Assembly (NCBI GenBank): GCA_963774265.1
Contig: CAVZDU010000002.1
Coordinates: 320,001 to 384,000 of the forward strand
Direction: 5' to 3'
DNA: 64,000 nucleotides
DNA from: an uncultured Chloroflexia bacterium
GTDB lineage: Bacteria > Chloroflexota > Anaerolineae > CG2-30-64-16
Position numbers and translations under genes: made by a program. Below, piece by piece: positions 1 through 64,000 of this stretch. How positions within the stretch are numbered: position 1 is the first letter of the stretch; each line of letters opens with the position of its first letter. The notes under the pieces are model-generated. The model was not told the DNA's origin and did no database searches. It was given only the letters and a program-made list of their open reading frames with translations.

Positions 1-4
1 AGCG

Positions 5-1558
5 GTGACCGTGGACCGGATGTTGCGGGGAGCAGAGGTTATGGGTGTCCGCAGCCTGTCGAAGTCTGAAACCAATTTCGGCCTTGCGCTTACGCTGGGT
101 GGCGGCGACGTCACGCTGCTCGAACTGACCACGGCGTACAATGTGCTCGCGTCGGATGGCCGCTCGATTGCGCCCGAGCCGATCCTCCAGGCAGTGGACG
201 CGTATGGCCGCCCCGTACTCAATGCGCGGCGACCCCAGGGCGAGCCGCTGCAGGCCGTGAGCTCCAGCACCGCGTTCCTGCTGACCGATATCCTGGCGGA
301 CAACGAAGCTCGGAAGCCGATGTTCGGCGCGAACAGCTCGCTTCTTCTCAGCAAGCCCGCAGCCGCGAAGACCGGCACCACGGACGATTGGCGTGACAAC
401 TGGACCGTCGGCTATACGCGCTTCCTGGTGGCAGGGGCATGGACAGGTAACAGCGACGGTCATCCCATGAAGCGGGTGAGCGGCATCGCGGGCGCCGCGC
501 CCATCTGGCACGAGTTCATGGAGGCGGTGCTAAAGCAGCCGGAGTTGCTGGCCGTCATCGGAGCCGCGGACCCGGCTGATGAGGCGGCCTGGCAGTTCGC
601 GGCGCCCTCGGACGTGGAGCTGCGGGACGTATGCCCCCCGCAGATGAAGTGTCGCCAGGGTGGCGAGTACTTCAGCAAAGCGTGGCTCGATGCGGCCGGC
701 GAGTCGGGTCCATTAGCCGATAGCGTGGCGCAAGTTCCATCCGCGCCCGTGTACGCATCGCGACCCGACTCCGGCCGCTGGACTGCCTATTGCCGTACCG
801 AGCCGGCCGCGGTGCGCGGGTTGCTGAAACTGCCGGGACCGCTGGGGCTGCCGAAGCCGGGCGAGGCAAACGCAGACAGCCTCCCGGTGGCATCGGAAGG
901 TGCGTCACGCCTGGTCTCCTACACCCTGCAGGAGAACCCGGCCGCGCAGCCAACCGGCGCATCACGATCGCCGCGGCAGGTCGACATCCTGAAAGCGGTG
1001 GCGTGGAGCCTGCGCACGCCGACGCCGGTCGATTTAGGACCGTGCGACTCCTTGCAGGAGACCGTGCGGCAGGCGCTGCGGGCCGATCCCAGGCAGGGCG
1101 ACGCTGCGCTATCCGTTTCGGCTGACCTCGACGCGGCCATGAACCCGAACGCAGGACCGGTTGCGGGCAACCTGCCCTCCGCTACAGACAACGCAGTCCC
1201 AGTCATCGGCGCTTCGCCCGGCGAATTCCGCTTTGCGCTCGGTCAAGCCATCCAAAACCATAGCAGTTGCCCCGGTCACTACATCACCGGCTCGGTGCTC
1301 ACCCAGAAGGGCGCGCCCATGGGCGGCGTGCGTATCGTAATGGTCGACGAATGGGGCAACCGCGCCGAGGCAGTTAGCAAGACCGGTGCGTCCGATGCCG
1401 GGCAATACGACTTCCCCGTCAATAGCTTCGCCAACAGTTACACACTCACCATTGTGGACAACAACGGCATCCCCATTAGTGCGCCGGTCACCATCGAACA
1501 CCTCCAGGGCTACGGCGGTGATTCTCCGTGCCATACGGTCGTGTGGCAAGCATATTGA
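5..1558 (+). CDS. Class A penicillin-binding protein (PBP1A/1C-like), C-terminal part, with Cys-containing C-terminal extension; truncated by left window edge
   Basis: Transpeptidase motifs 'GLALTLGGGDVTLLELTTAY' and 'AAAKTGTTDDWRDNWTVGY' (KTG triad); C-terminal beta-sandwich-like 'ITGSVL...GVRIVMVDEWGN...GQYDF'. Confidence 0.85.
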   Translation: MTVDRMLRGAEVMGVRSLSKSETNFGLALTLGGGDVTLLELTTAYNVLASDGRSIAPEPILQAVDAYGRPVLNARRPQGEPLQAVSSSTAFLLTDILADNEARKPMFGANSSLLLSKPAAAKTGTTDDWRDNWTVGYTRFLVAGAWTGNSDGHPMKRVSGIAGAAPIWHEFMEAVLKQPELLAVIGAADPADEAAWQFAAPSDVELRDVCPPQMKCRQGGEYFSKAWLDAAGESGPLADSVAQVPSAPVYASRPDSGRWTAYCRTEPAAVRGLLKLPGPLGLPKPGEANADSLPVASEGASRLVSYTLQENPAAQPTGASRSPRQVDILKAVAWSLRTPTPVDLGPCDSLQETVRQALRADPRQGDAALSVSADLDAAMNPNAGPVAGNLPSATDNAVPVIGASPGEFRFALGQAIQNHSSCPGHYITGSVLTQKGAPMGGVRIVMVDEWGNRAEAVSKTGASDAGQYDFPVNSFANSYTLTIVDNNGIPISAPVTIEHLQGYGGDSPCHTVVWQAY

Positions 1559-1586
1559 CACGCAATTCGGGAATCAGAGCGCTCCT

Positions 1587-1615
1587 TTGACTTTTAGGGC
1601 TGTGCGCACTAAACT
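1587..1615 (+). promoter_or_regulatory. Putative sigma70 promoter for fba
   Basis: TTGACT-17 bp-TAAACT upstream of AGGAG RBS. Confidence 0.5.
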
Positions 1616-1677
1616 GACTGCTGCCCCGTCAGAATGCGGGGCATAGTTCTGTCCAGAGACCTCATGAGGAGTCCCAC

Positions 1678-2625
1678 ATGATCGTTACCACCGCTCAATT
1701 ATTTAAGGTCGCCTACGGCAAGTTCGCCATCGGCGCGTACAACATCAACAACATGGAACAGGCGCTGGGCCTGTTTCAGGGCAACATCGCCGCGCAGGCG
1801 CCGTTCATCATCCAGATCTCGAAGGGCGCGCGCAAATACGCCGGCACCCAGATGATTGAAGCAATCATCCGTGCAGCCGAAAAGATGTATCCCGAAGCCA
1901 TTTTCGCGGTCCACCTGGATCATGGGGACGAGGCGACGTGCTACGATTGCATTGATTCCGGCTTCTATTCGTCGGTGATGATCGATGCATCGCACGAGCC
2001 ATTCGAGAAGAACGTCGAGATCACCCGACGCGTCGTCGAAGCGGCGCACGCCAAGGGCCTGTCGGTCGAGTCGGAGTTGGGTATGCTGGGTGGCGTGGAA
2101 GAAGACATCAAGGTCGACGAAAAGAACGCACGGCTTACCGACCCTGCCGAGGCAAAAGCCTTCGTTGAGCAGACCGGCTGCGACAGCCTTGCGGTGGCGA
2201 TGGGTACAAGTCATGGGGCATACAAGTTCAAGGGCCAACAGTCGCTGCACTTTGAGGTCATCGAGGGCATTCAGAAGGTGCTGCCGGGCTACCCGCTCGT
2301 GATGCACGGTTCATCGTCAGTGCCCCAAGAGGAGGTTCTGCGCATCAATGCGGCTGGCGGCGCGCTCGATCCGTCAGCTCGAGGAGTGAATGCGGATGAG
2401 TTGCTGCGTGCTGCGTCGCTGGGTGTGACCAAAATCAACATCGACACCGACGGCCGCCTGGTCTGGACGCGCGTGCACCGCGAATACTTCCGCGACAACC
2501 CGAAGGAATTTGACTTCCGCCCCGTTGGTAAGGCCTTCGTCGCCGCGTACGCGAGCTTCCTCGAGGAGCGATCGAAGAAGTTGGGGTCCGCAGGGCAGTT
2601 GGCCGCAGTGCGGGCCGCGCTCTGA
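1678..2625 (+). CDS. fba: Class II fructose-bisphosphate aldolase
   Basis: 'AVHLDHG', 'SSVMIDASH', 'GTSHGAYK', 'VMHGSS', 'KINIDTD' motifs; RBS GAGGAG. Confidence 0.95.
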   Translation: MIVTTAQLFKVAYGKFAIGAYNINNMEQALGLFQGNIAAQAPFIIQISKGARKYAGTQMIEAIIRAAEKMYPEAIFAVHLDHGDEATCYDCIDSGFYSSVMIDASHEPFEKNVEITRRVVEAAHAKGLSVESELGMLGGVEEDIKVDEKNARLTDPAEAKAFVEQTGCDSLAVAMGTSHGAYKFKGQQSLHFEVIEGIQKVLPGYPLVMHGSSSVPQEEVLRINAAGGALDPSARGVNADELLRAASLGVTKINIDTDGRLVWTRVHREYFRDNPKEFDFRPVGKAFVAAYASFLEERSKKLGSAGQLAAVRAAL

Positions 2626-2655
2626 AACTCGGCCTTCGGATTCCGACCGCAACCC

Positions 2656-2689
2656 AGGCGCCCGGCACGTGCGCAAGTGCCGGGCACCT
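2656..2689. repeat. REP-like palindrome (GTGCC-S-GGCAC family), copy 1, between convergent genes
   Basis: aggcgcccggcac-gtgcgcaa-gtgccgggcacct; same arms at 6263-6295 and 33308-33340. Confidence 0.65.
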
Positions 2690-2699
2690 CTCGGTTACA

Positions 2700-4502
2700 T
2701 CACAGCTGACAATAGAGGTCGATCTTTTCACCAATGACCGCAAGGCTGTTCTCCCAAAAACTGCGGCTGCGGATATCGATGCCGAAGCGGGCAGCCAGAT
2801 CCGCCGCGCGGCCCTCGCCGGTTGATGCGAGCAGATTGATGTAGTCAGGGACGAACGCCGCGCCGCGCTGCTGGTAGATGGCATAAAGGCCCGTGCCAAA
2901 CAACAACCCGAAGGCATACGGATAGTTGTAAAAGGACAGCTCCGTGCGGTAGTAGTGCGGCTTCCAGGTCCACATGTAAGGATGCAGATACCGCTCGTCC
3001 ACCCCATCGCCATATGTGACCACCTGGGCCCGGCGCATGATATCGCACAGGTCGACGGCCGACAGCTCACCTCCCTCCCGCCGCTCGAAAACTTCCTTCT
3101 CGAACAAGTAGCGCGAGTAGATGTCGACAATTACCTGCGCGTCGCCGATCAGCGATGTCTCCAGGATGTTGAGTTGCTCCGCGGGATCGGTCGTCTCAGC
3201 CAACACGGCCTGCATCACCACGGTCTCGCACATGATCGATGCAGTCTCGGCCAGAACCATCGGTGTGTCGCTCTGGAGCGGAGTCTTGCCTGCGACAAAG
3301 TGACACTCGTTGTGGAACGCATGACCCAGCTCGTGCGCGAGGGTGGACACCTGGTCCAACGAACCGTCGAAGTTGCTCAACACACGCGATTCGCGTGGGG
3401 CCCAGACCTTCATGCAGAACGCACCGCCCCGCTTGCCCTCTCGCTGCTCCGCGTCAATCCAGCCGCCATCAAACGCGCGCCGCGCCAGGTCCTCCAATTT
3501 GGGCGAAAAAGAGCCGAAGTGCTTCAGAATGAAGCAGCGCGCCTCATCGAACGTGTAGACCATCTTGCTCTCGCCGGCAGGCGCCCACAAGTCCCACCAT
3601 GCCAACCGCTCCTTGCCCAGCCGCTTTGCCTTCTTGTGCCAGTACTTGCGGAAGGTTGGGAAGGAATCGACCATCGCGCCAAGCATCGCGTCCAGCGTCT
3701 GCCGGTCAATTCGCGATTCGTCTACCGGCGCATGAAGCGCATCGGTCCGCCCCCGGCGGCGGTTCAGCGTATTGGCCGTACCCTTGATGCCGTTCATACA
3801 TGCTGCCAATGGCTCGCGGGCGGAAGCGAGGAGCGCGATCTCCGCATCGTAGGCGCGATGGCGCACCTCTTCCGACGGATGCGAATGCAGATTGATCAGC
3901 GCGGGAAGTGGCAGCCTGGTGACTTCGCCATCAAGCTCAAGCTCCGTGGTCAGCTGCGAAGTGATGACGCCTTGAAGGTTGCCCCACAGGTTCGTGCTGC
4001 TGAGGGAAAGTTCTGCGGCCAACCCTTCAAGCGCTTCGGGCATGAGGTATTTGCTCTGGTCGACCATTTCAGTCAACGCAAACGCATGTGTTGCGGCAAT
4101 CTCATCTTCCGCAAGCAATTGGTCGAGCACCGGAGCCAGCTTGCCCATCAGGGCCCGGAAACGCGTGCCGAGTTGCTTGAGCCGCACACTGACCAGGTCC
4201 AGTTCGGACTCCAGCCGTCGAGCCACAGTATCGCGGGAATCCGTGGCGACAAATGAAGTCATGTACGGCCTGAGAGTGCCGGCCTGATCGTACAAGCTGT
4301 TGAACCGCCGGATAACATCGCCGACCAGCAGCGCACATGCGGCGGGTTGAGCGCCGGGACTGAGGTTGGCAACGCGCTCGTCGAACAGGCTCTCCAGCGC
4401 GCTCACCTGCTGTTCGTAGCACGTCATCGCGGCGGTGAACTCAGCAGACTGCAGGCCCGGGTAGACGTTGGAGAGGTCCCAGCGCGGGGGATTGGTGAAC
4501 AT
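2700..4502 (-). CDS. pepF: M3 family oligoendopeptidase (PepF-like)
   Basis: HExxH 'TLAHELGHAFH', 'GKRGGAFC', 'LAETAS', 'FYNYPYAFG'; start at 4502 (MFTNPPRWDLS) after AAGGAG. Confidence 0.9.
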   Translation of the reverse strand: MFTNPPRWDLSNVYPGLQSAEFTAAMTCYEQQVSALESLFDERVANLSPGAQPAACALLVGDVIRRFNSLYDQAGTLRPYMTSFVATDSRDTVARRLESELDLVSVRLKQLGTRFRALMGKLAPVLDQLLAEDEIAATHAFALTEMVDQSKYLMPEALEGLAAELSLSSTNLWGNLQGVITSQLTTELELDGEVTRLPLPALINLHSHPSEEVRHRAYDAEIALLASAREPLAACMNGIKGTANTLNRRRGRTDALHAPVDESRIDRQTLDAMLGAMVDSFPTFRKYWHKKAKRLGKERLAWWDLWAPAGESKMVYTFDEARCFILKHFGSFSPKLEDLARRAFDGGWIDAEQREGKRGGAFCMKVWAPRESRVLSNFDGSLDQVSTLAHELGHAFHNECHFVAGKTPLQSDTPMVLAETASIMCETVVMQAVLAETTDPAEQLNILETSLIGDAQVIVDIYSRYLFEKEVFERREGGELSAVDLCDIMRRAQVVTYGDGVDERYLHPYMWTWKPHYYRTELSFYNYPYAFGLLFGTGLYAIYQQRGAAFVPDYINLLASTGEGRAADLAARFGIDIRSRSFWENSLAVIGEKIDLYCQL

Positions 4503-4575
4503 GCCTGGCTCCTTTTGCACGAGATGCTGATGTAACCCCACCATTATACGCGCTTCGCTGCGGCAAGTCACAACC

Positions 4576-5127
4576 CTAGTGCAGACGCTTCCGCGGCAGA
4601 AACGCCCAGGCCAGCACACCCACTCCAGCAGCGATGATCAACACCGGGACGGCGACCCGCCCGATCGGTCCGCTGCGCAGGCCGTTGAGGTTCAGGATCA
4701 GCTCGAAGAGAATCACAAAGAAGAGGAAGATCACGATCCCGATCCCGGCCAGTGCAGAGCCCGCTCGCACCGCCTTCTGATCTTCTCCCCACATGCCAGC
4801 AACGGCAATGCCAATGCCGACTGCAGTGGGAGCAATCAACGCCCAGGCATACGCCCATGTCGACCAGAGCCCAGCCAGGTTCTGTATGAAAAGAATGACG
4901 CCGGCCATCGTGATGATGCTGCCGGGGACAGCGAGCGGCGCGCCGGGCTTACCGATGACGACCATCCCCACGAAGAAAAGCAGCCCGGGAATGATAATGA
5001 AAAACGGCCACAGTGTGCCCCAGATATTGATGCGCAAGATGGTCCCAAGCAGAAAGAGCACGCCGAAGGCGACCAGTCCCAGCCCGATTGCCAGGGTTGC
5101 TATGCTATGAATGCGGTCAGCTTTCAC
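4576..5127 (-). CDS. Multi-pass membrane protein (LiaF/LiaI-like TM region)
   Basis: About 6 hydrophobic segments with 'LWPFFIIIPG' motif; GTG start at 5127 after AAGGAG. Confidence 0.65.
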   Translation of the reverse strand: MKADRIHSIATLAIGLGLVAFGVLFLLGTILRINIWGTLWPFFIIIPGLLFFVGMVVIGKPGAPLAVPGSIITMAGVILFIQNLAGLWSTWAYAWALIAPTAVGIGIAVAGMWGEDQKAVRAGSALAGIGIVIFLFFVILFELILNLNGLRSGPIGRVAVPVLIIAAGVGVLAWAFLPRKRLH

Positions 5128-5343
5128 TGGATGACTCCTTGGTGCATATAGCCTGCACCCTTCTCTACGAGGTGAGAGCCGATTTTGTTGCGAGGAAAGG
5201 GAAAGAGGATGTGTGTGACGAATCACATGGCGTCAGCTGCCAAATCCTTGGGATGCGTGATATAGCGGCAACCCATCCATCTTTGGGGTATGGAATGGGA
5301 AGCACTATACTCTGGGACAGTCGCTTTCGTTGGGAGAATTGTA

Positions 5344-6240
5344 TTGAAGAAGAACGGGACGCTGAGTGCGTTTTTGGCTTACGCCATGTGGGGTGTACTG
5401 CCGCTCTATTGGAAGGGCTTGCACCAGCTGCCGGCCACGGAGATCCTGGCTCACCGCATCGTGTGGTCGCTGGTCTTTATCGCTGGGGTGCTGCTGGTCA
5501 CGCGGCGATGGGGTTGGTTGGCCGATGTGGTGCGGCGGCCCGGGGGCTATCTGCGCTTTGTCGCCACCGCGCTGATCCTCGCAGTCAATTACGGCGTCTA
5601 TCTGTGGGCTAACAACAGCGGCCACCTCGTCGAGGCCAGCCTGGGCTATTTCATCAACCCGCTGGTCAACGTGCTGTTGGGCATGATCTTCCTGCGAGAG
5701 CGGCTGCGGCCCGGCCAAACCGTGGCCATCGTCATCGCGCTGCTCGGCGTAGCCTATCTGACCTTCAGCTATGGCCGGCTCCCGTGGATCGCGCTGACAC
5801 TGGCGCTCACATTCGGCGTGTACGGGCTCCTTCGCAAGACCGCAACCCTCGGGTCCATCGAGGGGCTCACGCTGGAGATGGCGCTTCTCTTCGTGCCCTC
5901 GGTGGCGCTGCTCACTGTACTCGGCATACAGGGTGTTGGCGCATTCGGCCAATCTGATGCGAGGACGACCCTCCTGATGCTCGGCGCGGGTGCAGCCACG
6001 GCCATCCCGATGATCTTTTTCACGTTCGGCGCGCGCCGCGTGACAATGACGACGCTCGGCATCCTCCAGTACATTGCTCCGACGCTTCAGTTCATGATCG
6101 GCGTTTTCGCATTTGGGGAGGGCTTCGACCAAAGCCGTCTCATCGGCTTTGTCATGATCTGGATCGCACTCGCGATTTACTGGATCGAAGGGTACAGCGT
6201 GTATCGGAGGCGGAATGGGACGCTGATCGAACGAATCTGA
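5344..6240 (+). CDS. rarD: EamA/DMT transporter RarD
   Basis: 'AYAMWGVLPLYWK', 'EASLGYFINPL', 'GILQYIAPTLQF' RarD signatures; probable TTG start after GGAG. Confidence 0.9.
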   Translation: MKKNGTLSAFLAYAMWGVLPLYWKGLHQLPATEILAHRIVWSLVFIAGVLLVTRRWGWLADVVRRPGGYLRFVATALILAVNYGVYLWANNSGHLVEASLGYFINPLVNVLLGMIFLRERLRPGQTVAIVIALLGVAYLTFSYGRLPWIALTLALTFGVYGLLRKTATLGSIEGLTLEMALLFVPSVALLTVLGIQGVGAFGQSDARTTLLMLGAGAATAIPMIFFTFGARRVTMTTLGILQYIAPTLQFMIGVFAFGEGFDQSRLIGFVMIWIALAIYWIEGYSVYRRRNGTLIERI

Positions 6241-6262
6241 CTGAAGGACAATCGCCTCAAAG

Positions 6263-6295
6263 ACGAGCCGGGCACTTTCGAAGCGCCCGGCTCGT
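6263..6295. repeat. REP-like palindrome copy 2 / bidirectional terminator
   Basis: acgagccgggcac-tttcgaa-gcgcccggctcgt between convergent rarD and tnaA. Confidence 0.6.
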
Positions 6296-6327
6296 GGTGA
6301 CAATCAGTTGAAGCTGCGTCCTATCCT

Positions 6328-7773
6328 CTACATTTCCACGCCGTATTCCGCTTTGAACGCGGCCGCCAGTTCTTCGGCCCAGCCATCAACCGGCGCAAGG
6401 CGTCCAAAGAAGAAACGCAGCACCGGCGGCTCATGGACGAACCTCAGACCGCGGACCAACTCGCGGTGGCGATACAGCCATGCGATGCGATCGACCGCGT
6501 ACTCGATGTGCGACATTGTATACGTTCGCCGCGGCACGGCCAACCGCGCCAGCTCCAGGTCAGCCAACATCTCTTTTCCGTCGCGGTCACGGTCAGTCGA
6601 GATGGTCCCACGCTCCATGCTGCGCACGCCCGAGGCCAGGTAGATGGCCGCGGCCAACGCGCCGGCCGGATATTGCGTCTGCGGGATGTGAGGGACAAAT
6701 CGCGTCGCATCGACGTGACAGGCCAGCCCGCCCGCGGGCGTCACAACCGGCACCCCCTCCTCTGCCAGCCGCTCGACGAAGTAGCGAACGAATTCAGCGC
6801 CGCTGCCGGCGACCATGGGGTCGCACATTTCGCGCAGCCCCACCGCCATCGCCTCGATCTCTTTGGTCGACATGCCGCCATAGGTCGCGAACCCCTCATA
6901 CACCGGCAGCCAGAACAGGATATCATTATAGTATTTATCGTCGTTCGTGGCGATCAGACCCCCGCGCACTGCAGCGGACTTACGGCCAGACAGGTAGAGG
7001 ATATCGACGTAGGCCATCATCTGCTGGATGATCTCCGCGATGGAGGATCCCTGGCACCCGGGCTCACGCTCACGAACCAGGAACGCATTCTCAGAGATCA
7101 AACTGGCATCGAAAACGAGCGGGATCTTGTGGCGGGAGGCAATCTCTTTGACCCCGCGCAGGTTGTCCATGGAGAAGGGTTGACCGCCGATGAGGTTGGT
7201 GGTCGCTTCCATACGGATGAAGCCGACGTTCTCTGCGCCCACTCTGTCGATCGCGGCCTGCAGGCGACCGAGGTCCATGTTGCCCTTGAATGGCTCAGCC
7301 GAGTCGGTATTGAGTGCTTCGTCGCCGAACAGTTCCAGCACCGTGCCACCAGCCAGCTCCACGTGTGCGCGGGTCGTCGTGAAATGATAATTCATAATGG
7401 CGTAGCTGCCGGGCTTGATGAAGACCTTGGCGAGCAGATGCTCGGCCGCGCGGCCCTGATGGACGGGCAGCGTGTGCTTGAACCCAAAAACGTCGCTCAC
7501 TGCATCGGCAAGCCGGTAGAAACTCTCGCTGCCCGCATACGCGTCATCGGCAACCATCATCGCGGCGAGCTGATTGTCGCTCATCGCGTTGGTGCCGCTG
7601 TCGGTCAGCATGTCGAGGAAGACGTCGCGGGTGCGCAGAAGGAAGGTGTTGTAGCCGGCATCGCCCATGGCAGCCAGCCGCCGATCAATCGGGGGCAGAT
7701 CGGTGCGTTGCACGATTTTGACCTTGTGCGCCTCCACCGGGATCTGTTTGCCGTTGCTCAGTCGAACGTACAT
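6328..7773 (-). CDS. tnaA: Tryptophanase / tyrosine phenol-lyase family PLP beta-eliminating lyase
   Basis: 'AGYNTFLL...DMLTDSGTNAMS', 'HQGRAAEH', PLP-Lys region 'LSGRKS..VRGG', 'YEGFATYGGM', 'RLAVPRRTYT', 'LRFF'; ATG at 7773 after GGAGGA. Confidence 0.88.
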   Translation of the reverse strand: MYVRLSNGKQIPVEAHKVKIVQRTDLPPIDRRLAAMGDAGYNTFLLRTRDVFLDMLTDSGTNAMSDNQLAAMMVADDAYAGSESFYRLADAVSDVFGFKHTLPVHQGRAAEHLLAKVFIKPGSYAIMNYHFTTTRAHVELAGGTVLELFGDEALNTDSAEPFKGNMDLGRLQAAIDRVGAENVGFIRMEATTNLIGGQPFSMDNLRGVKEIASRHKIPLVFDASLISENAFLVREREPGCQGSSIAEIIQQMMAYVDILYLSGRKSAAVRGGLIATNDDKYYNDILFWLPVYEGFATYGGMSTKEIEAMAVGLREMCDPMVAGSGAEFVRYFVERLAEEGVPVVTPAGGLACHVDATRFVPHIPQTQYPAGALAAAIYLASGVRSMERGTISTDRDRDGKEMLADLELARLAVPRRTYTMSHIEYAVDRIAWLYRHRELVRGLRFVHEPPVLRFFFGRLAPVDGWAEELAAAFKAEYGVEM

Positions 7774-8160
7774 ACTCTGGTCCTCCATACTGAGTGATAG
7801 GCCAGGTCGACAAGCGTCGGGCACAACGAGGTTTAGAGCGGGGCTGCCTGGAGCTGCGCGAGGGCGCCGGTCCATTTGCGGACCGGGTAGCGAAATCAGC
7901 GTCGGGCAACACATCCGTCTGGACCACTTCTGGCTGTGTACGACTCGACGCTGAGGCCTGGTGAGGTGATTAGCCTGCCACGGGGCAGGTTGTGATGCGG
8001 TAGTGCAGTATAGGCCAGATCGTATGGAATGGGCAAGTTGCCAACTTCAGGGTGCGCCCGCGCGTCGCTATGGGACAAAAATCGCTGTGCGATGGGGCTC
8101 CCATGATATAATTCGACAAAGGTAAGCGGTTGAGGCTGATTCTTCCACTGAGGTGAACGC

Positions 8161-8535
8161 GTGGCACGCATCGAACTAACGAGCCAACACCCGCGCATGA
8201 CGCGGGAGGCGCGGACGATTGAGGCGATGATATCCATCTATTGTCACGATAAGCACGGGACGCCCGGCGAGGTGTTGTGCGACGAATGCACGAGACTGGT
8301 GAAATATGCAGGGCTGCGCCTGGAAAAGTGCCCGTACCAGGAGCACAAGACGACGTGCGTGAAGTGCCCCACGCATTGTTACAAGCCCGACCTGCGTGCA
8401 GAAGTGCGCGAGGTTATGCGATACGCAGGGCCTCGCATGATGAGGAAGCATCCCTTTCTGGCCCTTATGCACCTGTTGGTCGATGGCCGCCGCGGGACGC
8501 CGACACGCGCCGCCAAAACGCAGAACGCATCCTGA
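8161..8535 (+). CDS. YgbA-family (nitrous oxide-stimulated promoter) Cys-rich protein
   Basis: 'RE..TIEAMI..YC...H...C.EC...YA..RL.KCP....K..C..C..HCY...MRYAGPRM...HP' pattern. Confidence 0.85.
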   Translation: MARIELTSQHPRMTREARTIEAMISIYCHDKHGTPGEVLCDECTRLVKYAGLRLEKCPYQEHKTTCVKCPTHCYKPDLRAEVREVMRYAGPRMMRKHPFLALMHLLVDGRRGTPTRAAKTQNAS

Positions 8536-8592
8536 AAAACATCGCCGCCTCGTTCATTTGCCGCTTCCGTCCATCGCCCCTATCATGGCCCC

Positions 8593-11500
8593 ATGGCCTT
8601 CACGCATCTTGAAGTTCACTCGAACCTGACTCTCCTGGGCGCCACACCCTCCATTGATGCCCTGGCCGCCCGGGCATCCGCCGATGGCCTGACACACCTG
8701 GCCCTGACCGACACGAACGCGTTGTACGGCGCAGTCGCGTTTGCTCGGGCGTGCCGCAAACAGGGGATACAGCCGGTAATCGGAATGACCGTTAAATTGC
8801 AGCAGCCGATCATCGGGCCAGGGCAACTCCAACCCGGGGACGCTGGGCCGGGACATCTCGTGCTTCTCGCCAAAGATGCGGCCGGCTATCGATCTTTGTG
8901 CCGCCTCTCCACACTCATCCAGGGGCGTCCTGACCGGGAGACCATCGCAGCCGACGGGCTGGCATGGGAGCAGATCGCCGCGCATCGCGAAGGACTGATC
9001 TGCCTCAGCGGGGGTCGCATGGGCTGGGTGGATCGCTACCTGCGTGCAGGGGAGTTGTCGTCCGCGCTGGCTTTCGCCGGCCGCCTGGCCGGCACGTTTG
9101 ATGAAGATGCCTACCTGGCGCTTGAGCTGCACCAGCCGGGGGACATGACGCACGCGGCCGAAATCGCCGGGCTGGCGCGACGGCTCGGGATGCCGTTGGT
9201 TGCAGTCCAGCCGATTTATTGCCTGTCTGAGGAAGATGCGCCGCGTCTGCGCTTGCTGGCTGCGATTCGCGCAAACCGTCCTCTTGGCGAGCCAATCGAA
9301 GAGGAGGAAGACGGTGAGGAGGAAGGCGAGGCCAGTGGCGACTCAGCGGTTTGGACCACCGCTCCGATTCGGGCGCCGCATCAGGTTGTTCCCGGAAATC
9401 CGACCGAGGCGCGCCTGGACGTCCATTGGCTCAGCCCCGATGTGATGACCGCGCGCTTCAAGGCTTATGCCCGTGCATTGGACAACGCCGGCGAGATCGC
9501 GGGGCGCTGCAGCGAAGCTCTCCCCGACGGCCGACCGATCTGGCCCAGCCTGGAGCTCCCCAACGGACAGTCACCCACCGATGCACTGCGGGAGCTGGCC
9601 CAGGCTGGCCTCCTTCGGCGTTTCCCCGCCGAGCCGCCGAAAAACCGGCTGGAGAAAGAACTGGGCGCCATCGCACATCACGGTTTCTCGCCGCTCTTCC
9701 TCGTGGTCGCGGACATTGTCCGATTCGCCCGGGAACACGGCGTACCGGTCAGCACGCGCGGCAGCGTCGCCAACTCGCTGGTCGCCTACTGCACAGGTAT
9801 CACCACCGTCGATCCTGTCGAGCACGACTTGCTGTTCGAGCGATTTCTGAACCCGGCGCGCGCCAATCCGCCCGACATCGACCTTGATTTTTGCTCTGCC
9901 CGCCGCGATGAGATCCTACGCTACGTGCACGAGCGCTATGGCCCGGAGCACGTCGCACTCGTCTGCACGATCAGCACCATGCGCCCGCAATCTGCGGTGC
10001 GAGAAGTGGGAAAGGCATACGGTCTGCCCGACGCTATTATCGGCCGGCTGGCTGCCATGATGCCCGGCCGCTGGCACCCAGACCCCCGGCGACGTGACAA
10101 CCGGACGATCGAGGATGTCCTGCCCCAAATCGAGGATGCGCGGCAGCGCGAGGTTGTCCAGGCTGCGTGGGCTCTCGTCGGCACGCCCGATCACCTGAGC
10201 GTTCACCCCGGCGGGCTGGTCATCTCGCCCGGCCCAATGACCGACATTGCCCCACTCCAGTGGGCGCCAAAGGGCTTTCTGGTCACCCAGTACGAACATG
10301 GCGATGTGGAAACCATCGGACTGCCGAAACTCGACCTGCTCGGCATTCGCGCACTCAGCGTACTCGCGGACGCCGTGGAGATGATCCGCGCGAACCATGA
10401 CCCGTCTTTCGATCTCGAGGCCATCCCCCCGAACGATGCGAGGACTGGCGACCTGCTTAGCCGCGCTGAGACGATCGGCGTGTTTCAGTGCGAATCGGAG
10501 GGCGCGCAGCGGACCCTACGCAAGTTACGCGCCAGAAGCATACGCGACCTGGCCGTCGCGAATGCGTTCTTCAAACCAGGACCGGCGATGGGCGGCATGG
10601 CCGACACATTCGTCCGGCGCTATCGAGGGCAGGAGGCAGTCACGTTTCTCCACCCCGCTCTCAAGCCGATCCTGGGGCCGACCAAGGGCGTGTTGATCTT
10701 CCAGGAGCAGGTGCTGCGGCTGGCGACCGAAGTAGCAGGGCTGAGTTGGGCTCAAGCGGACCACCTGCGCCGCGGTATGAGCCACTTCGGCCACAACGAG
10801 ATCACGGCGCTGCAGGAGCAATTCACGGCCGGCTGTGTACGGCCCGCACCAGACGGTCCAGGCATGACCCAAACGCAGGCCACCCGGCTGTGGGAGCAGA
10901 TCGTGCCATTCTCCGGCTATGGGTTCAACCAGGGACATGCGACCGCGTACGCTGACGTGAGCTACCGTTGCGCATTTCTCAAAACCTACTACCCTGCCGA
11001 GTTCCTGGCCGCCCGGCTGCAGGATTATGGCGGGTTCTATCACCCGGCGGTCTACATGGCCGAGGCGACCAGGCTGGGCATTCCCGTCCACCCGCCCCAC
11101 ATTAACCACAGCGCCGTCAAATTCACTCTCGTCAGAGATCCCGCGCTGTACATGGGTCTCGGCCAGGTTCGTGATCTGCGCGACAGCGCTGCGCACGCCA
11201 TCGTCGCCGCGCGGGGGGATGGTCCTTACCAGGGTCTGCGCGACCTGCTCTTGCGGGTCGATCTCCAGCCGAAAGAGGTCGACCACCTGATCCGCTGCGG
11301 GGCTCTGGAAGGGCTGGGCGAGCGCACCAGCCTGCTGGCGGAGGCGGAGTTGCTGCGCAGGCGAGGTAGCGCCAGCCAGCTGGCATTCGATTTCGCGCAG
11401 CCGACTGCGACCCCGGAGACCCTCAGCCAGCGATGGGCATGGGAGCAGGAACTACTCGGCCTGCCGGTCATCGCACTGAGCAACCCGCTGGCGACCGTGA

Positions 11501-11763
11501 GTGATGTCCTGCCACCCCACACACCCCTGGCCGAGATCGTCACTGCCCCCGGCAAGAGCGTCGTTGCTGCGGGCGTGAGATTGCCCGGCTGGACTGGCGG
11601 GTCGAGCTTCCTCCTGGCCGACGGCGAGCGGTTCGTGCCCGTCAATATCGGCAAGGGGGGCAAAAATCCCCCGGCGTGGCGGCCGCTCATCGTGCGCGGT
11701 CGATGGATGGTGGACGAATGGGGGGGCGGAAGTTTGCAGGCTGCGCAGGTTGCACTGGCCTAG
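8593..11763 (+). CDS. dnaE: DNA polymerase III alpha subunit (DnaE, DnaE2-like length)
   Basis: PHP domain (HLEVHS, LALTD), 'RGSVANSLVAY', catalytic 'PPDIDLDF', 'SVHPGG', 'KLDLLG', 'YGFNQGHATAYA'. Confidence 0.92.
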   Translation: MAFTHLEVHSNLTLLGATPSIDALAARASADGLTHLALTDTNALYGAVAFARACRKQGIQPVIGMTVKLQQPIIGPGQLQPGDAGPGHLVLLAKDAAGYRSLCRLSTLIQGRPDRETIAADGLAWEQIAAHREGLICLSGGRMGWVDRYLRAGELSSALAFAGRLAGTFDEDAYLALELHQPGDMTHAAEIAGLARRLGMPLVAVQPIYCLSEEDAPRLRLLAAIRANRPLGEPIEEEEDGEEEGEASGDSAVWTTAPIRAPHQVVPGNPTEARLDVHWLSPDVMTARFKAYARALDNAGEIAGRCSEALPDGRPIWPSLELPNGQSPTDALRELAQAGLLRRFPAEPPKNRLEKELGAIAHHGFSPLFLVVADIVRFAREHGVPVSTRGSVANSLVAYCTGITTVDPVEHDLLFERFLNPARANPPDIDLDFCSARRDEILRYVHERYGPEHVALVCTISTMRPQSAVREVGKAYGLPDAIIGRLAAMMPGRWHPDPRRRDNRTIEDVLPQIEDARQREVVQAAWALVGTPDHLSVHPGGLVISPGPMTDIAPLQWAPKGFLVTQYEHGDVETIGLPKLDLLGIRALSVLADAVEMIRANHDPSFDLEAIPPNDARTGDLLSRAETIGVFQCESEGAQRTLRKLRARSIRDLAVANAFFKPGPAMGGMADTFVRRYRGQEAVTFLHPALKPILGPTKGVLIFQEQVLRLATEVAGLSWAQADHLRRGMSHFGHNEITALQEQFTAGCVRPAPDGPGMTQTQATRLWEQIVPFSGYGFNQGHATAYADVSYRCAFLKTYYPAEFLAARLQDYGGFYHPAVYMAEATRLGIPVHPPHINHSAVKFTLVRDPALYMGLGQVRDLRDSAAHAIVAARGDGPYQGLRDLLLRVDLQPKEVDHLIRCGALEGLGERTSLLAEAELLRRRGSASQLAFDFAQPTATPETLSQRWAWEQELLGLPVIALSNPLATVSDVLPPHTPLAEIVTAPGKSVVAAGVRLPGWTGGSSFLLADGERFVPVNIGKGGKNPPAWRPLIVRGRWMVDEWGGGSLQAAQVALA

Positions 11764-11769
11764 AGCCGT

Positions 11770-11798
11770 TTGACACGCCTTAACCCCGCGGCTATACT
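11770..11798 (+). promoter_or_regulatory. sigma70 promoter for MFS-ABM-ADH operon
   Basis: TTGACA-17 bp-TATACT. Confidence 0.7.
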
Positions 11799-11854
11799 CG
11801 TAGCCGTGCTGGATCCCACATGCCGGACAGAAGCGAAGACGGAGAACATCACGG

Positions 11855-13051
11855 GTGCCTAGCACCTCATCAGAACCACGATTCACTCCCAAGCTCGCAC
11901 CCATTCTCTACGGTGCGGTCGCGCTGTTCTTCTGGGCATCGCTTTACACCTATGTCCCGACGCTGCCTACGTATGCACGCACCTTCACCGATGATCTCGC
12001 CCTTGTCGGTTTGGTCATCGCCATGTACGGCCTGTGGCAGGCTGTGGTGCGTCTCCCACTTGGCATCGTGGCCGACTGGGTCGGCTGGCGCAAGCCTTTC
12101 ATCATTTTGGGCCTGGGGCTTTCCGCGGGCGGGGCTCTGCTCATGGGATCCGCCCACACTCCCACCGCGCTCCTGGTGGGCCGCTCGGTGACCGGCCTCG
12201 CCGCGGCGACCTGGGTGCCGCTGACCGTCATTTTCAGCGCACTCTATCCCCCCGAACAGGCAGTCCGCGCCACGACCGTCATGACGCTCATGTCAGCTAT
12301 CGCGCGCTCGATCGCCACCGCCGCGAATGGCCCGCTCAATACCATCGGCGGCTACCCGCTGGCCTTCACCGTGGCAGCGGTCATCGCCGGCCTTGCGCTC
12401 CTGTTGGTGATCCCTGCGCCGGAACAGCGTACGCCCGTTCAAGCGCCTACGTTAGGCCGCCTTTTTCAGCTCGTCACCCGTTTCGACGTGCTGGCGCCCG
12501 CGCTGCTGAACGCGCTGACCCAATACGTCGTTCTAGGCGTGTCGTTCGGATTTGTGCCGCTCCTCGCGCGAGAGCTAGGTGCAAGCGATCAGACGATCAG
12601 CCTGTTGACCGTCCTGCACCTGGCTGTGCTCACGCCGACAATCCTGGCCGTGGCATTCATGCTGAAGCGCTTTCGGCCGCGACCGCTCGTCATCATCAGC
12701 TTTGTGAGCCTGGCTGCCGGCGTGGGATGCGCTGGCCTGGCGAATGCTGTCTCCTGGCTCGTTGCATCGCAGGTGCTCGTGGGCATCAGCTATGGCATCG
12801 GCTACTCAATCCTGATGGGAATGAGTATCGAGTACGTCGAGAGTGCGGAACGCACCACGGCTATGGGGCTACACCAATCGGTTTACGCAATCGGCATGTT
12901 CGCCGGCCCGTGGCTGAGCGGCATCCTCGCGAATAGCGTGGGCATCCGGCCGATGTTCGGCCTGACAGCAGCCGGCACGTTGGTGATCGGCGTATTCGGC
13001 GCGGCAGTGACTACGCGCAGATCGCGGCCATTGAAGCCAGACATAGACTGA
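11855..13051 (+). CDS. MFS transporter
   Basis: About 12 TM segments; motif A-like '[11 protein letters not shown]'. Confidence 0.88.
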
Positions 13052-13083
13052 AAGCAGCATTTACCATGAAGAGGGAGGCTCAT

Positions 13084-13380
13084 ATGCAAGTCGTCTTCGT
13101 GCATGTCCAGGTCAAATCCGAGTCCGTCGACGCGTTCCGGGAGGCGTGCATCGACAACGCATCCAACAGTATTCAGGAACCGGGCGTCGCCCGCTTCGAC
13201 GTCGTGCAGAACGTGGATGATCCGACGCGTTTCGTGCTGATCGAGGCGTATCGCACGGCAGACGCGCCGGCCAGGCATAAGGAAACCGCACACTACAACC
13301 GGTGGCGCGACGCGGTAGCCGGCATGATGGCCGAGCCGCGCACCGCCGTGAAGTACGAGAGCATCTTCTTGCCCGATTGA
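13084..13380 (+). CDS. Antibiotic biosynthesis monooxygenase (ABM/LsrG-like) protein
   Basis: '[21 protein letters not shown]...H..TAHY..WRD'; ATG after GGGAGG. Confidence 0.85.
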
Positions 13381-13391
13381 AGAGGACGATC

Positions 13392-14546
13392 ATGCGGTTT
13401 GAATTTGCTACAGCCGGACGGATCATCTTCGGTCCGGGCGCACTTAAGGAAATCGGCTCGCTGGCTGCGGCGATGGGCCGCCGCGCGCTCGTGACCACCG
13501 GCCAGGAGTCCGGGCGCTTCGAGCCGCTGATCCGGCTGTTGGCGGCGGCCGGCATCGAAGCGGTCACCTTCAGAGTAGCTGGCGAACCGACGACAGACCT
13601 GGCAGCCGCGGGCGCGCGGCTCGCGATCGAAGCACACGCGCAACTCGTTATCGGCTTCGGAGGCGGCAGCGCTCTGGATGCCGCCAAGGCGATCGCGGCA
13701 CTGGCCGCTAACAGTAGCGATCCCCTGGACTATCTCGAGGTGGTTGGCCGCGGACAGGCGCTGACCAAGCCAGCGCTGCCAACAATTGCGATTCCAACCA
13801 CTGCCGGCACCGGGACAGAGGTCACGCGCAACGCAGTGCTTCTCTCACCCGAGCACGCGGTCAAGGCGAGCCTCCGCAGTTCGAGCATGCTGCCTCGGCT
13901 GGCCCTGGTGGATCCTGAGCTCACCTACTCGTTGCCTCCGCATGTAACCGCAAGCACCGGGCTCGACGCGCTCACGCAACTGATCGAGCCATTCACCTCC
14001 AGCCGTGCCAACCCCATAACCGACGCCTTGTGCCGGGAAGGCATGGTCCGCGTGGCGCGCTCGTTACGCCGCGCTTTCAGCCAGGGTCATGACACGACCG
14101 CGCGGGAGGATATGGCGCTGGCCAGCCTGATGGGCGGGCTGGCGCTCGCGAACGCCGGCTTGGGAGTCGCGCATGGCTTTGCCGGCCCGGTGGGCGGCAC
14201 GTTCGGTGCTCCCCACGGCGCCGTGTGCGCTGCGCTTCTTCCTCACGTTATGTCAATAAATCTCCGCGCCCTCGCCCGTCGGAAGCCCGACAGTCCCGAG
14301 CTCGCACGGTACACTGAGGTCGCGCGGCTCTTGACGGGCAATCCTGACAGCCGCGCCGAGGACGGAGTCCGCTGGGTGCAGGGATTAGCGCACGACCTGG
14401 GCATACCCGCCCTGGGTGCGTACGGCATCAGCCAGGTGCATGTACCCGAATTGGTTCGAAAGGCTGCGGCCGCATCCAGCACGAAGGCTAACCCCATTGT
14501 ACTGACGCCAGAGGAATTGACCGAGATACTCCAGGCAGCCATGTAA
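13392..14546 (+). CDS. Iron-containing alcohol dehydrogenase
   Basis: 'GFGGGSALDAAK', 'IPTTAGTGTEVT', 'GLDALTQLIE', 'GLGVAHG', 'PHGAVCA'. Confidence 0.92.
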   Translation: MRFEFATAGRIIFGPGALKEIGSLAAAMGRRALVTTGQESGRFEPLIRLLAAAGIEAVTFRVAGEPTTDLAAAGARLAIEAHAQLVIGFGGGSALDAAKAIAALAANSSDPLDYLEVVGRGQALTKPALPTIAIPTTAGTGTEVTRNAVLLSPEHAVKASLRSSSMLPRLALVDPELTYSLPPHVTASTGLDALTQLIEPFTSSRANPITDALCREGMVRVARSLRRAFSQGHDTTAREDMALASLMGGLALANAGLGVAHGFAGPVGGTFGAPHGAVCAALLPHVMSINLRALARRKPDSPELARYTEVARLLTGNPDSRAEDGVRWVQGLAHDLGIPALGAYGISQVHVPELVRKAAAASSTKANPIVLTPEELTEILQAAM

Positions 14547-14581
14547 CCGCAGTCCCTTTGTCACGAGCTCCCGCCACGCTT

Positions 14582-14614
14582 GCGCTCTCATCGTCCGTGA
14601 TGAGAGCGCTTTTT
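14582..14614 (+). terminator. Rho-independent terminator
   Basis: gcgctctcat-cgtccgtg-atgagagcgc followed by TTTTT. Confidence 0.75.
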
Positions 14615-14632
14615 GTTCACAACCCAAAACGT

Positions 14633-14661
14633 GGAACCAAAACATCACCCTGAGCGTTCTA
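14633..14661 (+). promoter_or_regulatory. Putative ECF sigma promoter
   Basis: GGAACC-16 bp-CGTTCTA upstream of the HEAT/BNR gene. Confidence 0.45.
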
Positions 14662-14752
14662 TACCTGTGCGGGCGAATGAGACTGTATTGACCCTGATCG
14701 TATTGACCTGTAGAGAGACGCAGTGAGAACCCCGCACAGGAGGAATTAGCAG

Positions 14753-16468
14753 ATGAAAACCAATTGGCTCCGAACTCTGGCGAACCGTCCTTCGATGCGC
14801 ATCGGCCTGGCCGTGATCCTGATCATCGTCGGGCTCGCACCGATCGGCGTCCCGATCCTATCCGACTCGTCCTGGCGAACGGCTTCCGGCCCCGCCGGTG
14901 AGATCGCGGCGCCCGTTGCCCCGCAGCCGCAGGCCTTCGTGTATCGCACAGGCGCACAGACTGAGAACCTCACGCATGTGGAACGCAGCGATGACGGCGG
15001 ACAGACCTGGTACGCAGTCGCAAGCATCCCTGCGCAGATTGCAGAACTGATAGCGACACCGGGCGACGAGCAGGTAGTCTACGGCCGCGGCGAAGATGCG
15101 GTATGGATGAGCCACGACGGCGGCGAAACGTGGACGCTCTCGGGGCGACTGCCCAGCCGGCCCTTGTCACTTGCGGTGACGAGCAAGGCGACCGGTGCGG
15201 TATTGGTCGGGACGGAGTCAGTCGGGCTGGCAATCAGCCGGGATGGCGGAGAGTCATGGCAGGTCGTCGATGATCCGACCCTGACCATGAGCGGGATGGC
15301 TCCGGTTGCGGTGACGGCCCTCAAGGTCAACCCCGAGGATGAGACCATTGTTTACGCGACCACAGCGGTATGGACCGGCACAAGCACGGCCCGGTTGACC
15401 CCTGTCGGCACATTTGTGAGCGTGGACGGCGGCCGGGTTTGGCTGCAGATGGACGCGCTGCCACTCAATGGCGCTGCCGGCACCGACATCAATCCGGTGA
15501 CGAACCAGCCATTGACGGTTCTCGTCGAAAACGGCCTGGGCATGCAGGCGCAAGAGTTGAAAGTGTCACCCGAGCTGATCGAAGAGCTGAATAGCTCAGA
15601 CGCAGCTGTACGGTCATCTGTCGCCCGGGCGTTGGGCCTGATGGGCGATCGCGCCGCAGTGCAACCGCTTCTGGCTCATCTGAATGATCCCGACGTCCTG
15701 GTTGGCGATCGCGTCGCTGAGGCACTGGGCCGTTTGGGCGATGTCAGCGCTGCCCCGGCGCTATTCACGGCGCTTGAGAGCGACCAGGAAGCCGTGCGGG
15801 CACGCGCTGCCTATGGTCTCGGGCTGCTGAAGCTTGAGGCGGCAGTGGAACTGCTGGCTGAGCGGCTCCGCACGGATAGTCCGATGGTGGCTCGTCGAGC
15901 GGCTGAAGCATTGGCGAGCATCGGCACACCCGATGCTATGGCTGCGCTCACGATTCCGCTGGCCGATACGGCGATAACGCCTGCGCGACATGCAGCGATG
16001 GCCGGGCTTGAGTTGGCCGGCAATCAGGCGGCGGGTGCGCTGGTCTCCGCGCTGAGCTCAGAAGATGCGTCGCTTCGCACGCACGCCGCGGAGATGTTGG
16101 GGTACATCAAGCCTGTCGATGCGGTCAGCCCACTGGCGGCCGCGCTCGAAGACGCTGAACCCGCCGTGCGGGCACAGGCAGCCTGGGCATTGGGCGAGAT
16201 CGCCAGCCCCGAGGCGCAAACCGCGTTGGCTCAAGCTGAAGCCCAAGCTGGCGACGACACGACAAAGACCGCGATTATCGCGGCTGAGCAGCGTGCCGAG
16301 CGGGCGACCCTGGGTCCTCGCCCGGTCGCAGCATTCGGCGATGGCTTCTTCAGCCAGTTGAGCAATGTGCCTGCCACGAGCTGGACATTCTTCGGCCTGT
16401 TCATGGTGCTGGCGTTGGCCTTGTTGCTCATGGCGCCACGCACGGAACCGATGCGCCCAAGTCGTTAG
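14753..16468 (+). CDS. Membrane-anchored protein: BNR/Asp-box propeller-like region plus HEAT repeats
   Basis: N-terminal TM; four SxDGGxxW boxes; multiple 'VR..AA.ALG.IG' HEAT/PBS repeats; C-terminal TM. Confidence 0.85.
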
Positions 16469-16482
16469 GCGTCAACGGCAAA

Positions 16483-16513
16483 GAAAAGCCCGGACCAACC
16501 GTCCGGGCTTTTT
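16483..16513. terminator. Bidirectional terminator
   Basis: aaaagcccggac-caacc-gtccgggcttttt between convergent genes. Confidence 0.75.
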
Positions 16514-16517
16514 GATC

Positions 16518-17196
16518 TCAGGGCTTCGATTCGCCCTTCTTTCGCCTGAAGAGCCGCTCCTGCAAGAGGCGCAGTTCCTCCTCATTGCCGCCAATGATGA
16601 GTTTAGCCTGTTCGATCCAATCCGCGAAGCTGACGCGCTGCCATGCCTGCGGCTGAATGATCTCCTGCAGACGAGCCTCGCCGGCATTCACAAGTTCAGC
16701 AAACGTGTTTATCCCCGCCGCACGCAGCCTGCCGTCATACACCCGGCCGATTCCCTCTATACGCAATAGATCATCCTTTGCAGGCGTGCCGGAGGCTTGA
16801 AGAGGCGCGGGCGCCAGGGCTTCCAGAGCTTCTGAGGAAAATCGTCCGGTCGTTTCCGATATCTCAGCGCCAACTTGAGCGGGCTCATCGTGAACCTCAT
16901 CGGGAACCCCCGCCACCCGGTCGGATATTTGGGGCCAATCAACACGCTCAGCCTCCCCTTCCGCGTCCATACCGAGCGGGACATCGATCTCGCGGGGCTC
17001 AGCTGTGCCAGGCATGGCAGGTGACTCCACAACCCGCGGCAGGCTGCGGAACGGTCCACTCGACCGTGCGGCTGGGTGCAACGACATCGTCTGCGAGATT
17101 TGTGGTCTCCGAACGGCGGCGCCAGAGCAGATCGATCAGCCAGCCGAGAAGCAATCCGAGGATGACGCCGATCACGAGTGACAGCCAAGTGGTCAT
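16518..17196 (-). CDS. Membrane-anchored helix-hairpin-helix (DUF4332-like) protein, apparent frameshift near 17050
   Basis: N-terminal TM (MTTWLSLVIGVILG) in one frame; 'DDLLRIEGIG...L.AAGI.TF..L...WIEQA' in another. Confidence 0.7.
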
Positions 17197-17401
17197 GGAT
17201 GATCCTTTCTCCAGATTGGCCTTTAGCCGCGAATTACCGCAACAGCAGTTCAGACGTGTATGGTTGGACACGGGTCAGCTCCTCATCACCTCACGAGAAG
17301 TTACTGCAACCTTACGCAACAGTATACCACGACACGATCCCAGGAATGACACCAAATCCTCGCACGCGAGATATGGGACAGATCCCTGATGATGGCGAGT
17401 G

Positions 17402-18209
17402 TCATGTCCCCTTCGCCATCTGCGCGAGAGCCGTCTCTACCAACCCGTGGTAGCGCACCCACCGGTACTCCTCCGCAAACGGAACACCAATCTTGCGACC
17501 GATCTCTGCATCCTGGCTGCGCAGCCCCCACGCAAGCAAATCCGCCGGGCTATTAGCCGCTCCCACCGCCACCTTCTGGATATCCAGGCCCGCCATCGCA
17601 ACCTGGCTCAAGATGCCTTCCACGAGAAACACAACCTGTGAACGATGCTCGCTCACAGCCGCGATCTTCCGGTCGACAAAGGCGGTCGTGTCGATAATCT
17701 TGTTCGCTCCCGGGAGAGTCTCGCCGTAGAAGTACTTTTCCGCCACCAGGTGCGGTGGCAGGCCCTCATCGATGTGCTGAGGATAGGCGAGCGGCAGCTG
17801 GCTGCAGTTGATCGCCTCGATCGCCGCCCACGCGACCGCCCGGTGATCGGGGTGCGGCTCATATAGGGCGTAGGGGTCCAGTGCAAAAACGATATCAGGC
17901 CGAATCTCGCGAATCGCCCGCACGAACTTCTCGCGCAATACGCCCGGGGCCAGTGTGTCGAGCTCCATGTCGGGGAAGCCAAGCAGGATGGGTGGCTGCG
18001 CGCCCAAAGCCGCGGCCGCGCGACGCATCTCATCCGCCCGTGTCGCAGCCAGATCCTCCGCTCTCTTCGATAAACGAGCCCGTGCGGCCGTCCGTGGCCA
18101 CGACAATTTGCACGGTCGCACCCCCGGCAGCCAGCTTCGCCAGAGAGCCGCCGCAGTAGATCTCCGCGTCATCCGGATGCGGCGCCAGCACCAGCACGGT
18201 ATCAGGCAT
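17402..18209 (-). CDS. PIG-L family deacetylase, apparent frameshift near 18090
   Basis: N-terminal 'VLVLAPHPDDAE' from ATG 18209; downstream frame 'HPDHR', 'HRSQ'. Confidence 0.85.
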
Positions 18210-18346
18210 TACAGCCCCCTCACGTCAAAGAGTCGACCGTAGGATACGTTGTGTTCAGCACCCTGTCAAACACCTTGCGCGCGGGGTGAGCTTGGGGTAG
18301 AGTAGGGCATCAACCACTCCCCAAGAAAGGCTCAAGCAGACCGACA

Positions 18347-20825
18347 ATGAAGCAACCCGGCGACGGGGCAACCACCAGCAGAAGACTCCTGCTGGGTGCT
18401 ATTCTGCTGATCGGAACGGGTCTGCGGCTGTTTCGGCTGGGCGCGGATAGCCTGTGGTATGACGAGACGGTCAGCACGTATCTCGCGGGCAGCTCCATCG
18501 CTGAGTTGATCCGGCACACTGCCGGCGATATCCACCCACCGGGCTATTATGTGCTGCTGCGCGGCTGGCTGCTCCTGACCGGGTATGGCGCGGGCCATGC
18601 TGGCCCCACGGGCAACGGACTGGAATTTGCCGCCGCATTCTTCTCGCTCTTCCTTGGCGTACTTCTGATCGCCCTCGTCTATGTTCTCGCGGCCAGGTTC
18701 GCCGGCAGCGCCGTCGCCCCGGTCGCGGCTGGCCTCATTGCCCTGAGCCCGTTCAACGTCTGGTACAGCCAGGAAGTACGGATGTACACCCTGGGCGCGG
18801 TCCTGGGCGTCGTGGTGTTGTGGGCACTGATGGGCATCGCAACGGAATCACGATCCAATCACCCCTACCTTCTCTATGTCACTGCCGCAGCCATCGGCAT
18901 GTACACGCTCTATTATTTCGTCTTCCTCCTCATTCCCGTGAATCTGTGGGTGCTCCTTGCTCTCCTTCGGCAGCGACGCCCGGTTGGGCCTTTGATCGGG
19001 GCCAACGCCTTCGCTGGCCTGCTGTGCGCGCCCTGGATTCCGAACGCATGGCGGCAAGCGACACAGCCACCCGTGCCGCCCTGGCGCAGCACCCCCGACT
19101 TGTGGGCTGCACTGCGAGAGGGCTGGACCGCCCTATCCTTGGGACAATCGACCCCTGCCTGGTTATGGCCTGCGCTCGCGCTGACGTTGGCGCTTTATGC
19201 GCTTGGAGCGCTTGCCATCGCCCGGGGAGGGAAGTGGGAGGGTCGGGCAACTGCACGGGGAATCCACATTGCGGAAGGCCTTGTCCTGGCCACCGCCGCG
19301 CCCCTCCTGCTGATCCTCGTCATCTCCTTTGTGAGCCCCCTCTATCATGTCCGCTACCTGTTCACCTACAGCCCGGCATTCTATGTCGTCCTGGCAGCCG
19401 GGCTGGTCGCGCTGGCCCGGCGTTGGCGGCCCGTCGCATGGACAGCCGGAGTCGTATGGATGGCCGCCGCAGGGGTGACACTCCGCGATCTTCTGGTTTG
19501 ACCCGCTCTATCGAGCAGATGACCACCGGGCAGCTGTACGCGAGCTGGCGGCTCGATGGCGTCCAGGCGATGTGTTGCTGGTCAACGCGGGATGGCCATA
19601 CACGGCAATCTCAACATACTGGAATGGGATCATCGGCGGAAGGTATCGGATCACCGGTGCGCTGCCAGAGGCACGCGAAGACGATGCGCTGGTCATGGTG
19701 ACCAGCGGTCACACGGACGGCGACGCGAATCTCGGGTGGGGGGATTCGCGCTCGGATTTCTTCGCCATGCCGAGCCAGGTCGCCAAGGAGCAGGTGGCGG
19801 ATCTATTCACCCGCTTCCCGCGCGTGTGGCAATATCGCATCTACGACACGGTCAACGACCCGAACGGCCTGCTGCGCGATTTGCTGCTGCGGAACGGTCA
19901 ACTCGTGGATGAACGATCCTATGCGGGCGAAGCATTCCTGCGCGTCCAGGCATACGCGCCTCGGGACGGCGCCCCCTGGTCCCCTGGGGCGCCCGGCGCC
20001 AGCTATCCTGGTGGATTGGAGGTACGCTGGGAGGGTCTGCCGGCCAAAGTTGCCTCAGGAGAAACGATCTACGCGGCCGTCACCTGGCGATCGTCCGAGA
20101 CACAGAGCAGCGCGCTCGGCGCCTCACTGCGCCTGGTGGGAGAGGACGGCCAAACCTGGGCGCAGCCGCCAGATGAGCAGCCGCTCGGTCCCCTGTTCGT
20201 TTCCACTCAGTGGCCTGCGGGCATGGCACAGCGGCAAGCCGTTGCGTTGCAGGCGCCCGAGGGGGCACCACCAGGCGAGTACGCGGTCGTCCTGGTTGCC
20301 TATTCGACCGACACCGGCCAGCCGCTGAGCCCGGCGCCCGTCAACGGCGCGAACGAAGCACCCCCCGGCATGATTTTGGGCCGCGTAGCGGTGGAGCGAC
20401 CCTTGCCAGCGCCCGCTGCGCGCGCCGCCGTGGCCCAATTCGGACCCCTGGCGCTCATCGAAGCCCAAACGCCCGTAACGACTCTCTCTCCCGGGGACGC
20501 CATCCCGGTCGAGTTGCTCTGGCAGGCGCGGACCGCACCCAACGAGCCACTGGTCATCGTGATCCAATTGTTGGATGGGGCGGGCAGCGTCGTCGCCGGT
20601 ACGGAGGAACAGCCACTCAACGGCGGCTACGGGACTCAAGCCTGGGAGGCGGGAGAGTTGGTGCGTGACCGGCACACCCTGGGGATCCCGCGGGCGCTGT
20701 CCGCCGGGACCTATCGTCTTGTGGTCGGTGTGTACCGTGCAGCCGATGGAACCCGCTTCACGAACCGTCGCGGACCCTCGGCAGACAGCCTTTCCTGGGA
20801 AATGAAGCGCATCGAAGTCCGGTAG
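18347..20825 (+). CDS. GT-C / GT39 (PMT-like) membrane glycosyltransferase with extracytoplasmic C-terminal domains, apparent frameshift near 19490
   Basis: 'SLWYDE', 'DIHPPGYY', 'YSQEVRMY' followed by soluble domain ('W.AGE.VRDRH..PAGTYRL.VG.Y'). Confidence 0.85.
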
Positions 20826-20834
20826 GGCAAAACG

Positions 20835-20859
20835 AAAAGGGCGACCTTTCGGCCGCCCT
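20835..20859 (-). terminator. Terminator of SRP RNA
   Basis: Minus strand agggcggcc-gaaa-ggtcgccct then TTTCGTTTT. Confidence 0.7.
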
Positions 20860-20871
20860 CATCATGATACC

Positions 20872-21141
20872 TGGTCGTGCACCCGCTTCGAACCTCGTCA
20901 CTCGGCTTGCACAAGTCCGGCTTGCTCAGGCCAGGCGACCCCGTGGCACCCGAGAAGTGACCGCTTAGGGCTGCTACCTTCCGGTCCTGACCCGGTTCAC
21001 AGGCTCCCGCCGCACAGGACCCAACCATCAACGCTCACCGGCAGGCAGTCCCGCTGACCGCAGACCCTCGAGAGGGAATTCAACCCCGCTGTAGCGGATT
21101 GCGGGTACAGGGCACCGCTAGCTCCCCGTCTAGCACGACCA
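20872..21141 (-). ncRNA. ffs: Signal recognition particle RNA, large bacterial type (Alu plus S domain)
   Basis: 5' 'ggtcgtgctagacggggagctagcggtgccctgtacccgcaatccgct' resembles Bacillus scRNA Alu domain; helix 8 'gtcaggaccggaaggtagcagc'; complementary termini tggtcgtgc/gcacgacca. Confidence 0.95.
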
Positions 21142-22121
21142 TGCACGATTATAGCCCAGAAGCAGGGGGGTGTCAAAGAAAGCCGGAGACGACCGGGAAT
21201 TCCGATGCCCGCCCGCCTCACCCGGCCGCTGTCCTCCTTGCGCTTAGCAAACCCCTCGACCAGGTTTGTAAACTCCATCGGGAAGATGAACTTGGTCGCA
21301 GGACCGGCGCCCAAAACTTTCAGCGCGTCCAGGTACTGCAGTTGCATGGTCTTCTGGTCGACGGTGTGCGCAGCTTCGTAGATCTTGGTCAGGGCCATGC
21401 TATAGCCGTCGGCATTGAGAATGGCGGCCTGTCGCGCGCCCTCAGCGGTCAGGATTGCAGCCTGCCGGGAACCTTCAGCCCGCAGGATGTCGGACTGTTT
21501 GGCGCCCTCGGCCACCTTGATAGAGGCCTCACGCTTGCCGTCGGCCTCGAGGACCACTGCACGACGCTCGCGTTCCGCAGCCATCTGGCGGTTCATCGCC
21601 GTCTGGATCTCGCGCGGCGGGACGATCTCGCGGATCTCCACGCCCGTCACCTTGACGCCCCAGCGTTCAGTGACCTCGTCCAGCTTTGTGCGCAACACCT
21701 GGTTGATCTGCTCGCGCTTCGCCAACACGTCGTCCAGGGGGATGTCACCGATCACCGCGCGCAGCGTGGTGGTCGCAATACCCTGCGAGGCGCCAGCGAA
21801 ATCACGGACCTTCAACACCGACAGCCCTGGATCGACGACCTTCCAGTAGATCAGAAAATCGATGTCGATCGGCGCGTTGTCCTGGGTGATGCACGTCTGC
21901 GAGGGGATTTCCAGGAAATCCTCACGCAGGTTGACCCTGCTGGCCTGGTCGATGATCGGCCAAAGCCACACCAGGCCGGGGCCACGAGTGCCCGCGAACC
22001 GCCCCAACCGGAACAACACCAGGCGCTCGTAATCCCTCACTACACGAATCGGGCGGAAAATCAACAGAAAGAACAGAAACAGAATCAGCAGAATCAGGAT
22101 GACCAGTGCAGCCTCAGCCAT
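20997..22121 (-). CDS. SPFH/band-7 (stomatin-like) protein; true stop probably near 21220
   Basis: 'YERLVLFRLGR', 'ITQDNAPIDID', 'TTLRAVIG', 'MAAERERRA'; the ORF tail runs implausibly into ffs. Confidence 0.9.
   Translation of the reverse strand: MAEAALVILILLILFLFFLLIFRPIRVVRDYERLVLFRLGRFAGTRGPGLVWLWPIIDQASRVNLREDFLEIPSQTCITQDNAPIDIDFLIYWKVVDPGLSVLKVRDFAGASQGIATTTLRAVIGDIPLDDVLAKREQINQVLRTKLDEVTERWGVKVTGVEIREIVPPREIQTAMNRQMAAERERRAVVLEADGKREASIKVAEGAKQSDILRAEGSRQAAILTAEGARQAAILNADGYSMALTKIYEAAHTVDQKTMQLQYLDALKVLGAGPATKFIFPMEFTNLVEGFAKRKEDSGRVRRAGIGIPGRLRLSLTPPCFWAIIVHGRARRGASGALYPQSATAGLNSLSRVCGQRDCLPVSVDGWVLCGGSL
21148..21176 (-). promoter_or_regulatory. Consensus sigma70 promoter of ffs
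   Basis: Minus strand TTGACA-17 bp-TATAAT, ending just upstream of the RNA 5' end. Confidence 0.9.
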
Positions 22122-22124
22122 GAG

Positions 22125-22883
22125 TTAGCTCCTTTCGAATTGATCGATGACCCGCTCCACGCGGAGCCGCAAACCGTCAACGCCAACCACACGAATGTGC
22201 GTCCCGGCCGGGATGTCCTCGCCGGTGGCGTTCTCAGCAGTCCATTCCTCGCCCTCAATCCTAACGATGCCGTCGGGGTTCAGCGGTTGGCGCGCGATGC
22301 CGGTCTTGCCGATCAGCGTCTCCTTCCCCATCGCCAACGGACGGAATTGCGCACGGAAGGCAGCCGCGATGCCCAAAATGAAGAACCCGCCCACGCCCAG
22401 GGTCGTCCCCACCATCAGCCAGGGGTTAAGCTGAGCGACGGGAGCGGCGACGGTCGGTGGCTCAGCCCACGGCGGCGTGAAGATCAACATCGAGCCGATG
22501 AGAAACGCGATCACCCCGCCGACGCTGAGCGCGATGCCGGTGACCTTGATGTCGATCAGCATCATGGCGACGCCGGCAATGATCAATACCGGGCCCAGCC
22601 AGTTCGTCGGCAGTTGCAGCAGGCCATACAGCGACAGCAGCAACATGATGACGCCGGCCACCCCAGGGATCACCGCACCGGGGGTGGCAAACTCAGCGAT
22701 CAACGCCAGGAGGCCCAGCACGAGAAGCAGATAGGTCACATTGGGATTCGCCAGGAACGCCAGGAAGCGGTCCACAAACGCGACGCCGGTCGGATCCTCG
22801 ATAAATGGCCCCGCACAGCCGGACAGCAGGCTCAACGACAGCAACGCCACGGAACCTACAGATAAGCGGCAACGCTTCAGCAT
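22125..22883 (-). CDS. NfeD family membrane protein (no N-terminal protease domain; lipobox-like LLSGC)
   Basis: 'ANPNVTYLLL..G..AEF.TPG...PG', C-terminal OB fold 'LIGK.G....L.P.G.VRI.GE.W.A'; upstream of SPFH partner. Confidence 0.88.
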   Translation of the reverse strand: MLKRCRLSVGSVALLSLSLLSGCAGPFIEDPTGVAFVDRFLAFLANPNVTYLLLVLGLLALIAEFATPGAVIPGVAGVIMLLLSLYGLLQLPTNWLGPVLIIAGVAMMLIDIKVTGIALSVGGVIAFLIGSMLIFTPPWAEPPTVAAPVAQLNPWLMVGTTLGVGGFFILGIAAAFRAQFRPLAMGKETLIGKTGIARQPLNPDGIVRIEGEEWTAENATGEDIPAGTHIRVVGVDGLRLRVERVIDQFERS

Positions 22884-23086
22884 CGTCGCCTCCTTTCACC
22901 ACGTCTATTCACAGTATACCCGAACTCAATCGTTCGTGCTTGTCGAAAGGCTGATATGAAGCTGACAAGTGCGGACATAGGACTGGAGATCATCATCCCC
23001 GGGCAGCGGATCGTGCTTGAGGCGAACGGGCTGGCTTACGAGTGTCCCGCGAGGCAAAGCGGCGTCATGCTCTGCAGTCCGCAGCG

Positions 23087-26000
23087 TTAGCGCTTGATCA
23101 TCGGCAAGTAGATCGTTGGCTTCGGAGCCGAGTTATCCAAGCGCACCGGGATGGACAGGGCGCCTGGCGCGCCGGACGGGCCTGCCAGGATCAGGCCGAA
23201 TGTCTCCCCGCCGTCAGCCAGTGGCTCATCCAGCACCCAATTCACTTTGAAGTTGATCGGGGTGTTGGGGGGAAATGGGCCGGTCGGCAGATTGGTAGCC
23301 GTCAGGCCGTAGCCCTGGACAGCAGTGATTGTGATGTCGAAGTTCTCGCCCACCGCGACACCCCAACCGTGCACGGCCGCCAGGTAATTCCCGTCGGCCG
23401 GGAAGGTGAGCTTTACATTCTCATTGGCGGTGCTGGTGGCGGATTTACCGACCACCTCAGTGTCGAAATCAAAGACCGCATCATCATTGGCGTCGTAGAG
23501 CACGAACAAGTCGAGATCACCATCGTCCGCAGTCGTCGAAACCTCCAGCGATGCGCCATTCTTGATGGTGATCGGGAACGTGTAGGTCGCAGTGCTGGGA
23601 TCGTCCGGGTCGTCCTGAACCTGTGGGAACGTCTGCGTCTCGGGTGCGCCGAAGCCGAAGGCCGAAGCCTCCAGGCCGGCCAGCGCCAACGAAGACTTGA
23701 CGGTCATCGGGAAGCTGCCTGAAATAGCGTCACCCACGGAGATGTCGACCGGGTTCGGTGTGGCCGAGATGGTGCCCACCTGGCCGGTAAAGTTCTCCTC
23801 CGCCCTGGCCCCGTCGAACATGACGTTGTGCAGTGCAATCAGGTTAAGGCCTGGGATCACCGGCGCGGCTACGATCTCGCGGGGGCCGCCGGTGGCAGTT
23901 TGGTAGGTCCAAACGCCCTTGCTCGGGTTCAACCGCGGGCTGCCGCCCACATGGGCGAGGCTGTAAGGACCGTAGACATCCTCGGCGCCGGAGAAGGTCG
24001 GGATTTGGGAGGGGAGGTCGCAGGCGACGTCGTTGCTGAAACAGTCGTCGGTGGGACCCATCACCACCGTGTCAATGTCGGTGTTGGCGCCAGTCCAGCG
24101 CGTATCGATCAGCAGGTTGGCGCCCGCCGGCATGCTGTCCGGCACATCCATGAAGTAGAAGCGCCAGTCGCCTGCCTCAGCGCGCCAGTCCCAGTCGAAG
24201 TAGCCGTAGACCTGGCCGTTGTCGTAGGGTGTCGCGGTCTGCGATGCACCGCCGAAGACGAAGTCGGTGCCGGAGGCCGCCACGTTGGCCACCACCGGCA
24301 TGTTGGTCTCGTTCGTGCCGTCGTTCAGGCGCAGGGTCGCTTCATATAGGCCGATGCTGGTCAGCGCAGGCACGACCATGGTTGCTTCGAAAGTGGCCGA
24401 GCCGCCGGCGGGCACCGTGACGGAAGCCGGTGCGGTCAGCCAGGGGAAATCCACAGCCTTGTAGAAGTTGAGCTGCAGCTTCAGGTGCGTGACCGGCACC
24501 GTAGTCGACCGCGAGCGATGACTGATGCCGACGAAAATGCCGTCGTGCATGCGCTCCAGCGGCAGCTTGACGCGCTGCTGCGAGGAGGTTCCGCGGTCGT
24601 AGCCGTAGCCGAACCGCATGTGCTCGCCTTGCTGGATTTCACAAGCGGCGTCCCCGAAGTTGGGGGAACCGCCGACAATCGGGCAGTTGATCGCGCCGTT
24701 GCCGTTCTTATCCGCGTAGAGCACGCCGTCGAGGTTGATATCGGTCCAATCCATGGGCACCACGCGCCAACTCGAGTTGGCCTTGTAATTGCCGTCCGGG
24801 TCAAACTCAGCAAACGGCTGCGCCAGCCTGGCTTCCATCAGTACAGTGCCGACCGGAATGAAGGACTCGACGTCAATCAGGTAGTCCGGCACATAGAAAT
24901 CGGCCGTCTCCAAGCTCTGGTCGACGGTGGTGACGTCAATCTCCTTCTGACCGATCCGCACCAGTTGGTCGTCTCTAATGGCCACCGTCGCAGCGGCCGC
25001 ACCTGGGTTATGGATCGTGAACTCCTGTGTCGCGGTCTGGCCCGGGTGCATGATGCTGGTGAACGCATCATACTTGACGCCGCGGAAGTCGCCGAAGGTG
25101 ACGCTGTCAGGCGTGACGTACACGCCGCTCAAGCCGGCTGCGATCTTCACGGAACGCTCCGCGTTGATCGTGCCCGCGCCTTCGGCGAAGCCGTCGTTGT
25201 GCGCGTTATCCCCGCCGGCCATCAGCAAGGCCCGCGCCTCGACGTTGGTCGGCCAGACGCCATTCGCTTCCTTGAACGCCCCCATCACCAACGCCATGTT
25301 ACCCGCGGCCACGGGGGTCGAGCGGCTCGTGCCGCCCCAGCTCTCCCAGGCATGCCAACCATCCACAGCCTTTCCAAATGCCTCGTTCAAGGGGATGTCA
25401 CCGGCACCCCAGCCGCCGTTAGCCAGCACTGACACGCCATTCTCGCCCTGGGCCGACGGGCCGCGATCCGAAAAGCCCATCAGGTCGTTGTACTGGAGCT
25501 GATTCCGGGTCGTGATGCTGTCGAAGCTGGAGCCGGTGGAGTCATACAACGTGGACGCGCCCACCGAGATGCCTAAGTTGGCGCCCGGGGAGTTGTTGGT
25601 GCCGTAGCCAGACCCGCCGTTGCCGGTGGAGTTCATCTCAACCAGATGCGGATTGAGGACGCGCTGGATCAGATCGAACAGGCGGGATTGATAATCCCAG
25701 CCGTCGTTGACGGTGCTGCTATTCCCCCAGGAGTTGCTGACGATCTGAATATCGTCCTCGGTGCCCGGCTCGCCGTCGTAGCCCAACGCAGCGAAGAGCA
25801 AAGCGTCGTTGCTCGCATTAGCGGCGGTGTAAAAGTCGCCATTGGAGGTGAGCTGGACGTCCTTGCCGCCACCCTGCACCATTCCGGTACCCGGCGTGCC
25901 GTCACCCGGCGCCTTGAAGGCCGGCGCGTCGCCGTCGATGACACCCTGCGCAGCGACGCCCGAAGCGCACAGCGTGCCGTGGTCGCCGCTCTCCACGTAG

Positions 26001-27280
26001 TCATCGATCGAGAAGGCCACCAGGTCGCCCGGCCCGGCTACATCCGGGCCGATGCGCCACATCCAGTCGGATGCCGGCAGCGAGTTCACGCCGTCGCTGA
26101 TCCAGTAGATGATGCCGCCGGACAGGTCGGCTACACCATCGTCGTTCAGGTCAGAGAACACATACTCGTCGCCCTTGACCGCCTTCTTCTCGTTGGTGAA
26201 GTCGTAGTCGTCGTCCAGGTCGACGTAGACGGTGTCATACACGCCAGCCGCATTCTCGTCCACCACCAGCACGGCTGCACGCTCATCGAACGCATTCTGC
26301 AAGGTGGTGTCGGGGTGCGAGCCGAAGTGATACACGCCGCTCTTGCTCGTGGCCACGAAAGTGTAGACATGGCCACCAGGGTCGGTGCTGCCCACCGGCG
26401 CGAACACCGCGCTCACCTTACCGCCGCCCAAGTCGGTCAGCTCCGCGCCAGAGCGGGTAGTGCTCGTGTCAGCATAGTCGGGCGCGTGGCCGAAGATGCC
26501 CACGCCGCTGGCCACATAGTCGGTGTCCAGCCAATAGTCATAGGCCAGGTTGAGCATCGAGAAGGAGTCGAACATCTCAGGCCAACCGTAGTAGGGCGAT
26601 GTGGCATCGGTGATCCTCGCGATTGTACCCTGCAGATCCGGGTGGGAGAAGTCGGAGCCAGTGTCGTTGACCATGACCTTGACGCCCTGGCCGGTGTAGC
26701 CCAGGTCCCAGGCTGCCTTGGACTTGTGGACGTCAAGAACGTCGAACCAGTCGGCGATACCATCCGGACCGGCCGACGCCTTGGCGGCAAGCTGACCGGC
26801 CTGGGACCTCAGCGCTGCGATACGCTCACGAGCTGCTGACAGATCAGCGACGCCCGCCAGGTGCCTGGGACCTATATCCGGAATCGCCGGCTTATCGCCG
26901 CTGTAACGCAGATCCTGGATCGCCGCTACACCGGGCAGGGAGGCCAGCTTGCTCACCTGGGCCGCTTTCACGCGACCGAAGTAGGCCTGTGTGCCGTTGG
27001 GCAACACGTAGCTCTGCACCAGCAGGTTGGACATGTAGCGGCTGAGGTCGGTACCCTGCCTGGCATATACGATGATGTCGAGCACATCGCTGGGCGCGGC
27101 AGCCGTTACGCCTGCCTGGAGTTTGAGATGAATCTTGCCGGCGGTGCTGTCGCCAGCGGTGGTGACATCACCCTGGGGCGCACCGGCAGCAGGCGCTGCG
27201 CGCGAGGGCACGAGAAACAGAGGCACTGCCAGGATGAGGATCAACAGGAACGCCAAAAGCCCAGGTGTTCTTGCACGCAC
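23087..27280 (-). CDS. Secreted S8 (subtilisin-like) serine peptidase, 1397 aa, C-terminal IYLPMIKR motif
   Basis: Signal peptide; triad 'VMVNDTG', 'DHGTLCAS', 'GGTSRSTP'; PPC-like C-terminal domain. Confidence 0.92.
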   Translation of the reverse strand: MRARTPGLLAFLLILILAVPLFLVPSRAAPAAGAPQGDVTTAGDSTAGKIHLKLQAGVTAAAPSDVLDIIVYARQGTDLSRYMSNLLVQSYVLPNGTQAYFGRVKAAQVSKLASLPGVAAIQDLRYSGDKPAIPDIGPRHLAGVADLSAARERIAALRSQAGQLAAKASAGPDGIADWFDVLDVHKSKAAWDLGYTGQGVKVMVNDTGSDFSHPDLQGTIARITDATSPYYGWPEMFDSFSMLNLAYDYWLDTDYVASGVGIFGHAPDYADTSTTRSGAELTDLGGGKVSAVFAPVGSTDPGGHVYTFVATSKSGVYHFGSHPDTTLQNAFDERAAVLVVDENAAGVYDTVYVDLDDDYDFTNEKKAVKGDEYVFSDLNDDGVADLSGGIIYWISDGVNSLPASDWMWRIGPDVAGPGDLVAFSIDDYVESGDHGTLCASGVAAQGVIDGDAPAFKAPGDGTPGTGMVQGGGKDVQLTSNGDFYTAANASNDALLFAALGYDGEPGTEDDIQIVSNSWGNSSTVNDGWDYQSRLFDLIQRVLNPHLVEMNSTGNGGSGYGTNNSPGANLGISVGASTLYDSTGSSFDSITTRNQLQYNDLMGFSDRGPSAQGENGVSVLANGGWGAGDIPLNEAFGKAVDGWHAWESWGGTSRSTPVAAGNMALVMGAFKEANGVWPTNVEARALLMAGGDNAHNDGFAEGAGTINAERSVKIAAGLSGVYVTPDSVTFGDFRGVKYDAFTSIMHPGQTATQEFTIHNPGAAAATVAIRDDQLVRIGQKEIDVTTVDQSLETADFYVPDYLIDVESFIPVGTVLMEARLAQPFAEFDPDGNYKANSSWRVVPMDWTDINLDGVLYADKNGNGAINCPIVGGSPNFGDAACEIQQGEHMRFGYGYDRGTSSQQRVKLPLERMHDGIFVGISHRSRSTTVPVTHLKLQLNFYKAVDFPWLTAPASVTVPAGGSATFEATMVVPALTSIGLYEATLRLNDGTNETNMPVVANVAASGTDFVFGGASQTATPYDNGQVYGYFDWDWRAEAGDWRFYFMDVPDSMPAGANLLIDTRWTGANTDIDTVVMGPTDDCFSNDVACDLPSQIPTFSGAEDVYGPYSLAHVGGSPRLNPSKGVWTYQTATGGPREIVAAPVIPGLNLIALHNVMFDGARAEENFTGQVGTISATPNPVDISVGDAISGSFPMTVKSSLALAGLEASAFGFGAPETQTFPQVQDDPDDPSTATYTFPITIKNGASLEVSTTADDGDLDLFVLYDANDDAVFDFDTEVVGKSATSTANENVKLTFPADGNYLAAVHGWGVAVGENFDITITAVQGYGLTATNLPTGPFPPNTPINFKVNWVLDEPLADGGETFGLILAGPSGAPGALSIPVRLDNSAPKPTIYLPMIKR

Positions 27281-27390
27281 AGCACCCTTCTCCTTTTCTG
27301 AACTGATGGACCGTACGGGGGAAATGGGCGCGGGCCCAACTCAAGGCGGAGCGCCAATTGCCGGCATGCACCCCGCGCCACGATTGCGCT

Positions 27391-27419
27391 ATTATAGGCT
27401 TCACAGGCGCCTCGGTCAA
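27391..27419 (-). promoter_or_regulatory. sigma70 promoter for leftward S8 gene
   Basis: Minus strand TTGACC-17 bp-TATAAT. Confidence 0.75.
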
Positions 27420-27430
27420 TCGAAACTCAG

Positions 27431-27459
27431 TTGACATCAAGGAACGGGCCATCTATAAT
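27431..27459 (+). promoter_or_regulatory. sigma70 promoter for rightward S8/5'-nucleotidase gene
   Basis: Perfect TTGACA-17 bp-TATAAT. Confidence 0.85.
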
Positions 27460-27608
27460 CCGTTTTGGCGCCGTGCACCCAGGCATGCCATGGTCGAACA
27501 CCAGATTGCAAGGAGGTGTCCATCCCCGTTCACCCAAGCCCTTTCCGCATCCGACGATCTATGTCCCAGACGAGTGTTGCTGAACGCAGAGAAAGGAACA
27601 ACTGTCAA

Positions 27609-30600
27609 ATGAGCCGAGGATTCTCGTTCTTTCTGGTCGTGGTCCTGGTGGCCGGCCTGCTGTTGCCGGCTGTCGTCAGCGCTGAGAACGTCGTAACCGA
27701 TGGTCCGAGGGCTACAGAAGCCCGCTATTCGCATCGACTGATCGTCGAACTCACTTCGCCGCCTTTGGCGCAAGTCTCGGGCGAAACGGAATTGTTAGGC
27801 AGCGGCGGCAAGCTCGACGTGACTTCTGCGGCGTCACAGGCATACGTGCAGAAGCTGCAGGCTGAGCAATCGAAGTTCGTCGCTTCCATGCAGGCAGCGG
27901 TTCCAAACGCCAGAGTCGCTACGTATACCAACGAAAGTGGCAGGGCCGTTCCGGCCACCTACCAGATCCTGCTGAATGCAGTGGCGGTGGATGCCGGACG
28001 CAATGTGGACGTTGACGCGCTGGCGAAGCAGCTGCAGCGATTGCCCAACGTGAAACGGGTTTCGAAGGACTATGCGCACGATCCCGATCTTTACGCCAGC
28101 TTGCCCCTGATCAATGCAGAGGCGGCCTGGAACAACGTCGCAATCGGCGGCAAGAGTAATGCCGGTGCGGGCGTCAAGTTCGCCTCGATGGATGGGGGTG
28201 TGCATCATCTCTCGCCCATGTTCGATGGCACGGGCTACACCTACCCGGCCGGTTTCCCCAAGGGTGACACCAGCAACACCAACGGCAAGATCATCCTCAG
28301 CCGCGCGTATTTCCGCACCTGGGACCCGCCGACGGCGGGCGATGCGAATCCCTGGCCGGGCGCGAATACGGGCGGCGGCACGCAGCACGGCACGCATACC
28401 GCCTCCACAGTGGCCGGCGGCGAGGTGCAGGCCTCCTTTGCCGGTGCTGAGCCCGTCACCATTAGCGGCGTGGCCCCCAAGGCCTACGTGATGAGCTACC
28501 GGGTATTCTACGACAGCATCACGCACGACGGCTCCTTCTACAACGTGGAAGGCATCAAGGCGCTGGAAGATATCGTCAAAGACGGCGCTGACGTGCTGAA
28601 CAACTCCTGGGGCGGCGGACCGACCAGTACGGGTGGTGCAGTATGATGCCCTGGACACGGCGCTCCGCAACGCCGTGGCAGCCGGCATCTTCGTCAGCAT
28701 GTCGACAGGCAACGCAGGCCCGAACACGGGCACTGCCGACCATCCGTCGGCCGACTACATCAACGTAGCAGCCAGCAGCACCGATGGCACCTATGCCTCG
28801 GGCACGTTCAGCGTCACTGCACCTGAGCCAGTGCCCACGAGCTCTGGTAGATATGAGCTTCTCGGCGGCGAGTTTCGGCGCGTCGCTCCAGGCCGGCCAG
28901 GTCTACGGCCCATATTCGTTCGTGCCTGCGGCCGCTGTAGATGCCGCCAACAACCTCGGATGCAATCCGTTCGCTGCGGGTGCGTTCGCCGGCAAGATGG
29001 TGTTGATCCAACGCGGCACCTGCGAGTTCGGCGTGAAGGTCCTGAACGCTGAAAATGCCGGCGCGACGCTTCGTGGTGGTCTACAACAACGCTGCCGGCG
29101 GTGATGGCCTGATCAACATGGGCCCCGGAGCCGTCGGCGGACAGGTGACCATCTCCTCGATCTTCATCGGCTTGACCAACGGACAGGCGATGGTCGACTG
29201 GTACACCGCAAACGGCAGCGCGGCGCAGGCGGCGCTGAACACCGTTGCTTACCAGGCCGGCAATACGCCGGACGTCATCGCCAGCTTCTGCAGCCGCGGC
29301 CCTGGCGTGGGCAACGTGCTGAAGCCCGACATCACGGCGCCCGGCGTCAACATCCTGGCCCAGGGCTACGATCCCACCGACACCGGTGAGGCGGGCAACT
29401 TCGGCTATGGCCAGGTCTCCGGCACCTCCATGGCGGCCCCGCACGTCACCGGCGCGGCTGCGCTGATCAAGCAGATTCACCCTGATTGGTCCCCTGCGTG
29501 GATCAAGTCCGCGCTGATGAGCACCTCGAAGTACCTGGATATCGTACACTCACACCGGTGCGCCAGCCCAACCGCTGGACATGGGCGCGGGCCGCCTGGA
29601 CCTGACCAACGCGGCCAACCCCGGCGTCATCCTCGACCCGCCCAGCCTCAGCTTCGGGCTGGTCGAAATGGGCGAGACTAAGTCGCTGGATGTCACGATC
29701 ACCAGCGTGGCCAGCGCGACCGAGACTTACGCGGTGAGCACACTCTACACCGGCGCGGGCTTCGACGCACTGGACACGGTTGACGGCATGTCGGTCAGCC
29801 CGGCCAACATCATCCTGGCTCCCGGCCAAACCGCCAAAATGACAGTCACCTGGAACAGCGCCGCGAGCCTTGATGGCGAAGGCGACAACCAGGGCTTCGT
29901 GGTGCTGGACGGCGCCACACATGATGCGCACATGCCGGCCTGGATGCGCGTGACGTACGCGCCCGAGCCGACCATCTTCGAGGCAAACCTGCCGCTGGCA
30001 CCGGGCAAGGACTTCACCGTGGTGGCCGTGGGCGAGCTGGCCAGTTTTGAGCCGCTGGTGCTGGACGACACAGCGCTGAATGCGGCGCCGGAAGCCGGTC
30101 ATGCCAAGGTGCGCTTCGTGCACGCGTCGCCTGACGCGCCGGCTGTCGATATCGCCGCTGAAGGGCGGCGCGGTGCTCTTCCCGAACGTCGCGTTCAAGG
30201 GCTACCTGGAGGGCGCCGTTCTCGCCGGCACTTACGAGCTCGAGGCCCGCCTCGCAGGCACGACCACGGTTGCGTTGGCCCTGCCGCCACTCACCCTGGA
30301 GGCAGGCAAGATCTACGACGTGTTCGCCGTGGGCAAGGTGGCAGGCGAGGATGATCAGGCGCTGACCACGGTGGTGTTCACGGATGACCCGTCGGCGCCG
30401 CCGGCAGGCAAGGCGCGCGTGCGGGTGATGCACGCGGTGCCGGATGCACCGGCAATGTCGATCTTCGTCAACGACGCACTGGCTTTCTTCGGCATCAGCT
30501 ACAAGGAGCGGAGCGCCGTATGCGACGCTGGATCCCGGCATTTACAACGTCAAGGTCAAACCTGCGTTGGGCGACGTCCTGATCATTGACAACGACGGTT

Positions 30601-33276
30601 CCAGCAGCCTGGGCAACACCGATTACACTCCGACCTACACCGCTGCGCTGGACGCGTTGGGCCTGACCTATGACGTGTTTGGATGCTGACGCCTATGCCG
30701 GCGCCCTGGCGGATTTCCTTCCCGAGGCGACCGTCCTGTCGCAGTACAAGGCGATCGTCTACCAGACCGGCGACAATTACTACCCGAATGGCAGCTTCAC
30801 GGTGCCGACACCGCTCACCACCCGCGACATGGACCGATTGGTGGAATACGCCAATGGTGGCGGGCACATCATCGCCTTCGGCCAGGACCTGGCCTCCGTC
30901 ACCGCCTCCAACCGAAATGACGGCAACGAAACGATTTTCTACGATTTCACCCTGGGTGCAGACTACCTGCAGGACAGCGTCAATGCTGAGCAGGTCTTCA
31001 CCGACACGGTGCAGCTTCTGACGGGCCTGCCCGATAGTCCGTTCTCCGACACCAGCTTCGATATCAGCGCCATGGGTGACGGCGCCGGCAACCAGGGTTA
31101 TGTCGACGAGGTCACCAAGATCAAGGTCGTTATGGCTGCGACGGCCCGGACACGCCCGATCTGTGCCGTGATCAGTACCGTCCGCTGCTGAAGTACGCTC
31201 CGGGCGGCGAGTTCGTAGACCAGGGCTACGTGGCAATGGCGCACCGCGATCAGCCCACGCTGGAGCGCCCCGGCACGACGTTTAAGGGCACCGGCATCTA
31301 CTTCGCCTTCGGCCTCGAGGGTGTGAACAACGACACGGGCTTCAACACCCGTGAGGATCTGCTGGGCTCTGCGCTGAATTGGACGTGGGATGAGCCAGAG
31401 GGCTCGATCACGGCGACCCCGGCCATGCCGGGACAGCGTTACCATGTTCACCGCGGACGTGATGTCCGAATTCGGCGGTGACGGCGTGACCTATCGCTGG
31501 GACTTCGGCGATGGCTCGCCGTTTACCAATGCGTACACGAGCGCAACGGCAGGGCACACTTACGCCAAGTCGGGCGTCTACATCGTGCGCGTCGAAATCA
31601 CCAACGAGCTCGGCACGAGGATCATCGTCGAGACAACCGTTCGAATTGGCTTGTCGACTATCGTCTACCTGCCGTTCATCGCCCAGAACTACACTTCACC
31701 GGAATTGCTGGACCTGACCATCCTGCACACCAACGACTTCCATGCGCGCATCGATGAGTTCGATGTGGGAGGCGCCACATGCACAACGGCGACCAACTGC
31801 ATCGGCGGTTACTCGCGCCTGGCGACCCTGGTGGATGGAATTCGCGCCGAGACGCCGAATGTCTTGCTCGTGGACGCAGGCGACCAATTCCAGGGCACGC
31901 TCTACTACAACCTCTTCAAGTCCGAAGTCGTCGCCCAAATGATGAACACCGTGGGTTATGACGCGATGACGGTCGGCAACCATGAATTCGATGACGGCCC
32001 CGCCGAGCTGGGCATGCTGGCCTCGCGCACCGACTTCCCCATCGTCAGCACCAATCTGGATGTCAGCGCGGAGCCTGCATTGGCCGGGAGCCTCGTCCCC
32101 TACACCATCGTGGGGCGCGGCGGCCAAGATGTCGCGATCCTGGGTGTCACCACGACGGAACTCCCCGACATTTCCAGCCCCGGCAAGAACGTAGTGGTCG
32201 ATGACCCGGTCGCGAGCGTACAGGCCACGGTGGACAAGCTGGAAGGCCAGGGCATCGACAAATTCGTTCTCCTCAGCCATCTGGGCTACGAAGTAGACAA
32301 GACGTTGGCAGCGGCCGTGAGCGGCGTGGATGTTATCGTCGGCGGACACAGCCACACTTTCCTCTATAATCCGACGACAGCCCAGACGTTCACTCCACCC
32401 AACCTTGCTCTCACGCCTGCCGGGGCCTACCCGACCATCATCGAAAGCGCGGCAGAGGAACCCGTCCTCGTCGTCACCGCCTTCGAGTGGGGCAAGTTCC
32501 TGGGCCGGCTCAACGTCAAGTTCGATGTCGATGGCATCATCGTCGGCTATGACGGCAACCCCATCTACGTGAGCAACACGATCGCCAAAGACCCGGGCAT
32601 CGAAACGATGCTGGCGCCCTACCGCGCGGACGTAAACGCGCTGATGACTCAGAAAGTCGGTGAGATCACGGTAGATGCGCCTCTCAGCGTCAGCGGCAAA
32701 CGCATCTGCCGCCTGGGCGAGTGCCTGCTGGGCAACCTGGTCACTGACACCATGCTCTGGCAGGTCAATACGATGGGCGGCGGCGACTATCAGATCGCGG
32801 TTACAAACGGCGGTGGCCTGCGCGCAGCGCTCCTGGCTGGCGACGTGACTTTCGGCGGCGTGATGGGCGTGCTGCCCTTCGGCAACACCATCGCCACGAT
32901 GGGGCTCAAGGGCCAGGACCTGCTGGCGGCGCTGGAACACAGCGTCCGGCTATATCCGGCCGAAAACGGGGGCTTCCTGCAAGTCTCCGGCATGCGTTAC
33001 ACCTTCGATCCCGCACTGGCGGCTGGCTCGCGCATCGTCAGCGCAGAAGTTCGGAAAGGCGCGACGTGGGAAGCGATCCAACCGAACACCATCTACAAGG
33101 TCGTGACCAACAACTTCACGCGTAACGGCGGCGACGGCTACACCTGGTTCCGTGACAACTCCGTCAACCCCTACGATTTCGGCCCGATGCTGCACGATGC
33201 AGTGATCGATTTCTTCTTGACCTTCACCCCGGTAACCCCGGTCATCGAAGGTCGCATCAACGCAGTTGCACCGTAA
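27609..33276 (+). CDS. Giant secreted multidomain protein: S8 peptidase with PA domain, DUF4397-like repeats, PKD and 5'-nucleotidase (about 9 apparent frameshifts)
   Basis: Signal peptide; 'SMDGG', 'QHGTHTAS', 'SGTSMAAPHV'; PA 'LIQRGTCEFG.KV.NA..AGA'; 'RFVHASPDAPAVD'; PKD 'YRWDFGDG'; 5'-NT 'LHTNDFH', 'DAGDQFQG', 'GNHEFD', 'GGHSH'. Consecutive ORF fragments continue each other across 1-bp shifts. Confidence 0.75.
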
Positions 33277-33307
33277 CCGCTGATCGTCAGCGGTTCGCGA
33301 GTAGAGG

Positions 33308-33340
33308 AGGTGCCGGGCACTTTGAAAGTGCCCGGCACCT
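33308..33340. repeat. REP-like palindrome copy 3
   Basis: Perfect aggtgccgggcacttt-g-aaagtgcccggcacct. Confidence 0.7.
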
Positions 33341-33357
33341 GCGAAGACTGCTAACGC

Positions 33358-33392
33358 AAAACGGGAGCCGCTGCATGCAGCGGCTCCCGTTT
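33358..33392. terminator. Bidirectional terminator (tRNA-Ser / 5'-NT gene)
   Basis: aaacgggagccgctgca|tgcagcggctcccgttt perfect inverted repeat. Confidence 0.75.
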
Positions 33393-33396
33393 CTTG

Positions 33397-33466
<70 letters not shown>

Positions 33467-33487
<21 letters not shown>

Positions 33488-33620
33488 GTGACGAACTAAC
33501 GTCTATTCTACGCGCTTTGCGCGGATCGTCAAAATAGTGGCCCAAGTGCCTCCGAACGCCCCGGGTCGCCATTGGGCACACGCCTGCGCACGGGCGCTCC
33601 GCCCAGACCTGTACGAGGAC
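33467..33620. repeat. Degenerate direct repeat, left copy (partner 35654-35796)
   Basis: 'gcggatcgtcaaa...ggcccaagtgcctccgaacgccccgggtcgccattgggcacacgcctgcgca' is nearly identical to 35696-35765. Confidence 0.85.
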
Positions 33621-33970
33621 GCGGCCGCCTCCGCGGCGCGTGCGCTCGTGCCGCCCGGCACCACCACTGAACCGCCGGCCTGGATGGGGCCGATCATCAT
33701 GCGTTCACTGTGGCACTGTGGCGCCACGCTTGACGAAGGAGAACAGTCATGCGAGGATATTGAGGAAGTTTAGATTAAGTGTGGCGGTCAACAAGGTGCC
33801 AGTTGACGCCGAGGGCAACAAGACGAGAAGGTCAAGTGGTTCCGGGTCACCTGCGACCGGGCCTGGAGCGAGAAGGAAGGAGGTGAGCCGACCGCCCGTC
33901 GAGCAAAACAATCTCCACTTGTAGGTTTGCGAAATCCGCCCGATCATAGAAGTTCCTGGAGGGTGAAATC

Positions 33971-35485
33971 GTGGCAGGCAAGCAACCTGAGGCAATGCAA
34001 ATCGGCGTCAGCCGGCCTGAACTGCCGCTGGACGATCTGCCGACACCTGAAGAGGTGTTCAACAAACCCAAGATAGGCATCAAGGAAGTCATCACCTCGG
34101 TGCTTGGCCCCAGCATGATCGCACTGGGTGCAGCCCTCGGTTCGGGCGAGTGGCTGCTCGGGCCGTTGGCATTTGGGAAATACGGCTTCACGGGCCTTGG
34201 CTGGCTCATCACGATCTCCGCGATCCTGCAAGTCCTCTACAACGTCGAGAACGCCCGCTACACCATAGCCACCGGTGAGGTGCCGATCGTCGGCTTCACC
34301 CGCACGCCGCCCGGCTTCAAATTCTGGGCGCTAGTAACCCTCTTCGTCATCTACATCAGCTGGATCTGGGGTGGCTGGGCGGCTGCCGCCGGGCAGAGCA
34401 TCTTCGCCATTTTCGCCGGCCGCAGCTATGACGTGAAAAATCCGACTGAGGTGGAGACCTATCGTCTCATTGCCATCGGCCTGATGTTCCTGTCTCTGCT
34501 GATCTATACGTTCGGCAAGAAGATTGCCCGCACCATGGAGCTCATTGATACGTTCCTGGTGATCTTCACCCTGACCACGATCACCGTTCTAGCCATCATC
34601 TTTGCACCTGTGAGGCTATGGGGTGAGATGCTGACGAGCATCGTGACGCCAGGGGCTTTGCCCAAAGGCATTGACGCCATCACCCTCGGTTCGATCATCG
34701 GTTACACCGGCTTTGGCGCAGGCATGAACTTCCTGCTGATCAACTACTATCGCGACCACGGCTATGGTATGGGGCACAAAGTCGGCTTCTACTCGGGCCT
34801 GATTGGCGGCAAGAAGCAGGAGGTGCTGGCATCCGGCGTGACCTTCCGCGAGAGCGAGCGGAATACGAAGGTCTGGAACCGCTGGTTCCGCTATCTGATG
34901 ATAGACCAGTGGGTCGTGTTCTTCGTCGGCGCCATGATCGGCATGTTCATCCCAAGCGTGCTGGTGCGTTTTCTCGCGAGCCTTCCTGGCGCGGGGACGC
35001 CCACCACCGCCAACATGCCCGTGTACGCCGCGACCGAACTGGGCAAGCAAGGAGCGTTCTTCTTCCCCTTCCTGTTGGTGATCGGTTCCTTGATCCTTTT
35101 CAAGACGCAGACGACGATCCTGGAGATGTTGATCCGCAACACGACAGACGCCGCCCTCGCTGTGAGCCCGAGCTTGCGCAAGCTGATCCACGGTGATCCG
35201 CGACGGGCTTACTACCTGATGGCTCTGCTGTTCATTATCATCATCGCGATCATCATCCACGTGGCGCTGCCGATCCGACTGCTGCAGATCTCCGGCAACA
35301 TGTCGAACCTGGCATCGCTGATCTACCCAATCGTGCTGATCTACCTGAACACGAAGCTGCCGAGGCCAGCCAAGGCCAGGTGGTGGTCGATTCTGGCGCT
35401 GGTGCTGAATTTCCTGTTCTTTGGTTTCTGGTTCATCAACTTTGCAGTGAATATGATCGCCGGCCATCCGCTGGTGCAGTTCTAG
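33971..35485 (+). CDS. Nramp-family/APC-fold secondary transporter
   Basis: 'LGPSMIALGAALGSGEW', 'RYTIATGE', about 11 TM; GTG start after GGAGG. Confidence 0.85.
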   Translation: MAGKQPEAMQIGVSRPELPLDDLPTPEEVFNKPKIGIKEVITSVLGPSMIALGAALGSGEWLLGPLAFGKYGFTGLGWLITISAILQVLYNVENARYTIATGEVPIVGFTRTPPGFKFWALVTLFVIYISWIWGGWAAAAGQSIFAIFAGRSYDVKNPTEVETYRLIAIGLMFLSLLIYTFGKKIARTMELIDTFLVIFTLTTITVLAIIFAPVRLWGEMLTSIVTPGALPKGIDAITLGSIIGYTGFGAGMNFLLINYYRDHGYGMGHKVGFYSGLIGGKKQEVLASGVTFRESERNTKVWNRWFRYLMIDQWVVFFVGAMIGMFIPSVLVRFLASLPGAGTPTTANMPVYAATELGKQGAFFFPFLLVIGSLILFKTQTTILEMLIRNTTDAALAVSPSLRKLIHGDPRRAYYLMALLFIIIIAIIIHVALPIRLLQISGNMSNLASLIYPIVLIYLNTKLPRPAKARWWSILALVLNFLFFGFWFINFAVNMIAGHPLVQF

Positions 35486-35653
35486 GCGCACGACTCCGTC
35501 CGGCCGGTAGGGGCCCGCCGGGACCCTGCCGGTTGTCTCGTAGTCGCCCGGCGCCAGGCAGGAATAGCCTGCTTCTGTACTCACAGTCTGCGAGTTTCAC
35601 CTTGCGACGGGTTTTGGAGGCACAGGGCGCCCGGAGTATGAAGGGGCGAAGTT

Positions 35654-35796
35654 GACCGAACTGCGACGCAGAGAGTCGGCCAGGCTATTCTGAATGCGGA
35701 TCGTCAAATCACTGGCCCAGGTGCCTCCGAACGCCCTGGGTCGCCATTGGGCACGCGCCTGCGCATGGGCCGCGGTCCGCCGACCTGCTTCAGGAT
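35654..35796. repeat. Degenerate direct repeat, right copy (3' end of VWA gene plus tRNA 5'-like remnant)
   Basis: Matches 33467-33620, including 'gaccgaact(at)gcgac' and 'ctattct'. Confidence 0.8.
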
Positions 35797-36954
35797 CTCT
35801 ACCAGGCGTTCGAGGCTGGTCAGGTTATGCACAGGCAAGAAATCATCCACGTAGGGCAGAACGGTCTGGATCCCCAGGACTAATGGCTTGTAGCCAGGAG
35901 CACCGATCAGCGGGTTCAACCAGATCAGGCGGCGACAACTGAGCTGCAGGCGGCAGATTTCCGAACGCAGTAAGTCCAAATCACCGCGGTCCCAGCCGTC
36001 GCTGATGATGAGCACCGTCGGTCCGTGACCCAAAACCCGACGCGCCCAGTCAAAATTAAAGGTCTTGAGTGACTCGCCGATGCGGGTTCCGCCGCCCCAG
36101 TCATTCACGGCAGCGGCAGCCTCGTGCAGCGCCTGGTCGATATCCGTCCTGTGCAGTTGGCGGGTCACCCGCGTCAGCCGGGTGCCAAATGCAAACGTCT
36201 CGACGTCCGCCAGCCCGTTAGTGATCGCGTACAGGAACTGCAACAGCACCCGCGAATAGAGTGCCATCGATCCGCTGACGTCACACAAGACCACAACCGG
36301 CCGTCGCTTGATCTTCGGCCGCTGCCACGCCAGCTCGATCATCTCCCCACCATATCGCAGCCCGGACCGCAGCGCACGACCGAGGTCGAGGCGTGTGCCG
36401 TGCGACGCCGGCCGCCTCCGGCGCGATCGCCTCAGATCGGGTCGCCAACGGATGTTGTGGATCAGATCCGTGACGCTGTGCAGCTCTTCTTCGGAGAGCC
36501 CGGCGAAATCCTTCTCGCGCAGCACTTCGAGCGCACTGTAGGACATCAGCGGGTCAGGCTCCGGCTCTTCAGACGGCTCCTCTTCGGGCGGTTCTTCAGG
36601 CGTTTCTTCGTCAGAAGACTCGTCTCGCCTCTCCTGCTGGTCCTTTGGAGGGGGCGCCTTTTCTGCTTCGCCGGCTTCGGGCATCTCCCGCTCTTCGGTG
36701 CTCCACGCGTGCCAAAACAGATCGAAGGCGCGGTCGAACACTTCGGCCTGGTCACGGCTGGTCACGAGCGTCGCCCGCGAGGCGTCTCTGAATTCGTCTT
36801 TTCGCCGCAGGTCCAGGTAGGGCAGCACCCGAACGAGGTCCACCAACTGATCCGGGCTGGCGGGGACCCCAACGCTGCGCAGCAGCCTGGCGAACAGCAC
36901 CAGATTGCGCAGGAGGTTCCCGCGTGGGCGGATGAGCGCCGATTCCAGCTCCAT
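35704..36954 (-). CDS. CoxE-like VWA domain protein
   Basis: MIDAS 'DVSGSM', 'FGTRLTRVT', 'WGGGTRIGESL', 'ISDGWDRG', 'WLNP'. Confidence 0.92.
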   Translation of the reverse strand: MELESALIRPRGNLLRNLVLFARLLRSVGVPASPDQLVDLVRVLPYLDLRRKDEFRDASRATLVTSRDQAEVFDRAFDLFWHAWSTEEREMPEAGEAEKAPPPKDQQERRDESSDEETPEEPPEEEPSEEPEPDPLMSYSALEVLREKDFAGLSEEELHSVTDLIHNIRWRPDLRRSRRRRPASHGTRLDLGRALRSGLRYGGEMIELAWQRPKIKRRPVVVLCDVSGSMALYSRVLLQFLYAITNGLADVETFAFGTRLTRVTRQLHRTDIDQALHEAAAAVNDWGGGTRIGESLKTFNFDWARRVLGHGPTVLIISDGWDRGDLDLLRSEICRLQLSCRRLIWLNPLIGAPGYKPLVLGIQTVLPYVDDFLPVHNLTSLERLVEILKQVGGPRPMRRRVPNGDPGRSEAPGPVI

Positions 36955-36966
36955 CGGGAAGAGGCC

Positions 36967-37887
36967 CTAGCTTGCGATCTTCTTGAGGATGCGGTGTGCG
37001 ATCCCACCCCGCACCTGGCGGATGTCATCCTGGTACTTGAGGACTGCCCCAAGCGTGTCGTTGACCGTCTCCTCGTCCAGCGCGCGCTGGTCAAGCGCTA
37101 CCAGGGCGTTGAGCCAGTCGATTGTTTCGGCGACGCCAGGCCGCTTGTAGAGGTCCGTATTCCGCAAATCCTGGACGAAGGCAACCACCTGCTGCGCTAA
37201 TAGCTCGGGAGCGGCGGGCACGCGCGCATGCACGATGCGGACTTCCTTCTCCAACGATGGGTAGTCGATCCAATGGTACAGGCAGCGCCGCTTCAAGGCA
37301 TCGTGAATCTCGCGCGTCCGGTTCGACGTAATGATCACCACCGGCGGCTCTGGCGCTCGAATGGTGCCAAGCTCAGGCACAGTCACCTGGTACTCGGCGA
37401 GCAGCTCCAGCAAGAACGCCTCGAACTCCTCATCGGCGCGGTCCAATTCATCGATCAGCAGCACCGGCGCCCGGCCATCCGCCTGGTCCACCGCCTGCAG
37501 CAGCGGGCGCTTGAGTAAGAAGTCGGGCGTGAAGATATCCTTGATCCTATGGCGCTCATTCCCCTCGCAGTCGGCGCCCGCGAGCTCACCGGCCGCCTCC
37601 CAGAGCCGGATTTGCAGGATCTGTTCGGCATAGTTCCACTCGTACAACGCAGAAGATACGTCAAGGCCCTCGTAGCACTGGAGACGGATGAGCGGGCGCT
37701 GCAAGACCTCGGAGAGAACCTTTGCGATCTCCGTCTTGCCTACGCCTGCTTCGCCCTCCACAAACAGCGGCTTGTGCAGCTTGATCGACAGATGGATGGC
37801 GGTCGCCAGGCTGCGCTCAGCGATGTACAGATGGGCGGCAAGCTTCTCCTGCCAGAGCCCGACCGATGCGGGCACTTCGACGGTCAT
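36967..37887 (-). CDS. CoxD-like MoxR AAA+ ATPase
   Basis: Walker A 'GEAGVGKT', 'RLQCYEG', Walker B 'LLIDELD', 'TSNRTRE.HDALKRRC'. Confidence 0.92.
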   Translation of the reverse strand: MTVEVPASVGLWQEKLAAHLYIAERSLATAIHLSIKLHKPLFVEGEAGVGKTEIAKVLSEVLQRPLIRLQCYEGLDVSSALYEWNYAEQILQIRLWEAAGELAGADCEGNERHRIKDIFTPDFLLKRPLLQAVDQADGRAPVLLIDELDRADEEFEAFLLELLAEYQVTVPELGTIRAPEPPVVIITSNRTREIHDALKRRCLYHWIDYPSLEKEVRIVHARVPAAPELLAQQVVAFVQDLRNTDLYKRPGVAETIDWLNALVALDQRALDEETVNDTLGAVLKYQDDIRQVRGGIAHRILKKIAS

Positions 37888-38709
37888 TTTGCCTCCCGAG
37901 TTGAACGACGACTTTCAGCAGAAAGAATCGCCTCCAGCACACCGCCGGCGATCGCCAGCGACTTCTCCGAGATCTCGAAGCAGTGCGAGACGGCGGCGCG
38001 CGGGTCCACGTCGCCGATCTTGGTCCCAACGGACACCACCGTCCCATCGCGCACCATGCCCCGGAGGACCCCTGCCGCGCCGGCGTAGACGTCGCACCCC
38101 CCGACCCCCGCCACCACCTGGCCCTCGGCCACCCGGTCACCGATCGCGGCCCGGCCTGTCACCACGCCGGTGATGGGTGCGCGCAATATCCGCTCCGCCG
38201 TCTTGCCGCCCACTTCGCCGGGCCGGCCGGTGTCGGGCTCCGCGGCGCCCCTGTAGATCGGCCGCCCCAGCCGGTGCCCACGATTGGTCTCGATCACCAC
38301 GTGACAATCAACGCCAGCCATGAACCCGGGACCCAACGCGATTACAAGCGGTGCGTCGTCGATCGCTGTCCCGGTATTGTGCTTGGCCATAATCGCGTCC
38401 ACGACCACCGCGGGCGCCAGCTCGGCACGGTACGCACCGTCGGGATCCACCAGAACCGGGACCACGTGCTCGGACAACGCCTGGCGCACCGCAGCGGCAT
38501 CGCTCGACGCGGCGGGCGCGGATGCCTTCCACCTGGGCTTCTCCATCGTACACCGCCTCCGCAAACGCCACTGTCCGGCGCACCACCAGGGGCTGCGGCA
38601 GCTCGGTCATCACCACAGGGAACCCGCACCTGTGCAGCCGCGCCGCGACGCCGGTGGCCAGGTCGCCTGCGCCGCGGATCAAAACGAGGGTATCGAACAC
38701 GTTATGCAT
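37884..38709 (-). CDS. yqeB: Selenium-dependent molybdenum hydroxylase system protein YqeB (EF2563 family), apparent frameshift near 38510
   Basis: 'VLIRGAGDLATGVA.RL...RRTVAF.EAVY' then 'DAIMAK.N.GT...ALGPGF.AG.DC..VIET.RGH.LG', 'KIGDVDPR', 'SEKSLAIAGGVLEA'. Confidence 0.88.
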
Positions 38710-38818
38710 TCCATGACTACCGATCGAAGATAACAGATTGAAGATTGAAGCCCGAACCGGCGAGCGTGCGCAAGTCGGGCCTCGATCTTCACTTCAGTCG
38801 TGCACTCCAGTCGTCGCT

Positions 38819-39127
38819 CTACGCGATGACGACCTTCTCCTCCATAAACACATGGGTGCGAGAAGAGCAGTGCGCCGCAGCGTCCGCGCCGGCCGCCTTC
38901 CCGGCGTCCGTTGCGAATCCGGCATTGCGCGCCTCCATGTTGTCGAACCACATCTCAGAGACAGCGTCCGGCGTCGCGGGGTTATCTTCCAGCACGACGT
39001 TCATCCGATAGTGCCGCATGCCCGGGATCTTCTTCCCCAACTCGACGTGCTCTTCGAGCGCCCAGGTGCGGAACTCCTCCAGGGTCATACCTTCTTTGCG
39101 CTTCAACAGCGAAAAGATCTTCAGCAT
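38819..39127 (-). CDS. EthD family reductase
   Basis: 'LKRKEGMT.EEF...EHV.L...PG', 'DAVSEMWFD'; RBS GGAGG. Confidence 0.85.
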   Translation of the reverse strand: MLKIFSLLKRKEGMTLEEFRTWALEEHVELGKKIPGMRHYRMNVVLEDNPATPDAVSEMWFDNMEARNAGFATDAGKAAGADAAAHCSSRTHVFMEEKVVIA

Positions 39128-39150
39128 TCGATCCTCCGTTTGTGATGATG

Positions 39151-39219
39151 GGGGCGGCCCAGGGCGGCCACATAGGGCCGCCCCTACCGCCTCGGGCGGC
39201 CACACAGGGCCGCCCCTAC
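39151..39219 (-). repeat. Tandem GTAG-type REP elements
   Basis: Two copies (39162-39187, 39194-39219) of minus-strand GTAGGGGCGGCCCT(A/G)TGTGGCCGCCC, plus a partial inverted arm. Confidence 0.8.
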
Positions 39220-40211
39220 ATTGCTTCCAACGCCCGCAGGACCACTTCGGGTGTGACGGGATGGCAGCTGATCTCGGTCCCCAGGGCGTTGTTGATGGCA
39301 TTGACGATGGCCGGGATCGGCGCGTTGGCCGTCATCTCGCCGAAGCCCTTCACGCCGTAGGGGCCGTTCGCCGAGGGGTACTCGAGCACCTTCGTCACCA
39401 TTTGGGGAATGTCGGGCGCAAGCGGCAGCACGTACTCGAAGAACCCGCCCGCGCGGTGTTCCGGGCTGGGGTAGTACGGTTCGGTGGACTCGTAGAGCGC
39501 GTGGGCCATGCCCATGACGGAACCGCCCTTGATCTGTCCATCGACCAGTTCCGGGTTCACCTGGCGGCCGATCTCGTACACGCTGTTCAGGCTCAACACC
39601 TTCACATCGCCGGTCTCGGTGTCGACCTCCACCTCGGCCACCACGCACGCGTGCGCCTCGGTCGAGTCAGGATCCATCTTGCCCGTCTCCGGGTCGACGC
39701 CCAAGTTGGGCTTGAAGAAGATGCCGCGCCCCGCGACCGTCTTACCGTACTTGAAATGCGCGTTCAGCGCAACGTTGACCAGGTGCACTTTGCGATCGGG
39801 CGAACCTTTGACGTAGATAAAGCCCGCGCCGTCGGTGTCCACATCCTCCGGGCGCGCTTCCAGGTCATCCGCAGCGACCTCCAGCAACGTCTTCCTGGCC
39901 TCCAGCGCCGCCATAATAATGGCGTTGCCGGCCCGGTGGGTCGTACGGCTGGCGAAGCTGCCCATGCAGTGGGGGCCCGTATCGGTGTCGCCGGTTTCGA
40001 TCAACACATTCTCGAACGGCACGCCGAGCGTCTCGGCGCCGATCTGCGCCAGCACCGTCTTCAGGCCCTGGCCCAGCTCAGCGCTGGCCAGGCTGATGAT
40101 GAACGTGCCCGTCGTGGTCATGTGGATCAGCGCCTGGGTGGGGTCGCCGCCCAGGTTCATGCCTGTCGGGTAGTTGACGGAAGAAATGCCGGTACCTCTC
40201 ACCTTAGCCAT
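39216..40211 (-). CDS. Xanthine dehydrogenase-family molybdopterin subunit, C-terminal half (NdhM-like)
   Basis: 'ELGQG..T..AQI', 'GSFASRTT', 'VDTETG', 'GQIKGG', catalytic 'GPYGVKGFGE'. Confidence 0.9.
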   Translation of the reverse strand: MAKVRGTGISSVNYPTGMNLGGDPTQALIHMTTTGTFIISLASAELGQGLKTVLAQIGAETLGVPFENVLIETGDTDTGPHCMGSFASRTTHRAGNAIIMAALEARKTLLEVAADDLEARPEDVDTDGAGFIYVKGSPDRKVHLVNVALNAHFKYGKTVAGRGIFFKPNLGVDPETGKMDPDSTEAHACVVAEVEVDTETGDVKVLSLNSVYEIGRQVNPELVDGQIKGGSVMGMAHALYESTEPYYPSPEHRAGGFFEYVLPLAPDIPQMVTKVLEYPSANGPYGVKGFGEMTANAPIPAIVNAINNALGTEISCHPVTPEVVLRALEAM

Positions 40212-40212
40212 G

Positions 40213-41590
40213 TCAGCTTTTCTCCTTTGCGGTCACCGGCTCAGGCCGCGCCGGCGAGTAGTCGCGGTCCCACGAGCTCATCGCCTGGAAGCGTTCGCCC
40301 AGCGGATGTCCGACCAGCTCGGCAGCCGCCTGGACGACCTCCACCAGGGTGGCGTCGCCTACGACCTTCTGATACGGCCGCATGTCCCCATTGCGGTAAC
40401 CGTTGAGGATGCGAATCTCGAACGGGTCCATCCCGACCGTGCGCGCGATCTTGTCCATCTGGACTTCAGTGGAGAATGAAGCGGACGTCACGCCAAGACC
40501 GCGCATGGAGCTAGTGGGCACGCGGTTGGTATAGACGCAGTAGGCGTCAATGTAGACATTCGGGATGGTGTACGGCCCGGCGAGATTCGCCGCATGTTTG
40601 GTCGTGGAATAGGGCGTATGACGATTGTAAGCCCCCGAATCGCTGTAACTCGTCACCTTGCGAGCGAGGATGCGACCGTCTTTCGTCACGCCGTCCTTGA
40701 AGTAGATGCGATAGGGAATGCGGGTGGAGGAGACATTGAACTCCTCGCTGCGGGTGTACAGGTACTTGACGGGGCGGCCGGTCTTCATGGCCGCCAATGC
40801 GGCGATCGGCTCGACGATGACATCGTTCTTGCCGCCGAAACCGCCGCCCACCTGGCCGCCCACGAAGTGCAGCTTGTTGAACGGCACCTGCAGGATCAGC
40901 GCGGTGTTGTCCATTGAGAAGTAAAGCGCCTGGGTGTTCGTGTACACCGTGATGCGGCCGTCTGCCTCGGGCTTCGCCACGCAGCCGGTGGTCTCCAGCG
41001 GCGCGTGCTCCATCGGCTTCGGCTCGTAACAGCCTTCGACGATGTAGTCGGCCTCCGCGAAGCCCTTCTCGACGTCGCCGAAGCGGATGCGCCGGCAGTG
41101 GTGGCCCTCGTAGACGAAGTAGTTTGTGCCCCAGGGCTTGAGAATGGGCGCACCTGGCTTCAGGGCTTCTTCCACGTCAAAGACCGCCGGCAGCTCCTCG
41201 AGGTCCAGCCTGGACGCGCGCGACGGCTTCGTTGGCTGCCTCTTCCGTCTCGGCCACGATGGCGGCGATCGGCTCGCCCTTGTAGAGCACTCTGTCCTCC
41301 GCCAGCACAGATTCCTCGTCGGGGCCGACGCCGATCAGGCAGAGGATGGTGTAGATGTTCTTCGGCACATCCTTGTAGGTGAAGGCGCGCACGAAGCCGG
41401 GCACCTTCTCCGCTTCAGAGAAATCAATCCCGCGGATGCGCGCGTGATGCAGCGGGCTGCGCACCATCTTCAGGTGCAGCATGTCGGGGAAACGGATGTC
41501 GTCGATGTACTGCGTCTTGCCCGTGACGTGGCTCATGCCGTCACGGCGCAGCACCGACTGCCCCACAACCTTGAGGTCTTGCTCAGCCAT
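40213..41590 (-). CDS. Xanthine dehydrogenase-family molybdopterin subunit, N-terminal half (NdhL-like), apparent frameshift near 41210
   Basis: 'VVGQS..R.D...HVTG...YIDD', 'HAPLET', 'VGGGFGGK', 'SSMRGLG'. Confidence 0.88.
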
Positions 41591-42065
41591 GGTTGCCTCC
41601 ATTGCGCGCCGGCGGCCTGCTGCACGGCGGCGATGATGGGATCGTAGCCAGTGCACCGGCACAGGTTGCCGCTCAAAGCCTCGGCGATCTCCGCGCGACT
41701 CGGCTGCGGGTTGTGATCGAGCAGCGCCTTGCTGATCATGATCATGCCGGGCGTGCAAAAGCCACACTGCACGGCGTATTTCTCATGGAACGCCTGCTGA
41801 AGCGGATGCAACCCCTCCGCGGGGTGATGCCTTCGAGGGTCAGCACGTCCTGGCCCTCCACGTCTTCCGCGGGCAGGATGCACGAGAGCATCGGCTCGCC
41901 GTTGACCAGCACGGTGCAGCTCCCGCAGTTGCCCTCGTAGCAGCCGCACTTGGTGGCATTGAAGCCCAGCCGCTCGCGCAGCGCCTTGGCCAGGGTCGTG
42001 AACGGCTTGACCATCACTTCGGTCTCCTTACCGTTCAGCGTGAAGGTGACGATTTTAGATGCCAT
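41533..42065 (-). CDS. (2Fe-2S) small subunit (CoxS/NdhS-like), apparent frameshift near 41820 (true stop probably 41583)
   Basis: 'KCGCYEGNCGSCTV', 'VQCGFCTPG', 'GNLCRCTGY'. Confidence 0.88.
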
Positions 42066-42909
42066 GCTGTTCCTCCTGGGCCGCGACCTGTTCCAGCGCG
42101 CGCTGGACGAAGACACCGGCCATCTTGCGCCGGTACCACTCGGTCGCGATGGGATCGGTGAACGGTTCGCACTCGGCCGCGGCAGCGCCGGCCGCGGCAG
42201 CGATGGTTTCGGCGTTCAAGGCTGAGCCGGCCAGCGCAGCCTCGGCGCCGCGGGCGCGCAGCGGATGCGGTCCGACGGCATTGAGCGCGACGCGCACGTC
42301 CCTGGTCTTGCCGTTGTCGGACATCACGTGCACCGCGACGCTCACGATCGCCGGCGTGTTCGTGTAGAGCCGGCCGTGCTTCAGCAGGACGGTCTTGCCC
42401 GCGGGCCGGGGGACCTGGATCTCGACCACCAGCTCGTCCGGCTCAACCACCGTCGCCATGAAACCGGTGTAAAACTCGGCCAGGGGCACGATGCGCTCGC
42501 CACGAGCTCTGCTGGCCAGCTTGATCCTGGCATCCAGCGCCAGGAACGCAACCGCCAGGTCGCCCGCGGGCGGCGGCGCAAACAGGTTGCCGCCCGCGGT
42601 CCCCATGTTCTGGATGGCCCAGCCCCCGACATTTTTGGCCGCCTCGGCCAGCATGGGGATGCCGGCCTCCTGGCGGACCTGCGTCAGGGTCGCTGCGGCG
42701 CCGATATGCACCGCACCGTTCACCTGGCGCACGTAGTTGAGCCCCGCCCGGCGAAGCCCAAGCACCCTCTCCGGCTTGGAGACGCCCTTGTTCACCAGCG
42801 GGACGGCCAGGGTGCCGCCGGCCATGACAAGGAGCGCAGGGCCGTGCTGGTCCAGCAGGCTCAGCGCCTCGTTCAATGACTGCGGCTGGAGATACGCTTG
42901 CGTTGTCAC
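42055..42909 (-). CDS. FAD-binding subunit (CoxM/NdhF-like)
   Basis: 'MAGGTL', 'IQNMGTAGGNL', 'ATEWYRRKM'. Confidence 0.9.
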   Translation of the reverse strand: MTTQAYLQPQSLNEALSLLDQHGPALLVMAGGTLAVPLVNKGVSKPERVLGLRRAGLNYVRQVNGAVHIGAAATLTQVRQEAGIPMLAEAAKNVGGWAIQNMGTAGGNLFAPPPAGDLAVAFLALDARIKLASRARGERIVPLAEFYTGFMATVVEPDELVVEIQVPRPAGKTVLLKHGRLYTNTPAIVSVAVHVMSDNGKTRDVRVALNAVGPHPLRARGAEAALAGSALNAETIAAAAGAAAAECEPFTDPIATEWYRRKMAGVFVQRALEQVAAQEEQHGI

Positions 42910-43024
42910 ATTAACACCTCCATTGAGTGTACGGTCACGCCGCGGCGGCCAAGAACCGCGCGGCCATTTTGCGAAAGTTGAGTGGGCCCCTTCAGCGCCT
43001 CCTCGATGGCAGCTCTCTGGGCCC

Positions 43025-43414
43025 TCAGCTTCCCACCAGGCCCTGTTTGATCATCACCAGCGCCGGGTCCGGGCCCTTATAGCCGATCAGATACTCCATG
43101 CGGATCGGTGCAAAGCACTCGTAGAAGACGACATCTTCCTCGCTCAACTTGCGAAAGCCATGGACCACGTTCGAGTTGACGATGAGCAGGGCGCCGGGGC
43201 CGACCTCCTGCTCCTCGTCGCCCACTTTCGCCCAAAGGCGGCCCTGGGCCACCAGCATAATCTGCTCGGCTTCATGCCTGTGCGCCGGAATGGTGACCTC
43301 GCCCTGGTAGGTAATGCGGGTCATCATGACCTTCTCGCCGCACACGGCCTGGCGGAGAACGCCGGGAACATAGGGGTAGGCCGGGAACTCATCCCACGTG
43401 GTGATTTGTGACAT
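43025..43414 (-). CDS. Cupin domain protein
   Basis: 'PAHRHEAEQ...G' and 'NVVHG' metal motifs; RBS AGGAGG. Confidence 0.88.
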   Translation of the reverse strand: MSQITTWDEFPAYPYVPGVLRQAVCGEKVMMTRITYQGEVTIPAHRHEAEQIMLVAQGRLWAKVGDEEQEVGPGALLIVNSNVVHGFRKLSEEDVVFYECFAPIRMEYLIGYKGPDPALVMIKQGLVGS

Positions 43415-43446
43415 GTCATCCTCCTGATGTGATGATAGCCTGTGCA

Positions 43447-44209
43447 CTATCCTGAGCAGCGGCCTCCTGCAGGCTGCCCTGGATGGTCTCGAGGTGCTGC
43501 CGCATGATGGCAGCAGCCGCCTCCGGGTCCCGGCGCGCCAGTGCCTCCACGATGGCCAAGGTGATCTTGAACCGACTGGGACCGCACCCCGGACAGGGTT
43601 GCGGTTCGCCTGCGGCTGGCCGTGCCCAGCCGGGTCAAGCTATCCATGATGCGCGCGATGATCTGGTTGTGGGCCGCCGCGCTGATGATCTGGTGCAGCT
43701 CGAGGTCGGCCGTCAGAAAAGACCTCGGGATCGTCAACATGCGCGGCGGCGCGACTGACGCAAGCACGCAACCGGGCCAATTCCTCGTCGGTCGCGCGGG
43801 TCGCCGCCGCAGCCGCGAGGCCGGGTTCCAGCATCTGACGTGCTTCCAGCAGTTCCGCGAAGGTCGAATCGTCGAGGGCAAAAACAAAGTCGAGATGCTC
43901 GATCAGCACCTCAGGCTTGAGGGAGCTGACGTAGGTGCCCGAACCCTGGCGGATTTCCACGATGTTCAGCATGGCAAGTGCCCGCAAGGCCTCGCGTAGC
44001 GAAGGGCGGCTGACTTGCATCGTAGCCGCAAGGTCCCGCTCAGAGGGCAGCTTGTCGCCCGGTCGCAGCTTGCGCTCGGCGATCAGTGAAAGCAGGCGCG
44101 CTGCGATGCGTTCGGGGAGCACATCACGGGCGACTATACCATAGGTTGGGGCCGTGGAACCAGGCTCTGACACAGCATACACCTCCGGGGTTGAGTCGAC
44201 TGTGTTCAT
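43447..44209 (-). CDS. GntR/FadR family transcriptional regulator, apparent frameshifts near 43720 and 43550
   Basis: wHTH 'LRPGDKLPSERDLA..MQVSRPSLREAL', 'RQGSGTYV'; FCD 'ADLELH..I..AAHN'. Confidence 0.88.
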
Positions 44210-44703
44210 TCATTTCTAGAACGCAAGGGGGGCGCATCGACACCCGTAGTCAGCGCCGCAGCTGCACGCTTGCGCGCCAGCTCCGGCAGCCTGGCCAGCC
44301 CCTGCCGGATGAGCGTTTGGGCCACGCCTTCAGCAAAGCGCGGGCTCATGCCAGCCAGGGGACCGCTGATCTGGGCATCTCCCTGGTAGACGATGCGTGT
44401 CTGCTGCCCCTGGGGCTGCAGAGAGAAACTTGCCTGGCCGGCCACACCTCCGGTCGGCCCACTCGCCTCACCCTGGAACTTGCAGAAGTTGGGCGCCTCG
44501 AATTCCAGCAGCTTGACCCAGGTCTCGTAGGAGCCTGCGATACCCGGGACGCGGAGCGTCATGCGGGCCCGGTACTCGTCGGGCGCCACCTGAACCACGT
44601 CTTCGCAGCCCGGCAATAGCTCAAGCAAGGTGCTTGGGTCGAAGACAAGCGGCCAGATCGCGTCGGACGCAGCATCGATAAGGGACTGTCCGTTGACTTT
44701 CAT
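44206..44703 (-). CDS. CoxG / SRPBCC family protein
   Basis: 'IW..VFDP..L...LPGCE', 'YQGDAQISG.LA'. Confidence 0.85.
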   Translation of the reverse strand: MKVNGQSLIDAASDAIWPLVFDPSTLLELLPGCEDVVQVAPDEYRARMTLRVPGIAGSYETWVKLLEFEAPNFCKFQGEASGPTGGVAGQASFSLQPQGQQTRIVYQGDAQISGPLAGMSPRFAEGVAQTLIRQGLARLPELARKRAAAALTTGVDAPPLRSRNE

Positions 44704-44727
44704 TTGAGTGCAATATCGGGAGATGAG

Positions 44728-44744
44728 AATTGGTCAGACCACTT
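44728..44744. promoter_or_regulatory. FadR-subfamily operator
   Basis: Palindrome AATTGGTCAGACCACTT just downstream of the promoter at 44758-44786. Confidence 0.8.
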
Positions 44745-44757
44745 GACCGCCAGAGCG

Positions 44758-44786
44758 AATTTAGCACGCTTCACCCCGCCTGTCAA
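44758..44786 (-). promoter_or_regulatory. sigma70 promoter of the Mo hydroxylase operon
   Basis: Minus strand TTGACA-17 bp-TAAATT with extended -10 (TGC). Confidence 0.7.
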
Positions 44787-44940
44787 CCCCTTTGAGCGAA
44801 ACTTTAAGGTGAAGTCATGTTGAGCGTCAAGTGCGAGTCAAATGAGTTCGCCCCGTATGACAGCCATCATAGCCGCCACCATCCCGCCGCACTACAATGA
44901 ACTGACATTGCCGTCGTCAAGACATCCGACGCGCTTAACA

Positions 44941-44970
44941 AAGAAACCCCACACAGCGGTGGGGTTCTTC
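44941..44970 (-). terminator. Terminator of tRNA-Ser(CGA)
   Basis: GC stem ccccac/gtgggg followed on the minus strand by TTTCTTT. Confidence 0.7.
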
Positions 44971-44979
44971 ATTATCAGG

Positions 44980-45066
44980 CGGAGAGGGTGGGATTCGAAC
45001 CCACGATCCCTTTCGAGGATACGCGTTTTCGAGACGCGCGCACTAGGCCAACTATGCGACCTCTCC
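44980..45066 (-). tRNA. tRNA-Ser(CGA), CCA not encoded (CCT)
   Basis: GGAGAGG acceptor, CGCGT-CTCGAAA-ACGCG anticodon arm, long variable arm, GGTTCGAATCC. Confidence 0.97.
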
Positions 45067-45124
45067 GTAGATGTCTGCAATCATAGCATACGACCAACCC
45101 GGCGGCAAGAAAAGGGCTCTTATC

Positions 45125-46669
45125 ATGAAGGATAAACTCGCAGAACTCCGAGCGATGCGCGCCAAGGCGAAGCTGGGCGGAGGTCAGAGCCGCATCGACG
45201 ACCAGCATTCCCGCGGCAAGCTCACTGGACGCGAACGCATTGATGCGCTGGTGGACTCCGGCACGTTCCAGGAACTGGGCCGGCTGGCCACCCACAACTT
45301 CAGCGATTTCGGCATGGCTGAGAAGCGCTATCCCGGCGACGGCGTTGTCACAGGGTTTGCAAAAATCGACGGCCGGCGCGTCGCCCTCTACGCCCAGGAC
45401 TTCACTGTCCTCGGCGGATCGTTCTCTGAAGTCCAGTCCCAGAAGGTCTGCAAGATCATGGAGCTGGCCATGGAGAGCGGCATCCCCGTCGTGGCGCTGC
45501 TCGACTCGGGCGGCGCGCGCATCCAGGAGGGTGTCCGCAGCCTGGCGGCGTACGGTGAGCTGTTCGTGCGCAACGTTATGGCCTCCGGCGTTGTGCCCCA
45601 GATTTCCGTCCAGATGGGACCTTGCGCGGGCGGCGCGGTTTACTCCCCCGCGCTGACAGACTTCGTGGTGATGGTCCGCAAGACCAGCTATATGTTTATC
45701 ACCGGGCCTGACGTGATCAAAGCCGTTACGGGCGAGCATGTCGACTTCGACACCCTGGGCGGCGCGGTGGCGCATAACGTCCAATCGGGCGTCGCTCATT
45801 TTGCGGCTGACGATGAGGCGGCGGCGTTTCGTCTTATCAAGGAGATCCTCTCCTATCTGCCCCAAAATAACAGCGAGGACCCGCCCCGCGTTCAGCCATA
45901 CGACGACCCGGGCCGCCGCGACGACATGCTCGACCACCTCATACCCGAGGACTCCAGCCAGCCATACGACATGCGACAGGTCATTGCCAGCGTCTTCGAC
46001 CGGGGCAGCTTTCTCGAAGTGCACGCACATTACGCGAAGAACGCGCTGATCGGCCTGGCCCGGCTCGATGGCTTCCCGGTCGGCGTGGTGGCCAACCAGC
46101 CCATGACCCTGGCCGGCGTTCTCGACATTGATTCCTCCGACAAGATCGCACGCTGGGTGCGCTTCTGCGACGCGTTCAACCTGCCGGTCATCACCTTCGT
46201 CGATACACCGGGATATATGCCGGGCGTTGCCCAGGAGCATGCCGGAATCATTCGCCACGGCGCAAAGGTCATCTATGCCTACTGCGAGGCAACGGTGCCC
46301 AAAATCAGCGTTGTGATCCGCAAGGCGATGGGTGGCGCGTACATTGCCATGAGCAGCAAGCAGATGCGCACCGATCTGGCCTACGCATGGCCCACCGCCG
46401 AGATCGCAGTCATGGGTCCGGAGGGCGCGATCAACATCCTCTACCGCGATGAGCTCAAGCGGGCCGAGAATCCCAATGAGCTTCGAAAGAAGCTGCTGCA
46501 GGATTACGTGGACCGCTTCCACAACCCCTACGCAGCCGCAGATATGGGCCAGATCGACGAGGTGATCGAGCCGAGCTACACCCGCCTGCGCCTCGTCAAC
46601 GCGCTCGAGATCCTGCGCTCCAAGGTGGCCAGCAATCCGCCGAAGAAGCACGGCTTGATGCCGGTGTGA
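45125..46669 (+). CDS. mmdA: Acyl-CoA carboxyltransferase subunit (methylmalonyl-CoA decarboxylase alpha / PccB-like)
   Basis: 'GKLTGRERI', 'DSGGARIQEG', 'GPCAGGAVYSPALTD', 'VDTPGY', 'KKHG'; followed by OadG, biotin carrier and OadB genes. Confidence 0.9.
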   Translation: MKDKLAELRAMRAKAKLGGGQSRIDDQHSRGKLTGRERIDALVDSGTFQELGRLATHNFSDFGMAEKRYPGDGVVTGFAKIDGRRVALYAQDFTVLGGSFSEVQSQKVCKIMELAMESGIPVVALLDSGGARIQEGVRSLAAYGELFVRNVMASGVVPQISVQMGPCAGGAVYSPALTDFVVMVRKTSYMFITGPDVIKAVTGEHVDFDTLGGAVAHNVQSGVAHFAADDEAAAFRLIKEILSYLPQNNSEDPPRVQPYDDPGRRDDMLDHLIPEDSSQPYDMRQVIASVFDRGSFLEVHAHYAKNALIGLARLDGFPVGVVANQPMTLAGVLDIDSSDKIARWVRFCDAFNLPVITFVDTPGYMPGVAQEHAGIIRHGAKVIYAYCEATVPKISVVIRKAMGGAYIAMSSKQMRTDLAYAWPTAEIAVMGPEGAINILYRDELKRAENPNELRKKLLQDYVDRFHNPYAAADMGQIDEVIEPSYTRLRLVNALEILRSKVASNPPKKHGLMPV

Positions 46670-46685
46670 GCATAGAGGTAGTCGC

Positions 46686-47111
46686 GTGAACCCAACCGTC
46701 GGAGAACTCCTTCAATCGGGGCTGACCATCACCGTTCTGGGAATGGGGCTGGTGTTTGCCGCCCTGGTGCTCCTGTGGGGCTTGCTTCGCCTCCTTTCAA
46801 CCGTTTTCCAGGACAAGGTGGAACCGCCGCCACAGATCAGCACAGCCCTCGATGAAGCCGAGGCGGCCGAGGTGCGGGCCGCGCTGGAAGCCGCTGCAGC
46901 CTTGACCGAGGAACGCGGCCAGGTCGCGGCGCTGGTGGCAGGGGCGTTGCTGGCGAACGCGCTGCCTTTACTCTTCGAGGCGCCCACCGGCCCCGCTTTC
47001 GAGCACGGCCGCACTGCGCCCTCCTGGGTGACAGGTAACCGGGCGCGGGCGCTGAGTTCATGGCAGCCTCCGCGCACACCCGAACCGAATCCACACCAGG
47101 GCACGGAATGA
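46686..47111 (+). CDS. OadG/MmdD family decarboxylase membrane anchor subunit
   Basis: 'GL.ITVLGMGLVF..L..L' TM; C-terminal 'SW..GNR..ALS'. Confidence 0.8.
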   Translation: MNPTVGELLQSGLTITVLGMGLVFAALVLLWGLLRLLSTVFQDKVEPPPQISTALDEAEAAEVRAALEAAAALTEERGQVAALVAGALLANALPLLFEAPTGPAFEHGRTAPSWVTGNRARALSSWQPPRTPEPNPHQGTE

Positions 47112-47139
47112 TGCCGTTAATACGAGAAAGGGAAGTCCT

Positions 47140-47599
47140 GTGCCAACCTTCGATGTGATGATCCAGGGCAAGAAATACCATGTCGAGATCCCTGACCCCG
47201 GCGCCACCCCGCTGCAGGTCATTGTCGACGGGGAGCCGTTCGATGTGGAGGTGTCGGGCACCGAGTCCACAGTCCACGCCGACCCTCCGCGCGGCGGCGC
47301 CCCGGCCCGCGCCCGAGCCCCCCAAGCTGCCACCCCTGCCGAACGTGAAGGTCGCCCGGCCTGCGGCGCCCAGCGGCCCAAGCGGCGGACACGACATCCT
47401 CTCGCCGATGCCGGGCACGATTCTGTCTATAGAGGTTAAGGTCGGTGAAGCGGTCGAGTCCGGCCAGGTCGTCGCCGTGCTCGAAGCGATGAAGATGAAA
47501 AACCCGATCCGCGCCAACTTCGACGGGACCGTGAGTGAGATCGCGGCGACCCCTGGCCAGGCCGTGGCCTACGGTGACGTGTTGGTCCGACTGGCCTGA
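47140..47599 (+). CDS. mmdC: Biotin carboxyl carrier subunit, apparent frameshift near 47280
   Basis: 'SPMPGTIL', biotinylation motif 'EAMKM'; N-terminal 'KKYHVEI' in the upstream frame. Confidence 0.88.
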
Positions 47600-47610
47600 A
47601 GGGGGCAGCC

Positions 47611-48776
47611 ATGAGCATCGGTTGGGACACTCTGCTGTCCATTTTCGCCGGGTTGGGAGAGCTGACCTGGGCCAACGTGCTGATGATCGCGGTCGGCGCG
47701 GTGCTCATCTACCTGGCCATCGCCAAAGAGTACGAGCCGGTCCTGCTGATCCCCATCGGCGTGGGCGCGATCCTGGCGAACATCCCAGGCGCAGGCATGG
47801 GACTCGACCTGCGGGCCATCATGGCCGGCGAACCCCAGGAAGGCAGCGTCTTCTACGCGCTGTACAAAGCAGGCATCGAGACCGAGCTCTTCCCGTTGAT
47901 CCTCTTCATCGGGATCGGCGCCATGACCGACTTCGGACCGCTGCTGTCGAACCCGCGGATGGTGCTGGTCGGCGCAGCGGGCCAGTTCGGCATCTTCGCC
48001 GTCCTGCTGCTCGCGCTGGCGACCGGCCGTTTCTCCCTGCCCGAGGCCGCGTCGATCGGCATCATCGGCGCCATCGACGGCCCGACCAGCATTTTCGTCG
48101 CATCCAAGCTGGCGCCGCACTTGCTGGCGCCCATCGCCGTCTCTGCGTATACCTACATGAGCCTGGTGCCGATCATTCAGCCGCCCATCATGCGCCTGCT
48201 CACGACGAAGGCCGAGCGCCGGATCCGCATGCCGTATATCGAGCGCCCGGTCAGCAAGCGCGCTCGCATCATCTTCCCCCTGGTGGTCACCCTTCTGACC
48301 GGCTTCCTGGCGCCCCAGGCCAGCCCCCTCATCGGCACGCTGATGTTCGGGAACCTGATGCGCGAGTCGGGCGTGGTGGACCGTCTGGTCAAGACCGCCG
48401 GCAACGAGCTAGCGAATATCGCCACCATCTTCCTGGGCATCACGATCGGTGCGACCATGGTCGGCGACGTCGTTCGCCAACGTTCAGACGCTCATCATCC
48501 TGGTCCTGGGCATCCTGGCCTTTGCGCTGGACACCGCAGCCGGCGTGCTGTTCGGCAAGCTGCTCAACGTGCTCACGCGCGGCAAATTCAACCCGCTTGA
48601 TCGGCGCGGCGGGCATCAGTGCATTCCCGATGGCTGCGCGGGTCGTCAATCGCGTGGGTCTCGAGGAAGATTATGACAACTTCCTGCTGATGCACGCGAT
48701 GGGCGCAAACACTGCCGGTCAGGTGGCTTCGGTCCTGGCCGGCGGCATTGTGCTGGCAATCATGACAGGAATCTAG
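47611..48776 (+). CDS. mmdB: Na+-translocating decarboxylase beta subunit, apparent frameshifts near 48470 and 48600
   Basis: '[10 protein letters not shown]', '[13 protein letters not shown]', '[11 protein letters not shown]', 'AYTYMSLVP', '[10 protein letters not shown]', '[10 protein letters not shown]'. Confidence 0.92.
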
Positions 48777-48778
48777 CT

Positions 48779-50359
48779 ATGCCAATTCTGACTCGCATCA
48801 AGCCTTCAGAGTATCACGACTCGATCACCCTCATGCAGGCAGCGGCCGCGCTCCTGGACATGCCTGGGATTACGGATGCGGCCGTGATCATGGGCACCCC
48901 CGCGAACCACGAGATCGTCTCGGGCGCGGGATTGCTGACGCCGGAGGCCGCGGCGACGCGGCCGGACGATCTGGTCATCATCGTCAAAGCTGCCGATGAT
49001 GCGGCCGGCCAGGCCGCGCTGGCGAAAGCTGAGGAAATCCTGTCGCGGCGGGCCGAACGCACGGAGGCGAATTCAGCGCGCCCCAAGTCGCTGGCATCAG
49101 CCATCGCGGCCGATCCCCGGGCGAACCTGGCGGTGATCTCGGTCGCAGGCCGCTATGCCGCACAAGAAGCGCGCACCGCGCTCGAAGCCGGGTTGCACGT
49201 GCTCCTCTTCTCGGACAACGTGCCCCTGGAAGACGAGATCAGCCTCAAGGAGCTGGCAGCAAGCAAGGGCTTGCTGTGCATGGGGCCGGACGCCGGCACC
49301 GCGATCATCAACGGCGTCGCGCTGGGGTTTGCGAACGCAGTCCCGCGCGGCAGCATCGGGTTGGTCAGCGCAGCGGGCACCGGGCTGCAGGGGGTGACCT
49401 CCGGAATTGCACGCCGCGGCGTGCGCGGCGCCGCGAGCGGCGCGGGCGTGTCGCAGGCCATCGGCACGGGCGGCCGCGACCTGAGCGAGGCGGTCGGCGG
49501 CAAGATGATGCTCCAGGGGCTGAAGATGCTCCAGGAGGACCCCGAGACAGAGGTGATTGTCCTCATCTCGAAGCCGCCTGCCCCGGCGGTTGCCCAGAAG
49601 GTGCTCGGCGCGATCACCAAGGCCAAGCCCACAGTCGTGTGTTTCCTCGGCGCAGACCTAGGCGCGATCGAGAAGGCCGGCGCACTCCCAGCGACGACAC
49701 TGACGCAGGCGGCTGTGATCGCGGCCAGCCTGACCACCGGCGGCAACTACTGTGAAGCGTTGATGGGTTTGGAAGACTTCAGTCAGGATCTGATCCCCCT
49801 GGCTGAAGGCGAGCGCAGGAAGCTCGCTCCAGGCCAAACTGCGCTGCGCGGCCTCTTCGTCGGCGGCACTTTCTGCTACGAGGCCCAGCTCCTGCTCAAG
49901 AACCTGCCCGAGCCGGTGCACAGCAACGCGCCGCTGATCGAGGCGAACAAGCTGGGGGCTGAGACATACAAGCACACGATCATCGACCTCGGTGAGGACG
50001 AATTCACTCAGGGACGCCCGCATCCGATGATCGACCCGACGCTGCGAAACCGGCGCATCACCCAGGAGGCAGGGGATCCCTCTGTCGGGGTGATCCTGCT
50101 CGACTTCGTGCTCGGCTATGGCAGCCACATCGACCCTGCTGGCGCAGCGCTGGAGGCAATTCGCCAGGCGCAGCGAACTGCGCGGGAGGCCGGCCATAAC
50201 CTGGTCTTCGTCGCTTCAGTCTGCGGCACGGAGGCCGATCCCCAGCGCCTGAGCGACCAGGAGGCGAAGCTGCGCGGGGCTGGCGTGATCGTCCTGCCCG
50301 ACAATGCGTCGGCTGCGAGACTGGCGGGCTTGATCAGCCAGGGATTGGACGAAGCCTGA
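48779..50359 (+). CDS. fdrA: FdrA/YahF-like (succinyl-CoA synthetase-related; oxamate carbamoyltransferase AllF family) protein
   Basis: 'Y.DS..LM', 'MGTPAN', 'FSDNV', 'MGPDAGTAII', 'IGTGGRDL', 'DLGEDEFTQGRPHPMIDP', 'D.VLGYGSH.DP'. Confidence 0.88.
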   Translation: MPILTRIKPSEYHDSITLMQAAAALLDMPGITDAAVIMGTPANHEIVSGAGLLTPEAAATRPDDLVIIVKAADDAAGQAALAKAEEILSRRAERTEANSARPKSLASAIAADPRANLAVISVAGRYAAQEARTALEAGLHVLLFSDNVPLEDEISLKELAASKGLLCMGPDAGTAIINGVALGFANAVPRGSIGLVSAAGTGLQGVTSGIARRGVRGAASGAGVSQAIGTGGRDLSEAVGGKMMLQGLKMLQEDPETEVIVLISKPPAPAVAQKVLGAITKAKPTVVCFLGADLGAIEKAGALPATTLTQAAVIAASLTTGGNYCEALMGLEDFSQDLIPLAEGERRKLAPGQTALRGLFVGGTFCYEAQLLLKNLPEPVHSNAPLIEANKLGAETYKHTIIDLGEDEFTQGRPHPMIDPTLRNRRITQEAGDPSVGVILLDFVLGYGSHIDPAGAALEAIRQAQRTAREAGHNLVFVASVCGTEADPQRLSDQEAKLRGAGVIVLPDNASAARLAGLISQGLDEA

Positions 50360-50363
50360 AAGG

Positions 50364-51773
50364 ATGACCGACATGGACCTGTTCCGCCAACCCTTGAAGC
50401 CGATCAACGTCGGCCTGGAATCGTTCTACGAAAGCATGGTCAGCCAGGGGCGCCGGCCGTCGCTGTGGACTGGCGGCCGCCGCTCGAGGGCTACGTCGAG
50501 ATGCTGCGCACACGCGACGGGGTCGACATCGAGGCGGCCAACGCCGAGGCCTTCGCGCGCATCACCGCGGGCCGCCCGATGCTCGTCGGCATGGGCATGG
50601 CACAGCGACGTGATCCCCGGCTTCGCGCCGGCGCACGGCGCGGATGCTGATCACGCACAGCGGGCCGCCGATCGCGTGGGAGCGCATGTGCGGCCCGACG
50701 CGCGGCGCAGTCATGGGCGCGCTGATCTACGAAGGGCTGGCCGAGACGCCCGAAGACGGCCGCGGCCCTGGCCGCGTCCGGCGAGATCGAGTTCGCACCC
50801 TGCCATCACTACGGCGCGGTCGGGCCGATGGCGGGCATCATCAGCCCATCGATGCCGGTGTTCATCGTCAAGAACGAGGCATTCGGCAACGTCGCCTACG
50901 CCACGCAGAACGAGGGGCTGGGCAAGGTGCTGCGCTACGGCGCGTACGGGCCCGGAGGTGATCCGCCGGCTCAAGTGGATGGAGACGGTGCTCTACCCAG
51001 CGCTCAAGGCGGCGCTGGAGGTCAGCGGCCCGATCGATCTGCGCAGCATGACCGCACAGGCGCTGCACATGGGCGACGAGTGCCACAACCGCAACAAGGC
51101 CGGCACTTCGCTCTTCATCCGGCTGATCGCGCCGGCGCTGGTGGAGGCGGTGAAGGATCGCGGCAGTCGTTGCCGAGGTGCTGCGCTTCATCGACGGCAA
51201 CGACCACTTCTTTCTGAATCTCTCGATGCCGGCGATGAAGGCAATGCTGGCTGCCCGCCGAAAACATCCCCGGCTGCACGGTCGTGACCATGATGGCGCG
51301 CAACGGGACGGATTGGGGCATCCGCGTCAGCGGCACGGGCGACCGCTGGTTCACCGCGCCCGCGCCGTTGGTCGCAGGGCTCTGGCTGCCCGGCTTCACC
51401 GCGGCCGACGCCAACCCGGACATCGGCGACAGCGCGATCACCGAGACGGGCGGGATCGGCGGGTTTGCGCTGGCCGGCGCGCCGGCCATCGTCAAGTTCG
51501 TCGGCGGCACGCCGGCCGACGCGCTGAACGCGACGCTGGAGATGTACGAGATCACGCAGGGCGAACACACCGCGTTCACGATCCCCGGCGCTCAATTTCC
51601 GCGGCACGCCCGTCGGCATCGACGTGCGCAAGGTGATGCGCACCGGGATCACGCCGCGGCTGAACACCGGCATCGCACACCGGGAGCCGGGCGTGGGCAT
51701 GGTGGGCGCCGGGCTGGTGTAGGCGCCGAAGGGGTGTTTTGTGGCCGCGTTTGAGGCGCTAAAAGCGATCTGA
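50364..51773 (+). CDS. DUF1116 (YahG/YlbE/AllG family) protein, several apparent frameshifts and an in-frame TAG at 51720
   Basis: 'INVGLESF...DWRPP', 'HSGPPI.WE.MCGP..GA', 'NEGLGKVLRYG', 'LHMGDECHNRN', 'ARNGTD', 'ANPDIGDSAITET', 'NTGIAHREPG.GMVGAG'. Confidence 0.85.
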
Positions 51774-51844
51774 CCGCCCATCTTGTGATACATTTCTCGC
51801 ATTGAGTGCTTGCACAATCCGGCAAAGCTGTGTATAGTGTCACC

Positions 51845-52858
51845 ATGCACATGAAAAACAACCGGTTCTCCTGGCTGTTCCTCGTGCTGGTTACCATCAT
51901 CATGCTTAGCCTGGCCCCAGCCGCACAAGCGGCAGGTCGTGGCGCGCCGCTTCCGCCCTCCGGCGGAAAATACACCGTGCGCGTCAACGACACCCTATGG
52001 GACATCGCCGCCAGGTACGGCATGACCGTAGCACAGTTAACAGCCGCGAACCCAGGCGTCAACCCGGCGGCCCTCCGCCCCGGCCAGATCCTGACAATCT
52101 CCTCTGCAAGATCGCAAGTTTCCGATACCGTTCCCGAAGCTCCCTGCGCCGTCTATGCCGTAATGCCCAATGACACCTTGTGGGACATTGCCGCCAATTA
52201 CGGCCTGACGCTCGACGATCTGCTCGCCGCAAATCCCGGGGTCGATCCCAAGCGCCTCATGGTGGGGCAGGAACTGACGATTCCAGGCATCAGTCAAGAC
52301 ATGCTCTCGGCCCAGACGACCGCGGCGCCAGCACCCGGAGGGGAGGTAGCCCCTGCAGCCGAAGCCGCACCTGCTGCCGAGGCAGCGCTTCCGGTCGCGG
52401 CAGCACCTGCAGCCGAGGCGGCAGCGGCGCCCGGCGTGGGGGCTGCTCCTGCGGCCGCGCCGGAAGTCAGCCCAATGGCCCAGGAGATGCTGAACCGCAT
52501 CAACGAGAAACGCAGCGCGGGTGGACTTGCCGCGCTGACATGGAATGGCCAATTGGCCGCCGCGGCGCAAGCACACGCAGAGGATTGCGCCACAAGAAAC
52601 CGCGGCAGCCACGTAGGTTCGGACGACGCGCGGCTTGCCGCACGGCTCCAGCGCGCGGGCTATGCCCCGAGCTGGTCCGGCGAGAACTGGGCCAATGCCC
52701 GCAGCGTCGAGCGAGCCATGCAGATGTGGTGGAACGAGCCACGCGGCGCAGATCCGCACGTGCAGAACATCATGGCCCGCCGCGCAACGGAAATCGGCAT
52801 CGGAGTCGCCCGGGGCGCCTGGGGCATTTACTTCATCGCCGATTTTGGGAGCCAATGA
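51845..52858 (+). CDS. Secreted LysM(x2)-CAP domain protein
   Basis: Signal peptide; two 'Y.V..NDTLWDIAA.YG' LysM domains; Ala/Pro linker; CAP 'IN.KR...L.WN..L..AAQ.HA.D...GEN...PH..NI'. Promoter TTGCAC-17-TATAGT ends 6 bp before the ATG. Confidence 0.9.
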   Translation: MHMKNNRFSWLFLVLVTIIMLSLAPAAQAAGRGAPLPPSGGKYTVRVNDTLWDIAARYGMTVAQLTAANPGVNPAALRPGQILTISSARSQVSDTVPEAPCAVYAVMPNDTLWDIAANYGLTLDDLLAANPGVDPKRLMVGQELTIPGISQDMLSAQTTAAPAPGGEVAPAAEAAPAAEAALPVAAAPAAEAAAAPGVGAAPAAAPEVSPMAQEMLNRINEKRSAGGLAALTWNGQLAAAAQAHAEDCATRNRGSHVGSDDARLAARLQRAGYAPSWSGENWANARSVERAMQMWWNEPRGADPHVQNIMARRATEIGIGVARGAWGIYFIADFGSQ

Positions 52859-52875
52859 TAAGGAGGCATACAGTA

Positions 52876-53749
52876 ATGAAGCTCATCGATCTCACCATCC
52901 CTCTGGGCATCGGCACGCCGGCCTGGCCCACCTATGAGCCGCTGCAGGTCAAGTACTTCAAGCGGCTGGCGCCCAACGGCGCGAACGGCCAGCTGCTCAC
53001 CCACTCGAACCACCTCGGCACCCACCTGGACGGCGAAATCCACTTCTACACGCCCGGCAAGGACATTGCCAGCCTGGATATGGACTTCCTGGTCGGCCCG
53101 ACGGCCATCGTGGATCTCTCGGACGTCTGCGGCAACTACGATATCTACACGTCGCAGATGATCGAGGAGCGGGTCGAGGTGCGCGAGGGCGACATCCTGA
53201 TCATCCACACCGGCTACCATCACTTCGGCTGGGACATGCCCACGGCCGACGAAATCCGCTACATGGTGCAGCATCCGGGCCCGGACCGGGAGTTCTCGGT
53301 CTGGGCGAAGCAGAAGGGCATCAAGTGGATCGGCGTGGACTGCGGCAGCGCGGATCATCCGATGAACACGATCATCCGCCAGTGGATGCCGCGCCAGGCC
53401 AAGGAGGCCGACGCTCACTTCCAGAAGAAATACGGCGTCGAGCCTGGCCGAACGCTTCGACGATTCCAAGTACCAGCTCATGCACATCGAGATGTTCCCC
53501 GATCACATCATCCACGCGGAGTGCATCGGCGGCGAGATCGACCTGCTGCTGAACCGCCGGGTGACCGTCGGCTTCTTCCCCTGGCGCTTCGTGGACGGCG
53601 AGAGCAGCATCGGACGCTGCGTGGCCTTCGTCGAGGATGACGAGTACGAAGAGCTGATGGCGAAGAAGGCGGCGCTCAAGACCACGAAGTTCGGCGACGC
53701 ATTCAATCCGGCGCACGTGGAGCGGATCAATGCGTTGACGCGGACGTAG
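52876..53749 (+). CDS. Cyclase family (kynurenine formamidase-like) metal-dependent amidohydrolase, apparent frameshift near 53440
   Basis: 'IDLT.P', 'HLGTHLDGE.H', 'GDILIIHTG', 'HPGP', 'GVDCGSADHP', 'HAEC'; RBS AAGGAGG. Confidence 0.88.
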
Positions 53750-53796
53750 GCAGCGAGCGAAGAGGAAGAAGGAAAAAGGAAGAAGGAAGAGGGAAG

Positions 53797-54702
53797 ATGC
53801 AACGCTTCACCGCAGCCTGCGCACAGTTCGCCATTGCGCCGATGGACATCACGGCCAATGTCGCGAAATCGGTCGCGTGGACGCGCCGGGCGGTTGAGGA
53901 ATCCGGCGCGCAGCTCGTCGTACTCCCTGAGACCATCACCACCGGCTTCGTCCCCCGTGTGGGCCCGGGCGATCTTTGGGATCTGGTTGACACGTTGCCC
54001 GGACGCCTGTTCGAGCCACTGCAGTCCGCGGCGCAGGAGTTGGGGATCTATCTGGCGTTCGGAACCTACGAACGCGGGCTGACACGCGGCGTCGTGTACA
54101 ACTCGGCCGCGCTGCTCGGGCCGGGCGGCGACATCCTGGGGGTCTACCGCAAGACCCATCTCTTCCCTACCGAACGGATCGGTCCCCGCCGCGATCCAGC
54201 CGACCCCAACAGTGCCAATGGCTGGTCGACGCCGGCCGATGACCCGGTGGTGGTCGAAACCCCGCTGGCCAACATCGGCCTCACCATTTGCTTCGACGGC
54301 GACTTCCCGGAGCTGTATCGCGCGGAAGCGCTCATGGGCGCCGAGGTGATCATCCGCACCAGCGCGTTGCTCCGTTCTTTCGAGATCTGGGAGTTGACCA
54401 ATCGAGCCCGCGCTTATGACAACCACGTCTACCTGATTGGCTGCAACTACGTTGGACCCGATGCTGGCGGTAACTACTACTTCGGTCACAGCATGATCGT
54501 CAATCCCATTGCTCAAAAACTGGCCCAGGCGCGCGGCACCGAAGAGGTTTGCTTTGCCGAGCTCGACCCGGACCCGCTCAAGCACATCACCTACGGCACG
54601 GTCAGCCCAATGATCTTCGAACACCTGCGGGAGCGCAACCTGGCTGCCTATCGGAACATCCTGACACCGGGTGAAGGCGCGTTTCAGCCAGCAAAGAGAT
54701 AG
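53797..54702 (+). CDS. Carbon-nitrogen hydrolase (nitrilase superfamily amidase)
   Basis: E-K-C triad: 'VLPE', 'YRKTHLF', 'ICFDGDFPE'; 'ARAYDN', 'GHSMIV.P'. Confidence 0.92.
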   Translation: MQRFTAACAQFAIAPMDITANVAKSVAWTRRAVEESGAQLVVLPETITTGFVPRVGPGDLWDLVDTLPGRLFEPLQSAAQELGIYLAFGTYERGLTRGVVYNSAALLGPGGDILGVYRKTHLFPTERIGPRRDPADPNSANGWSTPADDPVVVETPLANIGLTICFDGDFPELYRAEALMGAEVIIRTSALLRSFEIWELTNRARAYDNHVYLIGCNYVGPDAGGNYYFGHSMIVNPIAQKLAQARGTEEVCFAELDPDPLKHITYGTVSPMIFEHLRERNLAAYRNILTPGEGAFQPAKR

Positions 54703-54705
54703 TCC

Positions 54706-55896
54706 ATGCAGCCACTGGATGGTATCCGCGTCATTGACCTGACCGAGGCTTTGGCCGGGCCGATCTGCACGATGATGCTCGGTGACCTGGGTGCGGACGT
54801 GGTCAAGATCGAACGGCCCGGCACGGGCGACATGTCGCGCGGCTGGGCGCCACCCTTCGTCGGCCCGGAGAGCGCCTACTTTCTCAGCGTCAACCGCAAC
54901 AAACGTAGCTTGACCCTCAATCTGCGCGAGCCAGAGGCGCGCACCGTCCTCCAGAGGCTGGTCGGTCAGGCGGACGTGTTCGTCGTCAACCAGCCGCGAC
55001 TCGACTCGCTGCAGCGGCTGGGCGCGGACCCGGACACGCTGTGCACGATCAACCCGCGGCTGGTGTATTGCGCGGTCAGCGGCTACGGAATGACCGGCCC
55101 TTACGCCGGGCAGGCCGGCTACGACATCCTGGCCCAGGCCGCCTCAGGTCTGATGGCGCTCACCGGCGAGCCGGGTCAGGGGCCCATCCGTTACCCTGTC
55201 CCGCTGAGCGACGCGTCCGCGGGACTGAACAGCGTCATCGGGATCCTGTCAGCGTTGCTCGCCCGCACGGTTTCGGGCCGGGGCCAGTTCGTGGATGTTG
55301 CGCTGCTCGACAGCCAGGTCGCCTGGCTCACCAATATCGCTGGCGCTTTCTTTGCCACCGGGGTCCGGCCTCCCAAGCTGGGCAACGCGCATCCCAATAT
55401 CGTGCCCTACCAGCCGTTCCAGGCGCGGGACAAGCACTTTATCGTCGCGGTGGGCAGCGAGCGGCTTTGGGAGCGCTTCTGTCAGGTCCTGGGCATCACC
55501 GAAACCATCGGCCGTGACCCGCGCTTCGCGACCAACGCCGACCGGTTGCGCCATCGCGACGAGTTGGTATCCGAGCTGGCGCGCATCTTTGAAACGCAGG
55601 ATGCTGAGCATTGGCTCGTACGGCTCAAGGCAGCTGATATTCCGGCCGGGCCCATCAATGAAGTGGACGAGGCGCTCACCGATCCGCACGTGCTGGCGCG
55701 CGGGATGGTCGTCGAGATGGAGCATCCGGCGGCTGGACCAGTGCGTTCGCTCGGCACTCCGGCCCATCTCCGAGATACGCCGGCTACCTATCGACTGCCC
55801 CCGCCCACGCTGGGGCAGCATACGATCGAGATTCTGGCACACCTGGGGTACTCGCAGGCGCAGATCGAGCAGCTTGAGAAGCAAGGGGTGGTCTGA
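54706..55896 (+). CDS. Class III (CaiB/BaiF) CoA-transferase
   Basis: 'PLDGIRVIDL...AGP...LGDLGADVVKIE', 'NRNKRS', 'GYDILAQA', 'PPTLGQHT'. Confidence 0.93.
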   Translation: MQPLDGIRVIDLTEALAGPICTMMLGDLGADVVKIERPGTGDMSRGWAPPFVGPESAYFLSVNRNKRSLTLNLREPEARTVLQRLVGQADVFVVNQPRLDSLQRLGADPDTLCTINPRLVYCAVSGYGMTGPYAGQAGYDILAQAASGLMALTGEPGQGPIRYPVPLSDASAGLNSVIGILSALLARTVSGRGQFVDVALLDSQVAWLTNIAGAFFATGVRPPKLGNAHPNIVPYQPFQARDKHFIVAVGSERLWERFCQVLGITETIGRDPRFATNADRLRHRDELVSELARIFETQDAEHWLVRLKAADIPAGPINEVDEALTDPHVLARGMVVEMEHPAAGPVRSLGTPAHLRDTPATYRLPPPTLGQHTIEILAHLGYSQAQIEQLEKQGVV

Positions 55897-55916
55897 TCGC
55901 CCCGGAAAATCGCCAG

Positions 55917-55945
55917 TTGACACTGCCCCGCGGCGATGCTATACT
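55917..55945 (+). promoter_or_regulatory. Strong sigma70 promoter of the fdrA-DUF1116-cyclase-Mo hydroxylase operon
   Basis: TTGACA-17 bp-TATACT with extended -10 TGC. Confidence 0.8.
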
Positions 55946-56043
55946 GGCCCTCGCCGGTAATCTTGAGGCTGCTCCGAGTTTGTTCCACACCTGTCCGAAA
56001 TCAGTTCGAGCGGACTGAGCCACAACCTGACATCGGAGTCATC

Positions 56044-57789
56044 ATGACGGTCGTCCAAGCTGAGGTACGGCGCAGTGCCTATTACGACTCCATTGTCCTC
56101 ATGCAGTTGCGTGCCGCGCTTTCCGAGCTGCCCGGCGTCATCGACGCCGGCGTGGTAATGGGCACGCCAGCCAACCTCGAATTACTGACTCAAAGCAATC
56201 TCCTCCCTCCGGAGGCGCAGGGCGCCAGACCCGACGATCTGATCATCACCATCGAAGCGCACGATGAGGCCGCGGCCCGCGCGGCATTGGCGCAAGTCGA
56301 CGCGCTGCTCACCCGGCGGAGATCAACCTTGCAGCAAGAGCACCGTCCGCAGAGCCTGGAAACGGCCGCGGACCTGGCGCCAGAGGCCGCCTGGGTGCTG
56401 ATTTCCGTGGCCGGCCGGTACGCAGCCGGGATCGCGCGCGCCGCGCTCAACCTTGGCAAGCACGTTTTCCTGTTCAGTGACAACGTCCCGGTCGAGGACG
56501 AGATCGCACTCAAAGCGAGAGCGGCGGCTCGGGGCCTACTGGTGATGGGGCCTGACTGCGGCACCGCAATCATCAACGGGATCGGACTGGGTTTCGCCAA
56601 TAAGGTGCGTCGAGGCTCAATCGGCGTTGTGGCCGCGGCGGGCACGGGTCTGCAACAGGTCACGGCGCGCATCCATCAGTTGGGCGGCGGCGTCACCCAC
56701 GGCATCGGCACGGGGGGCCGTGACCTGACAGAAAAAGTCGGAGCGGTCACGTTCCGTCAGGCGCTCGACGTGCTCGCCCGCGACTCCGAAACGCGCGTCA
56801 TTACCCTGGTGTCCAAGCCGCCTGCGCCAAAGGTTGCGGAAGAGATGCTGTCGCTGGCCCGACTGGCGCCGAAACCAGTCGTGGTGAACTTCATCGGGCG
56901 TGCCGCGTCGACTTGGCAGATAGACAATCTTCACTTCGCAACAGGGCTCGACGATGCAGCGCGGTTGGCGGTGGAGTTGACGACCAGGGACTGGCCGGCA
57001 GCCCTTCCGGGAGACAAAGCCGGGAGATCAGGTTCGGGACAGGGGGGAGATTTCGCACCTGGCCAGCGCTACCTGCGCGGGCTTTACTCCGGAGGCACCC
57101 TGGCCTACGAGGCGCAATATCTCCTCCAGGACTACCTGCCGCAGGTCTGGGCCAACGCACCGCTCGACAAAGCCAACCGGATACCCAACTCCCTGGTGAG
57201 CCAGCAACACACGATCATTGACCTGGGCGAGGACGAATTCACCGTGGGCCGGCTGCACCCCATGATGGATAACGAGCTGCGTATCCTCCGGCTGAGCCAG
57301 GAGGCCGCCGATCCGGAGACAGCCGTGATCTTGCTGGATGTGGTGCTCGGCTATGGCTCGCACCCCGACCCCGCAGGCGAGCTGGCCCCCGTGATCGCCG
57401 GCGCGAAGGCAGCAGCCCAGGCTGCTGGCCGTCACCTCGAGATCGCCGCGGTCGTCACCGGCACGGACGAAGACCCGCAGAACTTCAGCAGTCAGATCGA
57501 GCAGTTGCGCGCCGCCGGCGCCTGGGTAGATGCCAGCAACGAGGCGGTCGTGCGCTATGCAGGCCGGATCTTGCGGACACTAAATCCCCAGTCCCGCGTA
57601 CCGGATCGCCAACAACCCGTAGACCTGGCCACCCTGCAAAGAAACCTCTCCGCCATCAACGTCGGCCTGGAGTCTTTCGCCGAGAATCTGATCGCCCAGG
57701 GCGCGCAGGCCATCCAGGTGGACTGGAGGCCGCCCGCCGGGGGGAACCAGAAGCTGATGGGGATTCTGGAGCGAATGAAGAGGAGCTAG
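56044..57789 (+). CDS. fdrA: FdrA (AllF-type, with C-terminal 'INVGLESF..DWRPPAGG' segment)
   Basis: 'YYDSIVLM', 'MGPDCGTAII', 'GGTLAYEA', 'FTVGRLHPMMD'; ATG at 56044 after GGAG. Confidence 0.9.
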   Translation: MTVVQAEVRRSAYYDSIVLMQLRAALSELPGVIDAGVVMGTPANLELLTQSNLLPPEAQGARPDDLIITIEAHDEAAARAALAQVDALLTRRRSTLQQEHRPQSLETAADLAPEAAWVLISVAGRYAAGIARAALNLGKHVFLFSDNVPVEDEIALKARAAARGLLVMGPDCGTAIINGIGLGFANKVRRGSIGVVAAAGTGLQQVTARIHQLGGGVTHGIGTGGRDLTEKVGAVTFRQALDVLARDSETRVITLVSKPPAPKVAEEMLSLARLAPKPVVVNFIGRAASTWQIDNLHFATGLDDAARLAVELTTRDWPAALPGDKAGRSGSGQGGDFAPGQRYLRGLYSGGTLAYEAQYLLQDYLPQVWANAPLDKANRIPNSLVSQQHTIIDLGEDEFTVGRLHPMMDNELRILRLSQEAADPETAVILLDVVLGYGSHPDPAGELAPVIAGAKAAAQAAGRHLEIAAVVTGTDEDPQNFSSQIEQLRAAGAWVDASNEAVVRYAGRILRTLNPQSRVPDRQQPVDLATLQRNLSAINVGLESFAENLIAQGAQAIQVDWRPPAGGNQKLMGILERMKRS

Positions 57790-57798
57790 CACAGAACT

Positions 57799-59067
57799 AT
57801 GATAGACATCGAGCTGGCCAATCGCACAACCGTCGAACGCATGATGGAGGCCCGGCCGGTACTGATCGGAGTGGGCCTTGCGCGGGACGTGATCCCCGGG
57901 ATGCGGGACAACCTGCTGCTGCACGCGGGACCGCCGGTCACCTGGCAGCGCATGGCCGGCCCGATGAAGGGCGCGGCCGTGGGCGCACTGATCCTCGAGG
58001 GCAAGGCAAACGGTTGGGACGACGCGGAGGCGCTGATCGCATCAGGCGCGATCGAGTTCGAGCCGTGCCACCATCACTCAGCCGTGGGCCCAATGGCGGG
58101 CCTCATCTCGCCTTCGATGATGGTCTATATCGTGGAGGATCAAGCCTCGGGTCCGGGCGGCGCACGCGCCTTCTCAGGCATCAACGAAGGCCGCGGGAAG
58201 GTGCTGCGCATGGGCGCGTACAGCGAGGACGTGCTGGCCCGTCTGCGCTGGCTAAACGAGGTGATGGCGCCCGTGTTGGATGCAGCAATCCGGCGATCTG
58301 GCGATCGCGGGAGCGGGGGCATCGATATGCGCGCCCTGCTGGCGCAATCGCTCCACATGGGGGATGACGGCCACAACCGGATGCAGGCCGGCTCGCTGCT
58401 CTTTCTCAAAAGCCTGGACCCCTTCATAACCAGGGTCGCGCCCTCCCCAGAGATCGCCTCCGACATCCTGCGGGAAATCGGCGACAACCCTTTGGCGGTT
58501 CTGAACGCGGGCATGGCGGCGTGCAAGCTCATGACCCTGGCCGGGCATGGGATTGCCGGCAGCACCATCGTCACCACGATGAGCCGCAACGGCACCGACT
58601 TTGGCATCCGTGTCAGCGGTCTGGGTGACCGCTGGTTCACTGCCCCGGCCGGCAAGGTGAAGGCGCTATATTTCTCCGAGTTCACCGAGGCCGACGCCAA
58701 CCCTGACATCGGCGACAGCACCATCACCGAGACGTCCGGCATCGGCGGGTTCGCCATGGCCTCGGCGCCGGCTATCGTCCAGTTCATCGGCGGCTCGGCC
58801 CACGACGCGGTGAACACCACACTCGAAATGTACGAGATCACCTACGCCGAGCACAAATACTTCACGATGCCGCCCCTGGATTTTCGCGGCACCCCGACCG
58901 GCATCGATATCCGCAAGGTGGTGGAAAAAGGGATTCTGCCCCGCGTCAACACCGGCGTCGCGCATCGGGAGCCGGGCATCGGCCAGGTGGGCGCGGGCAT
59001 CGTAACCGCGCCGATGAGTGTATTCGAGGATGCGTTGGTGGCGTACGCGGAGGAGTACGGGTATTAG
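57799..59067 (+). CDS. DUF1116 (YlbE/AllG family) protein
   Basis: 'LHAGPP', 'PCHHHSAVGPMAG', 'HMGDDGHNR', 'DANPDIGDS', 'NTGVAHREPGIGQVGAG'. Confidence 0.9.
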   Translation: MIDIELANRTTVERMMEARPVLIGVGLARDVIPGMRDNLLLHAGPPVTWQRMAGPMKGAAVGALILEGKANGWDDAEALIASGAIEFEPCHHHSAVGPMAGLISPSMMVYIVEDQASGPGGARAFSGINEGRGKVLRMGAYSEDVLARLRWLNEVMAPVLDAAIRRSGDRGSGGIDMRALLAQSLHMGDDGHNRMQAGSLLFLKSLDPFITRVAPSPEIASDILREIGDNPLAVLNAGMAACKLMTLAGHGIAGSTIVTTMSRNGTDFGIRVSGLGDRWFTAPAGKVKALYFSEFTEADANPDIGDSTITETSGIGGFAMASAPAIVQFIGGSAHDAVNTTLEMYEITYAEHKYFTMPPLDFRGTPTGIDIRKVVEKGILPRVNTGVAHREPGIGQVGAGIVTAPMSVFEDALVAYAEEYGY

Positions 59068-59148
59068 GAAGGAGCGCCCCGTGGGTTTCACCACCTTTCG
59101 TAGATCGACCGCAATCGGAAACCATCGACGCTGAAAGGATCGACGTAC

Positions 59149-60828
59149 ATGAACCGGGATCAATTCATCACCATGATGGCAAACGCCAAACTCTACGATC
59201 TCACCCAGGATTGCGGCATCTTCACGCCTCCGTGGCCCGGAGAGAAGTCGCTTGAAGTGCACTTTTTCAAGCGGGTCACTGGCGCCTATGGGGGCGGTCA
59301 GGGCGCGAACGGGCAGATCCTTAACTGGAGCAACACCGTCGGCACACACCTTGTGGGCGAGCGGGCGTTCCACTCCGGCGCGCGCGCGCTCTCCGATGTC
59401 CCGTTGACTGATGTGTGTGGGCCGGGTGTCGTCGTGGACATCTCGGACCTCGTGTCAGACTACAGCCTCTACACTCCGGAGATGATCACGAGCCGGGCAG
59501 CTGTCAGGCCTGGCGACATCCTGATCATCAACACCGGGTATCATCGCTACTCGTGGGATCAACCGGATGTCCTCAACCCGGATGCGCAGGGCGGCGTCGA
59601 GTCCAAGGAGTTCGGCTTCCTGGTGCGCCATCCCGGTCCATCGCCCGACTTCTTCAGGTGGGCCCTGGAAATGAAGCTGAAGGTAGTAGGCGTCGACTGC
59701 GGGTGCGCCGAGCATCCCATGAACACACCCATCCGCCGGATGCACGACAACCATTTCCGGCTGGCCGAGGCCAAGCTGCAGCAGGAGTACGGCACGACCT
59801 GGGATGAGATGTTCCCCCAGGACGAGTACTACGAGCTCACTCATGTCACCATGCCCAAGGCCCATTTGCTCCTGGCCGAATGCATCGTGGGCGAAATCGA
59901 CAAGATCAAGAACCAGCGGGCCTGGATTGCCATTATGCCGATCCCCTTTATGGAGGTTGAGACGGCATGGGCACGCGTGGCCGCCTATCAGGCGCCTGAT
60001 GGCGTCAGCGAGGACGAGTTCTTCTCGGCCATGGCATCCGCCGAGATGCTGGACATGACGATCCCATTCAGCGTTCAGACGCCGCAGTGGGCCAACTACG
60101 TACCCCTCACCGTTAACTACACCAAGCGGGTTGGCGGGCAACACTTCGGCATGGGCCGCAATGGCTCCATCTGCAATGCCAGCATCCACCTCGCCACGCA
60201 CATGGACGGCGAGAAGCACTTCTGGCCCGCGGGCCGCAGCATCGGCCAGGTCCCGTTGAGCGAGTGGGTGGGCCCCGGCGTCATTGCCGATATTTCGCAT
60301 CTTGTGAGCGATTCCAGTGTTTATACGCCGCAGATGATCGAGTCGGTCGTGGACGTGCGGCCGGGCGATATCCTGATCACCAAGACCGGCTGGCACCGAT
60401 ACGGCTGGATCAGCCCGGATTCGGACGAATTTCGATACATGATCCGGCACCCGGGCCCGTCCCCCGACTTCGCCCACTGGTGTGTCGAAAAGCAAATCAA
60501 GTGGCTTGGCGTAGATGCGGTGAGCCAGGATCATCCAATGAACACGATACAGCGGCTCTGGCACCCAAAGACCTTCGCCGAGGCAAACGCCAAGCTGATA
60601 CGCGACTTTGGCAAGGACTGGGACGAGATGTTCCCGCTGGATAAGTTCTACCAGGATACACACCTTAACTTGTTTCCCAAGAAGATCGTCCACGCCGAGA
60701 ATCTGGGCGGCGATATCGCCAAGGCGACGAGCGGCCGCTACTACATCGGCTGTTACCCGCAGAAGGTCATGGAGGCGGAGTCGATGTGGGGACGGTTCGT
60801 GGCGTGGCGTGAAGGAGAAGCTGCCTAG
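59149..60828 (+). CDS. Tandem (two-domain) cyclase family protein
   Basis: Two repeats of the cyclase fold (each with GPGV, GDILI..TG, HPGPSPDF, HPMNT); only the C-terminal domain has an intact HxxTHxD motif. Confidence 0.88.
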   Translation: MNRDQFITMMANAKLYDLTQDCGIFTPPWPGEKSLEVHFFKRVTGAYGGGQGANGQILNWSNTVGTHLVGERAFHSGARALSDVPLTDVCGPGVVVDISDLVSDYSLYTPEMITSRAAVRPGDILIINTGYHRYSWDQPDVLNPDAQGGVESKEFGFLVRHPGPSPDFFRWALEMKLKVVGVDCGCAEHPMNTPIRRMHDNHFRLAEAKLQQEYGTTWDEMFPQDEYYELTHVTMPKAHLLLAECIVGEIDKIKNQRAWIAIMPIPFMEVETAWARVAAYQAPDGVSEDEFFSAMASAEMLDMTIPFSVQTPQWANYVPLTVNYTKRVGGQHFGMGRNGSICNASIHLATHMDGEKHFWPAGRSIGQVPLSEWVGPGVIADISHLVSDSSVYTPQMIESVVDVRPGDILITKTGWHRYGWISPDSDEFRYMIRHPGPSPDFAHWCVEKQIKWLGVDAVSQDHPMNTIQRLWHPKTFAEANAKLIRDFGKDWDEMFPLDKFYQDTHLNLFPKKIVHAENLGGDIAKATSGRYYIGCYPQKVMEAESMWGRFVAWREGEAA

Positions 60829-61720
60829 ATGAAACCAGCTCCCTTTGCGTATTACGCCCCCAGAAGCCTTGACGAGACCCTGGTTCATCTGGCTGAGTTG
60901 GGGTACTCCGGCAAAGTCCTCGCCGGTGGCCAAAGCCTGATCCCGGCCATGAACTTCCGCCTCGCACAACCGGGTGCTCTGGTCAATCTGAACACGGTCC
61001 CCGAGCTATCGTATATTCAGGTTGCGGCCGGCGGCGGAGTGCTGATCGGCGCGATGACGCGTACCAGCACCGTCGAGCACGACCCCTTGATCGCGCAGCG
61101 CGCCCCCTGCTGACTGAATCGATACCTCACATTGCCTGGGCACAGATCCGCAACCGGGGTACGTTTGGCGGGAATGTTGCGCATGCGGACCCTGCCGGCC
61201 ATCTGCCCGCCATCACTGTCACCCTGAACGCCCGCCATCATGTGCAGAGCCGACGCGGCGACCGCTGGCTCTCATCAGATGACTTCTTCACCGGCGCGTT
61301 CATGACGGCGCTGGAGCCAGACGAACTGCTGGTCGAAGTGGCCGTGCCGCCCATGCCGCCGCGCAGCGGGTGGAGCTACAAACAGGCCGCACGACAGGCC
61401 GGCGCCGAAGCGATGGTCGGCGCGGCTGCCCTGGTCAGCCTGGATGAACATGGCCGCTGCTCGCAGGCGCGCCTCTCGTACATCAGTGTAGGCGAAGTGC
61501 CCCCTCTCGCCCGCAACGCGGCCAAAGTGCTGGTTGGCGAGGCGCCCACACTTGAGGCCATCCGGGCGGCTGCCGAGGCCGCGATCTCAGACGTCGATCC
61601 GGGCGAGGACATCCACGCGACGGCTGATTACCGCCGCTTCCTCGTGCGAACGCTGACCCGACAAGTGCTCACCCAGGCATTTGAACGTGCGAGCACGGGG
61701 TATTCGATTTTGGGTTCTGA
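60829..61720 (+). CDS. Mo hydroxylase FAD subunit (CoxM-like), 1-bp deletion in a C-run near 61107; may be fused to the following 2Fe-2S domain
   Basis: 'MKPAPF.Y', 'LAGGQSLIP.MNFRLA', then shifted 'AQIRNRGTFGG..AHADP', 'DIHATADYRR'. Confidence 0.85.
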
Positions 61721-61799
61721 AGTCTCTCATAGTCGCCCAGACCGCGCCGCCACCCACCACCCCATACCCGATATCCAGGCCCTGAAGACCGAACCTGCC

Positions 61800-62273
61800 T
61801 GCCCGACTCTCCCCATCATCGTCACCGTCAACGACGTCCGTTACGAACGCACAGTCGAACCCCGCCTGCTCCTGAGTGATTTCATCCGCCATGAGCTTGG
61901 GCTCACCGGCACCCATGTCGGCTGCGAGCACGGAGTCTGTGGCACCTGCACCGTCTTGCTGGACGGACAGCCGATCCGCTCCTGCCTGACCTTCGCGGTT
62001 CAGGCCCACGGCCATAACGTCCGCACGGTGGAGGGCTTGGGGACGATCGACAACTTACACCCGCTGCAGGAAGCGTTCCGCGACGCGCACGGCCTCCAAT
62101 GTGGCTTCTGCACGCCGGGCTTCTTGATGACCCTGCTGCCGTTCCTGGATGAAAACCCGAACCCATCAGAGCAGGAGATCCGTGAGGCGATCTCGGGCAA
62201 CCTGTGCCGGTGCACCGGGTATCAGCACATCGTCGAGGCGGTGAGGCTGGCCGCGGAAAGGATGCCGAGATGA
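61800..62273 (+). CDS. (2Fe-2S) subunit (CoxS-like), in frame with the FAD subunit C-terminus
   Basis: 'GTHVGCEHGVCGTCT', 'LQCGFCTPG', 'GNLCRCTGY'. Confidence 0.88.
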   Translation, partial: CPTLPIIVTVNDVRYERTVEPRLLLSDFIRHELGLTGTHVGCEHGVCGTCTVLLDGQPIRSCLTFAVQAHGHNVRTVEGLGTIDNLHPLQEAFRDAHGLQCGFCTPGFLMTLLPFLDENPNPSEQEIREAISGNLCRCTGYQHIVEAVRLAAERMPR

Positions 62274-64000
62274 AGTACGTGGGTCAACGCATCAAGCGCA
62301 ATGAGGATCCTCGCCTGCTGACCGGGCAGGCGCTCTTCGTGGACGATGTGCAAATCCCAGGCATGCTGCATGCCGGATTCCTGCGCAGCGACTATGCCCA
62401 TGCACGCATCCGCAGCATCGACGTATCGAAGGCGCGGATGCGACCTGGCGTGGTGGCTGTCTACACCGCGGAAGACATGGGCGACTTCTGGAAACCCGGC
62501 CCCCTGCTGGTGCCCGCGCCCCACTCGATTCCCGGCCTGATCTTCAACAAACGCACGCAACTCCCCATGGCCCGCGCCGGGGATAAGGTCCGCCACGCCG
62601 GAGAGGCGCTTGCCTGTGTCATCGCCGAGAGCCGCTACATCGCCGAGGACGCGTTCCAGGACATCGAGGTTGACGTGGAACCGCTCGGGGTCGTCGCTGA
62701 CCTGGAAGGCGCCCTGGAACCGGGTGCACCTCTGGTCCACGATGAGTTAGGTACGAACCTCGCCTCTTATGTCAAGCAAGAAAAGGGCGACTACGCTACT
62801 GCCCGCGCCCAGGCCGACACGGTAATCAGCCGCCGGATAGTGATCGATCGTGGGGCCGCGGCTGCGCTGGAGAACCGCGGTTACGTCTCCTGGTGGGATC
62901 CAAAAACCCAGGAGTTGACCGTTTGGGCGACCACCCAGGCGCCCATCGCCTACCGCAACGTCATCGCCGGCTTGTTGGGGCTGTCCGAGAGCCAGGTGCG
63001 GGTGATCGCGCCCTTTGTCGGCGGCGGTTTCGGCCCCAAGATTATGCTCGGCCAACCCGAGGAGCAGTTGCTTGCCTGGAGCACCCTTCGCCTGGGCCGG
63101 CCGATCAAATGGATCGAGGACCGCCAGGAGAACTTCTTGACTACCACTCAAGAGCGCATGCAAGTCCACGACGTGGAGATAGCATTGACGCGAGATGGCA
63201 AGATCCTCGGGCTGAAGGATGTCTTCATCCACGACACGGGCGCATACAACCCCTACGCCTTGACGGTCCCGCTGAACACGCAGACCCACACCATGGGGCC
63301 GTACGAGATCCCGAACTTTCACACCGAATACAGGGTGGTCTTCACCAACCGCATCATCGTCACCCCGGTGCGCGGCGCGGGCCGGCCCCAGGGCGTCTTT
63401 GTGATGGAGCGCATGCTCGATCTGGCGGCCAAAGAGCTGGGCCTGGACGTTACCGAGATCCGGGCGATGAACATGATCCGGCCCGATGAGTTCCCCCACC
63501 CACAGGGGATCATCGGCCAGGACTTCACCGAGCTCATCTACGATAGCGGCAACTTCCCTGCGACGCTGGAAAAGGCGAAGGCCCTGATCGGTTACGACCA
63601 GTTCGTACACGAGGAGCAGCCCAGGCTGCGCGCCGAGGGCAAACTCATCGGCATCGGCGTGGCCTGCTTCACTGAGGGTAGTGCCGTGGGGCCGTATGAA
63701 GGCGCCCGGGTAACTGTGGAATCGAGCGGCAAGGTGAATGTAGCGACAGGCGTCGGCACGCAGGGCCAGGGGCACTTCACGTCATTCGCCCAGATCGTGG
63801 CTGACCAGGTGGGGGTGCCGCCTTCCGACGTGCACATCACCACCGGCGACACGCAGAAGTTCCACTGGGGCACCGGCACCTTCGCCAGCCGCGGTGCGAC
63901 GATTGCGGGCAACGCCATCAACGCTGCAAGTGCGAGCGTGCGCGCCAAGATCCTCAAGCTGGCCAGCAAGGTGCTCGAAACGCCGGAGCAGGAGCTGGAG
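62270..64000 (+). CDS. Xanthine dehydrogenase/CoxL-family molybdopterin large subunit, truncated by right edge
   Basis: ATG overlaps upstream TGA; 'VGQRIKRNEDPRLLTG', 'VGGGFGPK', active-site loop 'TPVRGAGRPQ', 'QGQGH.T', 'GTFASR'; open to the window end. Confidence 0.92.
   Translation, partial: MKYVGQRIKRNEDPRLLTGQALFVDDVQIPGMLHAGFLRSDYAHARIRSIDVSKARMRPGVVAVYTAEDMGDFWKPGPLLVPAPHSIPGLIFNKRTQLPMARAGDKVRHAGEALACVIAESRYIAEDAFQDIEVDVEPLGVVADLEGALEPGAPLVHDELGTNLASYVKQEKGDYATARAQADTVISRRIVIDRGAAAALENRGYVSWWDPKTQELTVWATTQAPIAYRNVIAGLLGLSESQVRVIAPFVGGGFGPKIMLGQPEEQLLAWSTLRLGRPIKWIEDRQENFLTTTQERMQVHDVEIALTRDGKILGLKDVFIHDTGAYNPYALTVPLNTQTHTMGPYEIPNFHTEYRVVFTNRIIVTPVRGAGRPQGVFVMERMLDLAAKELGLDVTEIRAMNMIRPDEFPHPQGIIGQDFTELIYDSGNFPATLEKAKALIGYDQFVHEEQPRLRAEGKLIGIGVACFTEGSAVGPYEGARVTVESSGKVNVATGVGTQGQGHFTSFAQIVADQVGVPPSDVHITTGDTQKFHWGTGTFASRGATIAGNAINAASASVRAKILKLASKVLETPEQELE

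Follow-up and report, generated by a model that had tools for sequence, protein, structure and literature searches.

The window, i.e., the whole stretch of 64,000 nucleotides analyzed here, comes from an uncultured Anaerolineae (Chloroflexota) bacterium and covers most of a supercluster of about 36 kb, extending from ~35.7 kb in the window to ~11 kb past its end (Table 1). A preliminary description of this DNA listed genes for a Na+-pumping decarboxylase, two FdrA/DUF1116 pairs, cyclases, an amidase, a CoA-transferase and a Mo hydroxylase; all of these families are present, with Pfam and NCBIfam support, and are co-oriented on the plus strand at 45.1-64 kb. The intergenic gaps of this plus-strand cluster are 0-80 nt or overlaps, indicating an operon-like layout, while the GntR/FCD regulator and the CoxG/SRPBCC protein are oriented divergently. 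Past the window end, the cluster goes on with genes for CoxG, an NCS2 permease of the uracil type and another Mo hydroxylase (Mo hydroxylase 2). The LysM-CAP gene between AllG-1 and cyclase-1, probably not encoding a pathway enzyme, occupies the same place upstream of cyclase-1 in three related loci (L010, L011, L056).

Table 1 Features of the supercluster within the window.
Feature	Position	Strand	Support
CoxE-like VWA protein	35704-36954	-	Pfam VWA_CoxE, 213 bits
CoxD-like AAA ATPase	36967-37887	-	Pfam AAA_5
Third (upstream) Mo hydroxylase	39216-42909	-	Pfam FAD_binding_5, Ald_Xan_dh_C, MoCoBD_1, MoCoBD_2
its large subunit	39216-41767	-	Pfam, tblastn
its 2Fe-2S subunit	~41632-42050	-	tblastn
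its FAD subunit	42055-42909	-	Pfam, tblastn
GntR/FCD regulator, C-terminus out of frame	43640-44209	-	Pfam GntR, FCD
CoxG/SRPBCC protein	44206-44703	-	Pfam COXG
MmdA-like carboxyltransferase alpha subunit, biotin-dependent Na+-translocating acyl-CoA decarboxylase	45071-46669	+	Carboxyl_trans
OAD_gamma family small membrane anchor subunit	46686-47111	+	PF04277
Biotin carrier subunit	47140-47599	+	Biotin_lipoyl
OadB-type Na+-pumping carboxybiotin decarboxylase beta subunit	47611-48776	+	TIGR01109
FdrA-1 (AllF-like)	48779-50359	+	NF004760
DUF1116/AllG-1, AllG1-type clade	50364-51764	+	PF06545 in four pieces
Secreted LysM-LysM-CAP protein	51806-52858	+	Pfam LysM, CAP
Cyclase-1, single-domain PF04199 metal-dependent amidohydrolase, ~290 aa	~52876-53746	+	PF04199
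Nitrilase-superfamily C-N hydrolase	53797-54702	+	CN_hydrolase, full length
Family III (CaiB/Frc-type) CoA-transferase	54706-55896	+	CoA_transf_3
FdrA-2 (AllF-like)	56044-57789	+	NF004760
DUF1116/AllG-2, intact, AllG2-type clade	57799-59067	+	PF06545, full length
Cyclase-2, tandem double PF04199 domain	59149-60828	+	PF04199, two stretches
Mo hydroxylase 1, fused FAD (CoxM-like) and 2Fe-2S (CoxS-like) subunit	60829-62273	+	FAD_binding_5, CO_deh_flav_C, Fer2, Fer2_2
Mo hydroxylase 1, large (Mo-cofactor) subunit, form-II CoxL type	62270-64000, runs off window	+	NF040766

About a dozen frameshifts interrupt genes of the cluster, including those for the biotin carrier (in an Ala/Pro-rich linker, with both frames readable), OadB (spread over three frames, with two frameshifts near 48460-48600), AllG-1, cyclase-1 (near 53430-53439; the L010 orthologue is intact, with 290 aa) and the FAD/2Fe-2S subunit of Mo hydroxylase 1 (near 61105; a single ORF in the L012 orthologue). 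By tblastn frames, the third Mo hydroxylase likewise has a frameshifted 2Fe-2S subunit and a large subunit in three ORFs. Because rpoB and a gyrA paralogue are broken as well in this assembly (10 contigs, 84% complete), assembly error is the most likely cause of the frameshifts. AllG-1 carries six single-base insertions (+1 shifts, net in frame), and related metagenome contigs have one base fewer at 50604, 50757, 50948-54, 51158, 51249/50 and 51583. This copy may instead be decaying, as suggested by the density of its frameshifts, six in ~1 kb compared with ~0.2 per kb nearby; we nonetheless favor assembly error.

Both FdrA proteins exceed the NF004760 cut-off of 433 bits (FdrA-1, 475.1; FdrA-2, 554.2), and AllG-2 matches PF06545 with 291 bits. 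An alignment of 13 orthologues places the true start of FdrA-2 at residue 37 of the ORF starting at 55936. Simple duplication does not account for the two FdrA/AllG pairs: each belongs to its own, well-separated clade (support 98/96 and 100/100, the latter for the AllG2 type), and the usual neighbors of these clades differ. For FdrA-2/AllG-2, complex prediction gave a score of 0.41 against 0.01 for the best control, with at least 82% of contacts shared among runs and partner pLDDT of at least 89. Of 80 solved complexes, 58 cleared the pass mark, compared with 2 of 110 mismatched pairs. Both mismatches passed with scores of ≤0.60, a range that contained just 7 of the passing solved complexes. 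The prediction weakly backs the pairing.

Phosphorolysis of the N-acyl-urea oxalurate by E. coli AllFGH requires AllH (PMC11326118). No AllH (DUF2877) was found in this 84%-complete assembly by HMM search, and tblastn with the AllH of six relatives gave nothing better than E 0.2, whereas 57 of the 71 relatives carrying DUF1116 possess it. Carbamate kinase, which like DUF2877 had been noted as missing from the window, is encoded on another contig, unlinked to the cluster; since it is near-universal in the class (171/201 genomes), its presence is no evidence either way.

The decarboxylase module is supported by Carboxyl_trans (626.7 bits) for MmdA, which scores 763.3 bits against TIGR01117 mmdA, under the 998.8 cut-off; by PF04277 for the anchor (40.4 vs 27); by Biotin_lipoyl (70.7 bits, with an EAMKM biotinylation motif) in the C-terminal frame of the biotin carrier; and by TIGR01109 for OadB (346.5 vs 190.6). 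The order MmdA-BCCP-OadB-(AllH)-FdrA1-AllG1 forms one co-directional unit in genomes of three families (G124, G076, G182), and three further decarboxylase-FdrA/AllG arrangements were found (L020, L026, L035, L037, L055, L077). In 7 of the 71 AllG-positive genomes, the coordinates place OadB no more than ~5 kb from AllG/AllH. OadB is present in 50/71 AllG-positive vs 35/130 AllG-negative genomes, although these genomes are related and the counts not independent. In G182 and G076, no Mo enzyme, cyclase, CaiB or CN-hydrolase lies close to the Mmd-AllH-FdrA1-AllG1 unit. OadB may also be used for general methylmalonyl-CoA metabolism, a role in line with this locus being the sole OadB copy in the assembly.

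The Mo hydroxylase at the window end, previously described as three-component, is encoded by two ORFs, with the FAD and 2Fe-2S subunits fused. The full large-subunit ORF (805 aa; L001:204-2621) ends at window-equivalent 64621, ~620 nt past the window. It scores 862 bits against NF040766, under the 950 cut-off, and has the active-site loop PVRGAGR, without the CODH cysteine; CoxL (8uem) and quinoline oxidoreductase (1t3q) are its top matches in the PDB. The subunit groups with CoxL form-II/quinoline-oxidoreductase type N-heterocycle hydroxylases and not with xanthine dehydrogenases or aldehyde oxidoreductases. We know of no gene assigned to uracil dehydrogenase for comparison. The upstream Mo hydroxylase, a possible member of the pathway, has the CoxE-like and CoxD-like proteins as its maturation factors.

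Both predicted cyclases are present, the second being itself a tandem of two domains. Cyclase-1 (PF04199, 102 bits) has the metal motif HLGTHLD; in cyclase-2 the N-terminal half lacks HxGTHxD, while the C-terminal half retains it as HLATHMD. The best PDB folds for the cyclase-2 model (pLDDT 68, pTM 0.74) are cyclase-family hydrolases, kynurenine formamidase and isatin hydrolase, the last a ring-opening member of the family. A search of 201 Anaerolineae genomes, run without a positive control, gave no member of the barbiturase family, leaving the cyclases as ring-opening candidates. The CN-hydrolase (170.9 bits over its full length; no NCBIfam equivalog at its cut-off) is a candidate (methyl)malonamate amidase. 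The best NCBIfam models for the CoA-transferase (CoA_transf_3, 429 bits) are all dicarboxylate users (succinate/glutarate, oxalate, mesaconate), all under their cut-offs. None of CaiB, CN-hydrolase, MmdA and the permease reaches the curated cut-off of a named equivalog.

Among 80 related loci retrieved with AllG-2, neighbors include FdrA (68), a cyclase (66), a Mo large subunit (57), CoxG (44), an NCS2 permease (37), CN-hydrolase (24), CaiB (15) and MmdA/OadB (6); the Mo enzyme occurs in 55 of the 59 loci with 8 kb or more of sequence downstream of AllG. The FdrA-DUF1116-cyclase-Mo hydroxylase-permease core is thus strongly conserved in Anaerolineae, and this recurrence shows that the arrangement is not due to chance. 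The co-localization anticipated earlier therefore holds, with the decarboxylase repeatedly sharing an operon with an FdrA/AllG pair in other families. At least three modules that relatives carry separately are joined in the window: Mmd-FdrA1-AllG1; cyclase1-CN-hydrolase-CaiB-FdrA2-AllG2 (with permease and Mo hydroxylase 2); and cyclase2-Mo hydroxylase 1-CoxG-permease.

The permease is of the uracil (UraA) type: among NCBIfam models it scores highest against PRK10720, a uracil permease (201.8 bits vs 113.5 for xanthine permease pbuX, both under cut-off), PESTAH is present, and its NAT motif ENNSLMVITR begins with Glu, which we take to be a mark of uracil carriers. YgfK (870 bits vs 835), YgeY (445 vs 321), an XdhD-like protein, two carbamoyltransferases and carbamate kinase cluster separately at C1:414-434 kb, giving purines a route of their own; this cluster matches the reductive uric-acid pathway described in a preprint (10.1101/2025.05.19.654654).

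As the most likely function of the supercluster we infer, at roughly even odds, the anaerobic oxidative breakdown of uracil/thymine-type pyrimidines; the literature searched yielded no description of such a pathway. The base would be taken up by the permease and hydroxylated with water at C6 by the form-II-CoxL-type Mo hydroxylase, giving (5-methyl)barbiturate. Ring opening by a PF04199 cyclase, in place of barbiturase, would yield ureido(methyl)malonate. The FdrA/DUF1116 enzyme, a relative of E. coli AllF/AllG, would split this N-acyl-urea with phosphate into carbamoyl phosphate and (methyl)malonamate. Carbamate kinase encoded elsewhere could then yield ATP from carbamoyl phosphate. The CN-hydrolase would take off the amide nitrogen, the CoA-transferase would form (methyl)malonyl-CoA, and the MmdA/biotin carrier/OadB complex would decarboxylate it, coupled to Na+ export.

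This linear route, as first proposed, is the best-supported reading of the gene content: co-localization, the uracil-type permease, the Mo-enzyme type and the separate urate cluster agree with it, whereas the absence of AllH does not. Nor does a single linear pathway need both FdrA/AllG clades, which leaves the doubling unexplained. With three Mo hydroxylases and two cyclases, the cluster probably acts on more than one substrate, and its duplicated parts are probably devoted to related compounds, e.g., uracil and thymine. The membrane-anchored CoxG probably docks the Mo hydroxylase to the membrane.

Pfam and NCBIfam matches placed every family listed in the preliminary description on one strand between 45.1 kb and the end of the window, and the run continues into the adjoining 20 kb of the same contig (L001). 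Genes of the cluster overlap or are spaced 0-80 nt apart. Among the loci we examined, this is the most complete single-locus version: one strand holds the pump, the permease, FdrA/AllG pairs of both clades, cyclases of both types, the Mo enzymes, the amidase and the CoA-transferase. A block carrying a third Mo hydroxylase diverges from the main cluster, and the initial 31 kb hold housekeeping genes unconnected with it. The assembly comprises 5.5 Mb in 10 contigs with a G+C of ~63%, and the organism, to judge by its relatives, belongs to the Anaerolineae (phylum Chloroflexota). A LysM-LysM-CAP gene, recognized by Pfam and absent from the preliminary listing, sits inside the catabolic run; it occupies the same place upstream of cyclase-1 in three other loci (L010, L011 and L056) and may mark an operon boundary. 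We also noticed a 5'-nucleotidase gene 12 kb upstream of the cluster, which fits a nucleic-acid scavenging lifestyle.

Positions of the features in the window, in the adjoining 20 kb (L001) and on other contigs (C1, C7, C8) of the same genome
Feature	Position	Strand	Remarks
5'-Nucleotidase	31390-33276	+	N-terminal PKD domain, probably secreted
Upstream block	35704-44703	-	GntR/FCD regulator, another CoxG, third Mo hydroxylase, CoxD/CoxE-type maturation genes
Third Mo hydroxylase	39216-42909	-	coxM/S/L-like; large and FeS subunits frameshifted
Mmd complex	45071-48776	+	MmdA-type carboxyltransferase, OAD_gamma-type anchor, biotin carrier, OadB pump subunit
FdrA-1, AllG-1 (DUF1116)	48779-51764	+	
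LysM-LysM-CAP protein	51806-52858	+	Secreted
Cyclase-1	52876-53746	+	Single PF04199 domain
CN-hydrolase		+	
Family III CoA-transferase (CaiB)	54706-55896	+	
FdrA-2, AllG-2	56044-59067	+	
Cyclase-2	59149-60828	+	Tandem double PF04199
Mo hydroxylase 1	from 60829	+	Fused FAD/2Fe-2S subunit, start of Mo-cofactor large subunit; remainder in L001 (805 aa in all)
CoxG/SRPBCC protein	L001		C-terminal membrane helix
NCS2 permease	L001		
Small protein	L001:4981-5475 (window-equivalent 66981-67475)		164 aa, cytoplasmic, between permease and Mo hydroxylase 2
Mo hydroxylase 2	L001		Complete: FAD, FeS and XdhA/4-HBCR-like large subunit
Two tandem paralogous lipoproteins	L001:9321-11298 (window-equivalent 71321-73298)		~325 aa, each internally duplicated
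Phosphofructokinase	L001		
Histidine kinase in two pieces	L001:13099-14861		Overlapping ORF pair
Solute-binding protein running into Ig-like/chagasin-domain ORF	L001:16071-18283		Overlapping ORF pair
Second nucleobase cluster (L103)	C1:414001-434000		GntR regulator, XdhB-like FAD subunit, PucD/XdhA-like Mo subunit (XdhD-like Mo enzyme), YgfK, YgeY, two OTCase-fold carbamoyltransferases, carbamate kinase, two PLP enzymes
Carbamate kinase	C1:425167-426099		
rpoB	C7:822-4053		Split
Further frameshifted site	C8:326949-329338		

We infer every step of the route that this gene set would encode. Uracil or thymine would be imported; a Mo enzyme, possibly tethered to the membrane by CoxG, would hydroxylate C6, with electrons passing via FeS/FAD; and a cyclase would convert barbiturate by ring opening into ureido(methyl)malonate. 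FdrA/AllG, probably together with AllH, would phosphorolyse this N-acyl-urea to carbamoyl phosphate and (methyl)malonamate, in parallel with AllFGH acting on oxalurate, and carbamoyl phosphate would yield ATP through carbamate kinase. The CN-hydrolase would free (methyl)malonate, the family III CoA-transferase, whose best model matches all use dicarboxylates, would form the CoA ester, and the Mmd complex would decarboxylate that ester while exporting Na+. It is quite possible, if short of probable, that Anaerolineae ferment pyrimidines by such an undescribed route, from uracil (or thymine) through barbiturate and ureidomalonate to carbamoyl phosphate plus malonamate, and on through malonyl-CoA to acetyl-CoA, and that they conserve energy twice, as ATP by carbamate kinase and as a sodium gradient by a malonyl-CoA decarboxylase operon-fused to FdrA/DUF1116.

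The decarboxylase genes resemble those of known Na+-translocating (methyl)malonyl-CoA decarboxylases in all four parts, namely the carboxyltransferase alpha subunit, the small anchor, the biotin carrier and the OadB-type pump. The membrane pump scored 346.5 bits against TIGR01109 (cut-off 190.6), the anchor 40.4 bits against OAD_gamma, and the biotin carrier, in which the biotinyl-lysine motif EAMKM is present, 70.7 bits against Biotin_lipoyl. The alpha subunit matched Pfam Carboxyl_trans over its full length and departs from the known enzymes in scoring under the mmdA cut-off (TIGR01117; 763.3 bits, cut-off 998.8). In the Na+-translocating Mmd of Veillonella and Propionigenium and the malonate fermentation of Malonomonas and Sporomusa, low-energy decarboxylation yields a sodium gradient. 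We propose a like role for the window's complex, which differs in its fusion to FdrA/DUF1116 genes and in that nucleobases would feed it.

Both FdrA proteins exceeded the cut-off of 433 bits of the AllF/FdrA profile NF004760 (475.1 for FdrA-1 and 554.2 for FdrA-2); CoA-binding and CoA-ligase domains are present in FdrA. PF06545 matched AllG-2 with 291 bits and AllG-1 as four frameshifted pieces, each AllG adjoining its FdrA. An association of residues 37-612 of FdrA-2 with AllG-2 received weak support from complex prediction, at a score of 0.41 against 0.01 for the best control. Of 80 solved complexes, 7 passed at or below 0.60, as did 2 of 110 mismatched pairs, the latter being both of the mismatches that passed; contacts agreed by at least 82% between runs, and the pLDDT of the partners was at least 89. 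According to the accessible part of the E. coli study (PMC11326118), activity needs AllF, AllG and AllH together. The window's pairs resemble the AllF-AllG-AllH plus AllK system, as far as it is described there, in the adjacent and co-directional FdrA/DUF1116 homologues and in the proposed reaction type, i.e., N-acyl-urea phosphorolysis to carbamoyl phosphate and an amide with ATP formed by carbamate kinase. In contrast to E. coli, no AllH was detected in the window's assembly, carbamate kinase is unlinked, and there are two paralogous pairs of different clades. These lie among a Mo hydroxylase, cyclases, a uracil-type permease, an amidase, a CoA-transferase and a Na+ pump, not among allantoin genes, and the proposed substrate, ureidomalonate, is oxalurate plus one carbon.

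A maximum-likelihood tree of 25 AllG proteins, with rows hand-picked from the loci and the window's broken AllG-1 omitted, contained an AllG1-type clade (6 rows, support 98/96), neighboured by AllH and/or Mmd, and an AllG2-type clade (17 rows, support 100/100, stem 0.53), neighboured by cyclase, Mo enzyme and permease. AllH is also carried by three AllG2-type loci (L023, L072 and L099). The two outgroups were nearer to the AllG1 type, yet on long branches. One is a locus of the cultured amino-acid fermenter Peptoclostridium acidaminophilum (L090; NZ_CP007453.1 732857-742525) with the order PucR-NCS2-cysteine hydrolase-NCS2-DUF2877-FdrA-DUF1116-carbamate kinase and without a Mo hydroxylase, and the other is an E. 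coli ColV plasmid locus with the order DUF1116-carbamate kinase-cytosine permease. Distant DUF1116 genes (29% identity) in the plasmid collection occur on a Rhodococcus ruber plasmid, in an unrelated aromatic-dioxygenase context, and a Brevibacillus record there carries no annotation. The proposed pathway requires a single FdrA/AllG enzyme, whereas many genomes keep two.

The preliminary description had noted carbamate kinase and DUF2877 (AllH) as missing from the window. Elsewhere in the genome, we found the former, whose sole full-length gene lies inside the YgeW/YgfK-type cluster on C1, but not the latter: AllH gave no PF11392 match in this 84% complete genome and nothing below E 0.2 by tblastn with the AllH of six relatives, and it was not found beside the homologue of the gene that adjoins AllH in genome G084. 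Within a sample of 201 genomes of the class, AllH was present in 63, often 2-10 kb from AllG or on a separate contig. Because 57 of the 71 AllG-positive genomes in that sample have it, AllH could sit in the unassembled part of the present genome. Among the best 80 of 241 related loci, AllH was detected in 5 at >35% coverage and in 12 at any coverage, and carbamate kinase in none. As a discriminating co-occurrence marker, carbamate kinase proved uninformative, occurring in 171 of the 201 class genomes with or without AllG.

For ring opening, the candidates are the two cyclases, which matched PF04199 with 102 bits (cyclase-1) and 189 bits (cyclase-2). Cyclase-1 has the HxGTHxD metal motif. Cyclase-2 keeps it in its C-terminal half but has lost it from the N-terminal half, and looks, from its motifs, like a fused dimer having one dead site. 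Cyclase fold matches were 3krv, 8hmo, 4co9 and 4m8d, and by such matches the PF04199 family counts kynurenine formamidase and the ring-opening isatin hydrolase among its members; the structure model of cyclase-2 is of moderate quality (pLDDT 68, active-site loops <50). Barbiturase/cyanuric acid hydrolase (PF09663, AtzD/TrzD) was found in 0 of the 201 class genomes, this one included, with no match in the control genomes either, and the ORFs scanned in the cluster included no amidase-signature gene of the ureidomalonase type. The aerobic oxidative pyrimidine pathway of actinomycetes (uracil/thymine dehydrogenase, EC 1.17.99.4; barbiturase, EC 3.5.2.1; ureidomalonase, EC 3.5.1.95) runs through the same intermediates that we propose, from uracil through barbiturate and ureidomalonate to malonate, and its first step, a water-dependent Mo hydroxylation, would also be shared. 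In contrast, a PF04199 cyclase would stand in for barbiturase, ureidomalonate would undergo phosphate cleavage to carbamoyl phosphate instead of hydrolysis to urea, and malonate would go on to Na+-pumping decarboxylation.

The Mo hydroxylases are candidates for a uracil/thymine dehydrogenase. Mo hydroxylase 1 has a loop of the form-II CoxL type (PVRGAGR), without the CO-dehydrogenase cysteine. It is by score nearest to CoxL, quinoline 2-oxidoreductase and 6-hydroxypseudooxynicotine dehydrogenase (520-427 bits) and far from xanthine dehydrogenases (≤~147 bits), and on the form I CO dehydrogenase model TIGR02416 it reached 535 bits (cut-off 991). Mo hydroxylase 2 scored highest on XdhA and 4-hydroxybenzoyl-CoA reductase models.

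Among NCBIfam models, the NCS2 permease was best matched by the uracil permease PRK10720 (201.8 bits, under the 477 cut-off), followed by RutG (134.3 bits) and xanthine permease (113.5 bits), both also below cut-off. Its NAT motif, ENNSLMVITR, leads with Glu, which we take to be the residue of uracil carriers, as opposed to the Gln of xanthine/urate carriers; PESTAH is also present. The second nucleobase cluster, L103, at C1:414-434 kb, which holds the carbamate kinase, includes YgfK (870 bits, cut-off 835) and YgeY (445 bits, cut-off 321), and its predicted gene set is a match to the reductive uric-acid pathway. As purines appear to be served there, a pyrimidine is favoured for the window's cluster. 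The reductive uric-acid pathway (XdhD, YgfK, SsnA, HyuA, YgeW, YqeA, YgeY, YgeX), of which a Chloroflexota variant is mentioned in the accessible part of a preprint (10.1101/2025.05.19.654654), shares with our proposal, so far as that part describes it, that both are anaerobic nucleobase routes which start with a Mo enzyme and gain ATP via carbamoyl phosphate. It differs in using other families (an OTCase-fold carbamoyltransferase, a flavin reductase and hydantoinase-type hydrolases) and, in this genome, in being encoded at a separate locus.

A search with AllG-2 confirmed 241 stretches, and the best 80 loci retained from these came almost all from Chloroflexota, whether Anaerolineae or not, with Bellilinea caldifistulae and Anaerolinea thermophila among them. 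As annotated by tblastn with the window's own proteins, and with many loci ending at contig ends, these best 80 of 241 contained FdrA in 68, a cyclase in 66 (tandem type in 62, single type in 13), a Mo large subunit in 57 (type 1 in 47, type 2 in 14), CoxG in 44, the NCS2 permease in 37, the CN-hydrolase in 24, CaiB in 15 and MmdA/OadB in 6. Where at least 8 kb lay downstream of AllG, a Mo enzyme was present in 55 of 59 loci. The conserved co-localisation on which the preliminary description had staked its proposal is thus borne out, because the cluster families recur across the 80 loci.

Judged by gene order, the window is a fusion of units found apart in other genomes. The commonest layout among the loci is FdrA2-AllG2-cyclase2-FAD-FeS-Mo1-CoxG-permease, and in many loci the CN-hydrolase stands between FdrA2 and AllG2. 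L010-type loci, with LysM-CAP, cyclase-1, CN-hydrolase, (MFS), CaiB, FdrA2, AllG2, permease, Mo hydroxylase 2, two lipoproteins and PFK, correspond to the window minus its cyclase-2-to-permease segment. MmdA-BCCP-OadB-[AllH]-FdrA1-AllG1 forms a single co-directional unit in three other Anaerolineae genomes, G124 (of the window's family), G076 and G182. In both G182 (L106:9156-14083) and G076 (L107:7228-12603), which are of other Anaerolineae families, the Na+ decarboxylase operon runs straight into AllH-FdrA-AllG. An additional gene encodes a GNAT-Dabb fusion in G182, and in G076 an Amidohydro_3 (YahJ-like) gene, located between AllH and FdrA1, takes the place of a cyclase; no Mo enzyme was found near the unit in either L106 or L107. 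Three further layouts (L020, L026, L035, L037, L055 and L077) also put the decarboxylase next to AllG2-type modules. In the class sample of 201, coordinates placed OadB within ~5 kb of AllG/AllH in 7 of 71 AllG-positive genomes. Presence of OadB in 50 of 71 AllG-positive against 35 of 130 AllG-negative genomes is a tendency and not a statistical test, because the genomes are related.

Several genes in the region are read in more than one frame, namely those for the biotin carrier, OadB, AllG-1, cyclase-1, both FAD subunits and the upstream Mo large subunit, adding up to about a dozen frameshifts across ~30 kb. AllG-1 alone has six, all +1 advances that leave it net in frame, in pieces without in-frame stop codons. 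Short metagenome contigs have one base fewer at each AllG-1 shift site and at the cyclase-1 site; these derive from relatives (88-99% alike) rather than the organism itself, and show the relatives to be in frame there, which falls short of proving an assembly error here. No public sequencing run contained more than 0.09 of the sampled words. Frequent single-base frameshifts occur genome-wide, essential genes included. We read the frameshifts as assembly errors because the essential rpoB and a gyrA paralogue are split too and estimated assembly completeness is 84%. Protein-based annotation of this genome will miss genes, and the completeness figure is probably an underestimate. The density in AllG-1 (~6 per kb, against ~0.2 per kb nearby) is unusual, and real decay of this copy is therefore a possibility. 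A homopolymer cause was rejected, with no clear signature and indel sites in runs of just 2-4 bases. The two overlapping ORF pairs downstream in L001, involving the histidine kinase and the solute-binding protein, look like additional frameshift artefacts.

It is very improbable that the whole cluster is decaying, with genuine frameshifts and a pathway non-functional in this organism. The dozen or so shifts, six of them in AllG-1, and the undetected AllH would fit such decay, but rpoB is likewise split, the low completeness is typical of indel-rich long-contig assemblies, the AllG-1 shifts restore the frame overall and leave no in-frame stops within pieces, and protein identity to intact orthologues holds at 55-90%. 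Another reading keeps the logic from import to CoA ester and changes the substrate to another N-heterocycle or ureide, such as a purine-derived or hydantoin/parabanate-type compound giving oxalurate, a biuret-type acyl-urea or an environmental heterocycle. Three different Mo hydroxylases and two cyclases in one region suggest several substrates. The model preferences of Mo hydroxylase 2 also favour this reading, and CO, quinoline and a nicotine metabolite are the substrates of the solved relatives nearest Mo hydroxylase 1. We nevertheless consider a different substrate unlikely: the permease is uracil-type by motif and model score, urate is handled by its dedicated cluster on C1, and allantoin-pathway genes were not seen among the cluster ORFs scanned. 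Furthermore, MmdA/OadB decarboxylases use malonyl-type CoA esters, not oxalyl-CoA. In favour of such substrates, oxalurate is the one proven substrate of AllFGH in the accessible part of PMC11326118, and a metagenomic paper, in the part accessible, places allFGHK next to biuret/triuret genes in nitrifiers (PMC12625717).

Automatic annotation would name the Mo enzymes carbon-monoxide or aldehyde dehydrogenases, without connection to the FdrA genes, which we find hardly credible. The top NCBIfam model of Mo hydroxylase 1 is indeed 'aerobic CO dehydrogenase large subunit, group 5', and homologues of CoxG, CoxD and CoxE are present; however, the group 5 score of 862 is under its 950 cut-off, the synteny with FdrA/AllG/cyclase/permease is conserved and tight, and the PVRGAGR loop lacks the Cu-binding cysteine that form I aerobic CO dehydrogenases carry in theirs (AYRCSFR). 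The region could also consist of juxtaposed independent modules and not of one pathway, although this is distinctly unlikely. In Mmd-FdrA1-AllG1, a succinyl-CoA-synthetase-like FdrA would then activate or process a dicarboxylate such as malonate for Na+-coupled decarboxylation, and the FdrA2-AllG2-cyclase-Mo-permease module would scavenge nitrogen from nucleobases without passing its carbon product to the decarboxylase. Such a division is in line with Mmd-[AllH]-FdrA1-AllG1 standing alone in L106 and L107, with FdrA2-AllG2-Cyc2-Mo-CoxG-Perm occurring mostly without Mmd in the best 80 of 241 loci, with the separate clades of AllG1 and AllG2, with the LysM-CAP gene between the units in the window and with the CoA-related domains of FdrA. 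It is at odds with the direct adjacency of Mmd to AllG2-type modules in L026, L035, L037, L055 and L077, and with CaiB and the CN-hydrolase within AllG2-type modules, which give a route from amide to CoA ester. The sole family member tested, as far as the accessible part of PMC11326118 goes, is moreover a carbamoyltransferase and not a CoA ligase.

A literature search, with subscription journals outside its coverage, returned no gene for a uracil dehydrogenase, no energy-yielding anaerobic oxidative pyrimidine route, no anaerobic barbiturate route and nothing joining FdrA/DUF1116 to pyrimidines. The known routes of pyrimidine breakdown are the reductive, Rut, URC and aerobic oxidative ones. 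If the pyrimidine fermentation proposed here is true, several large families now 'unknown' or mis-named would acquire functions: form-II 'CoxL' Mo enzymes, long an enigma, would be uracil/thymine dehydrogenases, the PF04199 'cyclases' would be hydrolases opening the barbiturate ring, and, for DUF1116/FdrA beyond E. coli, AllFGH-type enzymes would be general acyl-urea phosphorylases that have diverged as two specialised paralogous clades. AllFGH, itself a recent discovery, would gain a second natural substrate class, and the growth of abundant fermentative Chloroflexota of sediments and digesters on nucleic-acid debris would be explained. Further contributions of the window are a conserved operon, Mmd-[AllH]-FdrA1-AllG1, the division of AllG into two clades, the usual presence of AllH in carrier genomes, though not in every case inside the operon, and a separate urate cluster.

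Two further features of L001 accompany the cluster. The 164-aa protein has no known family and is kept solely in the closest loci (L012 and L017). The lipoprotein pair matched no Pfam or NCBIfam family, and ESM Atlas gave weak matches (0.80-0.84) to an unnamed Chloroflexota cluster; as paralogous lipoproteins without such a family, the two were rejected as a hidden AllH or as pathway enzymes. The pair is kept after Mo hydroxylase 2 in L010, L011, L015 and L056.
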